A stretch of DNA of 64,000 nucleotides. It comes from Candidatus Doudnabacteria bacterium. Lineage in GTDB: Bacteria; Patescibacteriota; Doudnabacteria; UBA920; O2-02-FULL-48-8. Below, one piece after another: positions 1 to 64,000 of this stretch (the stretch's first letter is position 1; the number at the start of each line of letters is the position of its first letter). The stretch is from assembly GCA_016182875.1 (NCBI GenBank), contig JACPFQ010000004.1, positions 183,556 through 247,555 of the forward strand, in the 5' to 3' direction. The notes beneath the pieces were generated by a model. The model made no database searches, had not been told where the DNA came from, and saw nothing but the letters and a program-made list of their open reading frames with translations. Both the position numbers and the translations under genes were made by a program.

Positions 1-2
1 TG

Positions 3-1073
3 TATGAAAAAGTCGTCGCCACACTTGCGACGACTTTCGTTCGGAGCGAGTCGCTGGCGCGTATTCTAGCGCTGGCATTCGAGTCGGGCAAGAACGTGCT
101 CCTCTGGGGACCAGGAGGACACGGGAAGTCGGAGATGGTTCAGGCGGCGCTCGCATGCGTCGCCGAAGAAGCGAACATTTTCGTCCAGTCCTTTGGCGAG
201 GGCATGGACGAGGCGACGCTTTGGGGTGGGTTGGACTTTGCCGCGCTGGAACGTGATAAGCGCCTAGTCTATCACCCCGAGAACAGCTTCCTCAACCGGC
301 CGTACGCCGTGTTCGAGGAAATGTTCGACGCGCCGGCCTCCGTGCTCTTGGGGTTGAAAGACACCCTGACGGCGAGGAAGCTCCGGAAGGGTTCTCAGGT
401 TTTTGCAATGAAGACCAACGTGATCATCGCGATCACGAACAAGAACCCCGACGAGTTGTCGGACATTGGTCCGGCAGCGGCCGCGCTCGTCGAGCGGTTT
501 CCGCTTCAGCTCAAGGTGGATTGGCCGTCTTATAAGTCGGCCGACTACCTGGAGTTATTCCATAAGGTCGCGCCTCGGTTGACGGGCGCTGATCTCAACG
601 GAACAACCGGCGTTCTGGCCGAGGTTATGGCCAAGGCGTCGGAGGGCGGCGAGGTCGTCTCACCGCGTACCGCGGTGCACGCGCTGGGGATCGTCAAAAC
701 CGCGGCCGCGCTGCGCGGCTCGAGCAAGGTCGAGAAATCTGATTTGCTCGACTTGACGTTTCTGCCCGGGATGGAGGCTTTCGCGGCCAACCTCCGGGCG
801 GAATTGGACGCGGCCTACGAGCGATCGCAGGCCGAAGGACGGTTAGTGGAGGCGGAGCGCAAGTTCCAGTCCCTGCTGGCCACGTTCAATGAGGCCGGCG
901 GATCGCCGGTCAAGCTGCTGCAGGTCGCGAAACGTCTGCGCAGTTTTGAGGACGAGGTAGCCGGTCTGAAAGTGACCGACAATCTCGCTGACCGGCGGAA
1001 AAAGTTGCGCGAGGTTACAGCCGAGCGCGCTGGAGCCGCCCAGCAGGCGGCATTCGACAATACCCGCATCTAG
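3..1073 (+). CDS. MoxR-like AAA+ ATPase, 5' end truncated by window edge
   Basis: Frame open from nt 3 with no stop; Walker A-like GPGGHGKS; GC-rich; followed by a vWA-domain gene, the classic MoxR-vWA pairing. Confidence 0.7.
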   Translation, partial: YEKVVATLATTFVRSESLARILALAFESGKNVLLWGPGGHGKSEMVQAALACVAEEANIFVQSFGEGMDEATLWGGLDFAALERDKRLVYHPENSFLNRPYAVFEEMFDAPASVLLGLKDTLTARKLRKGSQVFAMKTNVIIAITNKNPDELSDIGPAAAALVERFPLQLKVDWPSYKSADYLELFHKVAPRLTGADLNGTTGVLAEVMAKASEGGEVVSPRTAVHALGIVKTAAALRGSSKVEKSDLLDLTFLPGMEAFAANLRAELDAAYERSQAEGRLVEAERKFQSLLATFNEAGGSPVKLLQVAKRLRSFEDEVAGLKVTDNLADRRKKLREVTAERAGAAQQAAFDNTRI

Positions 1074-1090
1074 GCGGGAGGAGGCGTACG

Positions 1091-1744
1091 ATGTCGTACT
1101 CGTTTCGGACGTCGCCGCCTCCCACCTATCTTCCGCCGCAAGCGGAGGAGATGCGGGAAGCGGCCAGTAAGGTCGGCCTCAAGTCTTTTAGTCGGGATTT
1201 AGTGGCTGACCTCTGTAACCTGGCGGCTGGTGGGCAAGTAACTCCACCGTCAGGCTACCGCGACACGGTGCGTAGCCGTGTCGAGGAAACGCTCCCACCT
1301 AGGGATGCGAGTGGTCTCTGGTCTATTCCCGCCCGAACGGGTGGGAAGAAGTTCGGAACCATTCGTAGCAAAGACCGCCGCGAGGTGGTCGAAGTCCTGA
1401 CCGAGGAACAGATGAGGTACCACCGCAATGTCTGCGATTTCTTGCAGACGGTGGACCTTCAAAAATTCCCCGGCAATAGTCCGCTGGAGCAGGCGATGAG
1501 TTTGCTCAAATTGTTGTCGAAACAGCAGGGCGGACAGGGCGGCGGTGAAGCTGGGGAACCCCTCCCCATCTTTGCCGAAAATGAAAGACCAGAGGGGACG
1601 GCTGAAGCCCTCCATGATGTCATGGATCAGGTGGATTCGCTCTCCGAGGAAGAGCAGGACATGCTTGATCCCTCCGGCGCGAACCACCCGGTGATCCAGG
1701 ACTCACCGGAGGGCGACGGTCAGCGGACCGGGCACCATCTCCCG
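1091..1744 (+). CDS. Hypothetical protein, probably the N-terminal segment of the downstream vWA protein split by a +1 frameshift
   Basis: GGAGG RBS 5-10 nt before ATG 1091; this frame stays open to 2071 but its translation after ~1745 looks like off-frame GC-rich noise; the vWA frame opens at 1695. Confidence 0.35.
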
Positions 1745-1748
1745 CAAA

Positions 1749-2438
1749 TTGGATCAATTCACCAAGATGCAGGTTCGTCGCCAGTGTCTGGTGGAACCGG
1801 ATCCCACTGGCGAAGAAGTTCGCCAGCGTCCGATCCGGCACTTGGGAGAACTGTCTCGGGTGGCCAAACAGGAATGGGCGACGCGCCAGCAAGCGCCGAC
1901 CTACTTTTTGTACAAAGCCATCTCGGGGCAGCTCCCTGTGCGCGAGCGCGTGACGAGGGTGGAGCGCAAGCAGGCAATCTTCATCCTCGTCGATGGATCC
2001 GGCTCGATGTCGGGCAAGAAGCACTGGAAGGCAACTGGGGTCGTGATGAACCGGTTGAAGTCCGTGCTTGATGGAGACTCGGAAGTTTGGTTGTCGGTTT
2101 TTGACACCAAACTAACCAAAGTCTTCCATGCCACCAACCCGGTGGAGGCCCGCGAACTGATCAAGAAGTTCGCCGCGGGCAACTTCACCGGGGGTGGCAC
2201 TGACATCGCGGCCGCGACTAAGGCCGCGCATGACTATGTTGAGGACCAGATCCAAAAGGGTGCGGCATTATGGCGCCCGGAGGTTGTGGTCCTCACGGAT
2301 GAAGATACTTCCGTGGCCAGTCTCCGCAAGGAGATGATCCCGGGCACGCGTGTGCACGGGTTTGCCATGGAAGTGAAGAACCCCTCGCTCGTCGCGTTCG
2401 CGAAGAGCACGGGCGGGGTCGGCATGGATCAGTTTTAG
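1749..2438 (+). CDS. von Willebrand factor A (vWA) domain protein
   Basis: MIDAS motif ILVDGSGSMSG...TDG-like; TTG or downstream ATG start; partner of the upstream AAA+ ATPase. Confidence 0.7.
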   Translation: MDQFTKMQVRRQCLVEPDPTGEEVRQRPIRHLGELSRVAKQEWATRQQAPTYFLYKAISGQLPVRERVTRVERKQAIFILVDGSGSMSGKKHWKATGVVMNRLKSVLDGDSEVWLSVFDTKLTKVFHATNPVEARELIKKFAAGNFTGGGTDIAAATKAAHDYVEDQIQKGAALWRPEVVVLTDEDTSVASLRKEMIPGTRVHGFAMEVKNPSLVAFAKSTGGVGMDQF

Positions 2439-2878
2439 GAAGGAGACTGAAATGATCCGTGGTCCGCCGAAAATAACAAAGCTTTACCGGTTTTTGCTCA
2501 AAGCTCCTGCGGGAGAAACCGGTCGTGGTTACTCACGTACAAGCCCAACTCTTCGTACCAGGTAAAAGGTAATAAGCGAAGAGAGCTGACATCTCCACTG
2601 TCCCGGAGTCGGCGTTGTCGATCAATAGAAATTCGATCGACGCGTGGTTACGGCTCAGGGAGTGGCGGCCCCAATCAACCGCCGAACTTTACGCGAGTTT
2701 CTGCTTGCAGCGTAAAGAACGAGGAGTAAAATTCTCCTCTAAAGCAGGCACTTGGATTAGGAGAGAATTGGACCGCACATCCAGTTTTCTCCCTTCCTCC
2801 TAAGGTCATGAATCACGTATCACGCAACACGTATCATGGCTTTGGATGGGAGAGAATTCCAAATTGGAGGAGTTAAAC

Positions 2879-3112
2879 ATGGCGAGAGAAGTGGATTTGG
2901 ATGAACTTTTGCTGTCGCCGCGGGCCGTATTCGGATGGCTAGCCAAGGTCCGGGAATCGGCAGTCGCGCTGGAAGGTGTGAATCCGCAGTTGATTCCGGA
3001 TGAACGCGCCCGGATCAATGACGACGGCACGCTCACTATCTTCGTGGAAATCCCGGGGATAATAACCATAAGCATGGAGGTGCCGCGCGGCGATTGGGCG
3101 TATCGCCAGTGA
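2879..3112 (+). CDS. hypothetical small protein
   Basis: ORF with AGGAG RBS before ATG 2879; no recognisable motifs. Confidence 0.4.
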   Translation: MAREVDLDELLLSPRAVFGWLAKVRESAVALEGVNPQLIPDERARINDDGTLTIFVEIPGIITISMEVPRGDWAYRQ

Positions 3113-3263
3113 TAGTTAATGGTTTAGGGTTATCCATTAGATAAAACCCTTACTCTTTCTTATTTTTCTTTCCGGATCTGCCGGGGATACTCTCTCCTTC
3201 AGCCCCAGTTTTTTATAAAACCGGAGCTGAATCCCCGTCAGTTTTGGGAAGGAAATTTGAATT

Positions 3264-3295
3264 TAAAAAAACCGCCTAAATCGAGGCGGTTTTTG
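3264..3295. terminator. bidirectional rho-independent terminator hairpin (ccgcc-N-ggcgg, flanked by A-run and T-run)
   Basis: aaaaaaaccgcctaaatcgaggcggtttttgg. Confidence 0.6.
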
Positions 3296-3518
3296 GTTCG
3301 CTGACGGGCTTGAGCCCTAATTTGTTTTCTATGCGCTTCACCCGGACTTCAAGACTTACATATTCCACGTGCAAGGCTTTGTCTACTTCGGATTCAATAC
3401 GGCTAATGTCAGTTTTGAGTTCATCTTTTAAATCAACCAGATCTTGCCTAGAAGCAGCATTATCAAAGCCGTTTTTGATCATAACAGCCAAATCTTCATT
3501 TGTGACTTGTTTTGTCAT
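3276..3518 (-). CDS. hypothetical 80-aa protein
   Basis: ORF only; charged helical composition. Confidence 0.4.
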   Translation of the reverse strand: MTKQVTNEDLAVMIKNGFDNAASRQDLVDLKDELKTDISRIESEVDKALHVEYVSLEVRVKRIENKLGLKPVSEPKTASI

Positions 3519-3627
3519 ATTTTTCCTTTCTGCCGCGGGTTAAATTCGGTAACTTTTATTTTAATCCCGGAAAATAATCCTGTCAAAAGTTGATAGTTGT
3601 TAGTTAATAGTTTATAATTTTTAAGCT

Positions 3628-3789
3628 ATGCCAGGTACTGAGAATTTGACCCGCGATTATGTTTTTATGAAAAAATCCTCAATCAAAACATATCGCGATA
3701 TAATTTTCGACCAGTCCATCACCGCCGCCGGCATGGGCTGCATGGCGGCCATGGACGCCGAAAAGTATCTGGAAATGGACCACGGCTAG
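3628..3789 (+). pseudogene. thioredoxin reductase C-terminal fragment (53 codons) carried on a repeated sequence
   Basis: Translates to ...YRDIIFDQSITAAGMGCMAAMDAEKYLEMDHG*, matching the conserved TrxB C-terminus (YRQAITAAGxGCxAAxDAEKYL); no upstream TrxB body; first ~87 bp repeated at 32429..32519. Confidence 0.5.
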
Positions 3790-3848
3790 TCGTTGCAAGA
3801 AAAAATAGCTTGTGTTAAATTATGAATAATTAAAATAAACTATGTCTT

Positions 3849-4241
3849 ATGTATACGGAGCGCGAAGGTCCAACACCCGAAGAGCTTGGTCAGACTCCCG
3901 AGGTTAGAAATCCAGTATTGGAACGATACGGACGTGAAATCAGCGGTTTGTTAATTAGGGCCAGAGAAAGATTAGATTATCTTAACAATTTTAATCTAAG
4001 CGACAAGGCAGCTAGAATTCAGGCCGCAGGCAGACTTGCTGATGAGTCGGAAGTTGCAAGCTATCAGAATATTAAACGAGGATCGGCTGTACTCACTAGG
4101 ATGATCGAAGACTTAGAATTGGCTCAGTCAGCGGTGTCTGAGGGAAGAAGTAACGTGAATCCACTAAAACATGTCGAAGATGTTATTAGAAGTGCCAGAG
4201 AAACCTGGAAACGGGAATTTGAACCACCGGATTCAAGGTAG
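3849..4241 (+). CDS. hypothetical protein
   Basis: ORF only. Confidence 0.45.
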   Translation: MYTEREGPTPEELGQTPEVRNPVLERYGREISGLLIRARERLDYLNNFNLSDKAARIQAAGRLADESEVASYQNIKRGSAVLTRMIEDLELAQSAVSEGRSNVNPLKHVEDVIRSARETWKREFEPPDSR

Positions 4242-4311
4242 CTGAAGAAAAAATTGACCGGCGCAAGCCGGTTTTGATTATGCCCCCTTCTTTGCTATAA
4301 TTTTTAAGCTT

Positions 4312-4818
4312 ATGAAAACCGTTATTGTCATCGTCATTGTCATGGTTGCTTTTTTGGGCTTAGGCTTTTTATTGTTTAAGCAATCAAACAAGCCTGAATC
4401 GCCCAAGGATTTGCCAGGCCAAGCCATTGAACTGCAGGGAGCACAACATATCCCAGAAGGTTCCACTGACCATCCACCATATAATTCCAATCCGCCGACT
4501 TCGGGCTGGCACTGGCCGCAGCCAGCAAGCTGGGGCGCTTATAATGAATCCCAGCCGGACGAGCGTCTGATTCATAATTTGGAACATGGCGGCATTTGGA
4601 TTTCATATAAGTCCAGTTTGGATTCCACAACCGTTGAGCTGCTTAAGGACTTTGCCCGCCGATATCGCAAAGTTATTGTCGCTCCCCGGGATGCCAATGA
4701 TAGCCTGATTGCTGTTGTCGCGTGGGGGAGATTGATGAAGTTGGATGGTTTTGACGAAAACCAAATCCTGAAGTTTATCGAAGCGTATTATGACGAGGGC
4801 CCAGAGAAAGCTCCATAG
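4312..4818 (+). CDS. membrane-anchored DUF3105-like protein
   Basis: N-terminal TM; conserved HNLEHGGIWISY block. Confidence 0.55.
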   Translation: MKTVIVIVIVMVAFLGLGFLLFKQSNKPESPKDLPGQAIELQGAQHIPEGSTDHPPYNSNPPTSGWHWPQPASWGAYNESQPDERLIHNLEHGGIWISYKSSLDSTTVELLKDFARRYRKVIVAPRDANDSLIAVVAWGRLMKLDGFDENQILKFIEAYYDEGPEKAP

Positions 4819-4822
4819 CAAT

Positions 4823-6067
4823 ATGCCAAGCAAAATGAATCCATTTAAATCCGCCATGCAGCAGCTGACTGAAGCGGCGGCGGTCATGAAGCTGGATAAG
4901 GAAATCCTATCAGCACTTCGCGAACCAGACCGCACCATAAACGTCAGCCTGCCCGTTCGCATGGATGATGGCCGAATAAAAGTTTTTCAAGGCTACAGAA
5001 TCCAGTACAATGACGCCCGCGGGCCTTATAAAGGCGGAATGCGCTACCATCCGCAGGTAAATATGGATGAAATAAAAGCCTTGGGTTTTTTGCAGACCAT
5101 CAAAAACGCCGTGGTCAATTTGTTTTATGGCGGCGCCAAAGGCGGGATTAGCGTTGACCCCAAAAAATTGTCCAAAGCCGAGCTTGAGCGGCTGTCTCGA
5201 ATGTTCATCCAAAGAATCGCTAAGGACATTGGTCCAGAAACTGACGTTCCGGCCCCGGACGTCAATACCGACTCGGAAATTATGGGCTGGATGGTTGACG
5301 AGTATTCAAAAATCGTGGGTAAATTTACGCCGGCCGCGATAACCGGAAAACCCTTGAGCCTCGGCGGCTCGCAAGGCCGGGAAGAGGCGACTGGCTACGG
5401 CGGCATGGTCGTTTTGAAGCAAATTCTAAAAGAGCAAAAAATCAAAAAGCTGCCGACAGTCGCCGTTCAGGGATTTGGCAATGTTGGCTACTTTTTTGCC
5501 TTATTCGCCCAGTCTTCCAACTTCAAAGTCGTCGCGGTTTCCGACTCGAAGGGCGGAATTTACTCGGCTAAAGGACTGGATGTCAGGAAGGTTCACGAGT
5601 GGAAGAAGCAAATGGGGCAGCTGAAGGGCTACCCGGGAAGCACCACCCTTTCGAACGAGCAGCTGCTTGAGCTGCCGGTTGACGTTTTGGTTCCAGCGGC
5701 CTTGGAAAATCAAATTCACAAAGACAACGCGAAAAAAATTCAGGCCAGGATTATCGTGGAAATGGGCAACGGTCCGGTAACCGCGGAAGCCGACCCGATC
5801 TTGATAAAAAGAAAAATTTTGGTCGTCCCGGACGTTTTGGCCAACTCCGGAGGCGTGGCCACTTCTTATCTTGAATGGTCCCAAAATCGAAGCGGCGTTT
5901 ACTGGTCGGAGCAGGAGGTATTGCAGAAGCTAGAAGCATACATGATTGCCGCAACCCGCAACGTTTTGTCGACTGTTCGCGAATACAAGGTCGCCGATTT
6001 GCGCACTGCGGCCTTTATTTTGGCGCTTAGGCGCATTGCTGATGCAATGCAGGCCAGAGGGCTGTAG
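4823..6067 (+). CDS. gdhA: glutamate dehydrogenase (Glu/Leu/Phe/Val dehydrogenase family)
   Basis: GGxxxGGAKGG-type motifs (FYGGAKGGISVDP), QGFGNVG NAD(P)-binding Rossmann motif. Confidence 0.9.
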   Translation: MPSKMNPFKSAMQQLTEAAAVMKLDKEILSALREPDRTINVSLPVRMDDGRIKVFQGYRIQYNDARGPYKGGMRYHPQVNMDEIKALGFLQTIKNAVVNLFYGGAKGGISVDPKKLSKAELERLSRMFIQRIAKDIGPETDVPAPDVNTDSEIMGWMVDEYSKIVGKFTPAAITGKPLSLGGSQGREEATGYGGMVVLKQILKEQKIKKLPTVAVQGFGNVGYFFALFAQSSNFKVVAVSDSKGGIYSAKGLDVRKVHEWKKQMGQLKGYPGSTTLSNEQLLELPVDVLVPAALENQIHKDNAKKIQARIIVEMGNGPVTAEADPILIKRKILVVPDVLANSGGVATSYLEWSQNRSGVYWSEQEVLQKLEAYMIAATRNVLSTVREYKVADLRTAAFILALRRIADAMQARGL

Positions 6068-6093
6068 TATAATTATTACCAGAAAGGAAAAAC

Positions 6094-6489
6094 ATGAAAT
6101 TTAAATTATTGTTAGTCTTGGCAGTTTTGGTCTTCGGAGCTGCCGCGTGCAATAAAAAAACGGAAAATCCCGCTGCCTCACTGCCTCCCATTAAAGCAAC
6201 CCCAACAGAAGTTGCTCAACAGGAAGTTATCGTTTCGGAAAATGGTTTTTCGCCTTCAGAGATCACAATCAAGAAAGGCAGTGTGGTCACTTTTATAAAT
6301 AAAAGCAGCAAAGCGGTCTGGCCAGCCTCGGATCCCCACCCCACGCACACTGATTATTCCGGTTTTGATCCAAAAAAAGCTGTTGAATCCGGAGCCAGCT
6401 GGAGCTTTACCTTCGATCAGATTGGCGAATGGGGGTATCATGACCACTTATCGCCATTTCGGAAAGGAACGATCAAAGTTACGGATTAA
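6094..6489 (+). CDS. cupredoxin-like lipoprotein
   Basis: Signal peptide plus lipobox AAC; plastocyanin-like segment GSVVTFINKSS...H..H. Confidence 0.5.
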   Translation: MKFKLLLVLAVLVFGAAACNKKTENPAASLPPIKATPTEVAQQEVIVSENGFSPSEITIKKGSVVTFINKSSKAVWPASDPHPTHTDYSGFDPKKAVESGASWSFTFDQIGEWGYHDHLSPFRKGTIKVTD

Positions 6490-7058
6490 GAATTGGCTCT
6501 CTCCACGTATTCACCGCTTCTCGTATCCACCCGGACAATATCGCCTTCTTTGATAAAGAGCGGGACATTTACCGTAATCCCGGTTTCCAGTTTGGCCGGC
6601 TTAGAGCCGCCGGTTGCAGTATCACCTTTGATGCCTGGGGCGGCTTCTACCACCTTCAATTCGATTTTTATGGGCAGTTCCAGCCCGATGGGGCGATCTT
6701 CAAAAAAAATAACAGTTGTCTCACTGCCTTCCTTAAGAAAGCCTTTTTGCTCGGCAATGACGTCCTCCGGCAGCAAAATGGTTTCAAAAGTTTGAGGATC
6801 CATGAAGTTGGCGCCCGACTGGTCGTTATACAAAAACTGCGCTTTTTTTTTGACGATATCCGCGCCCTCCACCTTTTCGCCGAATTTGAACGAATATTCC
6901 ATGACTTTGCCGGTAATCAGATTGCGCATCTTGGTTTGAATAACCGGCTTGCGCTGAGCGGTGCGCATAAAATTAGACCAGATGATTTGATAGGGCTGGT
7001 CTTGGTATTTGATGATTGTCCCGACAGATTTGAGGTCTGAGAAATCGAGAACTGACAT
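6486..7058 (-). CDS. efp: elongation factor P
   Basis: Full-length EF-P similarity (KPGKGxA-like region, three-domain length). Confidence 0.9.
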   Translation of the reverse strand: MSVLDFSDLKSVGTIIKYQDQPYQIIWSNFMRTAQRKPVIQTKMRNLITGKVMEYSFKFGEKVEGADIVKKKAQFLYNDQSGANFMDPQTFETILLPEDVIAEQKGFLKEGSETTVIFFEDRPIGLELPIKIELKVVEAAPGIKGDTATGGSKPAKLETGITVNVPLFIKEGDIVRVDTRSGEYVERANS

Positions 7059-7150
7059 GGAGAATTATAAATTTTAAGTTTTAAATTTGAAATAAAATAT
7101 TTAAATAATAAAATTATATTTAAAATTGCTAATTTATAATTTAAAATTAT

Positions 7151-7372
7151 TTAAGTGCTTACGAAGGGCAGCAGTGCCATATGCCGGGCGCGTTTTAAGG
7201 CTCGCACCACCATCCGCTGGTGGGAAGCGCAGTTGCCGGTGCGCGCGCGGGACAAGATTTTGGCATGCGGCGACATGAACCGCCTGAGAAACTGGGTGTC
7301 TTTATAGTCAGCGTATGAAATTTTTTCCTGGCAGAAGACGCAGGATTTTTTGATTTGCTGTGGTATACCCAT
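7151..7372 (-). CDS. rpsR: 30S ribosomal protein S18
   Basis: CxFCxxK...YKD...L..F motif; rpsF-ssb-rpsR operon context. Confidence 0.85.
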   Translation of the reverse strand: MGIPQQIKKSCVFCQEKISYADYKDTQFLRRFMSPHAKILSRARTGNCASHQRMVVRALKRARHMALLPFVST

Positions 7373-7375
7373 AGT

Positions 7376-7801
7376 TTAGAAAGGGATATCGCTATCCTCG
7401 ATTTGAATGACCGACTCCTCGGGCTGGGACGCTGGCTGTTGGGCCGGCTGTTCGGCTGCTGGGCTTCCGGGAGTAGTCCTGGGCCCAAGCTGAATTTTTT
7501 CAGCAATAATTTCGGTCCGGTTCTTTTTCTGGCCGTCATTGCCGTCCCAGGACCTCGTCTGGAGCCGGCCTTCGACGTAAACTATCGAGCCTTTTTTCAG
7601 GTATTGTTCTGCGATGTCGGCGAGTCTGCGCCAAACCACGACGTTATGGAATTCGACCTGCTCGTGCTTCTGTCCTTGCTGGTCGGTCCAGCGATAATTG
7701 GTGGCCACGCCGAAGGAAGCAACCTTAGCGCCGCTGGGAGTAGAGCGGACTTCCGGGTCGCGGGTCAAGCGCCCAATAATCATTGCTTTGTTTAAGTCCA
7801 T
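7376..7801 (-). CDS. ssb: single-stranded DNA-binding protein
   Basis: OB-fold SSB N-terminus; acidic C-terminal tail ending DIPF. Confidence 0.9.
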   Translation of the reverse strand: MDLNKAMIIGRLTRDPEVRSTPSGAKVASFGVATNYRWTDQQGQKHEQVEFHNVVVWRRLADIAEQYLKKGSIVYVEGRLQTRSWDGNDGQKKNRTEIIAEKIQLGPRTTPGSPAAEQPAQQPASQPEESVIQIEDSDIPF

Positions 7802-7821
7802 AGAATTATTTTTTAATGATT

Positions 7822-7879
7822 AATTTTGAATTTTGATTCAAATTCGAATTTAAGAAATTAGAATATTCATTCGAAATTC
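7822..7879. repeat. 58-bp intergenic repeat, copy 1 (second copy 59266..59323)
   Basis: Identical aattttgaattttgattcaaattcgaatttaagaaattagaatattcattcgaaattc in both rpsF-ssb and der-LCP intergenic regions; contains two short palindromes. Confidence 0.6.
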
Positions 7880-7920
7880 CCGCCGGAGGCGAGGCTCGCC
7901 CAAGGCGGCAAAACTCGAAA

Positions 7921-8370
7921 TTATTTAGTAAGATCCTCTGAGCCTAGTGCCTTGGCAATCTTCTGCTCCAGCTCGGTCTCGGTCAGCTTAATTTCAGGCC
8001 CCGCCGGTTTAACTTCAGGCTTTGGCCTTCTCAGCGGCTTCATTTTTTCTTTATAGGCGGCATCCTTGGCTTTTCTGCGTTCGAGTTCTTCGACATTAAC
8101 GACCAGGTAGCGGATAATCGAGTCCAGGCTTCGCAGCTTATTGTCCAGGGCCGCAAGCTTGGGAGAATCAAAGTTGAAGGTTTGTAAAATATAAAAACCG
8201 TTCCTGGTTTTCTTGATTGGGTAGGCTAGTTTTTTCTTTCCCAGCAACTCGGAAGTCAAGATTGTTCCGCCCTCGTCCTTGATAAATTTGTCTACTTCAG
8301 AATTGATTTGGGGGGCGTCGTTGTCGGAAACGGCTGAAGATAAAATATACATCAACTCATATTTTGGCAT
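7921..8370 (-). CDS. rpsF: 30S ribosomal protein S6 with C-terminal extension
   Basis: MxxYExxxIL S6 N-terminus; operon context. Confidence 0.85.
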   Translation of the reverse strand: MPKYELMYILSSAVSDNDAPQINSEVDKFIKDEGGTILTSELLGKKKLAYPIKKTRNGFYILQTFNFDSPKLAALDNKLRSLDSIIRYLVVNVEELERRKAKDAAYKEKMKPLRRPKPEVKPAGPEIKLTETELEQKIAKALGSEDLTK

Positions 8371-8484
8371 CTTGGGATTGCTCCTTGGGATCAGCCGCCG
8401 TATTTCAGGGGCCGAATATAAAGCTTAAATTGTAGCCCTGCTATTTTAGCAAAAACCACGAGCCTTGGTCAAGGATAGAATGTG

Positions 8485-9549
8485 CTACGGGTTGAACCGG
8501 AAATGGACCACGTCGCCGTCCTCAACTACGTAATCTTTTCCTTCGAGGCGGAGCCAGCCCTTATCGCGCGCGCCTGCATAGCCGCCAGCTTCGAGTAGTT
8601 TATCCCAGGCTATCACCTCGGCCTTGATAAATCCCTTTTCGAAGTCAGTATGGATGACTCCGGCAGCTTGCGGAGCTTTTGTACCCTTCACGATAGTCCA
8701 TGCCTTAGTTTCTTTTGGTCCAGCCGTGAAAAAAGTTATTAGATTTAAAAGTTTATAAGCTGCTCGAGCCAAACGGTCCAAGCCGGATTCGGTTATTCCT
8801 AGTTCTTTCATGTATTCCGCGCGCTCTTCGTCTTTGAGCTCTGCCAGTTCTGATTCGAGCTTGACGTCGATTGGAATAACCGGGCTTGACATAAAAATAT
8901 CGACCGATATTTTTATGTCATTGCTAGCATTAGCTATATAAAGTGTAGGCTTCATGGTCAGAAGCTGCAATTGCTTCACAAGACGCAGTTCTTCCTCGGC
9001 TAAAACCACTGTACGGGCAAGTTTTCCGGCTTCCAAAGAACTCTTGATTTTCTCCAAAGCATTTTTGAGTGCTATAGCCTCTTTGTCGCCGGATTTAACC
9101 TCGCGCACCAAACCTTCAAGCCGCTTGTTGATAGTAGATAAGTCCGCCAGCATCAGCTCCAGGTTGACGACCTCGATATCCCTTTCCGGATTAACCGAGC
9201 CGTCGACATGAATAATGTCCTTGTTTTCAAAAAACCGCACGACCTGAACTATCGCGTCGACTTCGCGGATATGGGATAAAAATTTGTTACCCAAACCATT
9301 ACCTTCCGCCGCCCCTTTGACCAAGCCCGCGATGTCGACAAATTCAATCGAGGTAGGAACCAGCTTTTCGGACTTCTCGAGTTTCGCAAGCTTCTCTATC
9401 CTTTCGTCAGGCACGGCAATCACCCCCACGTTCGGCTCGATGGTGGTAAAGGGAAAATTCGAGGCCGCCGCGGCCTGTTTGGTTAGAGCGTTAAATAAAG
9501 TCGACTTCCCAACGTTGGGAAGTCCAACGATGCCGACAGAGAATGACAT
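8485..9549 (-). CDS. ychF: ribosome-binding ATPase YchF (Obg family)
   Basis: GLPNVGKST P-loop, TGS-like C-terminus. Confidence 0.9.
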   Translation of the reverse strand: MSFSVGIVGLPNVGKSTLFNALTKQAAAASNFPFTTIEPNVGVIAVPDERIEKLAKLEKSEKLVPTSIEFVDIAGLVKGAAEGNGLGNKFLSHIREVDAIVQVVRFFENKDIIHVDGSVNPERDIEVVNLELMLADLSTINKRLEGLVREVKSGDKEAIALKNALEKIKSSLEAGKLARTVVLAEEELRLVKQLQLLTMKPTLYIANASNDIKISVDIFMSSPVIPIDVKLESELAELKDEERAEYMKELGITESGLDRLARAAYKLLNLITFFTAGPKETKAWTIVKGTKAPQAAGVIHTDFEKGFIKAEVIAWDKLLEAGGYAGARDKGWLRLEGKDYVVEDGDVVHFRFNP

Positions 9550-9817
9550 AATTGCTGGATTATTGTATCATTTTAACGAAAGGAAATAAATCAATGGCAG
9601 AAACAGAGTCAAGGCCGCCGATGGAAGCAAAACCGCAGCAGTCGCCTCCCCCTCCTACGCGGGAGCAGAGGAGGGAGTGGGACCGTCCAAAGCCAGGCGA
9701 GCTTGCAGATAACCCCGAACATTGGCGGGAAAAAGACTAAAATTTTGAATCAGTGCTGCGAAAGTCAAAAAGGAGCATCAGGCTCCTCCAGTTTCAGATA
9801 CTTTACAAAAAAAGGAT

Positions 9818-11314
9818 ATGACCAAACTTTATCCCTACATGTTCCGCGATTACGACGTCCGCGGAGTCGCCGGCAAAGATGCCCAGAGTTTTGACCAGAA
9901 AATAGTCGATGAGTATGAACGATGGTATGGCCCCTTTCCGGGCGTGACCCTGACCCTGGATGCCGCAGGGCTCATAGGGCAAGCGTTCGGAACCATCATC
10001 AGGAGAGAGGGTGGAAAGGAAGTGGTGGTCGGGCACGAGCTTCGGCCTTTTGCCGAAGAGCTGACCAATGCCTTCATTGCCGGTGTCCGGAAGTCAGGAG
10101 TTGCCGTGACTGACCTTGGCGTTTCGCTTACTCCGGTTGTTTATTTTGCCACGGCTTATCTCAAATTTGACGGCGGAGTGAACGTCACCGGCAGCCACAA
10201 CGTTTATTTTTTCAACGGCTTCAAGCTTATGAAAAAAGACGTTTATCCGCTGTTTGGCGAAGAACTGCAGAAGTTAAGAAAAATGATTGAAGATAAAGAC
10301 TTGATTACTGACGAGCAGGGCGATTACAAAAAGACCGACGGTTATAAAATATACAGAGAATATTTTTTGAGCCACATTAAACTCAAGAGAAAACTGAAAG
10401 TTGTTTTGGATACTGGCAACGGCAGCGCCGGCATGTTTGCCCCTGAGCTTTTAAAAGAATTGGGATGCGAGGTTATCGGATTATATACCGATGTCGACAC
10501 GAGCTTTCCCAATCACATTCCGGACCCGGAAGTCCGGCAGAGTTATGGTGAGCTTCAGAAAAAAATTGTTGAACACAAAGCCGATCTTGGGATAGCCATC
10601 GATGCAGACGGCGACCGCGTCGGATTTTTCACGGAAAAAGGAGAGTACGTCGACACCGATATGCCGCTCCTGCTTCTGGCCAAGGACGTTTTGACCCGTT
10701 ATCCGGGAAAAAAGATATTGTTTGACGTCAAATGCAGCCAACTTCTTTCCGAGTTAGTGCCTCAATATGGCGGCGTGCCTTTGATGCACCGAACCGGGCA
10801 CGCGCCAATAAAAGCCACCATGCGCAACGACCGCGAGGTGATTTTTGCCGGCGAAGTCTCGGGCCATTTATTTTTCGTGGAAGACTACTTTAAAATCGAC
10901 GACGCCTTGTTTGGCGCGGGCAAAATGCTGGAGCTGCTTTCTAAGTCCAACCAGCCATTTTCCAAACTGTTTGCGGAGTTCCCTCAAAGAGTCCGAACGC
11001 CGGAAATCAAATTGCCGTGCAGTGACGAATCGAAATTCAAGGTTGTCGAGCAAATCCAAAAAACTTTCCAAATTCGCTACCAAATTGTTACTTTGGACGG
11101 AGCCCGGATTCAATTCAGCGAGAAAGGCTGGGGACTGGTGCGGGCCTCAAACACTTCGCCTTATTTGACTATCAGGGTTGAAGCCGAAAAGGAACAGGAA
11201 GTTTTGAAAATAAAAAATATTTTGGCCGATGAACTGGAAAAATTTCCGGAAGTTGCCGATAAGCTGGATCGCTTTAACGTTGCCAGCTTAACGGGCAAGC
11301 TCGGCTGGCTTTAA
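9818..11314 (+). CDS. phosphoglucomutase/phosphomannomutase (alpha-D-phosphohexomutase family)
   Basis: Active-site TGSHN motif, GDGDR Mg-binding loop (DADGDR). Confidence 0.85.
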   Translation: MTKLYPYMFRDYDVRGVAGKDAQSFDQKIVDEYERWYGPFPGVTLTLDAAGLIGQAFGTIIRREGGKEVVVGHELRPFAEELTNAFIAGVRKSGVAVTDLGVSLTPVVYFATAYLKFDGGVNVTGSHNVYFFNGFKLMKKDVYPLFGEELQKLRKMIEDKDLITDEQGDYKKTDGYKIYREYFLSHIKLKRKLKVVLDTGNGSAGMFAPELLKELGCEVIGLYTDVDTSFPNHIPDPEVRQSYGELQKKIVEHKADLGIAIDADGDRVGFFTEKGEYVDTDMPLLLLAKDVLTRYPGKKILFDVKCSQLLSELVPQYGGVPLMHRTGHAPIKATMRNDREVIFAGEVSGHLFFVEDYFKIDDALFGAGKMLELLSKSNQPFSKLFAEFPQRVRTPEIKLPCSDESKFKVVEQIQKTFQIRYQIVTLDGARIQFSEKGWGLVRASNTSPYLTIRVEAEKEQEVLKIKNILADELEKFPEVADKLDRFNVASLTGKLGWL

Positions 11315-11345
11315 AAAAACAGACCCGGGGCAGGAGAACCGGGCC
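11313..11345 (-). terminator. rho-independent terminator for GC-rich ORF 11371..11691
   Basis: cccgg...ccggg hairpin followed by T7 on minus strand. Confidence 0.5.
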
Positions 11346-11370
11346 AGGAAGAAGCCGTGAAGCCGCACGC

Positions 11371-11691
11371 TTAGGCGGCGGCTGCGCGCTCTGCGGCGTA
11401 GTAGGCGCGACGGGCCTCGCGCGGATCAGGAAGCTGAATGCCTGCCTCAAACGTCCCGGCTTCCAGGACACCAGGAAGGGCACGAAGCAGGACCAAATCT
11501 TCTTCTCCACGGAAGTCCGGGAACTCGATGTTCAGCGAAAGCGGATTCTGGTCGCTGGCCTCAGCGGGAAGAATGTCCATACGGCCTGCTCGATCGCGGG
11601 CATCTCCACGGACTCCGATGTAGCACTGACGATAGTACTCCACAGTTTTCCTATCAGTGCAGCGCATGTAAACGAGCTGGCGCCAAGCCAT
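11371..11691 (-). CDS. GC-rich orphan hypothetical protein (106 aa)
   Basis: AGGAGG RBS 5 nt before ATG 11691; own terminator; ~62% GC versus ~43% flanks. Confidence 0.45.
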   Translation of the reverse strand: MAWRQLVYMRCTDRKTVEYYRQCYIGVRGDARDRAGRMDILPAEASDQNPLSLNIEFPDFRGEEDLVLLRALPGVLEAGTFEAGIQLPDPREARRAYYAAERAAAA

Positions 11692-11836
11692 GGGATCCTC
11701 CTTCTCATGCAAAACGAGCCACTCTAAAAGAGTGACTCAGATGTTCGGAAACGGGTCGATATATAATTGCTGTTTGTTTTTGCTGAAGTAAGAAGCATTA
11801 AACGCTCCTTACTTTAAGTATATACCCCTTATATTA

Positions 11837-11972
11837 GCGGTCAAGACCTATCACTGCTTCGCCAAGGCTTCGCAGTGCTAGCACTGCTTAGTTTCAACGG
11901 CGTAGTGCAAGCAGTGTCCTGCGTAGCTTTCTTGTTCTTCGTAGCTTCAGCGAAGAAGAAAGCGAAGCAGGG
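11837..11972. repeat. MITE-like palindromic element flanked by 9-bp direct repeat cttatatta (11828..11836 and 11973..11981)
   Basis: Shares cactgcttcgccaaggcttcgcagtgctagca...gcagtgtcctgcgtagcttt...gcgaagcagg with 60920..60980; internal inverted repeats. Confidence 0.55.
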
Positions 11973-11973
11973 C

Positions 11974-12990
11974 TTATATTAGGCCAATTTTTTCTTTGAC
12001 CTCTGCCAGAGTTTTGCCGGCGATTTTTTGAGCTTTTGAGGCACCTTCCGCCAGAATTTGTGTCAGTTGTTTTTTGTTAGCCATTATTTTTGTTTTTTTG
12101 TTTCGAAATTCCGCGAAGTGTTCGGCGATTTTTTTTGCGAGAGATTCCTTAAGTTCGTTGTATTTAGTAAAATCTTTTACTCGACTGGTGCCCCCGAATT
12201 GTTCGAGCAAGAATTTCAGGTTCTCGACTCCGGGCGAACCTTTTTTGGTATCAGTGGCAGTCACCGCTTTCTTGAGCTTGCGTAAAATTTCTTGGGGGGA
12301 GTCGTCCAGCATCAGCGCTTCATCGCCAGTCTTGCTCATTTTCTTGGTCGGGTCTGACAAGCTCATGATACGCAGCGGCTTTTGTAAGTAGGTCTTGGGT
12401 ATTGGAAATGTTTCGCCGAATCTGTTGTTAAATAATTTAGCTGTGTGTTTTGTTAAATCAATATGAGCTACTTGATCCTCTCCCACGGGTACCAGCGTTG
12501 GTTTGTAAAGTAATATATCGGCCGCCATTAAAGAGGGATAATTCAACAGTCCAGCATTAACATGAAATTTCATGTCGTTCATTGCATTAACTATAAATTG
12601 TCTTCTCGCCGTGACGTTATTTTCTATTTTATATTCTGACAATTTAGCTTTTTCAGTAAATTGAGGCATCCTTAATAATTCACCTAAGGATGTTAAGCAA
12701 TTAAAAATCCAGGCGAGTTCCGTGTGTTCCAAAACTTGGCTCTGCAAGAAGAAAACTGATTTATCTGGGTCAATGCCAGCAGCCAAATATTCCGCAGCGA
12801 CTTCCAAAGTATTTTGAGAAAGCTCTTTGGGTTCAAATGGCGTGGTTAAGGCATGGAGGTCGGCAATAAAAAAGAAGCACTCGTGGCCGCCTGAATTCTG
12901 CAGTTCCACAAATTGCTTCAACGCGCCCAGATAGTTGCCGACGTGAAGTTTGCCCGACGCTCGGATGCCTGAGAGAATTCGTTCTTTCAT
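11974..12990 (-). CDS. trpS: tryptophanyl-tRNA synthetase
   Basis: HVGNYLG (HIGH) and KMSKT (KMSKS) class I motifs. Confidence 0.9.
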   Translation of the reverse strand: MKERILSGIRASGKLHVGNYLGALKQFVELQNSGGHECFFFIADLHALTTPFEPKELSQNTLEVAAEYLAAGIDPDKSVFFLQSQVLEHTELAWIFNCLTSLGELLRMPQFTEKAKLSEYKIENNVTARRQFIVNAMNDMKFHVNAGLLNYPSLMAADILLYKPTLVPVGEDQVAHIDLTKHTAKLFNNRFGETFPIPKTYLQKPLRIMSLSDPTKKMSKTGDEALMLDDSPQEILRKLKKAVTATDTKKGSPGVENLKFLLEQFGGTSRVKDFTKYNELKESLAKKIAEHFAEFRNKKTKIMANKKQLTQILAEGASKAQKIAGKTLAEVKEKIGLI

Positions 12991-13020
12991 GAGAGTATTA
13001 TAGCTTAATTTTATAACCCC

Positions 13021-13099
13021 TCCCAGCCTCCCCTTATATTAAGGGGAGGAGTAATAAATTCCCCCTCTTAAAATAAGAGGGGGCTAGGGGGAGTTATTA
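13021..13099. repeat. C-rich/G-rich twin-hairpin element (cccagccYcccc...ccccctcttaaaataagaggggg...gggggagttat)
   Basis: Related copy 18972..19039 inside uvrC; similar short cccctc/gagggg hairpins at 53798..53822 and 54046..54070. Confidence 0.5.
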
Positions 13100-14845
13100 T
13101 ACCTCAATCACTACCGGTAATATCATGGGCCGGCGTTCGGTGCGCTGATAGAGGAATTCCCCGATTTGGTCGCGGACTTCGGAGCGGATGTAGGCCCAGC
13201 TGGGTTCAGCCTGCTTCATTTTGCTTTTAGTCTCCACGATTTTACGCACTTCGTGCTTGACTTCCTTGAGCAAATCCTCCGAGCCCTTCATATAAATGAA
13301 TCCGCGGGAGATAATGTCTGGCGGTTGGGCCAGCTTTCCGGTGGCGCGCTCCAAGGACATGATAATGACGAACATACCGTCCGTGCTCATAACCTGGCGG
13401 TCACGTAGCACGACCTCGCCGACGTCGCCCACACCCAAGCCGTCCACGAATACATAACCGGTTGGGATTTTGGCTTCTGACACTCGGACTTTGCCGGAAG
13501 GATCGAGTTCCAGCATCTGCCCGTTATCCAGGGTAAAGATGTTTTCTTCCGGCACTCCGACATTGCGGGCTAGATTGGCGTGGGCCACCAACATGTGGTA
13601 TTCGCCGTGAATGGGCATGAAATATTTCGGCCTGGTCAAGCCGATCATGAGTTTCAAGTCTTCCTGGTAAGCGTGGCCAGAAGTGTGGATGTCAAGAATC
13701 TTCATGTAAAGAACCTTGGCCCCTTGTCGGGCTAGGTTGGACAGGGTCGATGAAATCGACCGCTCGTTGCCGGGGATCGGAGAAGCGGAAACAATGACCG
13801 TATCGCCCTTTTTGATTTCAATGGTTTTATGCTCCCCGCGGGCAATGCGGGCCAAGGCCGAAAATTCTTCGCCTTGAGAGCCCGTAGTCAGAATAACGAC
13901 CTGGTTGTCCGGCAGTTTGCGGGCCTGCTCCATTTTGATAATCATGTTTTTGGCCGGCAGTTTGAGGTATCCCGTAGCCAGACAAATTTCAACGCTGTTG
14001 ACTAACGACCGGCCGGTGACGACCACTTTCCGGTTGCTTTTGTCGGCGGCGTCGAATAATTGCTGGACGCGGCCGATAAGCGTTGAGAAGGTTGTGAAGA
14101 TCACGCGGCCCTTGGCATCCATAAGCAGGCGGTCAATGGTTTCGCCCAGCGTTTTTTCGGACATCGAGTAGCCCGGCTTTTCGGCGTTAGTCGAATCAGA
14201 CATGAGCAAGGCCACGCCCTCGCCCCCGAATTTGGCCAATTTATCAAACTCCGTCGGCTTGCCGTCCACCGGCGTGTGGTCGAATTTCCAGTCCGTGGCA
14301 TATACAATCAGTCCGGCCGGGGAATTGATGGCCAGGCCGATGCTGTCCGGAATATTGTGGTTGAGCCGGAAGAATCTGATTCGGAAGTTGCCCAAGGTTA
14401 AAATATCGTCCTTATTGAGTTCGAAAATTTTAGAGCGACCGAGCAGATGAAATTCATCCAGGCGCTTCTTAATGAATTCACCGGTCAGCTTCATGGTATA
14501 GATGGGCGGGTCGCCGATTTTGGGCAGGATATAGGGAATGGCTCCGATATGGTCCAAGTGGCCGTGAGTGACAATCACTCCTTTAATGCGTTTTTTATTT
14601 TCTTCCAGATACTTGGTGTTGGGAATGATGTAGTCGATGCCAGGCATGGTTTCATCCGGGAAACCAAGTCCCATATCGATGACCAAAATATCGTCGCCGT
14701 ATTCCATGATGGTCATGTTTTCGCCGACTTCTTCGATTCCGCCCAAAGGAATGACCTTTAGTGTTTGTTTGGCGTCGAGTTTGACTGCTTGAGCCTGTTG
14801 AGCAGGACGGTTGAGGACCGCAGTTTGCGTTCTACGCATAATCAT
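13097..14845 (-). CDS. rnj: ribonuclease J (metallo-beta-lactamase/beta-CASP)
   Basis: HGHLDHIG motif, beta-CASP and C-terminal domain length. Confidence 0.9.
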   Translation of the reverse strand: MIMRRTQTAVLNRPAQQAQAVKLDAKQTLKVIPLGGIEEVGENMTIMEYGDDILVIDMGLGFPDETMPGIDYIIPNTKYLEENKKRIKGVIVTHGHLDHIGAIPYILPKIGDPPIYTMKLTGEFIKKRLDEFHLLGRSKIFELNKDDILTLGNFRIRFFRLNHNIPDSIGLAINSPAGLIVYATDWKFDHTPVDGKPTEFDKLAKFGGEGVALLMSDSTNAEKPGYSMSEKTLGETIDRLLMDAKGRVIFTTFSTLIGRVQQLFDAADKSNRKVVVTGRSLVNSVEICLATGYLKLPAKNMIIKMEQARKLPDNQVVILTTGSQGEEFSALARIARGEHKTIEIKKGDTVIVSASPIPGNERSISSTLSNLARQGAKVLYMKILDIHTSGHAYQEDLKLMIGLTRPKYFMPIHGEYHMLVAHANLARNVGVPEENIFTLDNGQMLELDPSGKVRVSEAKIPTGYVFVDGLGVGDVGEVVLRDRQVMSTDGMFVIIMSLERATGKLAQPPDIISRGFIYMKGSEDLLKEVKHEVRKIVETKSKMKQAEPSWAYIRSEVRDQIGEFLYQRTERRPMILPVVIEV

Positions 14846-15076
14846 AAGCGCACAAAAACCTTTCTCCCGCTGTGTTAACGGGGATTTAATTTAAAGAAAT
14901 TGGAGCTGTCAGCCAGGGCTGAACCGCTGGGCTTATTGCTCAATTTAACACAACACAAGCTAAAATCTCTCGATTTTGGACTGTATGGTATCAACTTTGG
15001 ATTCATTCCCGCCTAAAGCGGCACGAAAAAAGCTTATATATAGTATAGCTGAGAATTTCAGCGCTGTCAATCGTTT

Positions 15077-15163
15077 TGGTGGGCACGGTGGGAGTTGAAC
15101 CCACACGGACGTAAGTCCACACGCTCCTGAAGCGTGCGCGTATGCCAGTTCCGCCACGTGCCC
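15077..15163 (-). tRNA. tRNA-Leu (anticodon CAG), CCA encoded
   Basis: Cloverleaf with long variable arm; anticodon loop TTCAGGA. Confidence 0.85.
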
Positions 15164-15198
15164 TCGTCGCAGTATTTTATCAATTTTACTGCCTTATT

Positions 15199-16971
15199 TC
15201 AACGGGTTTCGATATACCACTTATTGACGTCAGAAAATCTTTCGGAAGGATGAATAATGGTTGTCTGCTCAAAACCTTTGATTTTTTTCGGAAGGTTGTA
15301 GACAAACACCGCGCTGTCCACGAAAACCGCCGGTATCGCGTCGAGAACGATCGTTTGGAACTGCTGATAGTTGGCGGCCCTGACATTGACGTCATTGGTT
15401 TGGCGCGCGGCCAGAAGCAGTTTGTCCACGTCCGCATTGGCAAAGCCGGAAAGATTCAAGCCTGGATCCCTCGCCTGGGAGGAATGCCAGAACGGAAACG
15501 GGTCAGGGTCAGCGCCGGTGTTTTCGGCAAACAGCAGGGCATCGAAATTTCTTGTTCGGATGTAGTTGGTTTGGAGCTCCGCGGCCGAGACAATCACCAG
15601 ATGGACATTGGCGCCCAAAGCCGACCACTGGCTCTGGAGCATCTGCGCCGTTTTCACGTTGAGCACAAAGTCATTCGTGACCAAGTTGAACTCGAACGGC
15701 CGCTTGTTTTTTATGCGGAGGCCGGCGGCCGGGTCCATGACCCACCCTCCTTTATCAAGAATCGCCGCCGCTTCGCTTAAGTTGTTATGCGTTGCTTCTT
15801 TGACCTTCGGGCTGTAGCCGAGGTTGCCTTCCAGTATCGGGCCGTAGGCTTCTTTGGCGTATCCGGAATAGACTTGTTCAATTATGCTCTTGCGGTCTGA
15901 CGCAAGCCAAAGCGCTTGCCGGACAGCCTTATCGGCGAGCACTGGGTTTTTCGGCAAGTTAAAGAATACCGCCTGGTACTGCGGCAGGCCCAATTGATAT
16001 TGGTTATGCTTTTCGGAGTCTTCGAGAAACAGTTTTTTATCAAACGGCAGATATCCAATGCCTTGAATTTCCTTTGATTGGTAAGCGTTAAGCAAGCCGT
16101 CGTAATCCGGATAGAATTTAAATGTTATGCGTTCGATCCACGCCCGGCCGAAATGATAGTTGCCGCTGGCTTTAAAGACTATTGATTTAATCGTGCCGTC
16201 GGCGGTTTTTTTTATCTCGCGCACGCTGAAGGGCCCGGAGCCGACTGCCTTGAGGTTTTGGTCCGCGAGGCGGAAGTTGGTGGGCGGCAAACCCTCCCAA
16301 ATGTGTTTGGGCAGAATCCCTAAAGTAAAGTTGGTGATGAACGAAGCTGAAACTTCTCTGAGAGTGAAAGTTACGGTCAAATCATCGACTTTTTCCGCTT
16401 TCACGCGGCTGAAATTCCCCCGCAAAGGCGATTCATATTCGGAATTTTGGATTGTTTCAATCGTGAAAATTATGTCGTCGGCCAAAAGCGGCTTTTTGTC
16501 CTGCCATTTTAGGTTCGGCTTGAGCTTGATGGTATAAACTTTTTGGTCCGGCGAGACGGTGGGCAGACTTTCTGCCAGGTCAGGAACCAGCTTTAAGTCT
16601 TTATCGAATTTCAGCAGCTGCGCGTAGGCAATCCTGCTCAAATCCGAATCGACGCTGGACGCGGGAGCGAGAATCGGGTTAATAAATCGCGGCTGGCCGA
16701 CGATGCCCTCTACATATTCGCCGCCGTAATCAGGGGCGTTGTCACCTGGGCTATTCATGCTGTCCGATGCGAGAAGCAGCCCGCTGCTTAGCGTCAAGAC
16801 GAGCAAGATGATTATGGCCATCAAATCTCGTTTTTTGAAGGTTTCCAAATATTTTGGCAGGATTCGCGAATTAAATCTCGGCAGAAACCTAAGCCCGCCG
16901 CCCGCCCTGCGCAGAATTGAAAAAAGACCTTGCAGGGTCTTAGGCAGATTTATTTTGAATTTTAAATTCAT
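15199..16971 (-). CDS. ABC transporter substrate-binding protein, family 5 (Opp/Dpp-like)
   Basis: SBP_bac_5-like length and motifs; N-terminal TM/signal (true start may be the internal Met ~16819). Confidence 0.8.
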   Translation of the reverse strand: MNLKFKINLPKTLQGLFSILRRAGGGLRFLPRFNSRILPKYLETFKKRDLMAIIILLVLTLSSGLLLASDSMNSPGDNAPDYGGEYVEGIVGQPRFINPILAPASSVDSDLSRIAYAQLLKFDKDLKLVPDLAESLPTVSPDQKVYTIKLKPNLKWQDKKPLLADDIIFTIETIQNSEYESPLRGNFSRVKAEKVDDLTVTFTLREVSASFITNFTLGILPKHIWEGLPPTNFRLADQNLKAVGSGPFSVREIKKTADGTIKSIVFKASGNYHFGRAWIERITFKFYPDYDGLLNAYQSKEIQGIGYLPFDKKLFLEDSEKHNQYQLGLPQYQAVFFNLPKNPVLADKAVRQALWLASDRKSIIEQVYSGYAKEAYGPILEGNLGYSPKVKEATHNNLSEAAAILDKGGWVMDPAAGLRIKNKRPFEFNLVTNDFVLNVKTAQMLQSQWSALGANVHLVIVSAAELQTNYIRTRNFDALLFAENTGADPDPFPFWHSSQARDPGLNLSGFANADVDKLLLAARQTNDVNVRAANYQQFQTIVLDAIPAVFVDSAVFVYNLPKKIKGFEQTTIIHPSERFSDVNKWYIETR

Positions 16972-16977
16972 AAGGCT

Positions 16978-17202
16978 TCATTGGATAAACAAAACCACCA
17001 CGCTTAGCGCTACAAAAACAACGGCTAAGATAATCGTGAAGTAATGCAACCCCCAAGCCAACCCCCGCTTCGAGCGGTAAACAGTACCCTCTCCGCCGAA
17101 AACCGTAGAAAGGCCCCCTTCTTTCTGCTGAAGGAGAATGGAGATGGTGAGCATGACGTTGATCCCAATAAGGGCAAAGACTAAAATATCTTTTATTTGC
17201 AT
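16978..17202 (-). CDS. secG: preprotein translocase subunit SecG
   Basis: Two TM helices with LLQQ.KGGGL...FGG motif. Confidence 0.7.
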   Translation of the reverse strand: MQIKDILVFALIGINVMLTISILLQQKEGGLSTVFGGEGTVYRSKRGLAWGLHYFTIILAVVFVALSVVVLFIQ

Positions 17203-17254
17203 GGTAATTTTATGGCCTAGGTAGTTTGCCAGAAAGCTGCCAATTGGTCAAGAT

Positions 17255-19174
17255 TTAAAGACTGGCCTTTATTTTTTCAGCCGCGGAGTTCCCGACAACG
17301 CGCGCCAGCTCTCCCAATGTCGCTTTGCGAATTTGAGCGACAGACCCAAAGGTTGTCAGCAGCATTTTTTTCTTGGCCGGTCCAATGCCTGCGATTTCAT
17401 CCAAAGTCGAGAGGCGCGAGGCTTTGGATCTGAGCTTTCGGTGATAGGTGATGGCAAAACGATGAGCCTCGTCGCGAATGCGTTGCAGCAAAAAAAGCGC
17501 TATGGAGTTAGGTTGTAAGATTAAGGATTTAGGTTGACCAGGCACAAAGATTTCTTCGAGCTTTTTGGCCAGTCCGATGGTTGCTATATTCAGGTTATAC
17601 ATATGTATAACCTTTTTAGCGACAGAGAGCTGACCCTTACCGCCATCGATGAGGATCAAATCGGGAAGGGGCCAGGTCTTGTCATTGCGAGGAGCCGCAG
17701 GCGACGCGGCAATCTCTTTCTGAGATTGCTTCGCTTCGCTCGCAATGACAGAGCGCATAAATCTACGAGTAAGCATTTCCCTCATCATGGCATAATCATC
17801 CGGCGTGTCTTGGAACTTAATCTTAAACCGCCGATAGTCTTCCTTTTTCGGCCGCCCGAAATCAAACACAATCATTGACCCAACCGCGTTTTTCCCCTGG
17901 ATATTGGAAATATCATACGCTTCGATTCTTCCGGGCAGGGTTTTCAAATTGAGGACGCGCTGAAGTTCTTTGAGCGCGCTCATGAGTCTTGCCTCCTCCA
18001 AAAGCTTCTTGTCTGACTGAGATTCCAGATATTGCTTGGCGTTTTCCTGGCCAAGTTTAATAAGCTTAAGCTTTTGGCCTTTTTTAGGCACTGAGATAAA
18101 GGGCACCTTTTTGGTAGAGAACCCTGACAGTAAAGGTGCCCTTTGTTTTACCGGCGCCAAAATTTCTTTCGGCCAGCTCGAAGCCTCCAAATAATACCTC
18201 GGCAGAAATTCGCTAAGGATTTCGGCAATGCTTGCTCCTTTAGTATTTTCAAGAATAAAATTTTCCTGGCGGATGAGCTTGCCTTCGCGGACTACAAAAA
18301 GGTTCACAGCAGCCGCTGTGGCTTCTATGTAAACGCTGAACACGTCCTGGTCAATTTTTTTTGGATAGACAAGTTTCTGCCTTTCGAGCACGCGGTTAAG
18401 CGCATAAATTTGGTCGCGGACTCTTGCCGCTTTTTCAAACAATTTGGCTCGGGCGTAGCCCTGCATCCGCAATTTTAGGTGTTTAAGAATTTCTGACTGC
18501 CGGCCCTGCAGAAATTCCATGATTTTATTTATGTAGTTTTTTCGGTACTCTTCCAAGGAGATTTTGCCTATACATACTCCCGGGCATTTGCCGATATGGT
18601 AGTAAAAACACGGATGGTTGCTGATTTTTTTGTTGCCGCAGTAAGGGAAAATTTTTCTTAGTAGCCGTAGCGTGTCTTTGATGGAAGCGCTGGAAGTATA
18701 GGGTCCGAAGTAGCGCGCCGATTTATCGGCAGATTTTCTCTCATAGCTAATCGTGGGAATTTCGTCGGCCAAATTGATTTTGACGAATAGGTAATTTTTG
18801 TCATCCCGCAGTAAAATGTTGTACTTGGGTTTGAGCTGTTTGATGAAATTGTTTTCCAGAAGCAGGCTCTCCAGCTCATTGTCGGTAACGGTGTAATCGA
18901 AATCTTTGATCTGCGTGATCATGAGCTGGATTCTCGGCGATAACTCCCCCGCTTTGCCAAGGGCTTTGTCACCCAGCCCCCGGCGGGTAGTGAGGGAGGG
19001 AGTTTCTCTTAATTTAAGAGGGGGTTGGGGGGAGTTATAAAAATGCGAACGCACGCGATTCTTAAGATTAATCGCTTTGCCGACATAAAGAACCAGCCCC
19101 TTGGCGTCTTTGAATGTATAGACACCCGGCTTGCTGGGAAGTTCTTTGATTTTGTCAGCTAGAGCTTTTTGCAT
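17255..19174 (-). CDS. uvrC: excinuclease ABC subunit C
   Basis: GIY-YIG (PGVYxFKD...LYVGKA), UvrC homology, RNase H-like/HhH C-terminus; start set at Met 19174 (the upstream 15 codons lie in a repeat). Confidence 0.9.
   Translation of the reverse strand: MQKALADKIKELPSKPGVYTFKDAKGLVLYVGKAINLKNRVRSHFYNSPQPPLKLRETPSLTTRRGLGDKALGKAGELSPRIQLMITQIKDFDYTVTDNELESLLLENNFIKQLKPKYNILLRDDKNYLFVKINLADEIPTISYERKSADKSARYFGPYTSSASIKDTLRLLRKIFPYCGNKKISNHPCFYYHIGKCPGVCIGKISLEEYRKNYINKIMEFLQGRQSEILKHLKLRMQGYARAKLFEKAARVRDQIYALNRVLERQKLVYPKKIDQDVFSVYIEATAAAVNLFVVREGKLIRQENFILENTKGASIAEILSEFLPRYYLEASSWPKEILAPVKQRAPLLSGFSTKKVPFISVPKKGQKLKLIKLGQENAKQYLESQSDKKLLEEARLMSALKELQRVLNLKTLPGRIEAYDISNIQGKNAVGSMIVFDFGRPKKEDYRRFKIKFQDTPDDYAMMREMLTRRFMRSVIASEAKQSQKEIAASPAAPRNDKTWPLPDLILIDGGKGQLSVAKKVIHMYNLNIATIGLAKKLEEIFVPGQPKSLILQPNSIALFLLQRIRDEAHRFAITYHRKLRSKASRLSTLDEIAGIGPAKKKMLLTTFGSVAQIRKATLGELARVVGNSAAEKIKASL
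17682..17750. repeat. ~69-bp palindromic element (GCGAGCGAAGCGAAGCAATCTC core) lying in frame inside uvrC
   Basis: tcattgcgag...gcaatctctttctgagattgc...ctcgcaatga; encodes ...SVIASEAKQSQKEIAAS...; same core at 30043, 57501, 28989, 32062. Confidence 0.55.
18972..19039. repeat. C-rich hairpin element (family of 13021..13099) lying in frame in the uvrC GIY-YIG region
   Basis: cccagcccccgg...ctcttaatttaagaggggg ttggggggagttat; adds ~25-30 residues (SPQPPLKLRETPSLTTRRGLGDKALGKAGE) between RVRSHF and IQLMITQI. Confidence 0.5.
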
Positions 19175-19179
19175 GGAGA

Positions 19180-19240
19180 TAGATTGCTTCGTCGGCTTCG
19201 CCTCCTCGCAAATGCGCATTCGCGAGCGGACGAAGTCCGC
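19180..19240. repeat. ~60-bp repeat, copy A (inverted copy at 23337..23400)
   Basis: tagattgcttcgtcggcttcgcctcctcgcaaatg(g)cgcat... present in opposite orientation 4.1 kb away. Confidence 0.55.
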
Positions 19241-19359
19241 GTGGCGATCTAATCATTGACGCAACTGATTATATCATAGTAAACTTAGCTGTTCTGCGGA
19301 ATGGTTCCGCGGCACCTTACCAGGGCCTGTATTGGCTCAAAGAACCGGAGGGTTCAGGT

Positions 19360-19854
19360 ATGACATTTCAACATTTGTTCGCGATCTTGGGCGGCGAAGA
19401 AGGGTTTGGATGGTTGACGGCCATCCAGAGACCGGACATGGAAGACGGAACGGTTCATTTTGAGTGGTCGACAGATTGGCCGGTCAAGATTGTTCGCGTC
19501 CGTTCCCTCACAAACGATTCGCTCAACCTTCCGAAAGGAAAGAAGTTCAACCTTTTCATCTACGGCTCAACCGTGGCGAAGCGAAGGCCGTGGGGAGTCG
19601 TGCTCGTCAAAGAATTGCCCGTCAATGACGACGGCACGAACGTGTTAAAGGTATTGCAGGCGGAAGTGAAACGACAGCGTTCGCTTTGTGCACTTTGTGC
19701 TGGCGACCAGGAGTTCCGGCTGCATCAAATCGCTGTGGGGGTTTGCCCCGAGAGGTTCGTGCCGGAGCATCTACTTTATCAGCACACCATTGTCTACTTA
19801 CCCCGTAACAAGCGAGTGCGGCTCGACACTCTGCTCGACGAAGCTGCAACTTAG
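19360..19854 (+). CDS. GC-rich orphan hypothetical protein (164 aa)
   Basis: GGAGGG RBS, own terminator; ~60% GC island between uvrC and uvrA. Confidence 0.5.
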   Translation: MTFQHLFAILGGEEGFGWLTAIQRPDMEDGTVHFEWSTDWPVKIVRVRSLTNDSLNLPKGKKFNLFIYGSTVAKRRPWGVVLVKELPVNDDGTNVLKVLQAEVKRQRSLCALCAGDQEFRLHQIAVGVCPERFVPEHLLYQHTIVYLPRNKRVRLDTLLDEAAT

Positions 19855-19867
19855 CTTCGACAAACGC

Positions 19868-19916
19868 CCTCCCTGGCAATTGATCTTTGTCGGTCTTGCC
19901 AGGGCGGTTTTTTTTC
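19868..19916 (+). terminator. rho-independent terminator
   Basis: ccctggcaa...ttgccaggg hairpin followed by T9. Confidence 0.7.
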
Positions 19917-20096
19917 CCGACGCGCAAGCGGTCGGGATCCCGACCTCGATGCAATCGAGCGTCGGGATTTTTTCTGTCTGCCTAAGGCTCTTGCATAGGG
20001 GATAATTTCCGTATATACTGTCCAGGCAATTTTGAACCCTCGAAAACGAGGGTTATCTGACCATCTTTGATTTTCAGACTTAAGAGTGGATACTAT

Positions 20097-22958
20097 ATGA
20101 CAGAAAAGATCACCGTCCGCGGCGCCCGGGTCCATAATCTCAAGAACATCAACGTCGATATCCCCAGGAACAAACTCGTGGTCATCACGGGTCTTTCGGG
20201 CAGCGGCAAATCCTCGCTGGCATTCGATACTATATATGCCGAAGGCCAGAGACGCTACGTGGAGTCCCTCTCTGCGTATGCCAGGCAGTTTTTGGGCTTG
20301 ATGGATAAGCCGGACGTGGACAAAATCGAAGGTTTGTCGCCAGCCATCTCCATTGACCAAAAATCCGCTTCGCATAACCCCCGCTCCACGGTCGGCACGG
20401 TTACGGAAATTTATGATTATTTAAGATTGCTGTTTGCCCGGGCAGGCACTCCTCACTGCGCTGTTTGCGGCAAGCAGATCATCGGCCAGTCCGTAACGCA
20501 AATGGTCGACCAGATTGTATCCTGGCCGCAATCAACAAAAATCGTCATTTTGGCGCCAATGGTTAAGGATCAGAAAGGCGAGCACAAGCATTTGTTGGAG
20601 GAGCTTAAGAAGACCGGCTACCAGAGGGTCCGAGTGGACAGTACGATTATGGATATTTCCGAGGCTCTGAATTTGAACATCGATAAGAAAAAGAAGCACA
20701 CCATCGATGTCGTCGTGGACAGGCTCGCTTTGGATTCCGAAGACCGCGCCCGCATTGCCGATTCGCTCGAAACCGCGCTTGATTTGGGCAATGATGCGGT
20801 CATCGTGCAGAAAGGGGGTAATGGGGATAATGGGAGTAAAGGGCAAGAAATATTGTTTTCTGCCAACTTCACTTGCCCCGATGGCCACATGAGTTTACCT
20901 GAGCTTAATCCCAGGAATTTTTCGTTTAATTCTCCGCACGGCGCCTGCCCTGACTGTACGGGACTTGGCACTAGGCTGGAAATCGATCCCGAATTGGTCA
21001 TCCCAAATCAGAAGCTGACTCTGGCTGAAGGAGCGGTCCGGCCGTGGAGCAAGACGACTTCGCGTTTGAGCTGGTATTCGGAAATCTTGGAGGAACTGGC
21101 TGAGCGGTTTGGCAGTTCGGTGCATACGCCGGTGAAGGATTTGCCCAAAAAATTCGTGGACGCGGTGCTGTACGGCTCAGGTTCATTCGAAGGCGTGATC
21201 AACAACCTCATGCGCCGGTACAAGGAAACCGACTCCGATTACATGCGGTCGGAAATTGAGCAGTATATGAGAATTAAAACCTGTCCGACCTGCAAAGGCA
21301 AAAGACTCAAACCCGAATTTTTGGCCGTAACCGTGTTTAATCGCTCCATTGTCGATTTGGCGAATTTGCACATCGACGACGCGCTGGAGTTCTTCGAAAC
21401 GCTCCCCAAAAAACTTTCGGAAAAGGAACAAAAAATCGCCCATCAGATTCTCAAGGAGATTTCCCTTCGGCTTAAATTTTTGCAGGACGTCGGCTTAAAT
21501 TACCTGACCCTCGACCGCTCAGCCGACACGCTTTCCGGGGGCGAAGCGCAAAGAATCCGGCTGGCGACCCAGATTGGTTCCGGCCTGACCGGGGTTTTAT
21601 ACATTCTAGACGAGCCGTCAATCGGGCTTCACCAGCGGGACAACGCCCGGCTGCTCAGAACGCTTAAAAGTTTGCGTGATTTGGGCAATACCGTAATCGT
21701 GGTTGAGCACGACGAGGAAACGATTAATGCTTCGGATTGGGTGGTGGATATCGGTCCCGGAGCCGGCAAGCACGGCGGGCATGTGGTGGCCGAAGGAACC
21801 CCGAAAGAGATTAGCCGGAACAAATCCTCCTTGACCGGCAAGTACTTGGCCGGAATAGAATCAATTCCACTGCCAGAAGCAAGGCGGCCGGGCAGCAGCC
21901 GGACCCTGAAAATTGTCGGCGCGTCCGAGTTTAATTTGAAAGATATAGACGTCGAAGTGCCCCTGGGCAAGTTTGTTTGCTTAACCGGAGTTTCCGGCAG
22001 CGGTAAATCAACTCTGCTCAACGAAATTTTGGCCAAAGCCTTGTCAGCTTATTTTTACAACGCCAAAGAGTCGCCCGGGGCGCATAAGAAAATTCTGGGA
22101 ATCGAAAACATTGATAAAATCATAAATATCGACCAGTCTCCGATTGGACGCACGCCGCGCTCCAACCCCGCCACCTATACCGGCGTCTTTACCTATATCC
22201 GGGATTTGTTTGCCGCCACGCCGGAAGCCAGAATGCGCGGGTACAAAGCAGGGAGGTTCAGCTTCAACGTCAAAGGCGGGCGGTGCGAAGTCTGCGGCGG
22301 TGACGGCGTAATCAAGATTGAAATGCATTTTTTGCCGGATGTCTATGTGGCCTGCGAGGAGTGCAAAGGCAAGCGCTACAACAAAGAGGCGCTGGACATC
22401 CACTATAAAGGCAAAAATATCTCCGATGTTTTGGAGATGACCGTGGATGAAGCGCATGTGTTCTTCCGCAACGTGCCGCTGATTGCCCGCAAGCTGGAAA
22501 CCTTGTCTCTGGTGGGGCTGGGTTATATGCACCTCGGTCAGCAGGCGACCACGCTTTCCGGCGGTGAGGCGCAAAGAATCAAGCTCGCTACCGAACTTTC
22601 CCGCGCCTCGACCGGCAAGACTTTGTATATTTTGGATGAGCCGACCACTGGCTTGCATTTTGAGGATGTAAAAAGGCTTTTGGGGGTACTTAATCGTTTA
22701 GTCGAAAAAGGCAATACAGTTCTTGTGATTGAACACAACCTCGACGTAATCAAGAATGCGGACTGGGTAATTGATTTGGGACCTGAAGGCGGCGACAAGG
22801 GCGGGGAAGTGGTGGCTATCGGCACTCCCGAGGATGTGGCCAAGGTCAAGCGGAGCTACACCGGCCAATACTTAGTAAGGGTTTTGTCCGCCAAAGGCGG
22901 ATCCGCCTCCGGCGGAAAAGAAAAAGAGAAGGTAAAGGAAAAAGTGAGAGTGAAATAG
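20097..22958 (+). CDS. uvrA: excinuclease ABC subunit A
   Basis: Two ABC ATPase modules ([20 protein letters not shown]), zinc-finger CxxC pairs. Confidence 0.95.
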
Positions 22959-23027
22959 TAAAACCCCCGCCGTCGGCGGGGGTTTTTGTTCTTGACAATC
23001 CTTGTCTTATTGATATATCATACTAGC

Positions 23028-23333
23028 ATGTTAGCATACAGCAGTAAAGACAATAGTTGGAAGAATAAGGATACTGATAAGCTATTTGAGGCTATTTTGA
23101 AGCTCAAGACAGTGGCTGAATGCGAAGATTTTTTTCGCGACTTGCTGACTTTGGCCGAACTCAAAGAGTTTGCCAACCGGTTCAAGATGGCTCGCATGCT
23201 TGCTTATACAAGGAAGCCTTATTGGCGTATTGCTAAGGATGCTCATACTACTACGGCAACCGTAACTCGGGTGGCGCATTGGTTAAAACATGGTATGGGA
23301 GGTTACCGTTTGATCTTAAATAGACTTAGGTAA
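23028..23333 (+). CDS. YerC/YecD-like TrpR-family DNA-binding protein
   Basis: ~100 aa; TrpR-like helix-turn-helix (RIAKDAHTTTATVTRVAHWL). Confidence 0.55.
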   Translation: MLAYSSKDNSWKNKDTDKLFEAILKLKTVAECEDFFRDLLTLAELKEFANRFKMARMLAYTRKPYWRIAKDAHTTTATVTRVAHWLKHGMGGYRLILNRLR

Positions 23334-23336
23334 TAG

Positions 23337-23400
23337 ACTGCTTCGCTAATCGCTCGCAGATGCGCCATTTGCGAGGAGGCGAAGCCGACGAAGCAATCTA
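23337..23400. repeat. ~60-bp repeat, inverted copy of 19180..19240
   Basis: Reverse complement of gtgtttagattgcttcgtcggcttcgcctcctcgcaaatggcgcat... Confidence 0.55.
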
Positions 23401-23544
23401 AACACATGCAAAACATTTTTTCTAAACTTAGCCATCATACCAACCCTTTCCCGCTTGGAGAGGTTGGTTAGGTATGCTTTAAGAAAAATTTTTCTTCCCA
23501 ACCCCTGCAAGCCTGCCGGGGTTTTTAATTAAGCTTGATATTTT

Positions 23545-24807
23545 ATGAGAAAAATTCAAATAGGTGTTATGGGATCAATGGCTGATCTAAACTATTCCAA
23601 AGCTACTGAAAAGCTAGCAGAAGAAGTCGGGTTTTGGATTGCTAAAAATGGAGCGGCACTGATTTTTGGGGCGGAAAAAGATGGCGATAGTCTTTCAACA
23701 GCCGCTTGTCGCGGTGCTAAAAAAACTAAAGGCATAACGATCGGTGTAACCTACGCTAAAGGATTGGATGTTTTTGAAAAAAATAATATTGATGTGGTAA
23801 TTGCAACGGGCTTAGAAAGAGGTGGTGGCCGAGAATTGCCACTTGTCTTAAGTTGCGATGCAGTTATTACTTTAAATGGCGGATCAGGAACTCTTACAGA
23901 AGTTGCAATTGCATATCAAGCTAATATTCCCATAGTTGTCCTAAAAGCAACCGGTGGGTGGAGCGGCAGGTTAGCCGGGCAGTATTTAGATGATAGAAAA
24001 CGTATCAAAGCGGAAATTGCTAACAGTCCCAAAGAGGCTGTTCTAAAAGCGTTAGATTTAATTGCACTAAAGCAAGCAAAACAAAAAGATATTTTGGTAC
24101 TGACTGCTGTCCACGGGGACGAATCGATTGGCGTCAGAGCTATGAGAATAATTGATAAGCGAATTCCTGATAACCGTTTTGCTTGGACAATCGCTAACGA
24201 AAAAGCTTTATCTAAAAATCAAAGATTTGTAGATGCCGACCTGAATCGAGCTGCACCAGGCAATAAAAATTCCAAGCAGTATGAAGTTCGCAGAGCATCG
24301 GAACTGTTGAAGTTAGCAAATAATTATCGCTATGTGTTTGATATCCACGGAACAAGTGCCAACTCGGGGATCTTTACGATTGTCACAAATCCGACCCTGG
24401 AAAATTTAGCGTTGGCTTCAATTCTCCCCATAGATAATATTGTTATTTGGATTTCCCAACCCCGAAAAAAATCAGGGCCAATTACCCAGTTTGTTAAGTG
24501 CGGATTGGAAATTGAATGCGGCTTAAAAAATTCACCAAAAACCTTGAAGCAACTAGCTAAAATTTTGGAGGAGATAAACGGTAAGAGTATCGATTATTCG
24601 AATCTTAACCTGAAAGGAAAAAACTTATTCCAAGTTTATGGGAAGCTGATGAAGTCTGAAATTAATAACAAAAATTATAAAAAACTTAAGGACTTCAAAA
24701 AGACTAAAATCAATACAGAGATTTTCTTCCCTCTTTTAGTAGGTCGGTACCTAGGATTAGCCTGTTATAAAATGCGGAAATTGAACCATCGCGACCACCC
24801 TTTATAA
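23545..24807 (+). CDS. fusion protein: N-terminal LOG/SLOG-like Rossmann domain (TIGR00725-like) + C-terminal AstE/AspA (succinylglutamate desuccinylase/aspartoacylase) zinc deacylase domain
   Basis: N-terminus GVMGS...IATGLERGGGRE...NGGSGTLTE; C-terminus HGDESIG, DADLNRAAPG, DIHGT motifs; low GC like backbone. Confidence 0.55.
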   Translation: MRKIQIGVMGSMADLNYSKATEKLAEEVGFWIAKNGAALIFGAEKDGDSLSTAACRGAKKTKGITIGVTYAKGLDVFEKNNIDVVIATGLERGGGRELPLVLSCDAVITLNGGSGTLTEVAIAYQANIPIVVLKATGGWSGRLAGQYLDDRKRIKAEIANSPKEAVLKALDLIALKQAKQKDILVLTAVHGDESIGVRAMRIIDKRIPDNRFAWTIANEKALSKNQRFVDADLNRAAPGNKNSKQYEVRRASELLKLANNYRYVFDIHGTSANSGIFTIVTNPTLENLALASILPIDNIVIWISQPRKKSGPITQFVKCGLEIECGLKNSPKTLKQLAKILEEINGKSIDYSNLNLKGKNLFQVYGKLMKSEINNKNYKKLKDFKKTKINTEIFFPLLVGRYLGLACYKMRKLNHRDHPL

Positions 24808-24847
24808 GAAGAGATTGGTTGTGTTTGGCTTGGTTACTTAACACCTT

Positions 24848-24873
24848 CAATCCCTTCTTAGAAGGGATTTTTT
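24848..24873 (+). terminator. rho-independent terminator
   Basis: aatcccttc tta gaagggatt + T-run. Confidence 0.6.
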
Positions 24874-24907
24874 ATTCTAAGAAATTTATCAAGATTGAGG
24901 AGGAATT

Positions 24908-25618
24908 ATGAAGCGACTCACAGCAGTGTCGACGTTCGTGGATGATGTCCTGCTTAATGAACAGGAACAAGTGCTCGAAGTTCGCGTAGGCGGCCCGGCA
25001 GAATTCTTCCGGCGGGTGTTTGAAAAAACATCACAACCAGTTCAACTGATTACAGGCCGCCGAATGCAAGTCAGGATCAAGGTAGTTCTAGGCATGCCGC
25101 AAGTTGGGAGGGTTGTTGATGCTGGAGACATGCAATCACTACCCCAAATCAACTCACCGAACTTGCTGCTTTCCAGCTTGGCTCGGGAATGGAATGTTCT
25201 GCCCCTGAAGGATTATCTCGGCAGAGTGTTTCTGGATGTCCAAGGTTTCGTTAGGAATCCCAGCGCTGGATTTGGTCGGAAGCAAGTGTGGAGTGAAATC
25301 GAACTAATCGCTTCGAACTTGTTTTGCATCAAGGCCACCGAACTAGAACTTAGATTTCTGCCGCCGTCGTTCGTGCAAGATCAGATCGAGAACCGTTGTC
25401 TTCTGTTGACCAAGGGTCCGCAAGGGTCAGAGATCTTTTTCCGCGGACAGGCCCAGGTCTACGAACCCGAAGAATCACTTAATCCTCCAGATACCTTGGG
25501 GGCCGGTGATACATACCTGGCGACGTTCACCAAGGAATTCATCCAGCACGAAGACTGGCGAGCCGCAGGTTTGGCCGCCAGTCAAGCAGCGTTCCGTTTC
25601 CTCAAAGCGAAAGGATGA
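24908..25618 (+). CDS. PfkB/ribokinase-family carbohydrate or nucleoside kinase (short form)
   Basis: DTLGAGDTYLATF PfkB signature-2-like motif; GGAGG RBS; GC-rich. Confidence 0.55.
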   Translation: MKRLTAVSTFVDDVLLNEQEQVLEVRVGGPAEFFRRVFEKTSQPVQLITGRRMQVRIKVVLGMPQVGRVVDAGDMQSLPQINSPNLLLSSLAREWNVLPLKDYLGRVFLDVQGFVRNPSAGFGRKQVWSEIELIASNLFCIKATELELRFLPPSFVQDQIENRCLLLTKGPQGSEIFFRGQAQVYEPEESLNPPDTLGAGDTYLATFTKEFIQHEDWRAAGLAASQAAFRFLKAKG

Positions 25619-26151
25619 CAGACATGAAAATCAGAGATCTGACAGCAGCCGATCTTATCGGCGTCCGACAGATTTACCGAGAAGCGTTTGCCGGATTTCC
25701 TTGGTTCGAAACGGTGACAGACGCTGAAATCGATTCGAGGTTTAACAGTGTGATGTCAGGGTTGGTCGCGGTCCAGGACAATTCGGTCGTTGGGGCGACC
25801 TGGTGGGAGGTTATAACGATCGAAAAACTCAGACAAGAACGCGGCGAGGAACTGGTCCGATTCGCCAACACGTTTCGAGAAGAACATCTCAAATATGTCT
25901 GGGTAAGGGAAACCATAGTCTTACCGTCGCATCAAGGTCAAGGAATCGGCTTGATGCTCAAACAGGACTCCATCAAGCGCCTTCACGAGGTCTACAAGCC
26001 AGTAATGATTCTGACACGGATGAGAGATGACAACCTGCCTATCATTCGGATTGCAGAACGATGTGGATTCGCTAGGACCGGAATCAAGGTCCCCGATAGC
26101 CAAGTGCTTGTCAATCATGAGTACTGGTATTACAAGGAGGTAAGTCGATGA
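25615..26151 (+). CDS. GNAT-family N-acetyltransferase
   Basis: HQGQGIG acetyl-CoA binding motif; ATGA overlap with upstream gene. Confidence 0.6.
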   Translation: MTDMKIRDLTAADLIGVRQIYREAFAGFPWFETVTDAEIDSRFNSVMSGLVAVQDNSVVGATWWEVITIEKLRQERGEELVRFANTFREEHLKYVWVRETIVLPSHQGQGIGLMLKQDSIKRLHEVYKPVMILTRMRDDNLPIIRIAERCGFARTGIKVPDSQVLVNHEYWYYKEVSR

Positions 26152-27005
26152 AGCCTTTCGTCATTTCTGAAGACGCTGAAACCCTTCTGCATAAGTGGGC
26201 GGAAGTCCGGGGATTCCAGTTACCGAGTCGAGCATTCTTCGCAGGGCTGCTGGATGAGATGGTGGGAATGCTTGAGAAAATCTTTAGCGAGGTGATTCTT
26301 GCTGAAGAGGCAGCCATCAGCAGCCAGCTTGTCCAATGGGTACATGCAAGCGGATTACCAGCGGTTTCGATGGACGGCGTCTATTTTCAATCCGAACACA
26401 CGATTCAAGTCAACCGCGCTGTAGACCAGTTCGGCAACGATATTGGTTTGTTCCCCAGGCCTGGCGCACCATCGCTTTGTGAGCAGTGTCAAGTCATCAA
26501 GGACCGAGAACTGACTGAGATAGTACTCGTCGACGACGTAGTTTTCAGTGGCCACCAAATCGTCTTGGTAATTGAGGGACTTGCCGATCTGAACGTGCGC
26601 GTAGTCAAAGTGCTTGCCGGGATTTCAATTGGGATGGGAGAAACTCTCCTCGCCGAAAAAGGCGTGGACTACGTATCCGTCTACCCTATCCCTGAAGTTG
26701 TAGACGAAATCTGTCAGCGAGACTTTCTGCCTGGAACACCTCGTTGCGGTCGCTACTTGGCAGGCAGTAAGAATACTGGGCTACCGTATTTACTGCCGTT
26801 CGGCAATCCAGGCAAGTGGGCATCTATTCCAGAGAATTGGCAGTTGCCATTTTCTCAATTCTGTATTGATCGCGCGATTCGGGTTTTCGAAGCGATCGAA
26901 AAAGAGTCTGGGAGGGTGGTTCATTGTTTGGATCTGGATAGAAAAGTATTTTCGTTGCCCAAGGACGGTACACGCTTCGTGGATGCACTGCGGCGTTTGC
27001 TCTGA
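26148..27005 (+). CDS. phosphoribosyltransferase (PRTase type I)-like domain protein
   Basis: PRPP-binding-like motif EIVLVDDVVFSGHQI; ATGA overlap with GNAT gene. Confidence 0.45.
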   Translation: MKPFVISEDAETLLHKWAEVRGFQLPSRAFFAGLLDEMVGMLEKIFSEVILAEEAAISSQLVQWVHASGLPAVSMDGVYFQSEHTIQVNRAVDQFGNDIGLFPRPGAPSLCEQCQVIKDRELTEIVLVDDVVFSGHQIVLVIEGLADLNVRVVKVLAGISIGMGETLLAEKGVDYVSVYPIPEVVDEICQRDFLPGTPRCGRYLAGSKNTGLPYLLPFGNPGKWASIPENWQLPFSQFCIDRAIRVFEAIEKESGRVVHCLDLDRKVFSLPKDGTRFVDALRRLL

Positions 27006-27221
27006 TGGGTGAGGCCATGATTCGGCAACGAGTCCTCTGGCCCTTTTTATTTGCTTAGGCCTTGACCCCGTTAGAAATAAGACGCCAACGGTGTCTGCCG
27101 ATACGCAAGTATTGGATTTCTAACGGGGTTGACATTTTAGTTTTTCTGGTATCTCAAATGAGCGTACCATAAAAGTATACAGAAATTCGTGGTTTAGGTT
27201 CCCAAAAAGGAGGGTAAAGCC

Positions 27222-27923
27222 GTGCCACGAGAGGATCGCATGTTCGGTGATTTCTACGTTGCGCCAGCCAGGAGCGTTCGGCGCGTGACCATTCGAGTGC
27301 TTGTCGGCAGTTTCTGGCTTCTGCTGTTCGTTGCATTTGGTTATAGTCGGGCAGTGGCGATTGACAGTCTGCCAAGGGTGGACACGATGATGAAGATCGT
27401 GCTGCCATCCGCGCCCCCGCCCCCGCCACCAGCTCCGGTCCCGCCCAAGAATCAGCCGGAGCGGCCAGTGGTCAGCAAGCCGGACTTTCCGGTAGAGCCG
27501 CCGACCGGCATTCCGCCCGAGCCGCCGTTCGATGTTCCAAGCGTTCGGAACATTCCCGGTGTCATCGACGGAGTTCCTCCCGGCGAGATTCCGGACTTCG
27601 TTCCTCCGCCACCGCCTCCGCCGCCCAAGCCGGTAGAACCCGTACCGGTCGGAGGCAACATCAGGCCGCCACAGCGGCTTGAGCACGTTCCTCCTGAGTA
27701 CCCGGCTATCGCTCGGACGGCACGGGTGCAGGGAATCGTGATCATCCAAGCCACGATCAACGAGACGGGTCGGGTAGTAGAGGTCGAGGTCCTTCGGTCG
27801 ATCCCGCTTCTTGATCAGGCAGCACTTGACGCGGTACGGCAATGGCGCTATACACCAACGCTACTCAACGGTAAACCGGTGCCCGTCATCACGACGGTCA
27901 CGGTGCAGTTCACCCTGCAGTAG
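27222..27923 (+). CDS. TonB C-terminal domain protein (proline-rich periplasmic spanner + TonB_C)
   Basis: N-terminal TM, PPPPPP linker, C-terminus ...VQGIVIIQATINETGRV...RYTPTLLNGKPV; GTG start after AAGGAGGG RBS; ~62% GC. Confidence 0.7.
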   Translation: MPREDRMFGDFYVAPARSVRRVTIRVLVGSFWLLLFVAFGYSRAVAIDSLPRVDTMMKIVLPSAPPPPPPAPVPPKNQPERPVVSKPDFPVEPPTGIPPEPPFDVPSVRNIPGVIDGVPPGEIPDFVPPPPPPPPKPVEPVPVGGNIRPPQRLEHVPPEYPAIARTARVQGIVIIQATINETGRVVEVEVLRSIPLLDQAALDAVRQWRYTPTLLNGKPVPVITTVTVQFTLQ

Positions 27924-28032
27924 TTTGGTGGACAGTCGTTAAAATTAAATAGGGGTGTTTCCGGCCGGCAGTGCCGACAAACAAAAAACAAACGGCACGC
28001 AAGTAGCCTGGGTAGGAAAACCCCACGACGCC

Positions 28033-28068
28033 CAGCCAGGACTTTCACAAGCCCTGGCCGGTTTTTTT
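28033..28068 (+). terminator. rho-independent terminator after TonB-like gene
   Basis: gccagg...cctggc hairpin + T7. Confidence 0.55.
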
Positions 28069-28146
28069 ATTTCTCAAGCCACCTCTCTGTCCGGTCGACG
28101 ACCGGACATCTCTCCTGGGAGGAGAGAAATAATTTGAAAGTTACAC

Positions 28147-28191
28147 TGGCACTTGACAGGGTTGAGTGCTAGGGTTAAAATATTGGCACTC
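28147..28191. promoter_or_regulatory. CIRCE-like HrcA operator (TGGCACTT-N9-GAGTGCTAG followed by a third half-site TGGCACTC)
   Basis: Resembles the TTAGCACTC-N9-GAGTGCTAA consensus; directly upstream of hrcA. Confidence 0.45.
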
Positions 28192-28211
28192 CTAATGTTT
28201 AAGTGCTAACT

Positions 28212-28943
28212 ATGGATACTCGCAAACAGAGGATTTTAGCAGCAATCGTCAAAGAATACTCCGAAACGGCAAATCCTGTGGGCTCCAAGGAACTGGTAGA
28301 CAGGTATAATTTCACGGAAAGCCCTGCCACCATCCGCAACGAAATGGCTGATTTGGAGAAAGATGGCTATATCTTTCAGCCGCATAAATCCGCCGGCCGC
28401 GTCCCCACAGACAAAGGCTATCGGTTTTTCGTCAACGAATTAATGCGCCGGTTTGAATTATCAGAAAAAGAACGCCGGATGCTTAAACACGAACTCCTGA
28501 AATTGCAGGTTCAACAGGAACAGCTGGGACGTTCCATCTCGAATTTACTGTCCCAGGTTTCAGGCCAAGCCGCGTTCGCGCTTCTGCCCAATCAATCCTC
28601 GGCCACCGGGCTTTCGCAAATTATAGGCGAGCCGGAGTTTGCGGATTCCAAGCAAATGAAGCAAGTAGCCCAGTTGCTTGAGCATATTGATGAGCACGCC
28701 AGCAAATTAATTAAAAAATCAGAGATAACAGCAGAAGCGTTTATCGGGAGCGAAGCCAAGTTCCCGGTGCCCAAGAATTTAAGTCTGGTGGTTTCCAATG
28801 TCAAAATGAAAGACGGCAAGAAAGGCGTCATCGGCATCATCGGCCCCAAGCGCATGGCCTATGCCAAGAATTTGTCCATCATTAATTATTTAGCGAAATT
28901 AATAAGCGGCGCTGCAGTGATAATTTTGATAATTAAAATATAA
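28212..28943 (+). CDS. hrcA: heat-inducible transcriptional repressor HrcA (short form)
   Basis: N-terminal winged-HTH region (RQRxIL..IV..Y..T..PVGSK.L) and operon with grpE-dnaK. Confidence 0.8.
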   Translation: MDTRKQRILAAIVKEYSETANPVGSKELVDRYNFTESPATIRNEMADLEKDGYIFQPHKSAGRVPTDKGYRFFVNELMRRFELSEKERRMLKHELLKLQVQQEQLGRSISNLLSQVSGQAAFALLPNQSSATGLSQIIGEPEFADSKQMKQVAQLLEHIDEHASKLIKKSEITAEAFIGSEAKFPVPKNLSLVVSNVKMKDGKKGVIGIIGPKRMAYAKNLSIINYLAKLISGAAVIILIIKI

Positions 28944-28988
28944 AAATTATGAGCAGACTGCCAATTAATATTGTTGGATTACAGTAAT

Positions 28989-29046
28989 TGTCATCCTGAG
29001 CGAAGCGAAGGATCTCATGAGATTCTTCACTGCGTTCAGAATGACA
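28989..29046. repeat. palindromic element (tgtcatcctgagcgaagcgaaggatctc / gagattc...gcgttcagaatgaca)
   Basis: Variant of the GCGAAGCGAAG palindromic family; supplies the spurious N-terminal codons of the grpE ORF. Confidence 0.55.
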
Positions 29047-29550
29047 AACACGAATATGTCAGACGAGAATAATCAAACCCAGGAAGCTACAGTTGAGGAA
29101 CTGCAGGCTAAGAACGAAGAATTTTTGAATAACTGGAAGCGCGTAGCGGCGGACTTGGAAAACTTCCGCAAACGCCGCGAAGCGGAGAATAAGGAATTGC
29201 TGGAATTCGCCAAGGAAATGGCGGCAATCAAGCTTCTGCCTTCCCTGCAAAGTCTGGAACAGGTCTTGAAGTTCGCGCCGAATGATGAGAAGTACAAAGG
29301 CTGGCTCGACGGCCTCAAAGCTACGATCTTGCAGCTCGAGAAGGCCATGGAAGAGCTGGGCTTGAAAAAAATCAACACGGTCGGCGAGAATTTCGACCAC
29401 GAACTGCACGAAGCCGTGGAAGAAGCGGAAGGAGAAGACGGTAAAGTTTTAAAAGAATTGCAACCGGGTTTTATGCTGCATAACAAAGTAATCATCCCGG
29501 CCAAGGTCGTGGTCGGAAAAAAGTTAAGCGATTCGAATATAGCGAATTGA
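29041..29550 (+). CDS. grpE: nucleotide exchange factor GrpE
   Basis: GrpE coiled-coil plus C-terminal beta domain similarity; start uncertain (29041 or 29056). Confidence 0.85.
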   Translation: MTNTNMSDENNQTQEATVEELQAKNEEFLNNWKRVAADLENFRKRREAENKELLEFAKEMAAIKLLPSLQSLEQVLKFAPNDEKYKGWLDGLKATILQLEKAMEELGLKKINTVGENFDHELHEAVEEAEGEDGKVLKELQPGFMLHNKVIIPAKVVVGKKLSDSNIAN

Positions 29551-29624
29551 CATGCGAAAGATGCGAATCGATTCGTGTCATTCGAATGTCCAATTCGTGG
29601 CTTCGTATCGCTGAAGGAGTAATT

Positions 29625-30035
29625 ATGACACATTTAGTAAGATGGACACCTTTTCGAGAGCTTGAGAAAGCCTTTGAAGATGACTTCTTCTCAATTGCTA
29701 CTCGAATTCATTCGCCTGCGGTTAATCTCTACGAAACGGAGAACGAAGTCGTGGCTGAGGTTTCCATTCCCGGGATCGATCCAAAAAAGGTAAGTGTGGA
29801 AATCGAGAATAACGTGCTTCATATCCGCGGCGAGGAGTCGTCGGAGCAAGAGGATAAAGGCAGAGACTATTACCGGAAAGAAATAAGGTCTGGAATGTTC
29901 GGCCGCTCGATCGGACTGCCGACTGAAGTCGACGCCGATAAGGTTAAGGCGACCTCGCAAAACGGGATCCTAAAGATCGTCATGCCCAAGAGCGAAAAGT
30001 CAAAGCCCAAGCGGGTGGATGTCGAGGTAAAGTAA
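29625..30035 (+). CDS. Hsp20/alpha-crystallin family small heat-shock protein
   Basis: Alpha-crystallin domain (...AEVSIPGIDPKKVSVE...GILKIVMPK); AAGGAG RBS. Confidence 0.8.
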   Translation: MTHLVRWTPFRELEKAFEDDFFSIATRIHSPAVNLYETENEVVAEVSIPGIDPKKVSVEIENNVLHIRGEESSEQEDKGRDYYRKEIRSGMFGRSIGLPTEVDADKVKATSQNGILKIVMPKSEKSKPKRVDVEVK

Positions 30036-30042
30036 GAATTAT

Positions 30043-30131
30043 TGTCTTTGCGAGCGAAGCGAAGCAATCTCATCCCGAGAAAAGAGATTGCTTCGTCGAC
30101 CGGCAATTCGCCGGTCTCCTCGCAAAGACAG
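30043..30131. repeat. 89-bp nested palindromic element in the dnaK 5' region
   Basis: tgtctttgcgag|cgaagcgaagcaatctc...gagattgcttcg|tcgaccggcaattcgccggtc|tcctcgcaaagacag, three nested stems. Confidence 0.6.
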
Positions 30132-30199
30132 CTTGATGAGTCTACGAAAAAGGTTCGCAGATTCGTTTAGCTAAATAATCACGAAAGGACAAAACAAGC

Positions 30200-32053
30200 A
30201 TGGCAAATAAAATAATCGGCATTGATTTGGGAACATCAAACAGTGCAGCGTCGGTAATGGAAGCAGGCAGCGCGGTGATCATCCCTTCTGCCGAAGGGCA
30301 AACCGCATCGGGCAAGGCGTTCCCGTCTTACGTGGCCTTCTCCAAAGACGGCCAGCTTCTGGTTGGCGAACCGGCGAGGAGACAGGCAGTGACCAACCCC
30401 GAAGGCACGGCGTTTGAATTCAAGCGCAAGATGGGCACCACTCAAAAGTTCACTTTGCAGGGGAAAGAATACACACCGGAACAGCTTTCGGCTTTCTTGC
30501 TTCAAAAAATCAAGAAGGACGCCGAGGCTTATTTGGGGCAGCCAGTGGCCAAAGCCGTGATTACGGTGCCGGCTTACTTTGATGATAGCCAGAGGCTGGC
30601 CACCAAGAACGCCGGGGAAATCGCGGGACTGGAAGTGGTGCGCGTGATAAACGAGCCGACAGCCGCGGCGTTTGCCTATGGCATCGACAAAAGCCACCAG
30701 GAGCAGAAAATTCTGGTGTTTGATTTGGGCGGCGGCACGCTTGATGTGACGATCATGGACTTTGGCGAGGAAAAAGGCCAGGCGACATTTGAGGTGCTTT
30801 CGACCTCAGGCGATACGCAGCTTGGCGGCAAAGACATGGATGCGGCTCTAATCAACTTCGTAGCGGAAGAGTTTAAACGGGAAACTGGAATTGATTTGAA
30901 TTCCGACAAAATGGCCATGAATCGCGTGCGCGAAGCCGTGGAAAAAGCCAAAATCGAGCTTTCGACTGTTTTGGAAACTGATCTTAACTTGCCGTTTATT
31001 TCGGCTGACGCGGCTGGTCCCAAGCATCTGAACATGAAAATCACCCGCGCCAAGCTTGAGGAGCTGGTCAAACCCATCATCGAGCGCATGAAGCAGCCGG
31101 TATCGACAGCACTTTCTGACGCCAAGCTGACTCCTCCGCAGATTGGCAAGATTATTTTGGTCGGCGGTCCCACCAGGATGCCGATTGTCCAGAAATTCGT
31201 GGAAGAGTTCATTGGCAAGCAGGTGGAGCGCGGGGTCGACCCCATGGAAGCCGTGGCCAAAGGAGCGGCTATTCAGGCGGGGGTTTTGTCAGGCGATGTT
31301 TCTGGAAAAGAAATTTTATTGCTTGACGTCACTCCATTGACCTTGGGCCTGGAAACTCTGGGCAGTGTGGCTACGCCGTTGATTGACCGCAACACCACCA
31401 TTCCCACTTCCAAATCGCAAGTTTTTTCCACTGCGGCGGACAACCAGACCTCGGTTGAGATTCATGTGGTCCAGGGCGAGCGGCCTATGGCGGCGGACAA
31501 CAAATCTCTGGGCAGATTTCATCTTGACGGCATTCCGCCGGCGCCAAGGGGGGTGCCGCAGGTCGAAGTCACGTTCGATATTGACGCCAACGGCATTCTG
31601 CATGTGACGGCAAAAGACAAGGCGACGAGCAAGTCGCAGAAGATCAGCATCACCGGCTCAAGCAATCTTTCCAAAGATGAAATCGAAAAGATGAAGAAGG
31701 AAGCCGAGATGCACGCCGAAGAGGATCGCAAGCGCAAAGAGACTATAGATATGAGAAATCAGGCTGACACGTTGATTGCGGTTTCCGAACGGACGCTCAA
31801 AGACGCCGGTGATAAGGTAATAGAAGCTGACCGCAAGGCCGTGAATGAAAAAATCGACGCGCTTAAAGCCGCAAAGGGTGAAGACGATGTCGCGGCCATA
31901 AGGAAAGGGATGGACGAACTTTCGGCTGCCATTCAAAAAGTAGGGGCGGCTATGTACCAGAGTCAGAAAACAGATAACAGCAAGCAGGAAACAGGTAAGA
32001 GCCAACAAGGGCCGGTGGATGCTGAATTCAAAGACGTGAGTGATAAAAAGTGA
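30200..32053 (+). CDS. dnaK: molecular chaperone DnaK (Hsp70)
   Basis: [18 protein letters not shown], full Hsp70 length. Confidence 0.95.
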
Positions 32054-32061
32054 CACGAAAG

Positions 32062-32119
32062 TGTCATCCTGAACGCAGTGAAGGATCCCATGAGATTCAC
32101 AGCGAAGCTCAGAATGACA
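32062..32119. repeat. palindromic element (tgtcatcctgaacgcagtgaaggatccc / gagattcacagcgaagctcagaatgaca)
   Basis: Same family as 28989..29046; just 3' of dnaK. Confidence 0.55.
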
Positions 32120-32130
32120 GAAAGGCTTAA

Positions 32131-32427
32131 ATGCAAAATAACCAACCGCAAAACGTCAATATCAAAATCTCAGACGAGATTCTTAAGGGCCAGTATGCGA
32201 ACATGATGATGATTACGCATACCAAAGAGGAATTTGTGCTCGACTTCATGAACGTCCTCCCGCCGCAGGGGATGGTCGTCAGCCGGGTTATCACGAGCCC
32301 CGGGCATATAAAAAGAATTGTCGCCGCACTTTCGGAAAATCTTAAAAAATACGAGGACCAGTTCGGCCAAATCGTGGAAGCGCCAACACCGTCAAATGCG
32401 GAAATAGGGTTCAAGACCCAGGGCTAA
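32131..32427 (+). CDS. DUF3467 family protein
   Basis: ~100 aa; conserved YANMMMITHTKEEFVLDF...PEHAKRLxxAL-like core. Confidence 0.55.
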   Translation: MQNNQPQNVNIKISDEILKGQYANMMMITHTKEEFVLDFMNVLPPQGMVVSRVITSPGHIKRIVAALSENLKKYEDQFGQIVEAPTPSNAEIGFKTQG

Positions 32428-32579
32428 TATGCCAGGTACTGAAATTTTGACCCGCGATTATGTTTTTCAGGTAAAGAACCCTCAATCAAAAACATATCGC
32501 GATATTAATTTTCGACCAGGCATAAGAACAGGCCTTAAGTGGTCGAATAATTAAGTCAAATTTCTAGTACCTGGTATGC
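32427..32579. mobile_element. MITE-like element with ~25-bp terminal inverted repeats; internal copy of the trxB-3'-like repeat
   Basis: Left arm atatgccaggtactgaaattttgacc (32427..32452), right arm gtcaaatttctagtacctggtatgc (32555..32579); interior 32429..32519 ~90% identical to 3628..3714. Confidence 0.5.
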
Positions 32580-33469
32580 AAAAAATTAAGATTTACTCTC
32601 TCGGCGCTGTCTGCCTGCTCTCGCTCTTGTTCGACTGGTGGCTCATCAACCTGGCTTTGTACAGCGGCAGGCCGTTGACTTTTTGGCTCTGGCCAATTCT
32701 ACTAAGCTTGGTTTGGGCCGCGGTTTTGAGTTTATTTTCCCTGGCCAACTACCAGAAGTGGCTGTTCCAAGCCTTGATTGCCGGAGGATTAATCGCCTAT
32801 CTGGCAGTCTTTCCTTCGGATAAATTTGTCTGGTTGGGCGGAATGCTGTTTTTTATCCTAGTTTACCTTTTTGAACATCGAATCAAATCGTTGGGAAAAA
32901 ACCAATCGCATTTTTCCATCAGGCACTTGGTTGGAAGCAGCATCATAATTTTGAGTTACGCGTTTTTGCTTTTATTGGGCTTCAATATTTACCATAATAC
33001 TTCGGAAGACTTCAAGCGGAATCCGGAACAGTTTTATAATCGTCTCGGAGAATCCACCGCCAAAAGCTTCCGGGCATCAGGGCGATTGGGCGAGCAGTTT
33101 AATTTCAACCAGTCACTTGACGAGTTTTTGGTCAAACAGGCAGCAGAGGAAGATCGAGGCAATTTTGATTTAACGGCTACTCGTGAGGAATTATTAAGGC
33201 GATTTGGGATTAATGCTTCCGGTTCAGAAACCCTGGCGGAAATTTTTGCTCGCGCCGCCACTGACCAAGTCAAGGATATTGCCTCCAAATACGAACGCGT
33301 CTTTCCGTTAATCTTTACGGTCGTGGTCATGGCCTTATTGCGAACGTTTGCATTTTTATTTAATTGGCTGGCGATTTTTGTAAGCTGGCTTTTGTTTAAA
33401 ATTTTGCTGGCAGTTAAGTTTTTTAGAATCAGTAAGGTGACGGTCGAAGTCGACAAGCTTGAGATTTAA
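32576..33469 (+). CDS. polytopic membrane protein, unknown function
   Basis: 6+ predicted TM helices; start codon supplied by the right TIR of the upstream element. Confidence 0.5.
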   Translation: MQKIKIYSLGAVCLLSLLFDWWLINLALYSGRPLTFWLWPILLSLVWAAVLSLFSLANYQKWLFQALIAGGLIAYLAVFPSDKFVWLGGMLFFILVYLFEHRIKSLGKNQSHFSIRHLVGSSIIILSYAFLLLLGFNIYHNTSEDFKRNPEQFYNRLGESTAKSFRASGRLGEQFNFNQSLDEFLVKQAAEEDRGNFDLTATREELLRRFGINASGSETLAEIFARAATDQVKDIASKYERVFPLIFTVVVMALLRTFAFLFNWLAIFVSWLLFKILLAVKFFRISKVTVEVDKLEI

Positions 33470-33508
33470 GATTTAAGATTAAGGATTTAGGATTAAGGTT
33501 AACTTACT

Positions 33509-34639
33509 ATGGCCAAGGACTATTATTCAACTTTAGGGGTTTCGAAGACCGCGAGTCCGGAAGAAATCAAACGGGCGTATCGCCGTTTGGCGCATGAGCA
33601 TCATCCGGACAAAGGCAACGGCAATGAGGAGAAGTTTAAAGAAATAAATGAGGCGTACCAGGTGCTTTCGAATCCGGAAAAGAGACAGCAGTACGACCAG
33701 TTCGGGACTGCCTTTGACAGCCGGGCTGGGGCGCAGGGATTTAGCGGTTTCGACCCCAATGACTTCATGCGAGGGTTTGGTTTTTCGGGCTCTGCGGATT
33801 TTGAGGACGCATTCGATATTTTTTCGGACATGTTTGGAAGGCCTGCCAGAACCAGGGTCCGGCGCGAACGAGGCGTCGATTTGGAGATGGAAATCAATTT
33901 GTCTTTCGAGGAAGCCGTTTTTGGAACCGAAAAGGATATTTCCCTGGAAAAGCGGGATGTTTGCCAAAGATGCAAAGGAAGCGGGGCCGAAGTTGGAAGC
34001 AAAGTCAGCACCTGCCCCAAGTGCCACGGAACCGGGCAAATCAGGACTTCCCGAAGAACGATTTTTGGGCAGATTGCGCAGGTTGCCGCCTGCGACGAAT
34101 GTGAAGGAAGCGGCAAAGTCGCGGAAATCGTCTGTTCAGAATGTCAGGGCAGCGGGATAGCAAGGCGAACCAAGCGTTTGAAGGTAAAAATTCCAGCCGG
34201 GGTGGATGACGACTCGAGGCTTCGAATTCCTGGTGAGGGCGAAGCTGGGTACAAAGGTTCAAACTTTGGCGACCTTTACCTGCGAATTAATGTCGCGCCC
34301 CATTCTACCCTGCAGAGAGAAGGGTTCAACATTTTATCCGAGCTGCCTTTGAGTTTTTATCAGGCCGCACTCGGGACTCAAGTGGAAGTGGAAACAGTCG
34401 ACGGCAGAGTCAATCTGAAAATCCCAGCAGGCACTCAGTCGGAGAAGACCTTTAGGTTAAAAGGCAAGGGTGTGCCGATCATGGGCCGGTCCGGCCGAGG
34501 CGACCATTTGGTTACAGTGCACGTAATAACGCCCACGAAACTCACGAAAAAAGAAAAAGAATTGTTCAAAAAGCTGGCGGGAGAAAACGGCGAGTCCGTG
34601 GACGTGGACGAAAGCTTTTGGGGTAAGTTTAAGTCTTAA
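33509..34639 (+). CDS. dnaJ: molecular chaperone DnaJ
   Basis: J domain HPD motif, G/F region, four CxxCxGxG zinc-finger repeats. Confidence 0.9.
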   Translation: MAKDYYSTLGVSKTASPEEIKRAYRRLAHEHHPDKGNGNEEKFKEINEAYQVLSNPEKRQQYDQFGTAFDSRAGAQGFSGFDPNDFMRGFGFSGSADFEDAFDIFSDMFGRPARTRVRRERGVDLEMEINLSFEEAVFGTEKDISLEKRDVCQRCKGSGAEVGSKVSTCPKCHGTGQIRTSRRTIFGQIAQVAACDECEGSGKVAEIVCSECQGSGIARRTKRLKVKIPAGVDDDSRLRIPGEGEAGYKGSNFGDLYLRINVAPHSTLQREGFNILSELPLSFYQAALGTQVEVETVDGRVNLKIPAGTQSEKTFRLKGKGVPIMGRSGRGDHLVTVHVITPTKLTKKEKELFKKLAGENGESVDVDESFWGKFKS

Positions 34640-34692
34640 ATCAATTCACTCTAGAAAAAAACCCGCAAAACGCAGGGTCATGCGGGGTAACT

Positions 34693-35355
34693 TTATTGTT
34701 TCAGAACATCGCGCATTGAATACCATCCGGTCTTGCCGGCTACCCAATTTGCTGCCAACAGCGCTCCTTGTGCGAAGGCTTTACGATCCTTGGCGGTGTG
34801 GGTCAGCTCGATGGTGTCCGACGGACTGTCGAACCCCACCGTGTGGATGCCGGAGATTGAGCCAGCTCGCGTGAATGAGACGTCGATGGCGCGATTGAAG
34901 CCAGCCTGTGTCATGGTGTTGCGAAGCATCAAGGCGGTGCCTGAGGGCGCGTCTCGCTTGGCCGCGTGGTGCGCTTCATATATCCATGCGCCGTATTGCG
35001 GCTGAGCCTGGAGCAGCCTCGCGGCCTCTGCCACGACCATCTGAAAGAGGTTGACGCCAATGGAGAAGTTCGGGGCAGCCACTACGCCCAGCCCGGCATG
35101 TTCTGCCTCGGTGCGCAGTCGGCTTTCATGCTCGGACCATCCCGTCGTCCCGATGACGACGTGCAGTTTCCGTTCCGCGTACTGTCCAAAATTGGCAATC
35201 AGCGCTTCAGCAGTGGAGAAGTCGATTGCCACGTCCGCCCGGTTCCACTCATTCCGTTCTCGGTTGACGCGGCCTACTACTTCGAAACCCTGTTCCGTAG
35301 CCAGCTGATCTATTAGCCGGCCCATCTTGCCGTATCCGACAATCAGGATTTTCAT
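34693..35355 (-). CDS. dapB: 4-hydroxy-tetrahydrodipicolinate reductase
   Basis: MKILIVGYGKMG N-terminal Rossmann, DapB C-terminal domain; GC-rich. Confidence 0.85.
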   Translation of the reverse strand: MKILIVGYGKMGRLIDQLATEQGFEVVGRVNRERNEWNRADVAIDFSTAEALIANFGQYAERKLHVVIGTTGWSEHESRLRTEAEHAGLGVVAAPNFSIGVNLFQMVVAEAARLLQAQPQYGAWIYEAHHAAKRDAPSGTALMLRNTMTQAGFNRAIDVSFTRAGSISGIHTVGFDSPSDTIELTHTAKDRKAFAQGALLAANWVAGKTGWYSMRDVLKQ

Positions 35356-36197
35356 CTTTTGCTCCAGAAAAACGGGGCGCACAGAGGCGGCCGATACACG
35401 GGCTCCATCAGACCCCGCATGCTCATTACCACTTTCACCGGGATGGGGTTGGTCTCCACGAACAGCGCCTGAACGAGCGGGAACAGTTGGTAGTTGATTC
35501 GCCGCGCCGTCGCCCAGTTGCCGTCGAGCGCCGCATACACCATGTCCACGGTTTCGCGAGGCATGGGGTTTGAGATCACGGAGATCACCCCGTGTCCGCC
35601 GATGCTGATGAGCGGCAGCGTGAGCGCGTCGTCGCCGGACAGATACGTCAGGCGGTCGCCGCAGAGCTGGATGTCAGTCATCATCTGATCGAGCTTGCCG
35701 GTCGCTTCCTTGACGCCCACGATGTACGGATGTTCCGACAGCTCGGCCAGGGTCGGCGGCAGCAGGTCCACGCCCGTACGCGACGGGATATTGTACACGA
35801 TCACGGGCAGGCCGACATCGGCAATTGCGCGGAAATGGGCCAGGAGGCCAGCCTGGGTAGGCCGATTGTAGTACGGTGTCACCACCAGGCAGCCGTCAGC
35901 ACCCGCCTCCTTCGCGTGCTGGGTCAGGCTGACTGCCTCGGCCGTGGCGTTTGAGCCAGTGCCGGCGATGACCGGCACGCGACCCGCGGCTTCTTCGATT
36001 ACGATTTCGGTAACCCGCCGCTGCTCGTCGTGAGAAAGCGTCGGGCTTTCGCCGGTCGTCCCGCAAGGGACGAGGAAATCGATACCCTGCGCGATCTGCC
36101 AGTTCACCATGCGCCGCAGGACTGTCTCATCCACCGAAAGATCCGGGTCGAACGGCGTGACCATGGCGGTCCCGCAACCCTTAAATGTGCGCTTCAT
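35352..36197 (-). CDS. dapA: 4-hydroxy-tetrahydrodipicolinate synthase
   Basis: DapA family (GTTGES, active-site Lys region); GC-rich; start set at MKRTFKG. Confidence 0.85.
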   Translation of the reverse strand: MKRTFKGCGTAMVTPFDPDLSVDETVLRRMVNWQIAQGIDFLVPCGTTGESPTLSHDEQRRVTEIVIEEAAGRVPVIAGTGSNATAEAVSLTQHAKEAGADGCLVVTPYYNRPTQAGLLAHFRAIADVGLPVIVYNIPSRTGVDLLPPTLAELSEHPYIVGVKEATGKLDQMMTDIQLCGDRLTYLSGDDALTLPLISIGGHGVISVISNPMPRETVDMVYAALDGNWATARRINYQLFPLVQALFVETNPIPVKVVMSMRGLMEPVYRPPLCAPFFWSKR

Positions 36198-36604
36198 GTT
36201 CTTCCTCCGATTATGGCTCTGCTCTTCGGCAGCGGAGCTGGTGTCCAGAACTCTCAAGCACAAGCTTTATTACTACTTGCGCCGAAGAGACTTTACACCA
36301 AGAAAGCCGCCTTCTTTCGAAGGCGGCTTTAGGTGATTTGATTAGGCTAGAACTGATTAATCAAGACTCACCAAAAAGCTACCTTCAGAGGAAGGCTTCT
36401 TACCGTACTTTTTGCTTGAGAAAGTCTGATTAGTCATCGTTAGCTAATACTAAATTAAAATTCCGTTGTTGTCAATTTGGTGTGGCTTTACAATCACGCT
36501 CGAACGTATTTTAGCAAAAATTTGTAAAAAATGACAGAGAGCCGCGCTATGCGCGGCACAATAGCTGTAATGCGCTCGGGCGCGGCGGAATCCCCCTAAA
36601 TTCC

Positions 36605-36648
36605 AAAAATAAAAACCAGCAACATTTTCTCCTTTCGAGTGTTGCTGG
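36605..36648 (-). terminator. rho-independent terminator for the minus-strand operon 37902->36684
   Basis: ccagcaaca-N15-tgttgctgg hairpin followed on the minus strand by T-run. Confidence 0.6.
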
Positions 36649-36683
36649 CCTTGTGGGAGTTGATTAGGAACGAAACCTCTTCG

Positions 36684-37226
36684 CTATTTACTCGCCTCGG
36701 GCATCCCGAAACGAAGCGCCGGACGGACATAGTTTAGGTTGTCGTCGAGACAGTGCCAGTGCTCACCTAGGGAGCCCCGGTACACACCGAGGTATGGAAC
36801 GAACAGGCGACCGTTGTAGTGCTCGACGACCCAGCGCCATCCGAAGACAGCCTTTCCCAGGAAGTATCTCTCGTAAAATTCTTTTCCCCGAGGCCGAATG
36901 ATTTGGAGTTCGAAGAGACCGGCACAGCCGGCGAGGAGGTCGCCTGCCTTGAGCGCTTCGTACACGGCATGGCCGGTAACCCCAGCGTCAGTGTCTTGGC
37001 CTGGCGCAAGCCAAAGTTCGAACCGGGCTGTATAGAACTTTTTCGGACTGGTTTCTTCCAACTCTCGATGCACCCTCTTTCGTACCCAGCTTGGATAGGC
37101 TGGTCGGAGTACTGGCCTGCGGGATTCAATCACAAGCTCGGCACGATCCTCGCAACTCACCTTGATTTCGACTTCTCGTCGGTGAGGATAGTCGTAATCT
37201 GGAGAAAACGTTGGGTCGATATTCAT
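36684..37226 (-). CDS. GC-rich hypothetical protein (180 aa)
   Basis: ORF, coding-like composition, no recognisable motifs. Confidence 0.45.
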   Translation of the reverse strand: MNIDPTFSPDYDYPHRREVEIKVSCEDRAELVIESRRPVLRPAYPSWVRKRVHRELEETSPKKFYTARFELWLAPGQDTDAGVTGHAVYEALKAGDLLAGCAGLFELQIIRPRGKEFYERYFLGKAVFGWRWVVEHYNGRLFVPYLGVYRGSLGEHWHCLDDNLNYVRPALRFGMPEASK

Positions 37227-37248
37227 GATAATCCTCCTGTCGAAGAGC

Positions 37249-37902
37249 TTACTCGTCCCGCGAGTCCTTGTTGCGTCCGGCTTCCTCTCCGGGCGCGAAG
37301 AGATCGAGAAGCCCGCGCCCGCGAGCGCTTGCTTCCATCACTCTACGCTCCAGCCTTGCGTCCATTTTGTCCAGAGAAGTGGACGAGTTTGCAACTGGTG
37401 CAAGATCATGCGTTTCGAGCACCTCGCATCTTTCAAGCCAGACTAGCGCCGCATTTCGAGGGTCACTCACCCTCGTTAAATCATGTCGCGCTATAATCTT
37501 GGCTGCGTTCCGTTCCTCTCGTGGGAGCGGATAGGCTGTAGAGAGTTCCAGTGGTCGACCACCCGACTCGCAGCGAACGAACCATCCTCCTTCGTGTTTT
37601 CTCAACTCCGTTTTTTTCGTTAACGAGCGATCCTGCCGCTTGCCAACGGACCTGATTGTGTACATCCGTTTAGGCCAGTCTTCCAGACTTTTTCGGAGAT
37701 CCTGCACCTCCTGTTCTGTTGCGCTGAAGCGAAGAGTACTGTCCTCAATGGGTGGCTTTTCCGTCCCCATTTGATCGAGTATGTTCTGAGCCAGAACGAG
37801 GACTTCGTAGAAGGCAAATGGCTCTAGCCGGAGTATGTATTTTCTCCTCGTTGGCTTAAAAACGCCGACCGCGTGGTCGGTGTTTCGTTTGCGATTTGGC
37901 AA
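37249..37902 (-). CDS. GC-rich hypothetical protein (217 aa)
   Basis: ORF; first gene of two-gene operon with consensus promoter upstream. Confidence 0.45.
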   Translation of the reverse strand: MPNRKRNTDHAVGVFKPTRRKYILRLEPFAFYEVLVLAQNILDQMGTEKPPIEDSTLRFSATEQEVQDLRKSLEDWPKRMYTIRSVGKRQDRSLTKKTELRKHEGGWFVRCESGGRPLELSTAYPLPREERNAAKIIARHDLTRVSDPRNAALVWLERCEVLETHDLAPVANSSTSLDKMDARLERRVMEASARGRGLLDLFAPGEEAGRNKDSRDE

Positions 37903-37974
37903 TACGAATTTAGCCGACCACTGGCCGGCTCTTCTTGGTAGAAGATTGCATTTGCAATAAATTCATATGTTGAA

Positions 37975-38003
37975 AGTATAATCAAATGACTTTACACTGT
38001 CAA
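37975..38003 (-). promoter_or_regulatory. consensus sigma70-like promoter (TTGACA-N17-TATACT) reading into 37902
   Basis: Minus-strand ccTTGACAgtgtaaagtcatttgatTATACTttc. Confidence 0.5.
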
Positions 38004-38006
38004 GGC

Positions 38007-38034
38007 TTGAATATTATTGTTAAATCAGTATAAT
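38007..38034 (+). promoter_or_regulatory. putative promoter of tRNA-Lys (TTGAAT-N16-TATAAT)
   Basis: -10 ends 11 nt before tRNA 5' end. Confidence 0.45.
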
Positions 38035-38045
38035 ATCTAAGCACT

Positions 38046-38122
38046 GGGTGCATAGCTCAGCCTGGTAGAGCACCTGCCTTTTAAGCAGAGGGTCGCAGGT
38101 TCGAATCCTGCTGCACCCACCA
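38046..38122 (+). tRNA. tRNA-Lys (anticodon UUU), CCA encoded
   Basis: Cloverleaf; anticodon loop CTTTTAA; T-arm GGTTCGAATCC. Confidence 0.9.
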
Positions 38123-38342
38123 AGTATCTCTTATTCGAATGACAGGGTTATTTGCGATCTTGTTTCGACAAATATAATCAAGCGGTTCGTTTAATTCCGC
38201 TTGTGTAATTCTGCCATCTCGCATGTAAAGTTTTTTGAATATAGTTTTAGCCAAGAGAGCCTTCAATTCTGGTTCTTTTCTGGTGGGGCTGCTGCCGATA
38301 TGTCCACGGCTGCACCTACATGGAAAAGGTGTAAAATCAAAG

Positions 38343-38370
38343 AGCGGATTAAATTCCGCTCTTTTTTTCT
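38343..38370 (+). terminator. rho-independent terminator
   Basis: agagcgga ttaaa ttccgctct + T7; a related hairpin caagcgg..ttaattccgcttg at ~38180..38205. Confidence 0.55.
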
Positions 38371-38610
38371 AATCTGACGGGAATAGCAAGCGAGAGGAAA
38401 ACCCTCTTCGCCTTTCAGCCCTCAATTTTGCTCCAGTTATACTCGGCTGAACTCTTGGTGGATCCGTAAGCCTGGAATTGCTTTTTACCGCACAAGGCGG
38501 ATTTATTGCACAATACTATTTCCAGCCAATAGGCCGAAAAACACCAACTCTCGCCATTCCAAGGGGATTATAACAGGTTTTATAAGCTAGAATATGTGGG
38601 CCAATTTAAT

Positions 38611-39987
38611 CTAGCTAATTGTGAGACATGTCGCAACAGCCTCGTCGCTTCCTTGCCTTAATAATCGCAATCTGGAACCTTGAATTTCTTTTTGCTGTTC
38701 CAAGCTGGTTATTTGCACATTAATCTTAGTTATCATAGTATCCTTCTTATTTCCAAAATTTCTATCCAAATGCTCCAATTCAGACTTATGGGTCGCAAGT
38801 TTTGTATTCAGTTCAGTTGTGTTCTTAGCCAATGTCAGTTCCTGCAAAGTATCAGCCCGTCTTGGCTTTTGACTACGAAAAAGTCCTATTACAAAATGTA
38901 AGATTAACTCTGCAACCATGAGTATGCCGAACACTATCATGGCCAAGGGTAGAAGGACTATCTTAAATGGCGTGAATATGAAATTGAAGCGATGCTCCGT
39001 ACGTATTTTATGTAAGATCAAGCCCACAGCGAATACCAAAGGCACGAACAGAATACGCAACAAGGCATCAATAACAACGCTTTCGTGCCCTTTCATTACA
39101 GGTACCAGAATCACAAGCACATAAGCTAACAACAACAGAAAACCTATACCCAAAATCGCATATAAGGTAAGTTGGTTAATCACATGCACAGAATTCCTGT
39201 AGCGCTTCTCAACGTAATTAATGAGAAAATCAACTAAGGTTACAAACACCAAAGCAATGATGGCGCTAAAAATATAGGCGGACTTTACTGCTATAAAACC
39301 AATCGTAATAGTGCTGCCCACCTGAACTTTCAATACGTCACTGAATATCGCATAGGTTATGAAAAAGTCTCCAATGAATAACAGGACAGCCAGGCCTAGA
39401 TAGAAGTAGTATAGGATGTCCATTTCAACATTCGCTAGTGCAGAGCTTAACTGATTTTTCGCCGCAGTTATAAGCGTGCCCCAACGATTCAAAGTCTTCG
39501 GCTGTTTATCAGGTTGTGCAATTGGGGCCTTATTATCTTGCTCCTGCTGTAATTTACGATATTCTTCCTGCCTTCGTGCCAGTTCCTTTTCGAGATCACT
39601 AATCTCACTAAGCAAATTCCTTTTATCTTCCTGGTGCTGATTCTCTAAGTTTGTCGTTAAAGCACTAATGTCCTGTTTGAGTTCCTTAATTTTTTGGTCA
39701 ATCGTCTCAATTTTAATTTCGCAGTCCTTAGTTTCATTGGAAAAACCTAAATCAAAGATTTTAGCCTGGACTTTTTTTATAACATCTTCCAAAGGTTCGG
39801 TTTCCGTTGCCTTCGCCATCTGTTTTTTCCAGTGATTCTGATTCTTTTTTACTATCTTCTTACCGACTCTGTAGCCAGTCTTGTAAGGATCAGTAGACCT
39901 GCCTGAAAGCCTGTAAAGTAAATACACGGTCACAGGGGCAACTGCTCCAACTAGAATAAGAATTAGGTTATTGCTCCAAGTTCCCAT
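38611..39987 (-). CDS. membrane protein with N-terminal TM, central coiled coil, polytopic core and C-terminal coiled coil; unknown function
   Basis: Hydrophobicity and heptad patterns only; AT-rich. Confidence 0.5.
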   Translation of the reverse strand: MGTWSNNLILILVGAVAPVTVYLLYRLSGRSTDPYKTGYRVGKKIVKKNQNHWKKQMAKATETEPLEDVIKKVQAKIFDLGFSNETKDCEIKIETIDQKIKELKQDISALTTNLENQHQEDKRNLLSEISDLEKELARRQEEYRKLQQEQDNKAPIAQPDKQPKTLNRWGTLITAAKNQLSSALANVEMDILYYFYLGLAVLLFIGDFFITYAIFSDVLKVQVGSTITIGFIAVKSAYIFSAIIALVFVTLVDFLINYVEKRYRNSVHVINQLTLYAILGIGFLLLLAYVLVILVPVMKGHESVVIDALLRILFVPLVFAVGLILHKIRTEHRFNFIFTPFKIVLLPLAMIVFGILMVAELILHFVIGLFRSQKPRRADTLQELTLAKNTTELNTKLATHKSELEHLDRNFGNKKDTMITKINVQITSLEQQKEIQGSRLRLLRQGSDEAVATCLTIS

Positions 39988-40005
39988 AAATTTTAAAGGG
40001 ATTAA

Positions 40006-41238
40006 TTATAAGTTCTTGAACACCACCGTACACGGATTCAGGATTTTTTTATAAAATTTTTCTAAAGCATTTCTGTAGCTAAGATCACCCTTAAAATCTA
40101 CGCCGATAACAGCGAAAGTGTCCTTCTCACTTTTACAAAGGGCATTTTCCGTGATGAATGAACGGGAGCCGTTATTGTAATTTTCTAAAGCCCTATAGTC
40201 GGAGGGCCAAACAAAGGAACTGCCAAACGAAAACGCCCCGTCGTTAACCAACACATAATGATTATTATTATATTTATCCAAGCTGTTATCAAGCACCCTG
40301 GTTAAAAGTTGGTCCAAGAAAGTATCAGTATGGCAGTATCGGCTTGGATTCCCCAAACCTTTGCTATAAAATTCTTGTATTGCCTTGAAGACAACATCGG
40401 CATCGTTCGTAGTTACAACCGAACCATTTTGTGAAATGGCTGGCGGCATTCTTTCGCCTATTTGCACCAGTGCAGTTTTGTCCCTATTGGAATAGACAAA
40501 CTTCGCCTTGTATTCAGGATCGGTGTAATTAACGGTGAGCGTTTCTTTGCACGGATTATCTTGCTGCGCGGGGCCATATAGCCTCACAGTGATTACATCG
40601 CCAGGGGAGAGTGGCTCGTCCTCGGTCAAATATTCCTGCATTTTATTAAAAACAACATCGCTATATTTGATCTGAGCGCCGCGTTCCAGGTCTTGTCGGT
40701 CGAGTGAAGTTACCGAACCTGAAATATCCAAGGATAAGTCAAAATGCCTATTACGTTTATTTTCATTGAAGAGTGTTAGTGGAGTATCGTCCTTGCCATC
40801 GAACCTTTTTGCAAGGTCAACTATATGTTTCCTCAGACTGTTAGGCTCCTCTGTAAGTTTGGCCAGTGGATAAGTTTCATTACCGATCTTTATATACTTA
40901 CAATTCTCATCGCGACAATTTTCTACATTACTTTGATCATCTAGCGCTTCAATCTGAATCGCAACCTCTGCACGCACCCCCTTACCAATTCCTTGAATAA
41001 TTAAAATCAGAATCGGGGATACCATGATCAAAAGCAGAATGATAAAACCTCCTAATAATTTAGGGTTGAATTTGGCTTGAGCAGTATCTCGCTTGTTGGA
41101 TTTTTTCCTCGAACTACTTTCTGATAGCGGATCGAATAAGGATTGGCTAACATGGCTGTTCTTGAAACCGCAAGAATAGCAAAAAGTGTCAGATTTTTTT
41201 ATTTCCACCCCACAATTGAAGCAAAACATAAAGGTCAA
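40006..41238 (-). CDS. Zn-ribbon / TM / extracellular vWA-like domain protein
   Basis: CFNCG...CYSCG zinc ribbon, one TM, MIDAS-like FDLSLDISGSVTS...VLVNDGAFS. Confidence 0.5.
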   Translation of the reverse strand: MTFMFCFNCGVEIKKSDTFCYSCGFKNSHVSQSLFDPLSESSSRKKSNKRDTAQAKFNPKLLGGFIILLLIMVSPILILIIQGIGKGVRAEVAIQIEALDDQSNVENCRDENCKYIKIGNETYPLAKLTEEPNSLRKHIVDLAKRFDGKDDTPLTLFNENKRNRHFDLSLDISGSVTSLDRQDLERGAQIKYSDVVFNKMQEYLTEDEPLSPGDVITVRLYGPAQQDNPCKETLTVNYTDPEYKAKFVYSNRDKTALVQIGERMPPAISQNGSVVTTNDADVVFKAIQEFYSKGLGNPSRYCHTDTFLDQLLTRVLDNSLDKYNNNHYVLVNDGAFSFGSSFVWPSDYRALENYNNGSRSFITENALCKSEKDTFAVIGVDFKGDLSYRNALEKFYKKILNPCTVVFKNL

Positions 41239-41481
41239 TATTATTTTAAACTAAGCTTACCAGTGACAACGTAATAGAACGCCCTTCTAACGCCTTCAAA
41301 AATTACGAATATGATCATGCCACCGACAACGAAACTAAAAACCCTTTGGTTTGAGTCTATAGTCGCAATTAGTAAATTGAATGTCCAGGCAATTATAAGA
41401 CATAAAATATATAGAACTTTCGCAAACTATACCAGGGCTTTTGTTCTAAATCTTCCTTAGTTAAATTCATAACTTGATTTT

Positions 41482-42357
41482 TTAAGGCAAGCTTTCGCAA
41501 GCGACACCGTCATGATCGCCATCTAATCTGTCAAAATTATAACTTGGACTACCTCCACCCGCTTTAAAGTATGCCTGGGCTTCTGCCTGAGTCTTGAAAT
41601 CTCCGCAATCTCTGTCTTGACCAGTAATCGGAGGGGTTAAAACAGGCGCAGAACTGCCAGTTTGTGTACCTGAATCGCAAGCCTCATCTGCCCACATGCC
41701 GCGTTCTGCCGCTATAGCTTCCGCCTCCGCTTGCTTAAACTCACCTTGGTATTTGTAAGGCTTGTTGTAAGTGTATTCTTCGGCATAGCCAAGCCTGATC
41801 ATTTCCTTGCTAACATTCAGGTCGCCTACAAATACATATCGAAGCAAACGATTATATTTGTCCAGGTTGTCCTGGGATGAATCAGCTTCCAACTTAACCT
41901 TTTTGCCACTCATCAACTCCTTGGCTTTATTTGAAGCTTCGGGGCCAAAGCACTCTACAAGGGAATCGGAGTCAACTATTTCTGGCGTATCAAGACCAAT
42001 GAGCCTAACCCTCTGGATTTTATTGTCCAAGCTAATGTCAATGGTGTCGCCATCAACGACTTTGACTACTGAGTATAACTGACTTTCAGAGGTTTGAATT
42101 TTGTCTGGCATTGTCGACTCAGCTTGGGATTGTGAATCTTTTTGCTGTGAGTCGGATACAACTCCCTGAACCGATCCTTTTGGAGAAGCATTGGCGATTA
42201 AGATTACAAAAAATATAGAAGCAATGCCGAATGCTGCAGCTAACCTTTTACGCGACCATTCGAGCTTCAAAAGTCTATGAAGCAACTGCGGCCTAATCAG
42301 GCTCAACCCTAACCCAGCCAAAGAAGCTAACAGGAGTAAAACAAATAATACTTGCAT
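41482..42357 (-). CDS. secreted/membrane-anchored thermonuclease (SNase-like) with C-terminal Excalibur calcium-binding domain
   Basis: SNase core VVKVVDGDTIDIS...RVRLIGLDTPE...YNRLLRYVFV; Excalibur DRLDGDHDGVACE. Confidence 0.75.
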   Translation of the reverse strand: MQVLFVLLLLASLAGLGLSLIRPQLLHRLLKLEWSRKRLAAAFGIASIFFVILIANASPKGSVQGVVSDSQQKDSQSQAESTMPDKIQTSESQLYSVVKVVDGDTIDISLDNKIQRVRLIGLDTPEIVDSDSLVECFGPEASNKAKELMSGKKVKLEADSSQDNLDKYNRLLRYVFVGDLNVSKEMIRLGYAEEYTYNKPYKYQGEFKQAEAEAIAAERGMWADEACDSGTQTGSSAPVLTPPITGQDRDCGDFKTQAEAQAYFKAGGGSPSYNFDRLDGDHDGVACESLP

Positions 42358-42640
42358 ATAGTGAGTAAATTATATTCTCTTTTGCTTGGGCTGTAAATGT
42401 TATCGGCACATGAAAAATGCGTCATAAGTCAACACAAACCCCTTGCCCTGAAGAGAAATAAAAAGGCCCTACCTTCGAAAATCGGCGCAAAACAAGGGTC
42501 AGCGAAAAACCAATCATCCTGCTTGGATTTATGGATACCAATTGCTTATAGCAATTCTCGAAATTTAACACTTAGACAGGTTTAAGTCATTGTGCTAAAT
42601 TGTGGAATGTTCAAATACTGGGCTGTTTAGTCCACCAAGT

Positions 42641-42663
42641 AAAAATCCCTGAAAGGGATTTTT
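42641..42663. terminator. perfect hairpin terminator (aaaaatccct gaa agggattttt)
   Basis: Overlaps stop of 42662..43144. Confidence 0.5.
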
Positions 42664-43144
42664 ACTTATGTAATTGAGTTCTTATCTCAGTAGCTAATCG
42701 TTTCGAAGTATCCCAAATCACGGGCAGTTCCAGGTAGTCAATCAATATCGCCACCCAAGCCGCGATTAGGGGCCAGTGGAACAATTCAATGTGTGTCGCA
42801 AAGCGCTCAATCACCACCTCGTCTGTTATCCAAAGAATGTGAATCCACTGAACATTGAGGAACAAAAGGTAGAGGAAGTTTTTTGCGGTCCATCTTTCCC
42901 GGAGCAGGTGAATGTATAGGATCGAGGTAGAAATGATCGCCGGTATTTCTGAATAATCGATGAAAGTTGAGATTATCCCCCAAATATCAGACAGGCCAAA
43001 ATAGCTCTGCCCTGTGAGTTTTAATAGGACGACGTCGGTCAACATCCAATATAAGTGGAAAATTTGCAACAGGAATAACCCGGTTGCAACCGAGAGGTTG
43101 AGCAAGTAGTGGCGTTGATACCAAACCCAAAACTTGTTAAACAT
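42662..43144 (-). CDS. polytopic membrane protein, unknown
   Basis: 4-5 TM helices. Confidence 0.45.
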   Translation of the reverse strand: MFNKFWVWYQRHYLLNLSVATGLFLLQIFHLYWMLTDVVLLKLTGQSYFGLSDIWGIISTFIDYSEIPAIISTSILYIHLLRERWTAKNFLYLLFLNVQWIHILWITDEVVIERFATHIELFHWPLIAAWVAILIDYLELPVIWDTSKRLATEIRTQLHK

Positions 43145-43158
43145 AGTATAATCATAGC

Positions 43159-43845
43159 ATGCAAGAACGGCTTCAAAAATTTTTATCCTCGGCTGGCGTT
43201 GCCTCGCGGCGCGCGGCCGAAAAGTTGATAACTTCCGGCAAAGTTAAAGTTAACGGCGCAGTAATTACAAAGCTTGGAACAAAAGTTGATCCCGAAATCG
43301 ACCAAGTCTCGGTTAACGGCAAAAAAATCCAAAGTACGCAAAAATTGATTTACCTTGCCCTCAACAAACCCAAGCGGTACATGACCACGCGGTCTGACCC
43401 AGAACGCCGCCGCACCATTTATGATCTTCTGCCGCCTGATTTGAAAAATAAAGTCTGGCCGGTCGGTCGCCTGGACTTCAATACCGAAGGCTTGCTTTTG
43501 TTTACCAATGATGGCGAGCTGACCCAAAAGTTGACCCATCCTTCCAGTGAACATGAGAAGGAATACGAAGTAACCTTGGATAAAGAATTATCCGAGGGCA
43601 AAATGGAAAAAATCAGAAACGGAATGATTTTAGACGGCAAAAAGACCGCCCCTAGTCTAATTCGTACGAATGGTACCACAGTTTATCTCACCATTCATGA
43701 AGGCTGGAAGCGGCAAATCAGAAGAATGTTTTCATTACTTGGATTTACCGTGCGCAATCTCAAGCGGATTAGAGTCGGCAAACTGCGCCTGGGGGATTTA
43801 GAACTAGGAAAATACCGTTTGGTTAATTTGAAAGATATAATCTAA
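43159..43845 (+). CDS. rRNA pseudouridine synthase (RsuA/RluB family)
   Basis: S4 domain plus catalytic VGRLDxxxEGLLL motif. Confidence 0.8.
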   Translation: MQERLQKFLSSAGVASRRAAEKLITSGKVKVNGAVITKLGTKVDPEIDQVSVNGKKIQSTQKLIYLALNKPKRYMTTRSDPERRRTIYDLLPPDLKNKVWPVGRLDFNTEGLLLFTNDGELTQKLTHPSSEHEKEYEVTLDKELSEGKMEKIRNGMILDGKKTAPSLIRTNGTTVYLTIHEGWKRQIRRMFSLLGFTVRNLKRIRVGKLRLGDLELGKYRLVNLKDII

Positions 43846-43896
43846 TGTGCTATAATATATGAGTAAAAATCGCTATTTTAAGAAACAGAGGCCAAA

Positions 43897-44418
43897 ATGG
43901 ATTATCAGGCTTTAAGCGAAAGTCAGAAGAGGTTCCGAATATTCTTGGGAGCCTCTGCTTTTATTTTATTCCTCTCTAGCCAAGGCGCTTTCGCTCACGG
44001 TTTAGTTTATACTTTGGAGAAAGTGGAAGACGATTATCTTATTGATGTTGGCTTGAGCGGGGAAAATATTACAGCGGGCGACGCCGTCCGAATTAGTTTT
44101 GAGCTTTTTGATAATAAAACTAAAAATCCGGCTGAATTTGACGCGGTGTGGGTCAAGCTGGCGCAGGCGGACAAAGTGATGTTTATTGGCACTTTGCAAA
44201 ACGACTCTTCCGGCTTGCTGCGACCCATGACGTATCATTTTCCTTACGGCGGGGATTATGATTTGACTGTCCGCTATGAAAAAGACAACAAAAAATTGGC
44301 CGAAACAGTATTTAACCTCAAGGCGTCGGACGCAAACCAAAGCTCCAGGTTTGCACTTATGTCCGGCGTAGTTGGGCTCATTTTAGGATTTTTGTCAGCG
44401 TGGTTTGTAAAAAAATAA
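43897..44418 (+). CDS. secreted protein with C-terminal TM anchor, unknown
   Basis: Signal peptide, C-terminal hydrophobic helix. Confidence 0.45.
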   Translation: MDYQALSESQKRFRIFLGASAFILFLSSQGAFAHGLVYTLEKVEDDYLIDVGLSGENITAGDAVRISFELFDNKTKNPAEFDAVWVKLAQADKVMFIGTLQNDSSGLLRPMTYHFPYGGDYDLTVRYEKDNKKLAETVFNLKASDANQSSRFALMSGVVGLILGFLSAWFVKK

Positions 44419-44451
44419 AAGTAACGTAAAATTAATCGTATTGAACTAGTT

Positions 44452-45492
44452 ATGGAGAATCTTGACCAAAACCTGCCTTCGGCGGCCCCAGAAGCTTCAT
44501 TGCCCGAAAGCCAGATTCCTTCACCGCAGCCCAGTTCCAAGAAGAACTTGATTATCGGTTCTATTGCTTTGGCCCTGATTTTGTTGGCCGGCGGAGCGCT
44601 GGCTTATTTTTATTATCCGCCTTCTCCCGAGAAAGTCGCGGCTCGAATGGCGAAGATGGTGGCTGATGCCAAGTCCACGGACTTCAGCGTCAAAATGGAC
44701 ATGGAACTGAATGCCGCCCTGGCCCCTGAGTTGGGAGGCGAGAGCAGACAAGTCAAAATATCCGTGGAATTGGATGGAGCTTCGGATTCGTCTGACGCCA
44801 ATAATCCGAAGTTTTATGCGTTAACAAAAGTGTCTGGCGAAGCGCTAGTTATATCTGCAGATGTCAGGGTCATCGGAAAAGTTTTTTATATAAAGTTAAA
44901 TGAAGCTCCCTTCTTGGGCTTCATCGATCCGGGTCAGGTAAAAAACCAGTGGATAAAAGTTGATATTGAACAGCTGAATAAGGATTTGGGGTTGCCTGAG
45001 CAAAGCTACAAAAGCTTAACCGAAGAGCAAAAAAAACTGATTACCGCTCTATACGAGAATTCAAAAATCATCAAGCTAGCGCAGCGTCTAGGTTCGGAAA
45101 AGGTCAACGGGGCGGCTGCCAGCCACTATCGGTTCACTATCGATAAGCAGGAGCTTACGGCATTTATGCGCCGCACGATCGAGATAACCAACGAGGAGCT
45201 GACTGAAGAGATGAAAGCCGAATTCGAGAAAGCAATAGGCCAGCTTGAGTTTGAACCAGGCGAGATATGGATAGGCCGCAAAGATAATCTGCCGTATAAA
45301 ATCGTGATGGCAATGAACATGAACAGTTCTGACGAGAATCCCACGAGCGGCAAATGGACATTTATAATCAACTTCAAAAGCTTTAATCAACCCGTGGGCG
45401 TGGAAGCTCCTTCCAACAGCAAAAGTTTCAATGAGGTATTTGGTGACCTAATGGGGTCAATGAATGCGCAGCCGCCGATTCCGGTAAACTAA
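44452..45492 (+). CDS. membrane-anchored hypothetical protein
   Basis: N-terminal proline-rich region then a single TM. Confidence 0.5.
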   Translation: MENLDQNLPSAAPEASLPESQIPSPQPSSKKNLIIGSIALALILLAGGALAYFYYPPSPEKVAARMAKMVADAKSTDFSVKMDMELNAALAPELGGESRQVKISVELDGASDSSDANNPKFYALTKVSGEALVISADVRVIGKVFYIKLNEAPFLGFIDPGQVKNQWIKVDIEQLNKDLGLPEQSYKSLTEEQKKLITALYENSKIIKLAQRLGSEKVNGAAASHYRFTIDKQELTAFMRRTIEITNEELTEEMKAEFEKAIGQLEFEPGEIWIGRKDNLPYKIVMAMNMNSSDENPTSGKWTFIINFKSFNQPVGVEAPSNSKSFNEVFGDLMGSMNAQPPIPVN

Positions 45493-45515
45493 CGCGCGGC
45501 GGCATCAAGGGGAAA

Positions 45516-46727
45516 ATGAAACAAAATTCACAAGAAAAAAAACACATAGTCATTCTCGGCGGCGGCTTTGCCGGAGTTGCAGCTGCCTTGAATTTGTCAC
45601 AGTATTTGGAGATTGACGATGAGTATGAGATTATACTTGTCGATCGCAGAGATTATCAGCTTTATCACGCCGCGCTTTATGAAGCGGCGACGACCGAGCA
45701 CGGCTACGTCGAAGGAAAGAAGCTCAAGCGAACTTTAACTATCCCGCTTGCCGAGATTTTCGGCAAGACGAAAGTCAAGGTTTTCAAAGGCTACGTGGAA
45801 CGGATTGAGCTTAATGACGGCAAGGTCGTTACCGATTCCCGGATTATTTATTTTGATTATCTTTTGATTGCTTTGGGAAGTGTGGCGGATTTTTACGGCA
45901 TCGAGAGCATCGCACGTTTCGGATTCACTTTGAAAAGTTTGGAAGACGCGATAATGGTCCGCAATAGAATCGAGGATATAATCACCAAAAAAGATTCAGC
46001 ACTGATTGTCATCGGCGGCGGCGGGTTCGCGGGAGTGGAGTTCGCAGCCGAACTTCGCAATCTAATAAAAAAAGAATGCCGGCATCACGGGAAGCGCCTG
46101 GATAGCTTTAAAATTTTGATTATTGAGGGCGCGACGACATATTTGCCGGGTCTTCCCGAAAAAGTTTCTGCTCTAGTGGCCCGCCGCCTAGGCCAAATGG
46201 GGGTGGAAGCCCGATTTTCCACGTTGCTTACTGAAGCCGGCAAGGACTTTGTGCTGCTTAACAATAAGGAGAAACTGGAGTGCGATCTGCTAATCTGGAC
46301 CGGAGGCGTGCGGTCCTGCCGCCTGCCCGTGGACACGGATTTGGAGCGCGACAAAAAAGACCGAACCAACGTCACGGAATTTTTGAATCTCAAAAGTTTT
46401 CCGAATATTTTTTTGGCCGGAGATAATGGCTGCTTCATGGACCCAAAAACCAAAAAACCATTGCCCCAGACCGCGCAAGAGGCCGTTAATCAAGGAAAAC
46501 ACGCGGCCAAAAATATTTTCCGAACCATCAAAGGCAAACCTTTGTGGCCTTACCATTCCGCGTCTTCCCGATTTGTTATTCCGGTTACGGGCAAATGGGC
46601 GATTTTTTATACTCCGAATTTGGTCATTCCGGGCTTCCTGGGCTGGTTGATCAGACGACTGGCCGACTTGCGCTACTTTTTGTCTATTCTGCCCTGGCCG
46701 ACTGCCCTGAATTTTTGTCTTTTTTAA
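45516..46727 (+). CDS. type II NADH dehydrogenase-like FAD-dependent pyridine nucleotide-disulfide oxidoreductase
   Basis: Two GxGxxG dinucleotide folds (ILGGGFAG, VIGGGGFAG). Confidence 0.7.
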   Translation: MKQNSQEKKHIVILGGGFAGVAAALNLSQYLEIDDEYEIILVDRRDYQLYHAALYEAATTEHGYVEGKKLKRTLTIPLAEIFGKTKVKVFKGYVERIELNDGKVVTDSRIIYFDYLLIALGSVADFYGIESIARFGFTLKSLEDAIMVRNRIEDIITKKDSALIVIGGGGFAGVEFAAELRNLIKKECRHHGKRLDSFKILIIEGATTYLPGLPEKVSALVARRLGQMGVEARFSTLLTEAGKDFVLLNNKEKLECDLLIWTGGVRSCRLPVDTDLERDKKDRTNVTEFLNLKSFPNIFLAGDNGCFMDPKTKKPLPQTAQEAVNQGKHAAKNIFRTIKGKPLWPYHSASSRFVIPVTGKWAIFYTPNLVIPGFLGWLIRRLADLRYFLSILPWPTALNFCLF

Positions 46728-46765
46728 AACAACATCTTTACAAAAAATGATTAATAAACAAATGT

Positions 46766-47842
46766 ATGCCTAACACACCCTTGCCAACATTTGGCAACTT
46801 TGAGTTAGCGGGTATTGCAGTATTGGTTGCGGCCCTAGGTCTTTGGATTATTTATCGTTTTCTAGATAAGTTGCCGCGACCTAAGAGCAAACGGTTAACA
46901 GTGGGCCATGAACTTCGGCTGATTAAGCTCAATACGCTAATAATTTTTGCCGCACTTTTTTCGGCATCCTGGGACATTTGGTGGCATCGGGCGGTCGGGC
47001 GAGACTCACTATGGGAGCTTCCGCATATTTTTATGTATTCTCTGGCGACGATTGGAATTGCCCTAGGAATATACATTTGGCGTCATACTCGCGAAAAACT
47101 TTGGAAGAAAATGGTATTGGCATTGATGATAGTGCCACTGTCCGCTCCTTTTGATAACTTCTGGCATATCGTTTTTGGGGTAGAAGACTTATCGCGGCCG
47201 ATTAGTCTTTCGTGGAGCCCGCCTCATATGGCACTGGATATTGCGGTTATTCTGGTGTTAGCTTGTTTGCTGAAAGCCCTCTATCGCCACCACAAAGTTA
47301 AAGACCAAACTTTTTTTGGGACTTTGATTTTTGGAGCGCTTTACGTTCAAGCAACTTTCTTAGTTATGCCATTCCATCCGACCGAGGGATGGGGACAGGT
47401 TTGGGGATTTTGGGGAGCGGGACTGTTGGCATCTGTGTATATTTTTGTCCTTTTAATGGCTCAAAGATGGAGCAAAAGTGGAGTCGCGGCCATTATGACT
47501 TCGATTTTTGGGCTTCTGCTTATGATGACAGCGTATGGCAAAGAAACCGCGCCCCAGATTCTACTTATGCCGCATGACCGGGGCCCCAATTGGATTTATT
47601 TGTTTGCTTACATTGGAACCGCCGCGTTTTTGGATTATACGAGGTTTACGCACAACCTTTGGGCAAGGGGAGCTTTAGCCGGCGGCATTTGGTCGTTGAT
47701 TCTTTTCGGTTCATCATCAAGATTTTTTGCTCCCGAATTTCAATACGGCTGGCCAGAAATAATAATCGCAACTGTTTCGGGTTTAATCGGCGGTTGGCTG
47801 GCAGTAGTTTTGTACGATTATATAGAGAAAAGAAGAAGATAG
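46766..47842 (+). CDS. polytopic membrane protein, unknown
   Basis: ~10 TM helices. Confidence 0.5.
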   Translation: MPNTPLPTFGNFELAGIAVLVAALGLWIIYRFLDKLPRPKSKRLTVGHELRLIKLNTLIIFAALFSASWDIWWHRAVGRDSLWELPHIFMYSLATIGIALGIYIWRHTREKLWKKMVLALMIVPLSAPFDNFWHIVFGVEDLSRPISLSWSPPHMALDIAVILVLACLLKALYRHHKVKDQTFFGTLIFGALYVQATFLVMPFHPTEGWGQVWGFWGAGLLASVYIFVLLMAQRWSKSGVAAIMTSIFGLLLMMTAYGKETAPQILLMPHDRGPNWIYLFAYIGTAAFLDYTRFTHNLWARGALAGGIWSLILFGSSSRFFAPEFQYGWPEIIIATVSGLIGGWLAVVLYDYIEKRRR

Positions 47843-48204
47843 AAATAAAATGCAAAAAATCGTAAGAAATTATTACCTGATGATGTCACCGTTTGTCGTC
47901 GGATATTTAATTTATGCTTTTAAAATTCATTCGACCCAACCCTTAATCATATTCCTTGTTTTTGGGATAGATGGTGATTTAAAAAAACCGGCGGTTAGCC
48001 GATTTTTTTTATGCTGCTATATCCAAGTCTTCGTACTGCTTGTATTGCTCGAGTAATCTGTCACGTTCCGCAGTATTACCTGAAGCTTCAGCCGCCGCAA
48101 TCTTCTGTAGAAGCGCCTGAGCAGCGGATTGCTTTTCTACTCGATCGCTTGCATCACCAATTTGACGTTCAGTTGCCATAGATTAAAGATTAATTAACTG
48201 TATT

Positions 48205-50451
48205 CTATACCTTTTCAATTTCTTTTTCAAAATCGCATTCTTTGTTGGAGCATTTGATAACGCCGTCCTTGGCGTAAACTAAGAGGTCTCCTGACTTCGG
48301 GCATTTTTCGCCCGTGGGTTTTTGGTTGAGCAAAAATTTGCATTGGGGGTACTTGGAACAGGAGTAAAAAATCCCGCGCTTGCTTCGTCTCTCAACCAGC
48401 TCACCTTCGCCGCATTTGGGACACTCCACCCCTGTGCCTTTTTGGATTTTTTTGATGTTTTTGCATTCCGGGTAGCCGGTGCAGCCCAAGAAAGAGCCGA
48501 ATCGGCCGAACTTTACCGCCATGGGCCGGCCGCATTTTTCGCAAATCACGTCCTTGTGTTCGTCCATTAGTTTTTGCTCTTCCGGCATGGGACGGGTAAA
48601 TTTGCACTCCGGATAATTGGAGCAGGCAATGAACTTTCCGAACCTTCCGAATTTTATGACCAAAGGATGCCCCGATTCCGGACATTTTTCATCGAGCTCG
48701 ATTACATGCTTCTCGACTTCTTTTTCTTTGGTCTTAAGATTGCTGTGGAACGGCTCGTAGAATTCGCGTATCACAGGCACCCATGCTTTTTCCCCATTGG
48801 CAATTTCATCCAGTTCGTCTTCCATCTTGGCCGTGAACTGCAAATCAACCACTGCTGGAAAATGTTCAACTAAAATGTCGTTGACAATGAAGCCAATTTC
48901 GGTCGGGTGGAATTTTTTGTCTATCTTGTTGACGTAATCGCGCTCCTGAATCGTGGAAATAGTCGGGGCATAAGTTGAAGGCCGGCCAATGCCTTGTTCT
49001 TCCAAGGCTTTGATTAAGGTGGCGTCGGTGTAGCGCGCGGGTGGCTGGGTGAAATGCTGGTTGGGTATGATTTTTACCACCCTTGGTTCATCGCCTTTTT
49101 TCAACTCCGGCAGCAGCCCCTCACCTTCCCCATTTGCCTCTTCCTCGTCAGTGCCTTCCAGATAGACTTTCATGAAGCCGTCGAACTTGATGACTTGTCC
49201 GGTTGAGCGGAAAGTATATTTCTTTTTAACGCCGGCGATTTCGGTATCGATACTAGTGGCGTCAAACACGGCTTCCGGCATTTGGGTGGCTAGGGTCCGC
49301 TTCCATATTAAATCGTAAAGCCGGTATTGATTTCGATCCAGATGATCCTTGATGCTTTCCGGGTCGCGCATTAGGTCCGTTGGCCGGATGGCCTCGTGCG
49401 CTTCCTGGGCGTTTTTGGATTTAGAAGTATAGCGCCTTGGCTGGTCCAAAACATATTCTTTGCCATAGCGGTCCAGAATAGTTTGTTTGGCAGAATCCAA
49501 GGCAAAATCCGAAAGGTTGACTGAGTCAGTACGCATGTAAGTGATCAAACCAGTTGCTTCGTTTTCGCCAATTTCGACGCCTTCATACAGTTGCTGCGCA
49601 TACATCATGGTTTGTTTGGCGCTAAATCCTAACTTTCGGGCAGCTTCTTGTTGGAGCGTTGAGGTGATAAATGGAGCAGCCGGATTTCTTCTGACTTCCT
49701 TTTTCGTTACCTCAGCTACGACTGCCTGCCGGTTGCGCAAATCGGAAATTATCTTTTGAGCCTGCGTTTCGTTTTTGACTTCGAGTTTATCCAGACTCTT
49801 GCCATCTATTTTGGCGAGCTTGCCGGTGAAATTGGCGTCCTTATTGAAGGTCGCGATAATGCTCCAGTATTCCTGCGGCGCAAATTTCAGAATCTCGCGT
49901 TCGCGGTCGACTATGAGCCTTACTGCCACAGACTGCACCCGGCCGGCAGAAAGCCCGCGTTTGACTTTTTTCCAAAGAAAAGGAGAGAGTTCATAGCCCA
50001 CCAGCCGGTCAAGCACTCTTCGGGCCTGTTGCGCGTCCACGAGGTGCAGGTCAAGCTCTCTTGGATTTTTGAGCGCTTCATCTATGGCAGTTTTTGTTAT
50101 TTCATGAAAAGCTATTCTTTTGACTTTTGACTCTTGACTTTTGACTTTCCCCAGGCCTAAAGCATGCAACAGGTGCCACGCTATGGCTTCGCCTTCCCGG
50201 TCTTCGTCAGTAGCGAGGATTATTTCTTCCGCGTCTTTGGCCAGCTTTTTAAGTTCAGCCACGCGCTTCTTGGCTTTCGGCGGAATGACGTATGTTGGTT
50301 CAAAATTGTGCTCGATATCGACTCCCATTTTGCTTGTCGGCAAGTCGCGGATATGGCCAAAAGAGGCCTGAACTTCGTATTGGTTGTTCAGGAATCTAGA
50401 GATGGTCTTCGCTTTTGTGGGAGACTCTACTATTACTAGGGATTTGGGCAT
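48205..50451 (-). CDS. topA: DNA topoisomerase I with C-terminal zinc-ribbon repeats
   Basis: TOPRIM (VIVESPTKAK, ATDxDREGE), active-site Tyr region, multiple C4 zinc ribbons; start set at MPKSL. Confidence 0.9.
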   Translation of the reverse strand: MPKSLVIVESPTKAKTISRFLNNQYEVQASFGHIRDLPTSKMGVDIEHNFEPTYVIPPKAKKRVAELKKLAKDAEEIILATDEDREGEAIAWHLLHALGLGKVKSQESKVKRIAFHEITKTAIDEALKNPRELDLHLVDAQQARRVLDRLVGYELSPFLWKKVKRGLSAGRVQSVAVRLIVDREREILKFAPQEYWSIIATFNKDANFTGKLAKIDGKSLDKLEVKNETQAQKIISDLRNRQAVVAEVTKKEVRRNPAAPFITSTLQQEAARKLGFSAKQTMMYAQQLYEGVEIGENEATGLITYMRTDSVNLSDFALDSAKQTILDRYGKEYVLDQPRRYTSKSKNAQEAHEAIRPTDLMRDPESIKDHLDRNQYRLYDLIWKRTLATQMPEAVFDATSIDTEIAGVKKKYTFRSTGQVIKFDGFMKVYLEGTDEEEANGEGEGLLPELKKGDEPRVVKIIPNQHFTQPPARYTDATLIKALEEQGIGRPSTYAPTISTIQERDYVNKIDKKFHPTEIGFIVNDILVEHFPAVVDLQFTAKMEDELDEIANGEKAWVPVIREFYEPFHSNLKTKEKEVEKHVIELDEKCPESGHPLVIKFGRFGKFIACSNYPECKFTRPMPEEQKLMDEHKDVICEKCGRPMAVKFGRFGSFLGCTGYPECKNIKKIQKGTGVECPKCGEGELVERRSKRGIFYSCSKYPQCKFLLNQKPTGEKCPKSGDLLVYAKDGVIKCSNKECDFEKEIEKV

Positions 50452-50564
50452 AAGAAATTCAAAAGTCAAAATGCAAAATGCAAAATGACAAAGCAAAATT
50501 AAAAATTATTCTCTTTGCATTTTTAATTACATTTTGATTTTTGAGCTTTGATTTTTGCATTAAC

Positions 50565-51653
50565 CTAATCATTTTTATCTACCAGAATTGCATTTGTCAA
50601 GCCGATCTTCTTGAGGATCGCCAAACTTTCTTCCTCATTTGCCCATCGCGGACAGCAATAATCTTCAATGATTACCGGCTTAAGTTCGATTTTTTTAATT
50701 TTTTCTTTTTCAAAAGTTATTGTTACAGTCAAACCTTCTCTAGTTTCCTGGCTCCACATCTGATCGAACACAAAATTGCCCAAGGAATAAAATATCCATT
50801 TACCCTTATATTGTTCGATGGTTTGAATCCAATGCGGATGGTGGCCGACAAATAAGTCCGCACCCGCCTCAATCGCCTGGTGTACGCGTTCAACATTTAC
50901 GGCGTCGGGCTTTCTTTGGTATTCCGTACCCATATGCGCCGACACAATCACGAAATTAGCTTTTAGTTTAAGGCTTTGAATATCTTGCGCCACCGAGGCT
51001 GTGTCATTCCAATTACACACTAATGGGTTTGATTTTTCGCCCAGCCTCGACTCGCCGTCGAGGCGAGGCGGGCCGCCGTCGTTGAAAGCGGCGTAAGAAT
51101 AAGCCAGGAAACCAAATTTTGTCTCATCCTGAGTAATCAGCACGCCTTCATGACAATTTGCTCCTGTACCAACAGGCAGAATATCATGAGCCTTGAGTAA
51201 TGCATAAGTAAAGTTAAGCCCTTCCTGCCCCTGATCCAAACTATGATTATTGGCCGCGGCCAGAACATCAAAGCCGGCCGCAGTTAGCCCCGCAACGCTT
51301 TTGGGGTCAGCATTGAAAGCCAAGCTGTTCGGGACAAAATGCCGGCCTTCATCATTGAAAGGAGATTCCAAATTCGCAAAGCTTATGTCGGATTGCGAAA
51401 TCTGTTCCAGCACGTTTTTAAACGGCAAGGAAAAATCCCCAGCTTTATAAATTTTATCAGCGACGTTACGCGAAAGCATAATGTCGCCGGCAAAGAACAG
51501 GGTGATAGTTGATGGTTGATAGTTGATAGAGTCCGTAGCGTGCCCATTCATCGGCTCAGGAGAAACCGTGCTCTTAGGTTTGACCAAAATCGCCGCGACC
51601 AGAAGCGCTGCAGTGATGATCGCCGTATAAATTATTTTATCTCGTTTTAACAT
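50565..51653 (-). CDS. CapA/PGA_cap family metallophosphoesterase (poly-gamma-glutamate capsule biosynthesis-like)
   Basis: N-terminal TM; metallophosphatase motifs (GDIM, NLE, GHHPH). Confidence 0.7.
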   Translation of the reverse strand: MLKRDKIIYTAIITAALLVAAILVKPKSTVSPEPMNGHATDSINYQPSTITLFFAGDIMLSRNVADKIYKAGDFSLPFKNVLEQISQSDISFANLESPFNDEGRHFVPNSLAFNADPKSVAGLTAAGFDVLAAANNHSLDQGQEGLNFTYALLKAHDILPVGTGANCHEGVLITQDETKFGFLAYSYAAFNDGGPPRLDGESRLGEKSNPLVCNWNDTASVAQDIQSLKLKANFVIVSAHMGTEYQRKPDAVNVERVHQAIEAGADLFVGHHPHWIQTIEQYKGKWIFYSLGNFVFDQMWSQETREGLTVTITFEKEKIKKIELKPVIIEDYCCPRWANEEESLAILKKIGLTNAILVDKND

Positions 51654-52791
51654 AGTGTGAGCCGCCCAAATTCTTAACCCGGCCCTTCAATTCGAGCATG
51701 GTCAAAAGAGTGTTGACTTCGGCGGCCGGTTTTTTTATGCTGCGGACAAGCTCATCAATATGCGTGGGTTCCTTAGACAGAAGCTCAAGCAACACTTTTT
51801 CTTCGGGCGCAGTTGGTTCAAGGGGCACCGCTTGATTTAAATTCAAGTCGATATTTAGCTCTTGGATTATATCTCGGGCGGAAGTGACCAGCTTGGCGCC
51901 CCGCTTGATAAGCTCGTTGGTCCCCTGGCTGACTTCGGAAAAAATAGAGCCGGGGACCGCAAATACCTCCCGATTTTGCTCCAAGGCGTAGTTGGCGGTA
52001 ATCAAAGCGCCGCTCTCCAGGTCGGCTTCAATGACCAAGGTTCCCAGGCTTAAGCCGGAAATAATCCGGTTCCGAATGGGGAAATTTTGTTTCTGCACGA
52101 CCATCCCCAATGGATATTCGGAAACCAGGCACCCCTGTTGAATAATTTTTTGAGCCAGCAGAAAGTTGGCTCTTGGGGAGATGCTGCTGTTATCAAGGGA
52201 AGACGCGAGCACTGCTATCGGACTTCCGCCGGAGTTGAGAGTCGTGTTATGCGCTTCGGCATCCACGCCAAAAGCCAGGCCCGAAACGATGACCAGATTG
52301 CTTGCCGCCAGAGTTGCCACCAGTTCTTGGGTGATATGTTTTCCATATTGGGTCATTTTTCTCGTGCCCACTACTGCCAGTCCGGGCTGGCGCAGCAGTT
52401 GAACATTTCCCCGTATATAAAGGATGGGCGGCGGCTGGCTGATTTCGGACAGCAGCGGCGGATAATCTTCATCTCCGGTAAGGACGACCTCGATTCCCAA
52501 ACTTTGAAGTTTTTCCCACGATTGTTCTGGCTTGATTTCGTTTCTTTTTGATATAATGGCATCCACGCTCTTTTGGTTAAGCCCGGCCTGCCGCAAATCC
52601 GACCCCGAAGCCTGCCAGGCTGAAGCGTAATCTCCGAAGAAGGCCTGCAGTTTCATGAGGCTTATCGGGCCCAAATCCGGAATCAGGTTAAAAGCGTTGC
52701 CGTAAATTTTTTCCGCCTTCGCTAAAGCTTCGGCGGACAGGGTTTCTTCTTTGGTTTCTTGGTTGACTTTTTCTGGAATTTTTGCTACCAT
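51637..52791 (-). CDS. dprA: DNA processing protein DprA/Smf
   Basis: Rossmann-like DprA core (GxAxGVD..AH), C-terminal winged helix. Confidence 0.85.
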   Translation of the reverse strand: MVAKIPEKVNQETKEETLSAEALAKAEKIYGNAFNLIPDLGPISLMKLQAFFGDYASAWQASGSDLRQAGLNQKSVDAIISKRNEIKPEQSWEKLQSLGIEVVLTGDEDYPPLLSEISQPPPILYIRGNVQLLRQPGLAVVGTRKMTQYGKHITQELVATLAASNLVIVSGLAFGVDAEAHNTTLNSGGSPIAVLASSLDNSSISPRANFLLAQKIIQQGCLVSEYPLGMVVQKQNFPIRNRIISGLSLGTLVIEADLESGALITANYALEQNREVFAVPGSIFSEVSQGTNELIKRGAKLVTSARDIIQELNIDLNLNQAVPLEPTAPEEKVLLELLSKEPTHIDELVRSIKKPAAEVNTLLTMLELKGRVKNLGGSHYVKTR

Positions 52792-53246
52792 ATATTGTTT
52801 TCTATAGAATATACTAGTACTTTGAAAATTAAAAATCGCCCAGTCATTCGACCGGGCATTCTGGTGTTCTTGACCCTACTTCACGAGCGGCGAAAGGAAG
52901 CAGCATCCCTCCTATTGTTTCTGAGTAACCACAAGTTCAGGCTCAAATGGTCTTCCATTTCCGCCTGGCGCTCGTAAGTAGGGTTAAGCACATCACAACA
53001 CGTCCACGGAGGACAGGGGGTTAACATGATTCAGATCGTGATTTTCGGGTCCGCAGCACTGGCTCTTGCGGGCCTCGGTTACTTCGTCGTTCGCGACCTG
53101 ATCGCTCCAAGGCTGGAGCGGTTCGGGGACACCATCCTCAACATGCTCAGGGCAATCGGAAGCCTGCACTGATAGAGGCAGGCGTCAGTCCACCCCGCGG
53201 AAATTTCGCGGACCACCATCACGTGTTCGGATCTTCGGAGGCAACC

Positions 53247-53615
53247 ATGCTAGGTCGTTCACCAAGCAATTCCACCGCCCTGACCAAAGCCAGCGACCTT
53301 CCCGGGCCGCGATTGGTCAAAAACGGTATTGTGTTGGCCAGCCAACCCAAGCCGTCCTACCTTGCGAGAGTCGTCAATGTTGACCATCCCCCGCCGGGAG
53401 CTGAAGCGGTTCCCATGCTGGCTGGCGACATCGATGACGTCCTCAGGCGTATTTTTGGGAGCGATACCAGGCTCTATCACCGCCTCAGTTGCAATGACGA
53501 GGATGGGTCTGAATGCGACTTTCAAAGCGTACTCGCTGAATCCGGCGTGCACTCGAACGAGCCCTTGGCCGAGCGCTTCAGCGACACGATGCGCCGCGTC
53601 CGCTTCGAAAGCTAG
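53247..53615 (+). CDS. GC-rich orphan hypothetical protein
   Basis: GGAGG RBS; ~60% GC island 52990..53700; a 48-codon TM ORF (53026..53172) with GGAGG RBS lies just upstream. Confidence 0.4.
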   Translation: MLGRSPSNSTALTKASDLPGPRLVKNGIVLASQPKPSYLARVVNVDHPPPGAEAVPMLAGDIDDVLRRIFGSDTRLYHRLSCNDEDGSECDFQSVLAESGVHSNEPLAERFSDTMRRVRFES

Positions 53616-53796
53616 CCCGCAAGTCTCATCCCGCCTCGAAATCGGTCTGTTCCCAGCAGACCAAACCTTGCCCAATCCCGCCTGGGCCAGTGGCTACCAA
53701 GTCCACCGCGGTGAACAGGGAGGCCACAAAATTTCAACACTCGCCGGCGTTGCGCTATGCTCGCCGGCGCATTTTTTTATTTGGTTTATCTACAAA

Positions 53797-54039
53797 TTAA
53801 ATCTCCCCTCTCCTCCCAGGAGAGGGGTCGGGGGAGAGGTGGTTAGAGATTACTTGCAAAACACCTTCCAGGTTTTCGTCTATTTCGCTGTTCCAGAATC
53901 TAAGAATCTTAAAACCAGAGTCAGCTAAATATTTTGATCTTTTATGGTCTTTGATTTTGTTTATTCGTTCATTATGCTGACCGCCATCAATTTCGATGAT
54001 GAGTTTTTTCTCAAAGCAACAAAAATCTACTATTGCCAC
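53797..54039 (-). pseudogene. DUF559 (Vsr-like endonuclease domain) C-terminal fragment
   Basis: ...KKLIIEIDGGQH...GFKILRFWNSEI matches the DUF559 core, but the N-terminal half is missing and replaced by a C-rich hairpin repeat at 54046..54070. Confidence 0.5.
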
Positions 54040-54090
54040 CCCACCCTTAATCCCTCCCCTGAAAGGGGAGGGAAATTCTAAGATGTATAT

Positions 54091-54633
54091 TCATCCATTG
54101 AATTTGCTTTGTGCCATATCCAGTCCTTCGGTCATCAAAGTTTCGACCGCATCTTTTGCCCGCAGCAGAACTTCGTTCACAATTTTTTCTTCTTGTACCG
54201 TAAATTTTTGTAAGACATAGTCATCTCCCTGGAGTTGTCCTCGAGTTTCCGAGTTATCAATGCCCAGCCTGATTCGAATGAAATCTTTTGTGCCAAGTTC
54301 GGTGATAATCGAATCCACGCCATTGTGTCCGGCCGCAGAAACGTTTTTTTGTATTCTTATAGTGCCCAGTGGAAAATCCAAGTCGTCGTGGACCACAACC
54401 AGCTGTGCGGCTGGGTAGAATTTCAAAATCTGGTTGATGGATTTTCCCGACAGATTCATAAACAGCTGCGGTTTGGCCAAAATCACCTCGTCCGTTTTCA
54501 AAAACAAGCTGTCATATTTGTTTTCCCAACCTTCAGGGCCTGCCAATAAATCAAGCACTCGAAATCCGAGGTTGTGCCTGGTTTGTTCGTATTGTTTGCC
54601 TGGATTGCCCAGGCCGACGATGAGAAAGTGCAT
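54091..54633 (-). CDS. pth: peptidyl-tRNA hydrolase
   Basis: GLGNPG...HN.GF N-terminal motif. Confidence 0.85.
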   Translation of the reverse strand: MHFLIVGLGNPGKQYEQTRHNLGFRVLDLLAGPEGWENKYDSLFLKTDEVILAKPQLFMNLSGKSINQILKFYPAAQLVVVHDDLDFPLGTIRIQKNVSAAGHNGVDSIITELGTKDFIRIRLGIDNSETRGQLQGDDYVLQKFTVQEEKIVNEVLLRAKDAVETLMTEGLDMAQSKFNG

Positions 54634-54634
54634 C

Positions 54635-55057
54635 TTATTTTTTTCTATTAAATATTTGCAAAAACAGTGCTGGCCGGACAATAGGGATATTTCTAAATTG
54701 TTTTAACTGAGTTAAGTGCCTATCGCCTGAAATAATATATTCAGCCTGAGCAGCATATGCCGTTTCCAGCAGACGATTATCGCTAGGATCATCTTTGATA
54801 ATGTTAACATTGGTATCCGGGTAATAGATCGCAGAAGCGGCAAGTAATTTATCAAGCAGAGCGTCCGTGTTAATTTTTAATTTTTGGGCCTGCTTCTTCA
54901 TGTTGGAATAGTTTACTACGCGAATCAACTCATCAATCGTCTCCGGCGAGAAGCATAGAATTATTTGACGGCGGTTGACCAAAGTAAAAAGCTGCTCGAG
55001 AGATTTGCCCCAAAGCAGCATAGAAATTAGCACATTGGTATCAGCAGCTATCTTCAT
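54635..55057 (-). CDS. PIN-domain toxin (VapC-like)
   Basis: N-terminal D (IAADTNVLI), conserved acidic residues, ~140 aa. Confidence 0.7.
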   Translation of the reverse strand: MKIAADTNVLISMLLWGKSLEQLFTLVNRRQIILCFSPETIDELIRVVNYSNMKKQAQKLKINTDALLDKLLAASAIYYPDTNVNIIKDDPSDNRLLETAYAAQAEYIISGDRHLTQLKQFRNIPIVRPALFLQIFNRKK

Positions 55058-55278
55058 TTGGCCTGGGCTAGGGCTTTTTTTAGGGCAGATTTGGTTATAA
55101 CTCTGCCTAAACGCCGCCAGGTTCGAATTTCGGAAGGAGAATAAATCTTATCTGTTTTTTTTATCTTAGTGATAGTCGCAGTATTTCCAGTAATACGCAA
55201 GAATACCTTACTGCCCCGCCAGGTTTTGGGTAAAGTAATTGAATTAGATTTAATCTTGGTTATTGTAGCCTGAGTCAT
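55054..55278 (-). CDS. AbrB/MazE-fold antitoxin (VapB-like)
   Basis: 74 aa; 4-nt overlap with PIN gene; swapped-hairpin-like ITLPK motif. Confidence 0.55.
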   Translation of the reverse strand: MTQATITKIKSNSITLPKTWRGSKVFLRITGNTATITKIKKTDKIYSPSEIRTWRRLGRVITKSALKKALAQAK

Positions 55279-55297
55279 ATTTCAATTATACTCAGCC

Positions 55298-55326
55298 TTG
55301 ACAGAATCGTCAAAAAGGAGTATAAT
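55298..55326 (+). promoter_or_regulatory. consensus sigma70 promoter TTGACA-N17-TATAAT driving the DGR target gene
   Basis: ccTTGACAgaatcgtcaaaaaggagTATAATat; hairpin cccgtc-atcac-gacggg in the 5' UTR and AAGGAGG RBS follow. Confidence 0.55.
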
Positions 55327-55453
55327 ATATTGTTTCAAGATACGGTTCCGGGTATTGTTAATAATATCTAGAATCGTGTCTTGAGGCATCCCGTCATCAC
55401 GACGGGACAAGCCGAGTTCGGGCGGTCTCCCGGACAACAAGGAGGAACCCACC

Positions 55454-56113
55454 ATGCCAAGTCATGGAACCCCCCTCTCCGCAACGCATTTGGCGCCGTT
55501 TGTTAGTACGGCGACCAAAGCCCTGATCCTGGTCGCGAATGATCTGGGACAGGGAGTCCAGGAAAGCTGGGCGAACCGGAGCGAAGAAATGCAGTCGCTC
55601 TTCCGCCAGGCGTTTCTGCCGCCGCAACAGACGGGCCAGCCGCTCATGGCGCGCTATATCGTGCCGATCCCGAACATCGCGGTGAACTACGACCGCAAGT
55701 TCGTGGACGCGGCAATGGCCGGTGGTCCGCAGACCCCGTCCAACTACGATGTCCTCAAAGTCGGCGACCTCTACGTCGCCCGGCACAAGGGCATCGTCCG
55801 GCGCAACATCACGATCGTGAACTTCGGGCTGGACGTCAGCTCGGAACAGGCGCAGGAGTTCGGGCAGGCGCACAAACTCGGTCGCACGCTCGATCCATGG
55901 GAGTGCTTCTCCATCGGCGAGCACCGGCCCATGCTCAATCGCGAGCTCGGCTTCGACTACATGGCCGTTGTCTCGTTGGAGAAGTGCGAGTTCGGCGGTG
56001 AGTCGCGAGTCTGCAGCTGCTGGTGGGACGAGCGGGAGCGCGAGGCCGCTCTCAACTGGTTCACCGACGGCTGGCACGTCCGCTGCTGGTTCGGTTTCGT
56101 CCGCGAGTCCTAG
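55454..56113 (+). CDS. DGR variable (target) protein; C-terminal ~38 residues encoded by VR
   Basis: C-terminus ...CEFGGESRVCSCWWDEREREAALNWFTDGWHVRCWFGFVRES lies in the VR; GC-rich (~60%). Confidence 0.8.
   Translation: MPSHGTPLSATHLAPFVSTATKALILVANDLGQGVQESWANRSEEMQSLFRQAFLPPQQTGQPLMARYIVPIPNIAVNYDRKFVDAAMAGGPQTPSNYDVLKVGDLYVARHKGIVRRNITIVNFGLDVSSEQAQEFGQAHKLGRTLDPWECFSIGEHRPMLNRELGFDYMAVVSLEKCEFGGESRVCSCWWDEREREAALNWFTDGWHVRCWFGFVRES
55989..56104 (+). repeat. DGR variable repeat (VR), 116 bp
   Basis: Gap-free alignment to TR 56439..56554 with 17 mismatches, every one at a TR adenine. Confidence 0.85.
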
Positions 56114-56130
56114 GGCTCTGGGGATCTTTG

Positions 56131-56163
56131 GGTTTGAAACTCTGACACTTTGAGTTTCAGACC
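56131..56163 (+). other. GC-clamped hairpin immediately 3' of VR (DGR homing-associated stem-loop candidate)
   Basis: ggtttgaaactc-tgacacttt-gagtttcagacc. Confidence 0.5.
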
Positions 56164-56438
56164 CTGGGTCCCTTTTTCTTTTTTTAAAATTTTGATATCA
56201 TTTTTTCAGATATTAGATCAGTCCGCGGCCATGGTTTCGGACAATCGAATTCCGGAGTTTGATCAGCCAGAATGAGATCGGGCACGCTTGATCTTAGTGT
56301 GTTTTTCAAACTTCCCAAAAGATGAAGAAACTCGGTATAAGGCATTGGCGGATTAGTGTCGCTTAGCGAGATGCTATCCCAAATAAAATTCAACCCCAAG
56401 AGCATTTGAGGGGCGGTGGCATAGATGATGCTTTCTAC

Positions 56439-56554
56439 AATTCGGCGGTAAGTCGCAAGTCTGCAACTGCTGGTGGAACGAGCAGAAGCGCAAGGCCAAT
56501 CTCAACTGGTTCACCAACGACTGGAACGACAACTACTGGTTCGGTTTCGTCCGC
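56439..56554 (+). repeat. DGR template repeat (TR), 116 bp
   Basis: See VR; contains 30 A of which 17 differ in VR (13 A>G, 3 A>C, 1 A>T). Confidence 0.85.
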
Positions 56555-56568
56555 TACTTTCTTCGGCT

Positions 56569-56889
56569 TTATCCCGCCTTTGCGGCGGGATTTTCTTTGC
56601 TGGCTTGTCTATACCAGCCGCCAAGCATTTTGCCGATTTCATTCAGCGGTTCAGAAAGAGCGATGTATTTTTTGGTATCCAAGGCTTTAATCTCCCAGAG
56701 AATCTGCAAGAATAGTTTGAGCAAATCGAGCTTGATTATGGTTTTTTGCAAATATGCAGGTTTCTGCGGCTTCGATGAGTATCCAGCGATAAAACTTAAT
56801 TCAATTGTGCTTAGAAACAATATGTCAATTTTTGCGCCAAGAGTATATTTCGAAGATTTTAAAATGTGCGGCATGAAGCCATACCACAT
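56569..56889 (-). CDS. avd: Avd-like four-helix-bundle protein (23S rRNA IVS-protein family), antisense to the rest of the DGR
   Basis: C-terminal ...LNEIGKMLGGW... and FIAGYSS match the IVS-protein/Avd consensus (..NIAEG..R / ..EEIxKMLNGL..). Confidence 0.55.
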   Translation of the reverse strand: MWYGFMPHILKSSKYTLGAKIDILFLSTIELSFIAGYSSKPQKPAYLQKTIIKLDLLKLFLQILWEIKALDTKKYIALSEPLNEIGKMLGGWYRQASKENPAAKAG

Positions 56890-56966
56890 TTTGTAAGCAG
56901 AAATAAGATGTTGCAGAATCGGAAGATTCCGTTGGGGGGGGGGGCGTTAACAGAGGCAAAATTCAG

Positions 56967-58043
56967 TTGGCTCATGGTTTTGACGAGATTATTTCTGTTG
57001 AGAATCTGCTCTTGGCTTGGCAAGAGTTTATCCGCGGCAAGAGGAATAAGCCGGATGTCCAACTCTTTGCTCACGCTTTGATTGATAATATTTTACAGCT
57101 TCACAATGATTTAGCCAACAAGACTTATCGGCACGGCGGATATTACCAGTTTAAGATTTCCGATCCCAAGCCGCGGGATATCAGCAAAGCCTCGGTTCGC
57201 GATAGGCTTTTGCATCATGCGATATATCGAATCCTGTATCCATTCTTTGACCGGACATTTATCGCTGATTCTTTTTCCTGCCGGGTTGATAAAGGCACGC
57301 ACAAGGCGGTCAACCGATTGCTGGCAATGTTCAGAAAAGCAAGCAAGAACAATACCCGCACATGCTGGGTTCTCAAATGCGACATCAGGAAGTTCTTTGC
57401 CAGCATAGATCATGATGTTTTGAAAAATATTTTAGCTAGACATGTTCCTGACATAGATATGCTTTGGCTTCTAGGGAATATTATTGATAGCTTTGGGTCA
57501 GATTGCTTCGTCGGCCGCCAGACTAAACCCCGGCCAGAAAACCGGCCTCCTCGCAATGACATTAAATCTGTCTTTGCGAGCGAAGCGAAGCAATCTCATA
57601 ACCAGGGTCTTCCCTTAGGCAACCTAACCTCCCAGCTCTTCGTCAACATATATATGAACGAGTTTGACCAGTTTGTGAAGCATAAACTCAAGGTTAAGCA
57701 TTATATACGCTATGCCGATGATTTTATAATTCTATCTCCAAGCGAAGAGGAACTCACTGCAATACTGTCACGTATTGCAGTACTCCTCAAGCAAGAGCTT
57801 AAACTGCGGCTTCATCCACATAAAGTCACTCTTAAAACCTTTGCTTCAGGCATTGATTTTTTAGGGTGGGTTAATTTTCCCCATCATAGAGTGCTACGCA
57901 CAGCCACGAAAAAACGGATGCTTAAGCGTATCCGTGTAAATTCAACCAATGAAACCTTGCAATCTTATTTAGGACTTTTAAAGCACGGGAATACTTTTCA
58001 AAAAATTTTCGCCAGCCCGCAGCAATGGCCGCGGGGAAGTTGA
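56967..58043 (+). CDS. DGR-type reverse transcriptase
   Basis: RT motifs: KCDIRKFFASIDH (2), GLPLGNLTSQLFVNIYMNEFD (4, DGR-specific LGNLTSQ), YIRYADDFIIL (5, YADD), GIDFLGW (7); TTG start after AGAGG RBS. Confidence 0.85.
   Translation: MAHGFDEIISVENLLLAWQEFIRGKRNKPDVQLFAHALIDNILQLHNDLANKTYRHGGYYQFKISDPKPRDISKASVRDRLLHHAIYRILYPFFDRTFIADSFSCRVDKGTHKAVNRLLAMFRKASKNNTRTCWVLKCDIRKFFASIDHDVLKNILARHVPDIDMLWLLGNIIDSFGSDCFVGRQTKPRPENRPPRNDIKSVFASEAKQSHNQGLPLGNLTSQLFVNIYMNEFDQFVKHKLKVKHYIRYADDFIILSPSEEELTAILSRIAVLLKQELKLRLHPHKVTLKTFASGIDFLGWVNFPHHRVLRTATKKRMLKRIRVNSTNETLQSYLGLLKHGNTFQKIFASPQQWPRGS
57501..57597. repeat. ~97-bp palindromic element (GCGAAGCGAAG family) lying in frame within the RT gene between motifs 3 and 4
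   Basis: gattgcttcgtcggccgcc...ccggcctcctcgcaatgaca...tgtctttgcgagcgaagcgaagcaatctc; encodes ...GSDCFVGRQTKPRPENRPPRNDIKSVFASEAKQSH... Confidence 0.5.
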
Positions 58044-59247
58044 CCGTAAGCTTGAAGGTTGGCGGTTTGGTTCCTGTCTGCTTTAAATTATAGACTTTTG
58101 GCTCCCGTTGGTCGTCCATTTTGCCCGGCGGATGTTCTGAAAGAATATCATCCAAAAATTTATCGAGGCTTTCAACTCCAATTTCACGTGAGGTGCTTTG
58201 GAAGCTTTTGGCAGCCAAATCCAAAATCAGCTCGAGATTGAGTTTGGTCTTGGCCGAAGCAAAGACCACAGGCAAAAACCATGCCTGAGGGAAGTAATCA
58301 GGCAAGATATTTAAAAGTTTGTCCCGCTCGCCCTCCCCCACCAGGTCAATTTTATTGAGAACGATCACAGCAGGCTTGTTGTGTTCGGCAATTTGCTGGG
58401 CCACGACTTGGTCAGCGACCGTAATTTCGCCGGCAGCGTCCAGGACGAACAGCGCGACGTCGGTCTGCGAAAGAACTCGCAGGGACTGGAAGGCGCTGGC
58501 CGTTTCCACGTCCGAGTCCTGCTTCCATTTTTTTTTGATTCCGGCCGTATCGATCAGCGTGAATTTATTTTGCTCATAGTCAAATGGAATGTCCACTGAA
58601 GATCGGGTCGTGCCGGCCTTGTCATGGACCAGCAGGCGCTCCTGTTTGAGCAGGGCGTTGATGAGGGAGGACTTGCCGACGTTGGGTTTTCCGACGAAAG
58701 CAATTTTAATCCGTTCTTCCTCTTCTAACTGGCGCACCGGAAATTTATCATTTAGTATTTTAACTATTTCATCCAATAAGTCGCCGATCCCGGCGCCATT
58801 GATGGAGGAGATTAAAAACGGCTTGTTGAGCCCCAGTTTTAAATATTCAAAAGCCAAGGTTTCGGTTTTGACGTTTCTCGTTTCAATTTTATTTACGGCC
58901 AAGACCACAGGTTTTTTTTGCTGCGAAAGCCTGCCGGCCACGGTAAAGTCTTTACTTCCGGGAGAAGTTCTGCCGTCAACCATAAGCAGAATCAGGTCAG
59001 CTTCTTCTTGAGCGATCTCGGTTTGTTTTTGGACATCCCGCTCCAGATCCGAGCCGGGTCTGGCGACGCCCGCAGTGTCGATAAGATAAAAACTCCGTCC
59101 GCTCCAGGAAGTTAGGCCGAAATGCCGGTCTCGGGTGGTGCCCGCTTCCGGATAGATTAGAGCCTTTCGGACTCCCAGGATTTTATTAAAAAATGTCGAC
59201 TTGCCGACGTTGGGAAGGCCAATTATGGCAACGAGCGGAGTATTCAT
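57922..59247 (-). CDS. der: ribosome-associated GTPase Der/EngA
   Basis: Two tandem GTPase domains (GLPNVGKST, GKPNVGKSS) plus KH-like C-terminus; 3' end overlaps RT 3' end by ~120 bp. Confidence 0.9.
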   Translation of the reverse strand: MNTPLVAIIGLPNVGKSTFFNKILGVRKALIYPEAGTTRDRHFGLTSWSGRSFYLIDTAGVARPGSDLERDVQKQTEIAQEEADLILLMVDGRTSPGSKDFTVAGRLSQQKKPVVLAVNKIETRNVKTETLAFEYLKLGLNKPFLISSINGAGIGDLLDEIVKILNDKFPVRQLEEEERIKIAFVGKPNVGKSSLINALLKQERLLVHDKAGTTRSSVDIPFDYEQNKFTLIDTAGIKKKWKQDSDVETASAFQSLRVLSQTDVALFVLDAAGEITVADQVVAQQIAEHNKPAVIVLNKIDLVGEGERDKLLNILPDYFPQAWFLPVVFASAKTKLNLELILDLAAKSFQSTSREIGVESLDKFLDDILSEHPPGKMDDQREPKVYNLKQTGTKPPTFKLTVNFPAAIAAGWRKFFEKYSRALKVLNKIARFHWLNLHGYA

Positions 59248-59265
59248 TAGAAATTTAGAATTAAG

Positions 59266-59323
59266 AATTTTGAATTTTGATTCAAATTCGAATTTAAGAA
59301 ATTAGAATATTCATTCGAAATTC
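59266..59323. repeat. 58-bp intergenic repeat, copy 2 (copy 1 at 7822..7879)
   Basis: Identical sequence. Confidence 0.6.
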
Positions 59324-59344
59324 AAAACTCAGAATTTAAAATTA

Positions 59345-60700
59345 CTACAATGCATCCTTCCCCAGAATAATCACAAAATCTGCGGTTGAATTGGTATAGG
59401 GAACGTCGGCGATGTTGAAATTAAAACTATTTTTAAGATAGTCGGCCATGTTGGGAAATTTTCCGCCTGAATTATCATATAATATGGTCCGCTCGTAAGG
59501 GACCCGGCTTTTGAATGTGGTAACTTTCGTGTTGGGGACTACTTTTAGAAGCTGGCCGAGGCCATCGAGGGCATAGGCGTTGCCCGTAGAATTTTGAATT
59601 TCTATGGTCGCGTTTTCTTTTTTCAGCTTGGCAGCCGTAAAAATATTTTCCAGATGTTCATGTACGTCCTGGTAGGTAATGCCTTCGCATGGCTGAATAA
59701 CGTAAGCCCTGGCGGTATAATCCTCTATGATTCCCTGGCAGATTAAGTTTCCATCAGGCTCGAGGGAAAAGGAATATATTTTTTCCGATTTTATGCCTTT
59801 TCCGATTTCGGCCAGCCGCTTCATTTCGTACGGCTCGAGGTTGGTCCGAAAGTGATCTGTAAAGTCGTTAAGAAGGTTGCTGATTTTTTTAAGGTCAATC
59901 AGATTTAGCTTGATGACTTTTTGAGCAAAGGCCGAAATGATTTTTTTCTGCCGTTCACTGCGGGCAAAATCCGAGCCTTCGCCGCTGCTCCCGTGCCGGG
60001 AGCGCGCAAATTGCAGCGCCCGCTTCCCATCCATGTGGTCAAAGCCTTCTTTGAAGCTTACTTCCGGCAGATATCCGTATGTTTCGTCAGGGTAGGTGGA
60101 ATCAGTAAAGCTCCGCTCGACGTAGACATCTAAGCCCCCGACATGATCAACCGCTTTGACAAAGCCTTTGAAGTCCACGACCGCAAAATATGGAATCTCC
60201 CAGCCGGTCAATTTTTCAACGGCTTTTATGGTTGCCTCTCCGCCCGTGCCGCTTCCAGCCTGTTCCGCAAAGGCGTAAGCAGAGTTAATTTTCCGAAAGC
60301 CCGCCGAAGGAAGGCCGACTATGAAGTCCCTCGGGATTGAGAGCAACACTGCTTCTTGGCTTTCAGGGTCAATTTGAGCCGCAATAATCGTGTCAGTCAG
60401 CAGCGGCCCGTCGTGCCCCTCTCCTCCCATCCCCAGGAGCAGAATGTTGACGCGGCCCTCATCTTCGCCGGCCAGTTGCTTATCGCCTCCTATCAGAAGT
60501 TTTCCAAACCGCACGAAAGGATTTTCTTGCCTGCTGAAGATCTGGTTCGTCTTTGACAGCAATTTGGTGGTACCCCAGGTCGCCGCGACAAACAAAATTA
60601 AAAGAAGCAGTAAAAAGAATCGCAGTTTCCTGCGCGGGTGTTTTATTTGAGGAGGCAAACGCCGCACTCCTGGGGTTGAAATTGCGTCAAAAGACCTCAT
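59345..60700 (-). CDS. LytR-CpsA-Psr (LCP) family cell-envelope phosphotransferase
   Basis: N-terminal TM, LCP core (NILLLGMGG...DTIIAAQIDP...LSIPRD). Confidence 0.8.
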   Translation of the reverse strand: MRSFDAISTPGVRRLPPQIKHPRRKLRFFLLLLLILFVAATWGTTKLLSKTNQIFSRQENPFVRFGKLLIGGDKQLAGEDEGRVNILLLGMGGEGHDGPLLTDTIIAAQIDPESQEAVLLSIPRDFIVGLPSAGFRKINSAYAFAEQAGSGTGGEATIKAVEKLTGWEIPYFAVVDFKGFVKAVDHVGGLDVYVERSFTDSTYPDETYGYLPEVSFKEGFDHMDGKRALQFARSRHGSSGEGSDFARSERQKKIISAFAQKVIKLNLIDLKKISNLLNDFTDHFRTNLEPYEMKRLAEIGKGIKSEKIYSFSLEPDGNLICQGIIEDYTARAYVIQPCEGITYQDVHEHLENIFTAAKLKKENATIEIQNSTGNAYALDGLGQLLKVVPNTKVTTFKSRVPYERTILYDNSGGKFPNMADYLKNSFNFNIADVPYTNSTADFVIILGKDAL

Positions 60701-60844
60701 TGTTTAATAATTATAGCCTAAATAGGCATTTTTTGCTACGCCGACGCTGCGGTCGGCGCCCCGACCTTCGACGTTTCTGTCGGAGCGTCGGGGTTGAAAT
60801 GGCGTCGGCACTCTGGTAAACTAATAGGGCATTTTTAAATTTGA

Positions 60845-60921
60845 GGTCACTTAGCTCAGCTGGTTAGAGCGCGTCGTTCACATCGACGAGGCCGCTGGTT
60901 CGAGTCCAGCAGTGACCACCA
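60845..60921 (+). tRNA. tRNA-Val (anticodon CAC), CCA encoded
   Basis: Cloverleaf; anticodon loop TTCACAT; T-arm GGTTCGAGTCC. Confidence 0.9.
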
Positions 60922-60980
60922 CTGCTTCGCCAAGGCTTCGCAGTGCTAGCAGTGTCCTGCGTAGCTTTACGCGAAGCAGG
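60920..60980. repeat. short copy of the MITE-like element of 11837..11972, abutting the tRNA-Val 3' end
   Basis: cactgcttcgccaaggcttcgcagtgctagcagtgtcctgcgtagctttacgcgaagcagg begins within the tRNA CCA. Confidence 0.5.
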
Positions 60981-60991
60981 ACAGCATATTT

Positions 60992-61618
60992 ATGGACGAG
61001 TCTGAATCATCAAATAGCAATACAAGGAACTCTTCCGGCTTGAGCGGTATCTTTGTTTTCGTCTGGGACTTTTTGAAGGTGATTATCATCGCGCTCGCAA
61101 TCATTTTGCCGGTGCGTTATTTTTTATTCCAGCCTTTTATAGTTTCAGGTTCATCCATGGAGCCAAATTTTTCCCACGGCGAGTATTTAATCATTGACGA
61201 AATATCTTATCGGTTCCAAGATCCCACTCGCGGTGATGTGGTCGTGTTGCGCTTTCCCAAGGATCGCAAGCAATTTTTTATCAAACGGATTGTGGGCTTG
61301 CCAGGCGAAACAGTAACCATAGACAACGGCCGGGTGACAATCAAGAATAAGCAGCATCCTCAGGGTGAGGTTTTGGAAGAAAAGTATCTGCCAAACCAGG
61401 GGCTAACCTTCCCTCACAATACCTCACTGGTGGGCGGGAAAAAAAGCCTGACGCTGGGCGCGGATGAATATTTGGTTTTGGGAGACAACCGCTTGGCTTC
61501 TTCCGATTCGCGTGATTGGGGAATCCTGGAAAGAAAAGATATGATAGGGAAAGTTTTTATTCGCGTATTGCCGTTGACCGAGTTTGAGCATTTTAAGACC
61601 CCCGCTTATAGCTTTTAG
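60992..61618 (+). CDS. lepB: signal peptidase I
   Basis: Catalytic SM (GSSMEP), K in RFQDPTRGD region, GDNR...SxDSR box E. Confidence 0.85.
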   Translation: MDESESSNSNTRNSSGLSGIFVFVWDFLKVIIIALAIILPVRYFLFQPFIVSGSSMEPNFSHGEYLIIDEISYRFQDPTRGDVVVLRFPKDRKQFFIKRIVGLPGETVTIDNGRVTIKNKQHPQGEVLEEKYLPNQGLTFPHNTSLVGGKKSLTLGADEYLVLGDNRLASSDSRDWGILERKDMIGKVFIRVLPLTEFEHFKTPAYSF

Positions 61619-61714
61619 ATTAAAAACAGAAAAAAATAGGTGCGCAGTCCGGTCGAATGACCGGACGAGTACGATTTTTTTCTGAGAGGAGTAATAAGTC
61701 GACCGAAGCACATT

Positions 61715-63043
61715 TTGCGAAGCAAAATTGCACAGGTTCGACCAATTACGACGATGGGACGACCCAAAAAAGCCACACCGATTATTGAAAAAGCTCCGCC
61801 AAAAGTGGCCGGAGCCTTTGATGTATTGCCAGAGCAGCATCTGCCCTATGGCTTCTTTTTTGATAAGCTTAATAATTTGGCCCATACTTTCAGCTATTCA
61901 AAAATTGATACCCCGCTGATTGAAGACGCCCGCCTGTTTCGATTTTGGAAAAGCGCGTATCCCAAAGAAAATTTAATAGAAATCATGAGTGATGACGGCA
62001 AATCTTACCTGGCGGTTAAGCCCAGCAACTTGTTCAGTCTGGCCCGCGTTTACCTCGAGCATCATTATTTTGAAAAAGAACGAACCTGCAAATGGTTTTA
62101 TGCTTCACCCACGGCGCACTTTGGGGCAAACAAAGAGCTGCATCAAATCAACGAATGGGGGTTTCAGATTTTTGGCGAGACCTCAGCGATCGCCGATGTT
62201 CAGTTAATGAACCTGCTGCTGAAATTTTTTTCCGACCTCGGCCTGCCGCAGGTAGGCTTGGAAATCAATAATATCGGCTGCCTGGAATGCCTGCCCCCAT
62301 ATGCCGAAGTTTTGAAGAACTTTTTTAAAGATAAAAAATACGACCTTTGTGAAAATTGTCTTGAGGACTTGGAGCACAACCCGTTAAACATTCTGGCCTG
62401 CGACAACCTCTCCTGCACCACCGCCGCCACCGATGCGCCGGTGCTGGTCGATTATTTGTGCGAGGCCTGCCGCAAGCACTTCATCGGAGTGCTCGAGGGT
62501 CTGGATGAATTAAACATCGGATATAATCTCAATCAAAAGGTAATCGGCAAGCCATGGTCGAGAAGGACTGTATTTGAAATTCGCCACAAAACCCCTGACA
62601 ACCAGGAAATGGTTTTGGGATACGGCGGTCATGCGGACGATTTGATTCAAAGCCTCGGCGGCCCCCAGGTTTCCTCTTTAGGATTCGTTGGCTCACAAGA
62701 GCAGGCAATTTTGGCCCTGGAGCATACCAATAACAAATTCGCCACCAAAAGCAAAGTTGAAGTTTTCCTCGTGCCCTTGGGAGAGCTGGCCGCCAAGAAA
62801 TCTCTCAGATTATTCACGGAACTTTGGAACCATAATATCATCGCCTCCGAATTTATCGGCCCTGGTTCGATTAAAACCCAGCTGCGCCTGGCTGAATCAA
62901 ACAAGGTCAGCATCGCGTTAATCATCGGCCAGAAAGAAGCGCGCGAAGGAACGGTAATTTTGCGCGATGTGCCTTCCGGCATGCAGGAGCTGTTTACGGT
63001 GGAGAGGATCATTGAAGAAGTTAAGAAAAGGCTTGGAAAATAG
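61715..63043 (+). CDS. hisS: histidyl-tRNA synthetase (divergent class II aaRS with anticodon-binding domain)
   Basis: FDVLPEQ (RD.LP.E-like motif), class II core, C-terminal anticodon-binding domain (VFLVPLG...); true start may be Met 61754. Confidence 0.65.
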   Translation: MRSKIAQVRPITTMGRPKKATPIIEKAPPKVAGAFDVLPEQHLPYGFFFDKLNNLAHTFSYSKIDTPLIEDARLFRFWKSAYPKENLIEIMSDDGKSYLAVKPSNLFSLARVYLEHHYFEKERTCKWFYASPTAHFGANKELHQINEWGFQIFGETSAIADVQLMNLLLKFFSDLGLPQVGLEINNIGCLECLPPYAEVLKNFFKDKKYDLCENCLEDLEHNPLNILACDNLSCTTAATDAPVLVDYLCEACRKHFIGVLEGLDELNIGYNLNQKVIGKPWSRRTVFEIRHKTPDNQEMVLGYGGHADDLIQSLGGPQVSSLGFVGSQEQAILALEHTNNKFATKSKVEVFLVPLGELAAKKSLRLFTELWNHNIIASEFIGPGSIKTQLRLAESNKVSIALIIGQKEAREGTVILRDVPSGMQELFTVERIIEEVKKRLGK

Positions 63044-63056
63044 GCACGGAAACCAA

Positions 63057-63084
63057 ACACCCCAACCATGCCGGGGTGTTTTTA
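63057..63084 (+). terminator. rho-independent terminator
   Basis: cacccc-N9-ggggtg + T5. Confidence 0.6.
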
Positions 63085-63161
63085 AAATATTGTCACTTAT
63101 AGTATGTAGATGGATTTCGTTCAAAGATATATCATGTAGTCAATAAGTTACCAGACTTTAT

Positions 63162-63368
63162 ATGACCGACATCAAGAAACAACTAGGTCAGAGAATCAAA
63201 GAGCTCCGCCTGAAAGCACAATATTCTCAAGAAGAACTAGCGGCTAAAGCGGGCTTACACCGCACGTACATGAGCGATATAGAAAGAGGCGAGCGCAATG
63301 TCTCTGTTGAAAATATCGAAAAGATAGCTAAAGCACTGGGTGTTAAGTCTTCGGATTTACTGCCGTAA
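63162..63368 (+). CDS. XRE-family HTH protein, likely R-M controller (C) protein
   Basis: 68 aa HTH_XRE (QEELAAKAGLHRTYMSDIERGERNVS) immediately upstream of a restriction endonuclease gene. Confidence 0.65.
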   Translation: MTDIKKQLGQRIKELRLKAQYSQEELAAKAGLHRTYMSDIERGERNVSVENIEKIAKALGVKSSDLLP

Positions 63369-63375
63369 CAATCGT

Positions 63376-64000
63376 ATGAAAAGATTTGATATAAAAACCG
63401 TTCTTGAAGAAGAGATCAATAAGATTGGCCTCGGCTGGGATATAAAAGGCGTTATTGATTCGCAAAAGCGAATTTACACCATCAATAATGACACCAAACT
63501 TATTTCCAAAGTTTTTGAATTAGTTACTACGCCAATAGTTTTAGACATTGCGGAAAAAAACAAACTTAAGCTTGTCGAATCGGACAGGCAAACAGTGTAT
63601 CCAGATTTTACTTTCATAATGTCGGACAAAACAAAAATTGCATTGGATATTAAAAGCACTTACCGGCGAAATGGTGACAGAGTAGCGGGCTTTACGCTTG
63701 GTTCCTATACGGCATATTTGAGGAATCCGACGAAAAATATAATGTTCCCATACCACGAATACAAGGAACACTGGATTTTAGGGTTTATTTATTCGCGAGC
63801 GGCAAACGTTAAAGCCGACATCGTTCCTATCACAAAATTGGACGATATTGTTCCGGTCATCAAGGACATAGAAATAATCGTACAGCCAAAGTATAAAATC
63901 GCTTCTGAAAGACCTGGAAGCGGCAACACCGCAAACATCGGTTCAATATCGGAAATTAAAAAACTTCAAGAGGGTGAAGGACCGTTTGCGAAATATGGCG
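63376..64000 (+). CDS. EcoRV-family type II restriction endonuclease, 3' end truncated by window edge
   Basis: Strong identity to EcoRV: KRIYTINNDTKLISKVFEL, YPDFTF, KIALDIKSTY (PD...D/ExK), GSGNTANIGSI. Confidence 0.85.
   Translation, partial: MKRFDIKTVLEEEINKIGLGWDIKGVIDSQKRIYTINNDTKLISKVFELVTTPIVLDIAEKNKLKLVESDRQTVYPDFTFIMSDKTKIALDIKSTYRRNGDRVAGFTLGSYTAYLRNPTKNIMFPYHEYKEHWILGFIYSRAANVKADIVPITKLDDIVPVIKDIEIIVQPKYKIASERPGSGNTANIGSISEIKKLQEGEGPFAKYG

Follow-up and report, generated by a model that had tools for sequence, protein, structure and literature searches.

Islands of horizontally transferred genes are common in the streamlined genomes of Patescibacteria; most are of intra-phylum origin, other phyla supply a smaller share of the donors, and the transfers are mostly not recent (PMC12455944). 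In addition, a cytochrome bo3 (cyo) operon has been laterally acquired by soil Doudnabacteria, Saccharibacteria and Parcubacteria (PMC8407418). We analyzed a 64-kb stretch of DNA (hereafter the window) that carries a comparable set of accessory genes. Set against the islands in PMC12455944, a MoxR-vWA module and a dapAB pair in the window fit the intra-CPR class, and a tonB gene fits the extra-CPR class. The present case differs in its lineage (Doudnabacteria), its apparently soil-derived reads, the very small size of its islands (0.3–3.7 kb) and the lack of detectable mobility genes; the sharp dichotomy between genes with and without Shine-Dalgarno (SD) sites that marks these islands found no mention in the parts of the study consulted. 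The cyo operon shares the lineage and probably the habitat, and its genes came from non-CPR bacteria in a transfer read as soil adaptation, whereas the cargo here consists of tonB, dapAB, MoxR-vWA and ORFans.

Composition, translation signals and gene order

DnaK of the window was 82–89% identical to that of Candidatus Doudnabacteria MAGs, and NCBI assigns two proteins encoded by the window itself, DapA and MoxR (P0121 and P0241), to Doudnabacteria, confirming the CPR cell proposed in the first-pass annotation. In the favoured explanation, the window is very probably chromosomal DNA of Candidatus Doudnabacteria (CPR/Patescibacteria); a soil origin is suggested by the read sets that match it and by a published study.

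The GC content of the whole window was 48.2%, and that of the backbone with the listed segments masked was 46.3% rather than the ~43% given previously. When segments were compared with size-matched backbone chunks, GC was 58.3% at 1–3150 (z = 4.8), 60.1% at 11315–11715 (z = 3.0), 54.0% at 19330–19990 (z = 1.9), 61.7% at 27200–27930 (z = 3.8), 60.6% at 34690–36270 (z = 4.6), 54.5% at 36680–37910 (z = 2.2), 59.1% at 52990–53700 (z = 3.2) and 63.3% at 55440–56115 (z = 4.3). Eight of the nine segments described as GC-rich were therefore in the range of 54–63%, but the ninth, the pfkB-GNAT-PRTase segment at 24895–27005, reached only 50.8% (z = 1.4) and was an outlier in dinucleotide signature, not in GC. 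GC3 was 0.74–0.84 for MoxR, vWA, dapA and the DGR target, compared with 0.34–0.66 for backbone genes. Across the islands it spread widely (0.56–0.84), and their states of amelioration differ.

An SD core at −18 to −3 preceded 11 of 14 island genes versus 1 of 42 backbone genes (Fisher p = 2.8e-8), in line with the strong GGAGG-type RBSs attributed to the islands. In an unbiased scan, every GGAGG at the start of a real gene was located in an island, so that the islands do carry their own translation signals. Of the 42 backbone genes, 10 had a −10 box 4–13 nt ahead of the start codon, as against none of the 14 island genes and 3.5% of random ATGs, and many backbone genes look leaderless or SD-less. 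The same pattern of GC-plus-SD modules was seen in a Kaiserbacteria locus (L097). Private terminators had also been proposed; they were found for tonB (28032–28061 plus U7) and dapB (34676–34662), but terminator-like sites showed no overall enrichment at islands.

In related loci (L005–L012 and L044), the order hrcA-grpE-dnaK-DUF3467-x-dnaJ was kept and uvrA was also present in several, while SLOG-AstE, pfkB, GNAT, PRT, TonB, dapAB and the ORFans were missing. The islands are accessory insertions, absent at syntenic positions in eight related Doudnabacteria loci that retain the flanking housekeeping genes. In relatives, the equivalent slots were occupied by different genes that were likewise SD-led and GC-richer; L005, for example, had proC. 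The window showed no integrase, no att or target-site repeats and no mobility genes.

These data bear on the idea that the GC-rich genes are native, with a composition set by amino-acid content or expression level. The high GC of TonB is largely due to proline (20.6% of the protein), and its GC excess lies mostly in codon positions 1 and 2 (GC1 0.71), with a GC3 of 0.67 that is barely above the backbone maximum of 0.66; the GC of the pfkB-GNAT-PRTase genes is ordinary. However, amino-acid content and expression level are at odds with the GC3 of MoxR, vWA, dapA and the DGR target, with the genes missing from the eight relatives, with the sharply different RBS types of island and backbone, and with a tonB that nests in diderm sequences when its family is reported absent from CPR (PMC6744442). 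We regard a native origin as highly improbable.

Island junctions in separate assemblies

Chimerism, raised earlier as an alternative, was checked by comparing junctions with separate per-run Logan assemblies (SRR12113420, -422, -424, -383, -384, -385 and -430). These read sets and the MAG probably originate from one study, and agreement with the assemblies excludes assembler-specific chimeras rather than representing independent biological samples. Four islands were reproduced at 100% identity. L182 and L183 crossed both edges of island 1 (MoxR-vWA) at 100% identity; left of the window start, they showed a GC of 0.36–0.47 over 400 nt, rising to 0.70 about 485 nt before the start. L001–L004 were identical to window positions 23371–29018 and spanned both tonB edges, and L179 was identical to 19190–22912, which includes the ORFan o19360 with short flanks plus uvrA. 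L088 and L090 spanned dapA-dapB-dnaJ, confirming the dnaJ-side edge of dapBA, and L089 matched 34736–37549 at 100% identity. Junction chimerism is thus excluded at the edges tested, namely both edges of MoxR-vWA and TonB and the dnaJ side of dapBA.

Relative to the Logan assemblies, the window record lacked 68 nt within vWA and 118 nt within dapA; both internal deletions lie in GC-rich islands, and they show that the MAG consensus is imperfect. Such local defects would be in keeping with high-GC fragments of co-occurring bacteria having been joined into a CPR contig during assembly or binning, as would the 'Uhrbacteria' bin of L085, a 2.2-kb contig with the closest tonB relative, which indicates that binning labels are loose. 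Yet the junctions recurred at 100% identity in separate per-run assemblies, L085 independently has tonB directly upstream of a Doudnabacteria hrcA control region, and the best matches of MoxR-vWA and dapAB were CPR, not high-GC bacteria. A chimeric origin of the islands is largely refuted and has only a minimal probability.

Genes carried by the islands

Pfam and NCBIfam confirmed the identities first given to MoxR, vWA, pfkB, GNAT, TonB_C, DapB and DapA, with a weak match for the PRTase. At the left end of the window, on the forward strand, lies a MoxR-type AAA+ ATPase gene (1..1073; Pfam bpMoxR and AAA_5; GC 62%, GC3 0.78), whose first 7 nt are outside the window and whose full protein has 359 aa in Logan contigs. 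It is followed by its CoxE-like vWA partner (1091..2438, forward; Pfam VWA_2 and VWA_CoxE; AGGAGG RBS), which was frameshifted in the window by the 68-nt deletion after 1737 (mapped against L180, L182 and L183) but intact, at 471 aa, in independent assemblies; a Kaiserbacteria vWA query matched the window gene in two frames by tblastn. A 77-aa ORFan at the right end of island 1 (2879..3112, forward; GGAGG RBS, GC 58%) had no Pfam, PHROG or PADLOC match. The adjacent MoxR-type ATPase, with bpMoxR as its best Pfam match, and CoxE-like vWA resemble the MoxR-vWA-beta-propeller ternary systems (PF20030). Unlike those, island 1 is a two-gene pair with small ORFans: neither the window nor L182 nor the Kaiserbacteria loci have a third, beta-propeller gene next to the pair.

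The best matches of MoxR-vWA were a CPR contig (88%), Kaiserbacteria (78%) and Patescibacteria (66–70%), and these relatives sit among CPR housekeeping genes. It is possible, though unlikely, that island 1, small ORFs included, is what remains of a phage or another mobile element rather than the product of simple gene transfer. Two IMG/VR contigs (~100 kb, 62–63.5% GC) carry adjacent MoxR (53% and 45% identity) and vWA (49% and 31%) homologues, and one of them, L093, also weakly matched the Kaiserbacteria small ORF u159 (29% identity, E = 3e-7). The module has retained 56–62% GC and its own SD sites in two or more CPR backgrounds that differ in GC, and a RelE-like toxin gene lies on its left flank. 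On the other hand, phage hallmarks (integrase, capsid, terminase and others) were not detected, PHROG matches were marginal, PADLOC matches were zero, and the Kaiserbacteria neighbours are housekeeping genes.

The dap island lies on the reverse strand. dapB (34693..35355, 220 aa, GC 58%) matched Pfam DapB_N and DapB_C and TIGR00036 (144.5 bits; cut-off 122), and its terminator is on the same strand. dapA (35352..36197; GGAGG RBS, GC 62%, GC3 0.79) matched DHDPS (3e-96) and the equivalog model TIGR00674 (349.6 bits; cut-off 206). The 118 nt missing between 35372 and 35373 were present in three Logan assemblies; they hold the final 16 codons, the stop and a hairpin. In a quick NJ tree of database matches, in which the window sequence is on a long branch, DapA grouped with Liptonbacteria and Pacebacteria (70%, compared with 59–63% for NC10/Acidobacteria). 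The composition of the Liptonbacteria copy fits its own genome, whereas GC3 in the window copy is higher, indicating that the immediate dapA donor was richer in GC. Two further reverse-strand ORFans, o36684 (36684–37226, 180 aa, AGGAGG RBS) and o37249 (37249–37902, start uncertain), had 54–56% GC and lie 144 nt from tRNA-Lys (38046–38122).

Three of the remaining islands hold single ORFans. A 106-aa ORFan (o11691; 11371..11691, reverse; AAGGAGG RBS, GC 60%) between the PGM and TrpRS genes had no Pfam or Rfam match. A 164-aa ORFan lies between uvrC and uvrA (o19360; 19360..19854, forward; GGAGG RBS, GC 54%, GC3 0.64), and a 122-aa ORFan was found at 53247..53615 (o53247, forward; GGAGG RBS, GC 59%). 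The proposed DGR target (55454..56113, forward; AAGGAGG RBS, GC 63%) was verified by locating VR (55991–56104), TR (56441–56554) and RT (56967–58043, Pfam RVT_1), with all VR/TR mismatches at TR adenines; its GC3 was 0.82 even outside VR. The pfkB-like kinase (24908–25618), GNAT (25624–26151) and PRTase-like (26148–27005) genes form a forward-strand operon (24908..27005) that is missing in relatives. Two of the three have an AGGAGG RBS, and dinucleotide delta* was 164 compared with a null of 53±19, at a backbone-like GC of 51%.

The orphan tonB and the origin of the islands

Upstream of tonB, a Y-shaped stem-loop with a 17-bp outer stem (27062..27132, forward; MFE −39.1 kcal/mol, z = −7.8) occurred once within the window and had no Rfam match. 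The structure could act as a regulatory element, or it could terminate the operon that lies before it. The gene at 27222..27923 (forward) encodes a full-length TonB homologue (Pfam TonB_C, 9e-22; TIGR01352, 56.4 bits, cut-off 27.1) with PDB TonB matches, consisting of an N-terminal transmembrane helix, the proline-rich linker and a TonB_C domain. It starts with GTG behind AAGGAGG at 27208–27214 (GGAGG core from 27209) and ends in an intrinsic terminator of a hairpin plus U7 (28032..28068, forward; −15 kcal/mol, z = −2.9). The native, conserved region upstream of hrcA, which carries a promoter and CIRCE-like repeats, starts at ~28054; L085, which holds a second CPR tonB copy at the same position upstream of hrcA, was 97.7% identical to 28054–28182, including a promoter-like site at 28153–28181.

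The TonB C-terminal domain was under purifying selection (dN/dS 0.10) and 76–77% identical to P0060 and P0072, which are encoded in tonB-exbB-exbD-exbD operons of loci with 66% GC. An NJ tree placed the window TonB inside a clade from high-GC, exbB-exbD-bearing soil diderms, and the N-terminal 'PR(D/E)xFGD' motif, the RBS and the GTG start were conserved between the window gene and its relatives. All 80 soil-metagenome relatives had 54–72% GC, and of the 48 loci that extended for 1.5 kb or more downstream, 30 encoded ExbB. The closest tonB contexts were GCA_041643275.1 and an ENA contig. The donor may have been Acidobacteriota-type, a placement based on operon architecture and one named relative (Vicinamibacterales, 60% identity).

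TonB, ExbB and ExbD families are reported missing from CPR (PMC6744442), and the TonB is as anomalous in a CPR cell as first suggested; ExbB or ExbD was found neither in the 64-kb window (of an at least 327-kb contig) nor in ~300 kb of related loci. The protein shares with the canonical Ton system the N-terminal anchor, the proline-rich spacer and the C-terminal YP and WRY-x-P motifs. Unlike that system, it is an orphan, and its lineage is reported to have no outer membrane and no TonB, ExbB or ExbD; both CPR copies also lack the Ser-x3-His signature in the transmembrane helix. The orphan TonB is probably a membrane-anchored, outward-facing protein with a proline-rich stalk and a C-terminal domain that is still functionally constrained. 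Because neither an ExbB-ExbD motor nor an outer membrane is visible, it is probably not a classical energy transducer.

The first-pass annotation read the islands as acquisitions from one high-GC donor, possibly the host of an episymbiont. The consistently GC-rich, exbBD-bearing soil relatives of tonB, the elevated GC and strong SD sites common to all islands, and the plausibility of host-to-symbiont transfer for CPR agree with this, but only TonB points to high-GC diderms. The same annotation had named best hits in the same CPR lineage as evidence against such a donor, and the CPR matches of MoxR-vWA and dapAB therefore argue for intra-CPR exchange. Given also the unequal amelioration of the islands and the lack of a known host, a single donor is very unlikely.

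We consider it very likely that a conserved, largely SD-less or leaderless housekeeping backbone of ~46% GC has been interrupted by independently acquired cassettes from different sources. The variable slots uvrC|uvrA, uvrA|hrcA, dnaJ|tRNA-Lys, PGM|trpS, dprA|pth and others would each hold a short accessory cassette. The tonB cassette, with RBS, GTG start, gene and terminator, would have arrived complete from a high-GC soil diderm with a tonB-exbB-exbD-exbD operon, and the MoxR-vWA module and the dapA-dapB pair would have been drawn from gene pools circulating among CPR lineages. Donor-type GC and strong SD sites would persist in the cassettes, with partial amelioration in the older ones, namely pfkB-GNAT-PRTase and, at synonymous sites, tonB. 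Since no integrase or att repeats were found, we infer entry by DNA uptake followed by recombination; the window encodes DprA. Horizontal transfer into CPR is already documented, and these roughly nine short GC-rich patches of probably acquired genes in a Doudnabacteria genome, including an orphan TonB, would be a clear rather than an unprecedented case.

Base composition and translation signals of the islands

The window had a GC content of 48.2% overall and of 46.3% when the segments listed as GC-rich in the first-pass annotation were masked. Scored against size-matched chunks of the backbone, 1-3150 (58.3%), 11315-11715 (60.1%), 27200-27930 (61.7%), 34690-36270 (60.6%), 52990-53700 (59.1%) and 55440-56115 (63.3%) were clear outliers, and 19330-19990 (54.0%) and 36680-37910 (54.5%) were moderately raised. 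The proposed GC-rich islands were thus recovered in eight segments (54.0-63.3%) but not at 24895-27005, where GC was not high (50.8%) and the dinucleotide signature was atypical. Pfam and NCBIfam profiles confirmed the gene names previously assigned, namely a MoxR-type ATPase, vWA, a pfkB-like kinase, GNAT, a weak PRTase, TonB_C, DapB and DapA. Structured RNA was rejected as an explanation for the ORF-poor islands at 11.3-11.7 kb and 53.0-53.7 kb, with zero Rfam matches at E ≤ 1 and SD-led ORFans present. The ORFans showed no paralogy among themselves and had no homologues in any fetched locus.

A complete DGR occupied 55454-58043, with the target VR at 55991-56104, the TR at 56441-56554 and the RT at 56967-58043 (RVT_1, 8e-25). 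The TR and VR form a 114-nt repeat with 86% identity, in which all 16 mismatches fall at TR adenines. The target had 62% GC (GC3 0.82) even outside the VR, compared with 42-44% in the spacers and RT and 55% in the TR.

In an unbiased scan, GGAGG with an ORF of 60 aa or more starting 4-12 nt downstream marked 11 genuine gene starts, all of which lay inside the islands (1091, 2879, 11691 (-), 19360, 24908, 26148, 27222, 36197 (-), 37226 (-), 53247 and 55454). The remaining matches were five sites, all internal to backbone genes. When curated starts were used, an SD core was found upstream of 11/14 island genes and 1/42 backbone genes (p = 2.8e-8), which bears out the earlier claim that the islands carry strong GGAGG-type ribosome-binding sites. 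Of the backbone genes, 10/42 had a TATAAT-like box 4-13 nt ahead of the start codon; the figures for island genes and random ATGs were 0/14 and 3.5%. Backbone starts with such a box and without an SD include 4312, 7058 (-), 12990 (-), 43144 (-), 43159 and 60700 (-). This placement suggests that leaderless mRNAs may be widespread in the backbone. The flanks of a Liptonbacteria locus (L091) had a similar look. Higher GC together with a strong SD also marks the Kaiserbacteria MoxR-vWA module and the SD-led genes of two related Doudnabacteria loci (L005 and L007). Terminator-like sites showed no overall enrichment at the islands; the private terminators previously proposed were found at tonB and dapB, one each, but not as a general feature.

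Assembly integrity and CPR relatives of the island genes

The assignment of the window to CPR was right, because DnaK was 82-89% identical to Candidatus Doudnabacteria MAGs and NCBI assigns the DapA (P0121) and MoxR (P0241) encoded in the window to Doudnabacteria, on a contig of 327,498 bp. Reads matching the window came from runs SRR121134xx. Doudnabacteria with a laterally acquired cyo operon have been described in a study of soil CPR (PMC8407418). The backbone consists of housekeeping genes, namely GDH, EF-P, SSB, S6, YchF, PGM, TrpRS, RNase J, UvrC, UvrA, HrcA-GrpE-Hsp20-DnaK-DnaJ, TopA, DprA, Pth, Der, HisRS and three tRNAs. Genes for DUF3105, glutamate dehydrogenase and a cupredoxin-like protein are grouped at 4312-6489; this metabolic content is unusual in CPR and may be connected with the aerobic way of life that has been described in soil Doudnabacteria.

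The first-pass annotation had offered assembly chimerism as the alternative to acquisition. Positions 23371-29018, which include both tonB edges, were matched at 100% identity in per-run Logan assemblies of four runs, and both edges of the MoxR-vWA island in those of two runs. At the left edge of the latter, some 485 nt ahead of the window start, GC climbed to 0.70 from below 0.5 (0.36-0.47 across the 400 nt before the rise); on the other side, the sequence ran on into DUF3105-GDH-EF-P-SSB. The dapA-dapB-dnaJ and o19360-uvrA junctions were likewise reproduced at 100% identity in Logan assemblies. Junction chimerism is therefore excluded at the tonB, MoxR-vWA, dapA-dapB-dnaJ and o19360-uvrA junctions, the places where it could be tested.

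Two internal deletions distinguished the window record from these assemblies. A 68-nt deletion after position 1737 causes a frameshift in vWA, and the gene is intact in three Logan contigs (471 aa in L182 and L183, 470 aa in L180); because of these intact copies, we rejected the reading of vWA as a true pseudogene of the population. Between 35372 and 35373, 118 nt are missing from the record; they comprise the final 16 codons and the stop codon of dapA plus a hairpin, all present in contigs L088, L089 and L090. Every independent Logan assembly has both segments. Each deletion is a local consensus error or else a minority variant in the deposited MAG, and gene-level 'pseudogenes' in comparable records need read-level checks.

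Apart from itself, the best matches of MoxR were an ENA contig with an intact vWA (88%), a Kaiserbacteria protein (78%) and many Patescibacteria (66-70%). The Kaiserbacteria MoxR-vWA pair sits among murA, mreB, holB, frr and rseP. The pair is also present, at 45-53% identity, on two high-GC IMG/VR contigs. It may have a mobile or viral reservoir. MoxR (PF20030) and vWA are shared with the MoxR-vWA-beta-propeller ternary system, but no beta-propeller gene was adjacent to the pair in the window, in L182 or in the loci L095-L098. A defence-system annotation of MoxR-vWA, of the SLOG-AstE/pfkB/GNAT/PRT genes and of the ORFans was rejected, with zero PADLOC matches and marginal PHROG matches.

The intact Logan versions of DapA and DapB matched their families at equivalog level (TIGR00674, 349.6 bits against a cut-off of 206.15; TIGR00036, 144.5 bits against 122). 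No asd, dapD/L/F or lysA was found within the window, and the Liptonbacteria locus L091 likewise has the dapA-dapB pair with no other pathway genes. DapA shared 70-72% identity with a group of sequences, one of which is the Liptonbacteria protein, whose 238-kb contig carries the same gene pair among CPR housekeeping genes. In a neighbor-joining tree, DapA fell in this long-branched group, to which a Pacebacteria sequence also belongs, apart from NC10 and Acidobacteria sequences (59-63%). The Liptonbacteria dapA has the GC content of its own genome and the window copy has a GC3 of 0.79; therefore, the immediate source of the latter is GC-richer.

An apparently orphan TonB upstream of hrcA

The 233-aa TonB has a complete TonB layout. 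Its N-terminus has an Arg-rich segment followed by a hydrophobic stretch, VLVGSFWLLLFVAFGY, predicted to be a single TM anchor, and the spacer after the anchor is proline-rich (20.6% Pro in the protein, with PPPPPP runs). The TonB_C domain spans positions 2-79 of the 79 in the PF03544 profile (9e-22), scored 56.4 bits with TIGR01352 (cut-off 27.1) and matched the solved C-terminal domains 2K9K, 6I97, 1XX3, 1U07 and 2GSK. The S-x3-H motif of the TM helix, which couples TonB to ExbB-ExbD and which most relatives in alignment A1 have (e.g. LSILVH), is replaced by R-V-L-V-G in the window protein and by R-S-L-V-V in L085, a 2.2-kb contig with a second tonB. The motif is also missing in P0072 and P0053, although P0072 adjoins exbBD, and it is not invariant in the donor clade. 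No scanned ORF of the window matched MotA_ExbB or ExbD in Pfam, tblastn found no exbB or exbD in the window or the related Doudnabacteria loci, and no TonB-dependent receptor lies within the 64 kb. The TonB, ExbB and ExbD families are reported missing from CPR (PMC6744442), and the earlier remark that a TonB-like protein is anomalous in such a cell was correct.

The C-terminal domain was 76-77% identical to P0060 and P0072, whose 66%-GC loci read SecDF-BacA-DUF502-H+-PPase-tonB-exbB-exbD-exbD beside CarboxypepD_reg/OMP genes. In a neighbor-joining tree of this domain, the window TonB paired with P0002, the TonB of L085, and the two were nested inside the P0060/P0072 clade. One named relative is a Vicinamibacterales bacterium; otherwise, we infer Acidobacteriota as the donor from the gene architecture. 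Eighty relatives from soil metagenomes had at most 69% identity and 54-72% GC, and exbB was present in 30 of the 48 loci with enough downstream sequence. A scan of JGI metagenomes for further tonB copies in a CPR context returned solely high-GC relatives at no more than 69% identity.

L085 is labelled Uhrbacteria, and its 3′ end is 97.7% identical to the region upstream of hrcA in the window (28054-28182), which makes P0002 another CPR copy in the same position. The translation start reads aaaggagggtaaagccGTG in the window, gcaggagggtaagagcgGTG in locus L086 and aaaggagggagccaagccGTG in L085, and moved along with the gene. Between the window and L085 copies, the C-terminal domain had dS 0.39, dN 0.04 and dN/dS 0.10 (the N-terminal half was saturated), a ratio indicating that tonB is maintained by selection rather than decaying. 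Its GC3 of 0.67 is near the top of the backbone range, compared with 0.87-0.88 in donor-type genes, and proline codons now account for most of its excess GC. These values are consistent with an older, partly ameliorated transfer.

The orphan TonB is most likely a membrane-anchored, outward-facing protein with a proline-rich stalk, whose C-terminal domain would bind peptidoglycan or a ligand that offers a beta-strand. It is unlikely to act as a classical energy transducer, unless the genome encodes a motor outside the window. We regard two further readings as long shots. In the first, tonB is a symbiosis factor captured from an Acidobacteriota-like host lineage and kept by purifying selection in at least two Doudnabacteria-like genomes. 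On its proline-rich stalk, the TonB would be exposed at the surface of the monoderm CPR cell and would bind peptidoglycan, or host proteins with a TonB box, where the two cells attach. If this were true, tonB would name the host and reveal a new use of the TonB C-terminal domain without ExbB-ExbD. In the second, which is broader, the acquired genes of this lineage are a class of their own, translated separately by way of their SD sites, next to native genes that are leaderless.

Two further elements lie close to tonB. Between the PRTase-like gene and tonB, a 72-nt Y-shaped stem-loop (27062-27132; 17-bp outer stem, MFE -39.1 kcal/mol, z -7.8) occurs once in the window and matches no Rfam family. 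Just upstream of hrcA, at 28146-28210, two CIRCE-like inverted repeats surround a TTGACA-17-TAAAAT promoter; the first, CTGGCACTT-N9-GAGTGCTAG, overlaps the TTGACA -35 box, and the second, TTGGCACTC-N9-AAGTGCTAA, follows the -10 box.

Variable slots between conserved operons

The related Doudnabacteria loci (L005-L012 and L044) keep hrcA-grpE-dnaK-DUF3467-x-dnaJ, several with uvrA as well, and SLOG-AstE, pfkB, GNAT, PRTase, TonB, dapA, dapB and the ORFans are absent from them within ±10 kb. Their uvrA|hrcA and post-dnaJ slots hold other genes, mostly ORFans, that are SD-led and GC-richer (proC in L005). These two slots are insertion hot spots. A classical integrative genomic island has an integrase or recombinase, flanking direct repeats and a tRNA target; here, no integrase domain was found in any scanned ORF, and a tRNA neighbour exists only for the dap island (tRNA-Lys, 38046-38122). 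With no att-like repeats around 34-43.5 kb and no integrase, an integrative element at the dap island and tRNA-Lys was rejected.

Several other genes were observed. A low-GC (39%) fusion at 23545-24807, absent from relatives, joins a SLOG/LOG-like domain (LDcluster4, TIGR00725) to an AstE/aspartoacylase-like domain directly upstream of the pfkB-GNAT-PRTase operon; L091 has a stand-alone LDcluster4 gene near dapAB. Directly downstream of tRNA-Lys, 38123-41238 holds two large low-GC (40-41%) ORFans on the minus strand (38611-39987 and 40006-41238), followed by a secreted SNase-Excalibur nuclease (41482-42357). Both ORFans were absent from the related loci searched and may be a second, AT-rich kind of insertion. 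At 63100-64000, an XRE-type HTH ORF is accompanied by the first part of another ORF, which crosses the window end and which we guess to encode a restriction endonuclease; together they could be a restriction-modification or controller cassette. An 87-aa ORF left of the MoxR-vWA island (L182 747-1010, some 1.1-1.3 kb before the window begins), RelE/ParE-like by sequence alone, and a PIN-domain gene (54635-55057) overlapping the start of pth look like toxin-antitoxin remnants adjoining islands.

The islands were acquired horizontally and independently of one another by a CPR chromosome. Most came from the CPR gene pool, and one, tonB, is a clear diderm import. A single high-GC donor, possibly the host, had been proposed and was not supported, as MoxR-vWA and dapAB have relatives in CPR and tonB in diderms. 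The acquisitions agree in kind with published surveys (PMC12455944 and PMC8407418). The novelty lies in this particular cargo and in how cleanly the translation signals divide; the cargo item that stands out is the apparently orphan, selectively kept TonB.

The window is a clean, assembly-verified example of gene gain in streamlined CPR genomes, in which tiny cassettes enter a few variable slots between conserved operons; the CPR gene pool supplies most of the cargo and a diderm at least one gene (tonB). Acquired genes, which are SD-led, and native genes, which are SD-less or leaderless, are separated almost perfectly, and this gives a simple, GC-independent marker of recent acquisitions in such genomes. 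The anti-SD motif is missing in many Parcubacteria (PMC9297842), and the split opens the question of how acquired genes are translated where relatives often have none. A TonB under purifying selection in a lineage thought to have neither a Ton system nor an outer membrane is a concrete, testable oddity that may hint at the host or at a non-canonical role of the C-terminal domain.

Follow-up and report, generated by a model that had tools for sequence, protein, structure and literature searches.

The 53-codon open reading frame (ORF) at positions 3628..3789 of the 64,000-nt stretch of Candidatus Doudnabacteria DNA analysed here (the window) is very probably the scar of a rearrangement, in which a truncated copy of a non-autonomous transposon (MITE) is joined to the remnant of a deleted thioredoxin reductase gene, trxB. 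The truncated copy, copy A, and an intact one, copy B, belong to a unit of about 140 nt that is multi-copy in Candidatus Doudnabacteria and carries conserved terminal inverted repeats (TIRs) and variable 4-5-bp target-site duplications; that this unit is a MITE is well supported. Its link with trxB is accidental, a matter of ordinary genome decay and not of gene capture.

The complete element and its insertion site are seen at copy B:

32428..32431, + strand, left target-site duplication TATG, 1 nt past the TAA stop (32425..32427) of a DUF3467 gene
32432..32574, + strand, copy B, intact MITE of 143 nt (family profile E=9e-36, fold and alignment)
32432..32451, left TIR, 20 nt
32453..32467 paired with 32488..32501, hairpin 1
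about 32501..32509, TATAAT-like box
32505..32518 paired with 32540..32553, hairpin 2
32555..32574, right TIR, 20 nt
32575..32578, + strand, right target-site duplication TATG, its ATG (32576) being the start of a 297-aa membrane-protein gene (32576..33469)

The two TIRs of copy B are complementary at 17 of 20 positions, and the element folds into a Y shape made of an outer stem and two hairpins (dG -57.3 kcal/mol, z = -7.8); the opposite strand folds nearly equally well (z = -6.9). The first-pass annotation of this DNA had described near-perfect 25-bp TIRs, the right one providing the ATG of the next gene. The TIRs are there, at a length of 20 nt, the rest being the 4-bp direct duplication TATG, and the ATG comes from this duplicated target. 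Excision of copy B together with one TATG gives GGCTAATATGCAAAA, i.e. the DUF3467 stop and then, closely, the ATG of the next gene, and copy B is an intact insertion at TATG between that stop codon and that start codon. Within the window the 20-mer CCAGGTACTGAAATTTTGAC, with up to 3 mismatches, has three sites, at 3631(+), 32432(+) and 32555(-), and none in 100 shuffles; a family profile built without copy A likewise finds exactly two copies, the full one at 32432..32574 and a partial one at 3631..3717. A 24/27-nt match to the MITE core at 37478..37505 falls in an ORF rich in GC and was put down to chance. Rfam gives only three tRNAs for the whole window at the gathering threshold, and in E-value mode the best sub-threshold match of copy B scores 20.2 bits against a cut-off of 45, with no family assigned. 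Logan contigs end inside both TIRs of copy B, as is expected where an assembly meets a repeat, and these breaks imply more copies in the source population. For two family copies, orthologues of the flanking genes occur without the element (L051, L019), at a divergence that does not allow an empty site to be read to the base, and neither window copy yielded a clean empty site. REP-like palindromic intergenic repeats built on GAGCGAAGCGAAG (e.g. TGTCATCCTGAGCGAAGCGAAGGATCTCATGAGATTC...) occur in the window at 28986-29047, 32059-32119, 17718-17752, 30043-30073, 57567-57601 and 19167-19214 / 23366-23413; one such palindrome sits 310 nt upstream of copy B, in the gap from dnaK to the DUF3467 gene.

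Distribution of the family was followed by scanning one genome per species, and then metagenomes, with the end motif CCAGGTACTRRRAWTTTGAC. Family elements start with the left end CCAGGTACTGAAAATTTGAC and have 20-nt inverted ends whose tips begin 5'-CCAGG. Inverted paired matches 117-142 nt apart occur on many contigs of Candidatus Doudnabacteria metagenome-assembled genomes (MAGs), with at least 8 copies on 8 contigs in the MAG JACQJI01, and further paired ends come from JACQHB01, from a MAG with the label Saccharibacteria and from several JGI/ENA metagenome contigs. The non-redundant set comprises 16 elements from Candidatus Doudnabacteria MAGs and groundwater metagenomes, with full copies of 135-143 nt. 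After the copies had been oriented by the slight asymmetry of their ends, perfect 4-5-bp target-site duplications were read in 13 of the 16, in nine different sequences (TATG four times, AAAA twice, and CATG, CTTGA, TTGA, TATAA, CAAA, TTAG and CAAG); one duplication is imperfect, and one element has none. The first-pass proposal of a MITE-like mobile element is upheld by this multi-copy family with its conserved TIRs and variable duplications, and by a candidate autonomous insertion sequence (IS) described below.

Among 14 aligned copies the 20-nt ends are invariant or nearly so, and helix 1 is 99.2% paired, with 16 of its 19 pairs never varying. Hairpins 1 and 2 covary, pairing being kept via compensatory changes (95.4% of cells paired in the 14 copies); 13 double-changed pairs were observed against 2-4 in slid controls, and the observed covariation score was reached by 0 of 500 shuffles. 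Covarying internal hairpins of this kind are not required by a purely selfish MITE. Reading frames that start at the duplicated ATG vary in where they stop and encode unrelated peptides, with no conservation among copies. Two size variants were noted, a 338-nt copy in JACQJI01 (L035, 6530-6867) with insertions in both hairpin loops and a 78-nt miniature in a Staskawiczbacteria MAG (L017, 29-106) that adjoins another right-end-like sequence.

Copy A and the sequences to either side of it are composed as follows:

3590..3618, + strand, sigma-70-like promoter TTGATA-17-TATAAT, 11/12 consensus matches, 9 nt upstream of the ATG at 3628, a leaderless-type spacing
3627..3630, + strand, TATG, presumed to be the left member of the target-site duplication at copy A; TATG is also duplicated in 4 other family members, and the ATG here starts the fusion ORF
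3628..3789, + strand, chimeric ORF of 53 codons, MITE-derived N-terminus and TrxB tail; hypothetical protein HYV13_02605 in the source MAG annotation
3631..3714, + strand, copy A, truncated MITE (nhmmer, family profile positions 1-89 of 140, E=3.6e-19, match span 3631..3717)
3631..3650, left TIR of copy A, retained, as are hairpin 1, an internal TATAAT at 3699..3704 and, of hairpin 2, the 5' arm
3708..3714, + strand, breakpoint and microhomology CGACCAG, from copies A and B aligned with the trxB 3' ends of L037, L038 and L039
3712..3789, + strand, trxB remnant, last 25 codons and stop, QSITAAGMGCMAAMDAEKYLEMDHG

Only the 5' 84-88 nt of the element are present at copy A, without the remainder of hairpin 2 and without the right TIR. 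The segment 3627..3716 recurs at 32428..32522, including identical blocks of 15 and 22 nt. As to its recurrence, the repeat of about 87 nt noticed earlier is therefore real; as to its content, it is pure MITE sequence. The description of the two sites as a duplicated thioredoxin-reductase 3' fragment does not hold, the TrxB-like part being confined to 3712..3789 and trxB being absent from copy B and from every other family member. Upstream of copy A, the layout TATAAT-N5-12-start codon is one that at least 8 genes in the window have, and it also lies to the left of other MITE copies inserted at YATG start codons. Boxes of this type 5-12 nt upstream of long-ORF starts were noted in the window at 4296, 7069(-), 13002(-), 42374(-), 43147, 55290(-) and 60715(-), among others. 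From this spacing, many genes of the organism seem to be leaderless or nearly so. The region upstream of copy A has no similarity to the regions upstream of folD, trxR and trxB in relatives. A duplication of the DUF3105 promoter into the left flank was considered and dropped, the common part being a 19-nt promoter/start motif only.

Further to the left, window positions 1-3100 form a block of 55-61% GC with MoxR-like AAA+ and VWA genes, and the relatives do not have this block at this position. An indel near 1737 leaves the window 68 nt shorter than Logan contigs L001 and L002, and the 471-aa VWA gene is thus in two frames. A RelE-like toxin gene lies just past the left window edge, in L001. 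PADLOC and PHROGs searches of this island gave no defence match, only weak phage-like ATPase matches and the RelE-like toxin match.

The product of the 53-codon ORF is MPGTENLTRDYVFMKKSSIKTYRDIIFDQSITAAGMGCMAAMDAEKYLEMDHG. Similarity to TrxB is limited to residues 29-53, with 19 of 21 positions identical to metagenomic TrxB C-termini, while residues 1-28 have no relatives; homologues of the whole 53-aa sequence are the ORF itself and short TrxB C-terminal fragments. The earlier observation of a TrxB C-terminal tail lacking its body was confirmed: tblastn with E. coli TrxB and with a relative's TrxB matched at 3694..3786 only and found no TrxB body in the 64-kb window. There is no Pfam match to Pyr_redox. 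Functional TrxB has FAD/NADPH-binding domains (Pyr_redox_2) and a CxxC redox centre, both absent here along with some 280 codons, and the remnant, equivalent to residues 282-307 only, therefore cannot be a functional TrxB.

Synteny was anchored on the neighbouring DUF3105 gene (window 4312); the 130-aa ORF downstream of the tail was dropped as an anchor, being an orphan. In three related Doudnabacteria the gene order is folD, a trxR-like gene, trxB, DUF3105, GDH, cupredoxin, EF-P(-) and SSB(-), and the window matches this order from DUF3105 onward. An intact 307-aa trxB stands at this position in all three relatives and nowhere in the window, and folD and the trxR-like gene were likewise not found within it. 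The 307-aa TrxB of one relative (L038) ends in QAITASGMGCMAAMDVEKYLEMDHG, i.e. ...EKYLEMDHG and stop, which is exactly the ending of the remnant. From the syntenic position and this common ending, the tail is therefore an in-situ remnant of that trxB. The 130-aa ORF (window 3849-4241), with no homologue but itself among 5.8 billion proteins, occupies the trxB-DUF3105 spacer, which measures 25-105 nt in the relatives. Given this orphan and the MoxR/VWA island (60% GC) on the left, more than one rearrangement has occurred at the locus, and the ancestral state of the copy A locus, including the size and content of the deletion and the original gene of the promoter, cannot be rebuilt. A second DUF3105 paralogue (50% identity) lies on the same 327-kb contig outside the window (L040-L042), in a thiol-redox/metal cluster with glutaredoxin, DsbD-like, AhpC/TSA-like and DSBA-like genes and a P-type ATPase. 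This second locus was searched for a replacement trxB and none was found.

At the junction the MITE reads TTCGACCAG followed by GCAT, and the trxB of the relatives reads TACCGCCAG followed by GCCAT. Over a longer stretch the MITE sequence is CGCGATAT(T)AATTTTCGACCAG and then GCATAAG, and the trxB sequence is CGCGATTATCGCTACCGCCAG and then GCCATTACC. Copy A switches from MITE to trxB at CCAG (3711..3714), inside hairpin 2, a signature of microhomology-mediated deletion or illegitimate recombination. The best explanation is that copy A first inserted at TATG where a gene behind a leaderless-type promoter began, as the family pattern suggests, and that its 3' part was later lost by deletion or illegitimate recombination; the junction itself is observed, and the mechanism is the probable one. 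The end points of the deletion would lie in hairpin 2 of the MITE and near codon 282 of trxB, at the CCAG microhomology, and the event would have removed folD, the trxR-like gene and about 280 trxB codons, all present in relatives. What remains, the 53-codon ORF, is a fortuitous in-frame fusion without TrxB function.

Three other accounts of copy A and its relation to copy B bear on this reading. That a mobile element took up the 3' end of a trxB, or arose from such an end, so that trxB-like sequence would be part of the repeat, was proposed in the first-pass annotation and is now very unlikely. It would account for MITE sequence and trxB tail lying in one ORF at copy A, and there is a short resemblance near the junction, CGCGAT..CGACCAGGCAT in the MITE against CGCGAT..CGCCAGGCCAT in trxB. 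This resemblance, however, spans 6 + 9 nt and is microhomology rather than ancestry; similarity to TrxB begins only past the breakpoint, the family profile has no match to the intact trxB of the relatives (the database included L037-L039), and trxB sequence occurs in 0 of the 14 aligned full copies, all of which run on from TTCGACCAG through hairpin 2 into the right TIR. A further account would treat the two copies, which repeat about 88 nt in direct orientation with about 90% identity, as attL/attR-like boundaries of an integrated element or island of 28.8 kb. The spacing and shared orientation of the copies around core genes are as first reported, but they have no structural meaning, since copies of this family are normally co-oriented with local genes. 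The interval contains core genes (GDH, EF-P, SSB, tRNA-Leu, DnaK), its first 5 kb or so (DUF3105 to SSB) follows the gene order of the relatives, the repeat is a member of a dispersed MITE family, and copy B is complete with a target-site duplication of its own; such a boundary role is extremely improbable. The third account makes the copy A junction an assembly chimera at a repeat; repeats do interrupt assemblies, and copy B is a place where Logan contigs end. Against this, seven Logan contigs, each from a different sequencing run, carry 3601..3800 without a difference and extend past it on both sides, and the chance of an artefact is close to nil.

A candidate for the autonomous partner of the family, the single example found, is a 1,513-bp element at 8608..10120 of the metagenome locus L063. 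It has the left end (8608) and the right end (10120) of the MITE family, sharing its terminal 15-20 nt overall and, at the right end, the terminal 15 nt, and is flanked on both sides by CTTGA, a 5-bp duplication. Its 401-aa ORF matches the ISNCY transposase model NCBIfam NF033594 (E=4.5e-117; 391 bits, cut-off 250), with weaker IS481 and IS21 matches and an N-terminal HTH; read by eye, a DD pair lies in the interval from the first to the second presumed catalytic D, and a Q follows the presumed catalytic E at a distance of seven residues. The first 137 nt of the element are a complete MITE module and not a simple IRL, the right end holds three direct repeats of TAGAAATGTC, and the element may be a MITE-IS composite moved as a unit. 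The box GCTATAAT sits upstream of the transposase gene, for which it may be the promoter. A DDE transposase of the ISNCY family, IS1202/IS481-like, such as this one, whose gene lies between the same ends, probably mobilises the MITE in trans. No ISNCY-type transposase is present within the 64-kb window, a PDB sequence search with the L063 transposase gave no match, and viral contigs yielded one stray TIR match and no relative of this transposase. Solo TIR matches in MFEL01 (L022, L031), examined as possible IS ends, have no transposase there. REP/REPIN elements have no target-site duplication and are mobilised by a RAYT (IS200/IS605-like) transposase; identity with them was rejected for the MITE, which has target-site duplications and whose candidate transposase is an ISNCY enzyme of the DDE type.

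Placement of the copies relative to genes is biased. Thirteen of 15 copies have the orientation of the gene downstream (two-sided binomial p ~0.007), the right end abuts a start codon from a YATG duplication in 5 of the 15, and in 10 a co-oriented start lies at most 55 nt away. Most copies carry GCTATAAT between the hairpins, reading toward the downstream gene, the same box as in native promoters, e.g. the DUF3105 promoter in four genomes. This bias in orientation and start codons could stem from target choice or, equally, from selection for insertions that restore a promoter. Counts of G-U versus A-C give no strand-specific RNA signal (2 vs 6 in hairpin 2). An upstream-ORF or translational-coupling role was rejected, since stop positions differ between copies. 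These features bear on an alternative in which the unit would be mainly a host-selected structured element (an RNA leader, or a regulatory or DNA-level structure) and not purely selfish, which on the sequence evidence is unlikely. The three-helix fold with compensatory changes, the co-orientation and start-codon figures, and the conserved box pointing at the gene and matching native promoters all argue for it, but variable duplications and unrelated flanking genes show arrival by transposition, Rfam has no match, both strands fold equally well, and the base-pair counts carry no strand signal. It is moreover compatible with the MITE explanation, to which it would add a layer without displacing it.

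Rather unlikely is the idea of a mobile promoter/5'-leader cassette that would insert preferentially, in one orientation, at the start codons (YATG) of leaderless genes and swap the promoter-to-AUG contact for the GCTATAAT promoter and a structured leader. Were this so, the cassette would rewire expression in the very compact Doudnabacteria genomes, and the hairpins would be kept for their role in the leader. A different small inverted-repeat element (AATCCCGTTAGAAA...TTTCTAAACGGG) was noted at L037 (~5935-6000) and at L051 (~320-420, - strand), where it abuts the ATG of the DUF3105 gene and of an MBL-fold gene, respectively; more than one small element of these genomes lies exactly at start codons.

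For annotation, HYV13_02605 is best regarded as a MITE-trxB fusion scar and not as a gene. The Doudnabacteria population appears to have lost a trxB copy with its folD and trxR-like neighbours from a conserved locus, a loss of relevance to redox and one-carbon metabolism where the genome is reduced, and a MITE copy can evidently be the end point of a gene-deleting rearrangement. The family would also document an active MITE/IS system in CPR bacteria, and its orientation and start-codon bias points to possible promoter delivery by a MITE, a concept known from Correia and other elements. Other repeats of the window are a 70-nt AT-rich repeat (93%) at 7810-7879 and 59254-59323, a 114-nt direct repeat (86%) with copies 450 nt apart at 55991-56104 and 56441-56554, and a 35-nt hairpin-like repeat (97%) at 11852-11886 and 60920-60954, which at one of these two sites overlaps tRNA-Val at its 3' end.

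A literature search gave no description of MITEs, or of a MITE/IS system, in CPR/Patescibacteria, and a survey of 183,232 genomes makes no mention of CPR/Patescibacteria lineages or of ISNCY/IS1202. The family appears to be undescribed, yet an ordinary kind of element. Among insertion sequences, the IS1202 family, formerly ISNCY, in particular its ISAba32 subgroup, and the IS481/IS3-like DDE elements are closest to the L063 element, by its length of 1.5 kb, its single ORF with a match to NF033594 and a weaker one to IS481, and its N-terminal HTH. The DD pair and the Q read by eye in the L063 ORF are features reported for the IS1202 family (bioRxiv 10.1101/2022.12.17.520857). The tips of that family are 5'-TGT, whereas those of L063 and the MITEs are 5'-CCA, and the L063 element is therefore not filed as IS1202 proper. 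Duplications in the ISAba32 subgroup are 5-6 bp; those of L063 and two MITEs are 5 bp, and those of most MITEs 4 bp. Unlike in the IS1202 family, no Xer/dif-like target is evident for the MITE/L063 system. Orientation-specific target choice is known for the ISAba32 subgroup and may be compared with the orientation bias of the MITE.

Among bacterial MITEs, Neisseria Correia, pneumococcal RUP, MITEAba12 and Coxiella QMITE1 are alike in a size of ~100-150 nt, TIRs and short duplications, and in being non-coding, multi-copy and mostly intergenic, often immediately upstream of genes. A sigma-70-like -10 box, which the Doudnabacteria MITE also has, is reported for Correia and MITEAba12, and promoter-bearing MITEs just upstream of genes are already known from these same elements (review PMC10969869). 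The Doudnabacteria MITE differs from the known ones in its unrelated sequence and its host lineage (Doudnabacteria; CPR/Patescibacteria), and in a duplication of variable sequence and 4-5 bp, not TA. In further contrast to them, its interior consists of two separately covarying hairpins within the TIR stem, and one third of its copies sit exactly on a start codon by way of the YATG duplication.

What the first reader, a model, noticed from the sequence alone, without database searches (positions are those of the whole stretch)
11828..11981. MITE-like insertion with 9-bp target-site duplication; sister copy fused to the tRNA-Val 3' end
A 136-bp palindrome-rich segment (11837..11972) is flanked by a perfect direct repeat cttatatta (11828..11836 and 11973..11981), a footprint typical of a transposon/MITE target-site duplication. 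A shorter version of the same element (60920..60980) begins within the encoded CCA of tRNA-Val. This suggests either tRNA-3'-end targeting or a tRNA-derived origin.
Basis: seen in the sequence. Interest (0 to 1): 0.5.

Follow-up and report, generated by a model that had tools for sequence, protein, structure and literature searches.

The report
tRNA-linked hairpin repeat, ectopic copy
The segment after trpS is an extra, gene-less copy of a paired-hairpin DNA module that, in many bacterial phyla, normally sits right at the 3' end of tRNA or tmRNA genes next to a tiny GIY-YIG nuclease gene; this tRNA link was not found in the literature searched.

Summary
A 10-bp direct repeat, CTTATATTAG (one base longer than reported), flanks 11838-11972. 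It is rare by chance (about 0.002). A shorter sister copy starts at the CA of the encoded CCA of tRNA-Val.

It is not a classical MITE. Both copies are inverted pairs of roughly 25-nt GCTTCGC/GCGAAGC hairpin units. The 22-nt core, CTGCTTCGCCAAGGCTTCGCAG, occurs exactly in at least 119 genome stretches from many phyla. In 27 of 124 hits a tRNA/tmRNA 3' end faces it; in only 2 does a 5' end.

In Patescibacteria, including Doudnabacteria, the full module reads: tmRNA or tRNA, CCA, arm1, terminator and promoter, arm2, then a 79-aa single-domain GIY-YIG nuclease gene. A long-range helix starting at the CA covaries.

The tRNA-Val copy is this module without the nuclease gene. The trpS copy is a lineage-specific secondary insertion, absent from three syntenic relatives. 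Its duplication keeps trpS intact.

Long flanking repeats are not general in the family; other copies show 4-9 bp or none.

The closest known system is the Ssn nuclease with its NTS/SRM hairpin repeats (2025). Its published motif is not matched, and that paper does not mention tRNA.

The insertion mechanism is inferred, not shown.

The parts
11828..11837 (.). Left copy of the 10-bp direct repeat CTTATATTAG (the duplicated copy).
11838..11851 (.). 14-nt linker (CGGTCAAGACCTAT) unique to copy A. On the minus strand it supplies the -35-like hexamer TTGACC.
   Evidence: It does not recur next to other copies.
11817..11844 (-). Promoter-like site TTGACC-16 nt-TATACT (10 of 12 matches) spanning the left repeat copy. 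It faces the small ORF at 11371-11712.
   Evidence: consensus match only.
11852..11877 (+). Arm1 hairpin CACTGCTTCGCCAAGGCTTCGCAGTG. The 22-nt core is at 11854-11875. It carries two GCTTCGC heptamers.
11882..11916 (+). Middle hairpin CACTGCTT...AAGCAGTG, absent from copy B. It looks like a collapsed version of the long-range P1 helix of the full modules.
   Evidence: (D5).
11917..11972 (+). Arm2 hairpin TCCTGCGTAGC...GCGAAGCAGGG with a nested hairpin (GCTTTCTT..TTCTTCG / CGAAGAA..AAGAAAGC) in its loop. It is the inverted partner of arm1.
11973..11982 (.). Right copy of the direct repeat. It equals codons Leu-Ile-stop of trpS plus one flanking base (11973), read on the minus strand, and is ancestral sequence.
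11974..12990 (-). trpS (tryptophan-tRNA ligase). It is intact and ends ...KIGLI like most of the fetched orthologues.
11371..11712 (-). Small GC-rich ORF downstream of trpS. It occupies the same position as 101-117-aa ORFs in related genomes. It has no Pfam family.
60845..60921 (+). tRNA-Val(CAC) with encoded CCA at 60919-60921.
60920..60945 (+). Arm1 of copy B, identical to A's arm1. Its first two bases are the CA of the tRNA's CCA.
60948..60954 (+). AGCAGTG, the 3' strand of helix P1. It pairs with CACTGCT at 60920-60926.
60955..60981 (+). Arm2 of copy B (TCCTGCGTAGCTTTACGCGAAGCAGGA). It is 24/25 identical to arm2 of a Saccharibacteria module (L073).
60992..61618 (+). lepB (signal peptidase I). 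It starts 10 nt after arm2, in the place the GIY-YIG gene holds in full modules.

Best explanation
A (11838-11972) and B (60920-60981) are gene-less copies of a paired-hairpin module.

The module is an inverted pair of roughly 25-nt units. Arm1 reads CTGCTTCGC-loop-GCTTCGCAG and arm2 reads CTGCGWAGC-loop-GCGAAGCAG. On either strand the order is a TTC-type hairpin followed by a GAA-type hairpin.

The module's usual home, in Patescibacteria and in at least one alphaproteobacterium, is directly after the CCA (or acceptor end) of a tmRNA or tRNA gene and just upstream of a 79-80-aa single-domain GIY-YIG nuclease gene. B is that module at tRNA-Val, with the internal spacer and the nuclease gene missing. 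A is a secondary copy inserted at the very end of trpS. The insertion duplicated 10 bp of target, so trpS kept its last two codons and stop.

Shown here:
- the anatomy of both copies;
- the cross-phylum family;
- the tRNA/tmRNA 3'-end association;
- the link to a GIY-YIG gene;
- the covarying helices;
- the rarity of the repeat by chance;
- the absence of the element at the syntenic site in relatives.

Inferred, by analogy with the Ssn nuclease and its NTS/SRM hairpins:
- The arms extrude as hairpins when DNA is single-stranded. The GCGAAGC strand contains the classic very stable d(GCGAAGC) mini-hairpin.
- The arms are recognition or cleavage sites for the partner nuclease, which would be encoded elsewhere in this genome.
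- Nuclease-made single-strand breaks plus host repair synthesis copy the module into staggered breaks at exposed gene ends. This would give short target duplications of variable length (4-10 bp).

Local side effects at trpS would be three stable hairpins after the stop codon, and a -35-like hexamer placed 16 nt from a TATACT box facing the next ORF.
For: Copy identity:
- A and B share exact 26-nt and 19-nt blocks.

Cross-phylum family:
- The 22-mer has at least 119 exact hits in species-representative genomes. The phyla include Verrucomicrobiota, Alphaproteobacteria, Planctomycetota, Bacteroidota, Omnitrophota, Armatimonadota and several Patescibacteria.
- It also occurs at gene junctions in phage contigs.

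tRNA/tmRNA association:
- In 27 of 124 hits a tRNA/tmRNA 3' end faces the hairpin within 150 nt, against 2 with a 5' end facing. 13 hits abut within 2 nt.

GIY-YIG link:
- GIY-YIG ORFs (PF01541, E=4e-18) sit next to the arms in L042, L072, L073, L077, L110, L112 and L114.
- A sample not chosen by the 22-mer gives the same picture. Seven distinct loci were found through the protein alone, three of them Doudnabacteria. All have tmRNA or a tRNA directly upstream with the arm1...arm2 layout; in L134 arm1 is hidden by a run of N.

Conserved structure:
- Helix P1 starts in register at the CA of CCA and ends at arm2 in 12 of 13 modules, with four compensatory variants.
- The formal count gives 95.5% of cells paired and 5 pairs changed on both sides, reached by 0 of 500 shuffles.

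Insertion at trpS:
- Repeat rarity is about 0.002.
- Syntenic relatives lack the element.

Mobility of single units:
- Two in-frame hairpin inserts occur in the TrpRS gene of another Doudnabacteria and are absent from the other fetched orthologues.

Junction duplications elsewhere:
- ATGA...ATGA is seen in 7 of 23 doublets.
- TCTGATG is duplicated in phage contig L129.
- 7-9 bp duplications occur in Brevundimonas copies and L071.

Analogy:
- Ssn is a single-domain GIY-YIG nuclease specific for single-stranded DNA. Its genes are flanked by hairpin repeats (PMC11893778).
Against: - No GIY-YIG gene lies in the 64-kb window. The rest of this genome could not be read, so the partner nuclease is assumed.
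- The arms do not match the published SRM search sequence.
- Whether the 79-aa proteins belong to the Ssn clade (cd10448) could not be tested. Their best solved relative is a UPF0213 protein.
- Only A has a long flanking repeat among 23 doublets, and its left copy is 14 nt away from arm1.
- No true empty site at the sequence level was found. The one metagenome hit to the predicted junction is an unrelated locus.
- A hydrolytic nuclease alone cannot transpose DNA, so the copying step is speculative.
- The conserved helices could instead serve an RNA function.
- The locus set was selected by an exact 22-mer.
- The alignment for one search was assembled by hand from chosen segments.
Confidence: 0.55

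Rival explanations
1. Classical MITE. This would be a deletion derivative of an insertion sequence, moved in trans by a DDE transposase that makes a fixed 9-bp target duplication.
For: - A perfect flanking repeat that is unlikely by chance.
- The two ends are inverted copies, CTGCTTCGC...GCGAAGCAG.
- The element is small, non-coding and present in two copies.
Against: - B and 21 other doublets lack a 9-10-bp duplication.
- The left repeat copy is 14 nt outside the inverted repeat.
- None of 57 window ORFs is a transposase.
- The units are near-identical across phyla and flank a nuclease gene, not a transposase gene.
- The units also occur singly, nested inside other hairpins and in frame within genes.
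Confidence: 0.07
2. REP/REPIN-type element. The hairpin doublets would be spread by a RAYT (IS200/IS605-like Y1) transposase through single-stranded intermediates.
For: - Imperfect palindromes of 20-40 nt arranged as inverted doublets that can form one long hairpin.
- Mostly intergenic positions and a mosaic, BIME-like build.
Against: - No Y1 transposase was found in the window.
- The gene next to the arms is GIY-YIG in every case examined: 7 loci found by the 22-mer and 7 found by the protein.
- REP families are species-specific as a rule (general knowledge), whereas this core is identical across phyla.
- Y1 transposition makes no target duplication.
Confidence: 0.07
3. Functional transcript-end structure that is not mobile. 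The hairpins would be RNA 3'-end processing, stabilising or insulating elements selected after tRNA, tmRNA and mRNA ends. A and B would resemble each other through selection or gene conversion, and the repeat would be a coincidence.
For: - Position right after gene ends: tRNA, tmRNA, and the stop codons of trpS and operon genes.
- Strong folding.
- Covarying helices.
- In full modules arm2 lies in the 5' leader of the GIY-YIG mRNA, downstream of a TATAAT box.
Against: - No U-tract follows the hairpins.
- In full modules a terminator lies between the two strands of P1, so P1 would seldom be in one RNA.
- The hairpins also occur in frame inside coding sequences.
- No Rfam family matches.
- The exact 22-mer in distant phyla with variable outer stems fits a spreading element better.
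- Repeat rarity is about 0.002.
- This view is not exclusive of the main explanation.
Confidence: 0.15
4. Local rearrangement. A would have arisen by ectopic gene conversion or repair synthesis templated on B or another copy. The 10-bp repeat would then be a pre-existing or microhomology-generated feature, not a target duplication.
For: - The linker between the left repeat and arm1 is unexplained by a clean insertion.
- CCCCTTATATTA occurs a third time 1.2 kb away, in a hairpin loop.
- Flanking repeats vary in length across the family.
Against: - The right copy is ancestral coding sequence ending most of the fetched orthologues.
- Duplication of exactly the gene end is what an insertion with a staggered break predicts.
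- The same pattern recurs at other gene junctions.
Confidence: 0.12

Closest known systems
Ssn nucleases with NTS/SRM hairpin repeats (Chenal et al. 2025, PMC11893778)
   Same: - A small single-domain GIY-YIG gene flanked by 20-50-nt hairpin repeats.
- The repeats are dispersed in many gene-less copies, mostly between genes and in many phyla.
- The repeats have an orientation set by non-palindromic flanks.
- The authors note the IS-like layout of repeat, gene, repeat.
   Different: - The arms here fail the published SRM search sequence.
- The core is a double GCTTCGC unit arranged as an inverted doublet.
- The module is anchored at tRNA/tmRNA 3' ends, with a helix that includes the terminal CA. 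The paper does not mention tRNA, target duplications or Patescibacteria.
- The cd10448 membership of the 79-aa proteins is untested.
REP / BIME and REPIN-RAYT systems
   Same: - Short imperfect palindromes and inverted doublets that can form a long hairpin.
- Mosaic clusters and intergenic location.
- A presumed single-stranded DNA stage.
   Different: - The partner gene is a GIY-YIG nuclease, not a Y1 transposase.
- The core is identical across phyla.
- Short target duplications occur in some copies.
Rickettsia palindromic elements (RPE)
   Same: Hairpin units that can sit in frame inside protein-coding genes, as in the TrpRS gene of another Doudnabacteria.
   Different: RPEs are longer (about 100-150 bp, from general knowledge). 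They are not described as anchored at tRNA ends or paired with this gene.
Classical MITEs (for example Correia/NEMIS elements)
   Same: Small, non-coding, with inverted ends. One copy here has a flanking direct repeat.
   Different: - No constant target-duplication length.
- No related transposase.
- The ends are themselves hairpins.
- The sequence is conserved across phyla.
d(GCGAAGC) mini-hairpin DNA (PMC13037366)
   Same: Each arm carries two copies of this heptamer on one strand. The motif is known to form an unusually stable DNA hairpin.
   Different: That work concerns the physical chemistry of the motif, not a genomic repeat family.

Membership tests
MITE | Terminal inverted repeats | tested here: inconclusive
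   Arm1 and the reverse complement of arm2 share CTGCTTCGC...CGCAG. However, each 'end' is itself a hairpin unit, and in A the left end is 14 nt inside the repeat copy.
MITE | Target-site duplication of constant length at every copy | tested here: not met
   A has 10 bp. B has none. The other 21 doublets have at most 6 bp, or ATGA at gene junctions. Solo units show 4-9 bp.
MITE | A related autonomous element with a transposase gene | tested here: not met
   No transposase family appears in the 57 window ORFs. The gene found beside the arms elsewhere is GIY-YIG. The rest of this genome was not available.
Ssn / SRM system | Repeat matches the SRM search sequence HGTCWYN(0-2)YYVSBRHN(0-5)WNVSBRGN(0-2)RNCYNB | tested here: not met
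   There is no match in A or B. The window has one match, at chance level, at 9705.
Ssn / SRM system | Hairpin repeats flank a small single-domain GIY-YIG gene | tested here: met
   This holds in 14 loci of other genomes, three of them Doudnabacteria. It is not shown for this genome, because the window holds no such gene.
Ssn / SRM system | The protein belongs to the cd10448 clade (BLASTP E<1e-10 to N. meningitidis SsnA) | not testable with these tools
   Neither CDD nor the SsnA sequence was available. Pfam gives PF01541 only, NCBIfam gives nothing above cut-off, and the best solved relative is 1zg2, a UPF0213 protein.
Ssn / SRM system | The nuclease cuts single-stranded DNA next to the hairpin, and does not cut dsDNA or RNA | not testable with these tools
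   This needs biochemistry.
REP / REPIN-RAYT | Imperfect palindromes of 20-40 nt, often as inverted doublets | tested here: met
REP / REPIN-RAYT | Association with a RAYT (Y1 transposase) gene flanked by the repeats | tested here: not met
   None was found in the window. The flanked gene in related loci is GIY-YIG.
Rfam RNA families | Match to a curated covariance model | tested here: not met
   Only tRNA and tmRNA are matched. Nothing covers the arms.

The most novel reading that the evidence does not exclude
The GCTTCGC double-hairpin module and its 79-aa GIY-YIG partner would form a previously undescribed, cross-phylum, nuclease-driven (transposase-free) mobile unit. It would home to the 3' ends of tRNA and tmRNA genes and to gene termini. 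A helix built on the terminal CA of the tRNA would be part of target recognition or of the element's life cycle. Gene-less doublets such as A and B would be its satellites.
Probability: 0.25. Interest if true: 0.8.

Novelty: new variant of a known kind. Interest (0 to 1): 0.6.

Why it matters
Hairpin repeats paired with minimal GIY-YIG nucleases were only recognised in 2025, and how they spread is an open question.

This locus and its relatives add three things:
- a distinct repeat type that the published motif does not capture;
- a fixed address at tRNA/tmRNA 3' ends, seen in Patescibacteria, Alphaproteobacteria and an Opitutia genome, with a covarying helix that includes the terminal CA;
- insertion footprints that preserve gene ends, namely trpS here and overlapping stop/start junctions elsewhere.

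Together these give concrete substrates and junctions for testing whether such nucleases mobilise their repeats. They also flag a source of spurious small ORFs and in-frame inserts in the annotation of candidate-phyla genomes.

Tried and rejected
- **Empty-site search.** The predicted junction ATACCCCTTATATTAGGCCAAT gave one metagenome hit (L121). That locus has no other similarity to the window and is not a trpS locus. I treat it as chance.
- **Source contig look-up.** Looking up the window's own TrpRS found nothing on record, so the rest of the 327-kb contig could not be read.
- **Closest relative.** The closest TrpRS is only 72% identical, so only synteny-level 'empty sites' were possible.
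- **Known RNA families and motifs.** Rfam gave nothing at gathering or permissive thresholds. The SRM regex gave no match.
- **Mobile replicons.** BLAST of B against plasmids and phages gave no match at that sensitivity.
- **Literature.** Searches by sequence motif, GIY-YIG plus tmRNA or tRNA, MITE, and YhbQ/UPF0213 found only the Ssn paper and the mini-hairpin chemistry.
- **Linker as a decayed tRNA 3' end.** I considered that the 14-nt linker was carried along from a tRNA. The similarity to tRNA-Val is weak and the linker recurs nowhere, so I dropped the idea.
- **Leaderless GIY-YIG mRNAs.** I first thought these mRNAs start right after arm2. The protein-ascertained loci put a TATAAT box upstream of P1-3' and arm2, so arm2 lies in a 5' leader instead.
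- **Small ORF homology.** BLASTP of the small ORF against its positional counterpart in L001 showed no similarity.
Full report
**1. What is at the coordinates**

The window comes from a Candidatus Doudnabacteria genome; its TrpRS is 100% identical to a protein so named.

CTTATATTA lies at 11828-11836 and 11973-11981. The repeat extends one base further, to CTTATATTAG. The 9-mer occurs three times in the window against 0.3 expected. The third copy, at 13033, is the loop of a hairpin upstream of trpS.

The right copy overlaps trpS (11974-12990, minus strand). Read on that strand it is CTA-ATA-TAA-G: Leu-Ile-stop of trpS plus the flanking base at 11973. Most of the fetched orthologues end ...KIGLI, so this copy is ancestral sequence.

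I took the homology-defined element (11852-11971) and searched 30 nt on each side. A repeat of 10 bp or more turns up at 0.16% of random window positions. A repeat of 9 bp or more turns up at 0.8% of positions with AT-rich flanks.

**2. The sister copy**

Blocks of 26 nt and 19 nt match exactly, and only, at 11852/60920 and 11912/60950. In the alignment, A equals B plus two additions: a 30-nt hairpin (11882-11916) and a hairpin nested in the loop of the last stem.

tRNA-Val(CAC) is 60845-60921 with an encoded CCA at 60919-60921. The shared sequence begins at C60920-A60921. Both copies fold far better than shuffled sequence on either strand.

Each copy is an inverted pair of units:
- arm1, CACTGCTTCGCCAAGGCTTCGCAGTG;
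- arm2, TCCTGCGTAGC...GCGAAGCAGGA.

Each unit is a stem-loop with two GCTTCGC (or GCGAAGC) heptamers. The two arms can also pair with each other; this is the lowest-energy fold of B. GCGAAGC and GCTTCGC together occur 30 times in the window against about 7 expected, many of them between genes.

**3. The family is huge and crosses phyla**

Hosts include Verrucomicrobiota, Caulobacterales and other Alphaproteobacteria, Planctomycetota, Bacteroidota, Omnitrophota, Armatimonadota, Kiritimatiellota, Zixibacteria, Saccharibacteria and other Patescibacteria.

The outer stem varies but stays complementary.

Three contexts recur:
- directly after a tRNA or tmRNA 3' end;
- at overlapping stop/start junctions (ATGA) inside operons, with the junction duplicated on both sides;
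- nested in other hairpin repeats.

The core also occurs in phage contigs at gene junctions. There ATGA (L128) or TCTGATG (L129) is duplicated.

**4. The tRNA link is general**

Thirteen of 124 hits abut an ARAGORN-called tRNA or tmRNA within 2 nt on the same strand. In six more, the far arm abuts a tRNA on the other strand.

Counting any tRNA or tmRNA end within 150 nt, 27 hits have a 3' end facing the hairpin and 2 have a 5' end facing it. Many different tRNAs are involved: Ala, Arg, Leu, Ser, Val, Pro, Gly, and tmRNA.

**5. The partner gene**

In several Saccharibacteria and other loci the order is tRNA or tmRNA, arm1, spacer, arm2, and then a small ORF. That ORF is a single-domain GIY-YIG protein of 79-80 aa (PF01541, E=4e-18). 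Its best solved relative is a UPF0213 protein. An alphaproteobacterial locus (L112) has the same layout after tRNA-Pro.

To remove the bias of choosing loci by the 22-mer, I searched with the protein alone. The family is 65-84% identical across Patescibacteria, and three hits are named Doudnabacteria. I then read seven distinct loci.

All seven have tmRNA or a tRNA directly upstream:
- tmRNA in L122, L124, L131, L132 and L136;
- tRNA-Ser in L123;
- tRNA-Ala in L134.

The layout is the same in each: acceptor end/CCA, arm1, TGCRNGCAC, a terminator-like hairpin with a T-run, a TATAAT box, AGCAGTG, arm2, 8-25 nt, then the start codon. In L134 arm1 is hidden by a run of N.

B fits this layout exactly. 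It lacks the spacer, and lepB stands where the nuclease gene would be. The window itself has no GIY-YIG gene. None of its 57 ORFs is a transposase, integrase or Y1 transposase.

**6. Conserved structure**

The sequence starting at the CA of the tRNA end pairs with the sequence that ends right at arm2 (helix P1). The pairing is 7-14 Watson-Crick pairs, in register in 12 of 13 modules.

There are four compensatory variants:
- CATTGCTTC/GAAGCAATG;
- CACTGCTCC/GGAGCAGTG;
- CACTTCTTC/GAAGAAGTG;
- CACTTCTAC/GTAGAAGTG.

I built an alignment by hand from the P1 and arm2 segments of 13 modules. In it, 95.5% of cells pair and 5 pairs change on both sides; none of 500 shuffles and no slid register reaches that. 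The caveat is that I chose the segments and derived the structure from these same sequences.

In full modules a terminator lies between the two P1 strands. P1 is therefore more likely to matter in single-stranded DNA than in one RNA, but this is not settled.

**7. Is A an insertion?**

Three related Doudnabacteria loci keep the order RNase J, trpS, small ORF, then a convergent hydrolase. Their trpS-to-ORF spacers are 38, 43 and about 190 nt and carry no GCTTCGC hairpin. In the window the spacer is about 260-280 nt, of which 145 nt are the element plus one repeat copy.

Single units are demonstrably gained in this phylum. The TrpRS gene of another Doudnabacteria carries two in-frame hairpins, TCCGCCGAAGCCTCGGCGAAGGCGGA and CCCGCCGAAGCCTTGGCGAAGGCGGG. 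The other fetched orthologues lack them.

A is therefore best read as a lineage-specific insertion whose 10-bp duplication rebuilt the end of trpS.

Three points count against a clean transposon model:
- Among 23 doublets, only A has a long flanking repeat.
- Solo units show an excess of adjacent repeats of 5 bp or more (13 against about 3 expected). Several of these, however, belong to one Brevundimonas sub-family.
- A's left repeat copy is separated from arm1 by a 14-nt linker that recurs nowhere.

The predicted empty junction was found once in metagenomes, but in an unrelated locus.

**8. Local consequences**

No hairpin in A or B is followed by a U-tract; the terminator scan reported only marginal sites.

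On the minus strand the linker gives TTGACC, 16 nt upstream of TATACT. This promoter-like site faces the small ORF at 11371-11712. lepB starts 10 nt after B, so it is probably read through from the tRNA-Val promoter. That is inference.

**9. Comparison with what is known**

The closest described system is the Ssn family (PMC11893778). These are single-domain GIY-YIG nucleases that cut only single-stranded DNA next to a hairpin repeat (NTS/SRM). Their genes are flanked by those repeats, and the authors compare the layout with an insertion sequence and with REP/RAYT.

The arms here do not fit their SRM search sequence. The paper does not mention tRNA, target duplications or Patescibacteria. Whether the 79-aa proteins fall in the Ssn clade could not be tested.

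The GCGAAGC heptamer is the classic very stable DNA mini-hairpin (PMC13037366).

I file the finding as a new variant of a known kind. It works like an Ssn-type or REP-type hairpin repeat, with a distinct unit, a doublet build and a tRNA/tmRNA anchor.

**10. Verdict**

- The copying mechanism (nuclease-made single-strand breaks plus host repair, giving variable short duplications) is inferred by analogy and from footprints.
- I put 0.55 on the overall explanation and about 0.3 on the mechanistic step.

Noticed in passing
window 55454-58043: A diversity-generating retroelement. The parts are a target ORF (55454-56113, +) with a variable repeat at 55991-56104, a template repeat at 56441-56554, a bAvd-like ORF (56569-56889, -) and a reverse transcriptase (56967-58043, +; RVT_1, E=8e-25). 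Every mismatch within the repeat has A in the template copy on the + strand.
   Followed up: partly
window 57567-57601 (inside the RT ORF at 56967-58043): A GCGAAGC-type hairpin repeat (TGTCTTTGCGAGCGAAGCGAAGCAATCTCA) appears to lie in frame within the reverse transcriptase gene, translated as ...PPRNDIKSVFASEAKQSH.... It was not compared with orthologues.
   Followed up: no
window 17718-17752, 19167-19214, 23366-23413, 28988-29047, 30043-30073, 32059-32119: Other families of GCGAAGC hairpin repeats with GTCAT...AATC-like flanks. By eye they look like the NTS/SRM repeats of the Ssn paper, but they fail its search sequence. The copy at 17718-17752 lies inside the uvrC ORF, where the RNase H domain is 12 aa longer than its model.
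   Followed up: partly
L138 1501-2541 (TrpRS gene of Doudnabacteria RIFCSPHIGHO2_01_FULL_45_18, P0008): Two in-frame hairpin inserts of 26 nt each (…CCGCCGAAGCCTYGGCGAAGGCGG…), giving SSAEASAKAD and EPARRSLGEGG. They are absent from the other fetched orthologues.
   Followed up: yes
window 13030-13090 (between RNase J and trpS): Two C-rich/G-rich hairpins (CCCCCTC...GAGGGGG and CCTCCCC-TTAATATAA-GGGGAGG, minus strand). The loop of the second repeats the 12-mer CCCCTTATATTA found at the left repeat copy of A.
   Followed up: no
window 11371-11712: The small ORF downstream of trpS is 56-65% G+C in a 48% G+C window and has no Pfam family. Fast-evolving ORFs of 101-117 aa occupy the same position in relatives.
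   Followed up: partly
L015, L037, L084, L088, L092, L094, L118 (Verrucomicrobiota and others): Here the 22-mer sits beside tandem heptamer-like repeats (GTCGTCC/GTCATCC...), suggesting another composite repeat family.
   Followed up: no
L120 about 1026-1250; L134 about 1026-1200: Tandem arrays. L120 has three head-to-tail copies of a 102-nt arm1-arm2 doublet at a gene junction. L134 has a duplicated AGCAGTG-arm2-spacer unit upstream of the GIY-YIG gene.
   Followed up: no
window 51637-52791: dprA (DNA processing protein A) is present, so the organism probably handles incoming single-stranded DNA. This is relevant if the hairpins are targets of a nuclease specific for single-stranded DNA.
   Followed up: no
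L122 2360-2373, L124, L131, L132, L136: In the tmRNA-linked modules the 'CCA' before arm1 is the end of the acceptor stem plus the discriminator base, not an encoded CCA tail. In the window's tRNA-Val it is the true encoded CCA. The module therefore follows the string CCA rather than a fixed functional position.
   Followed up: partly
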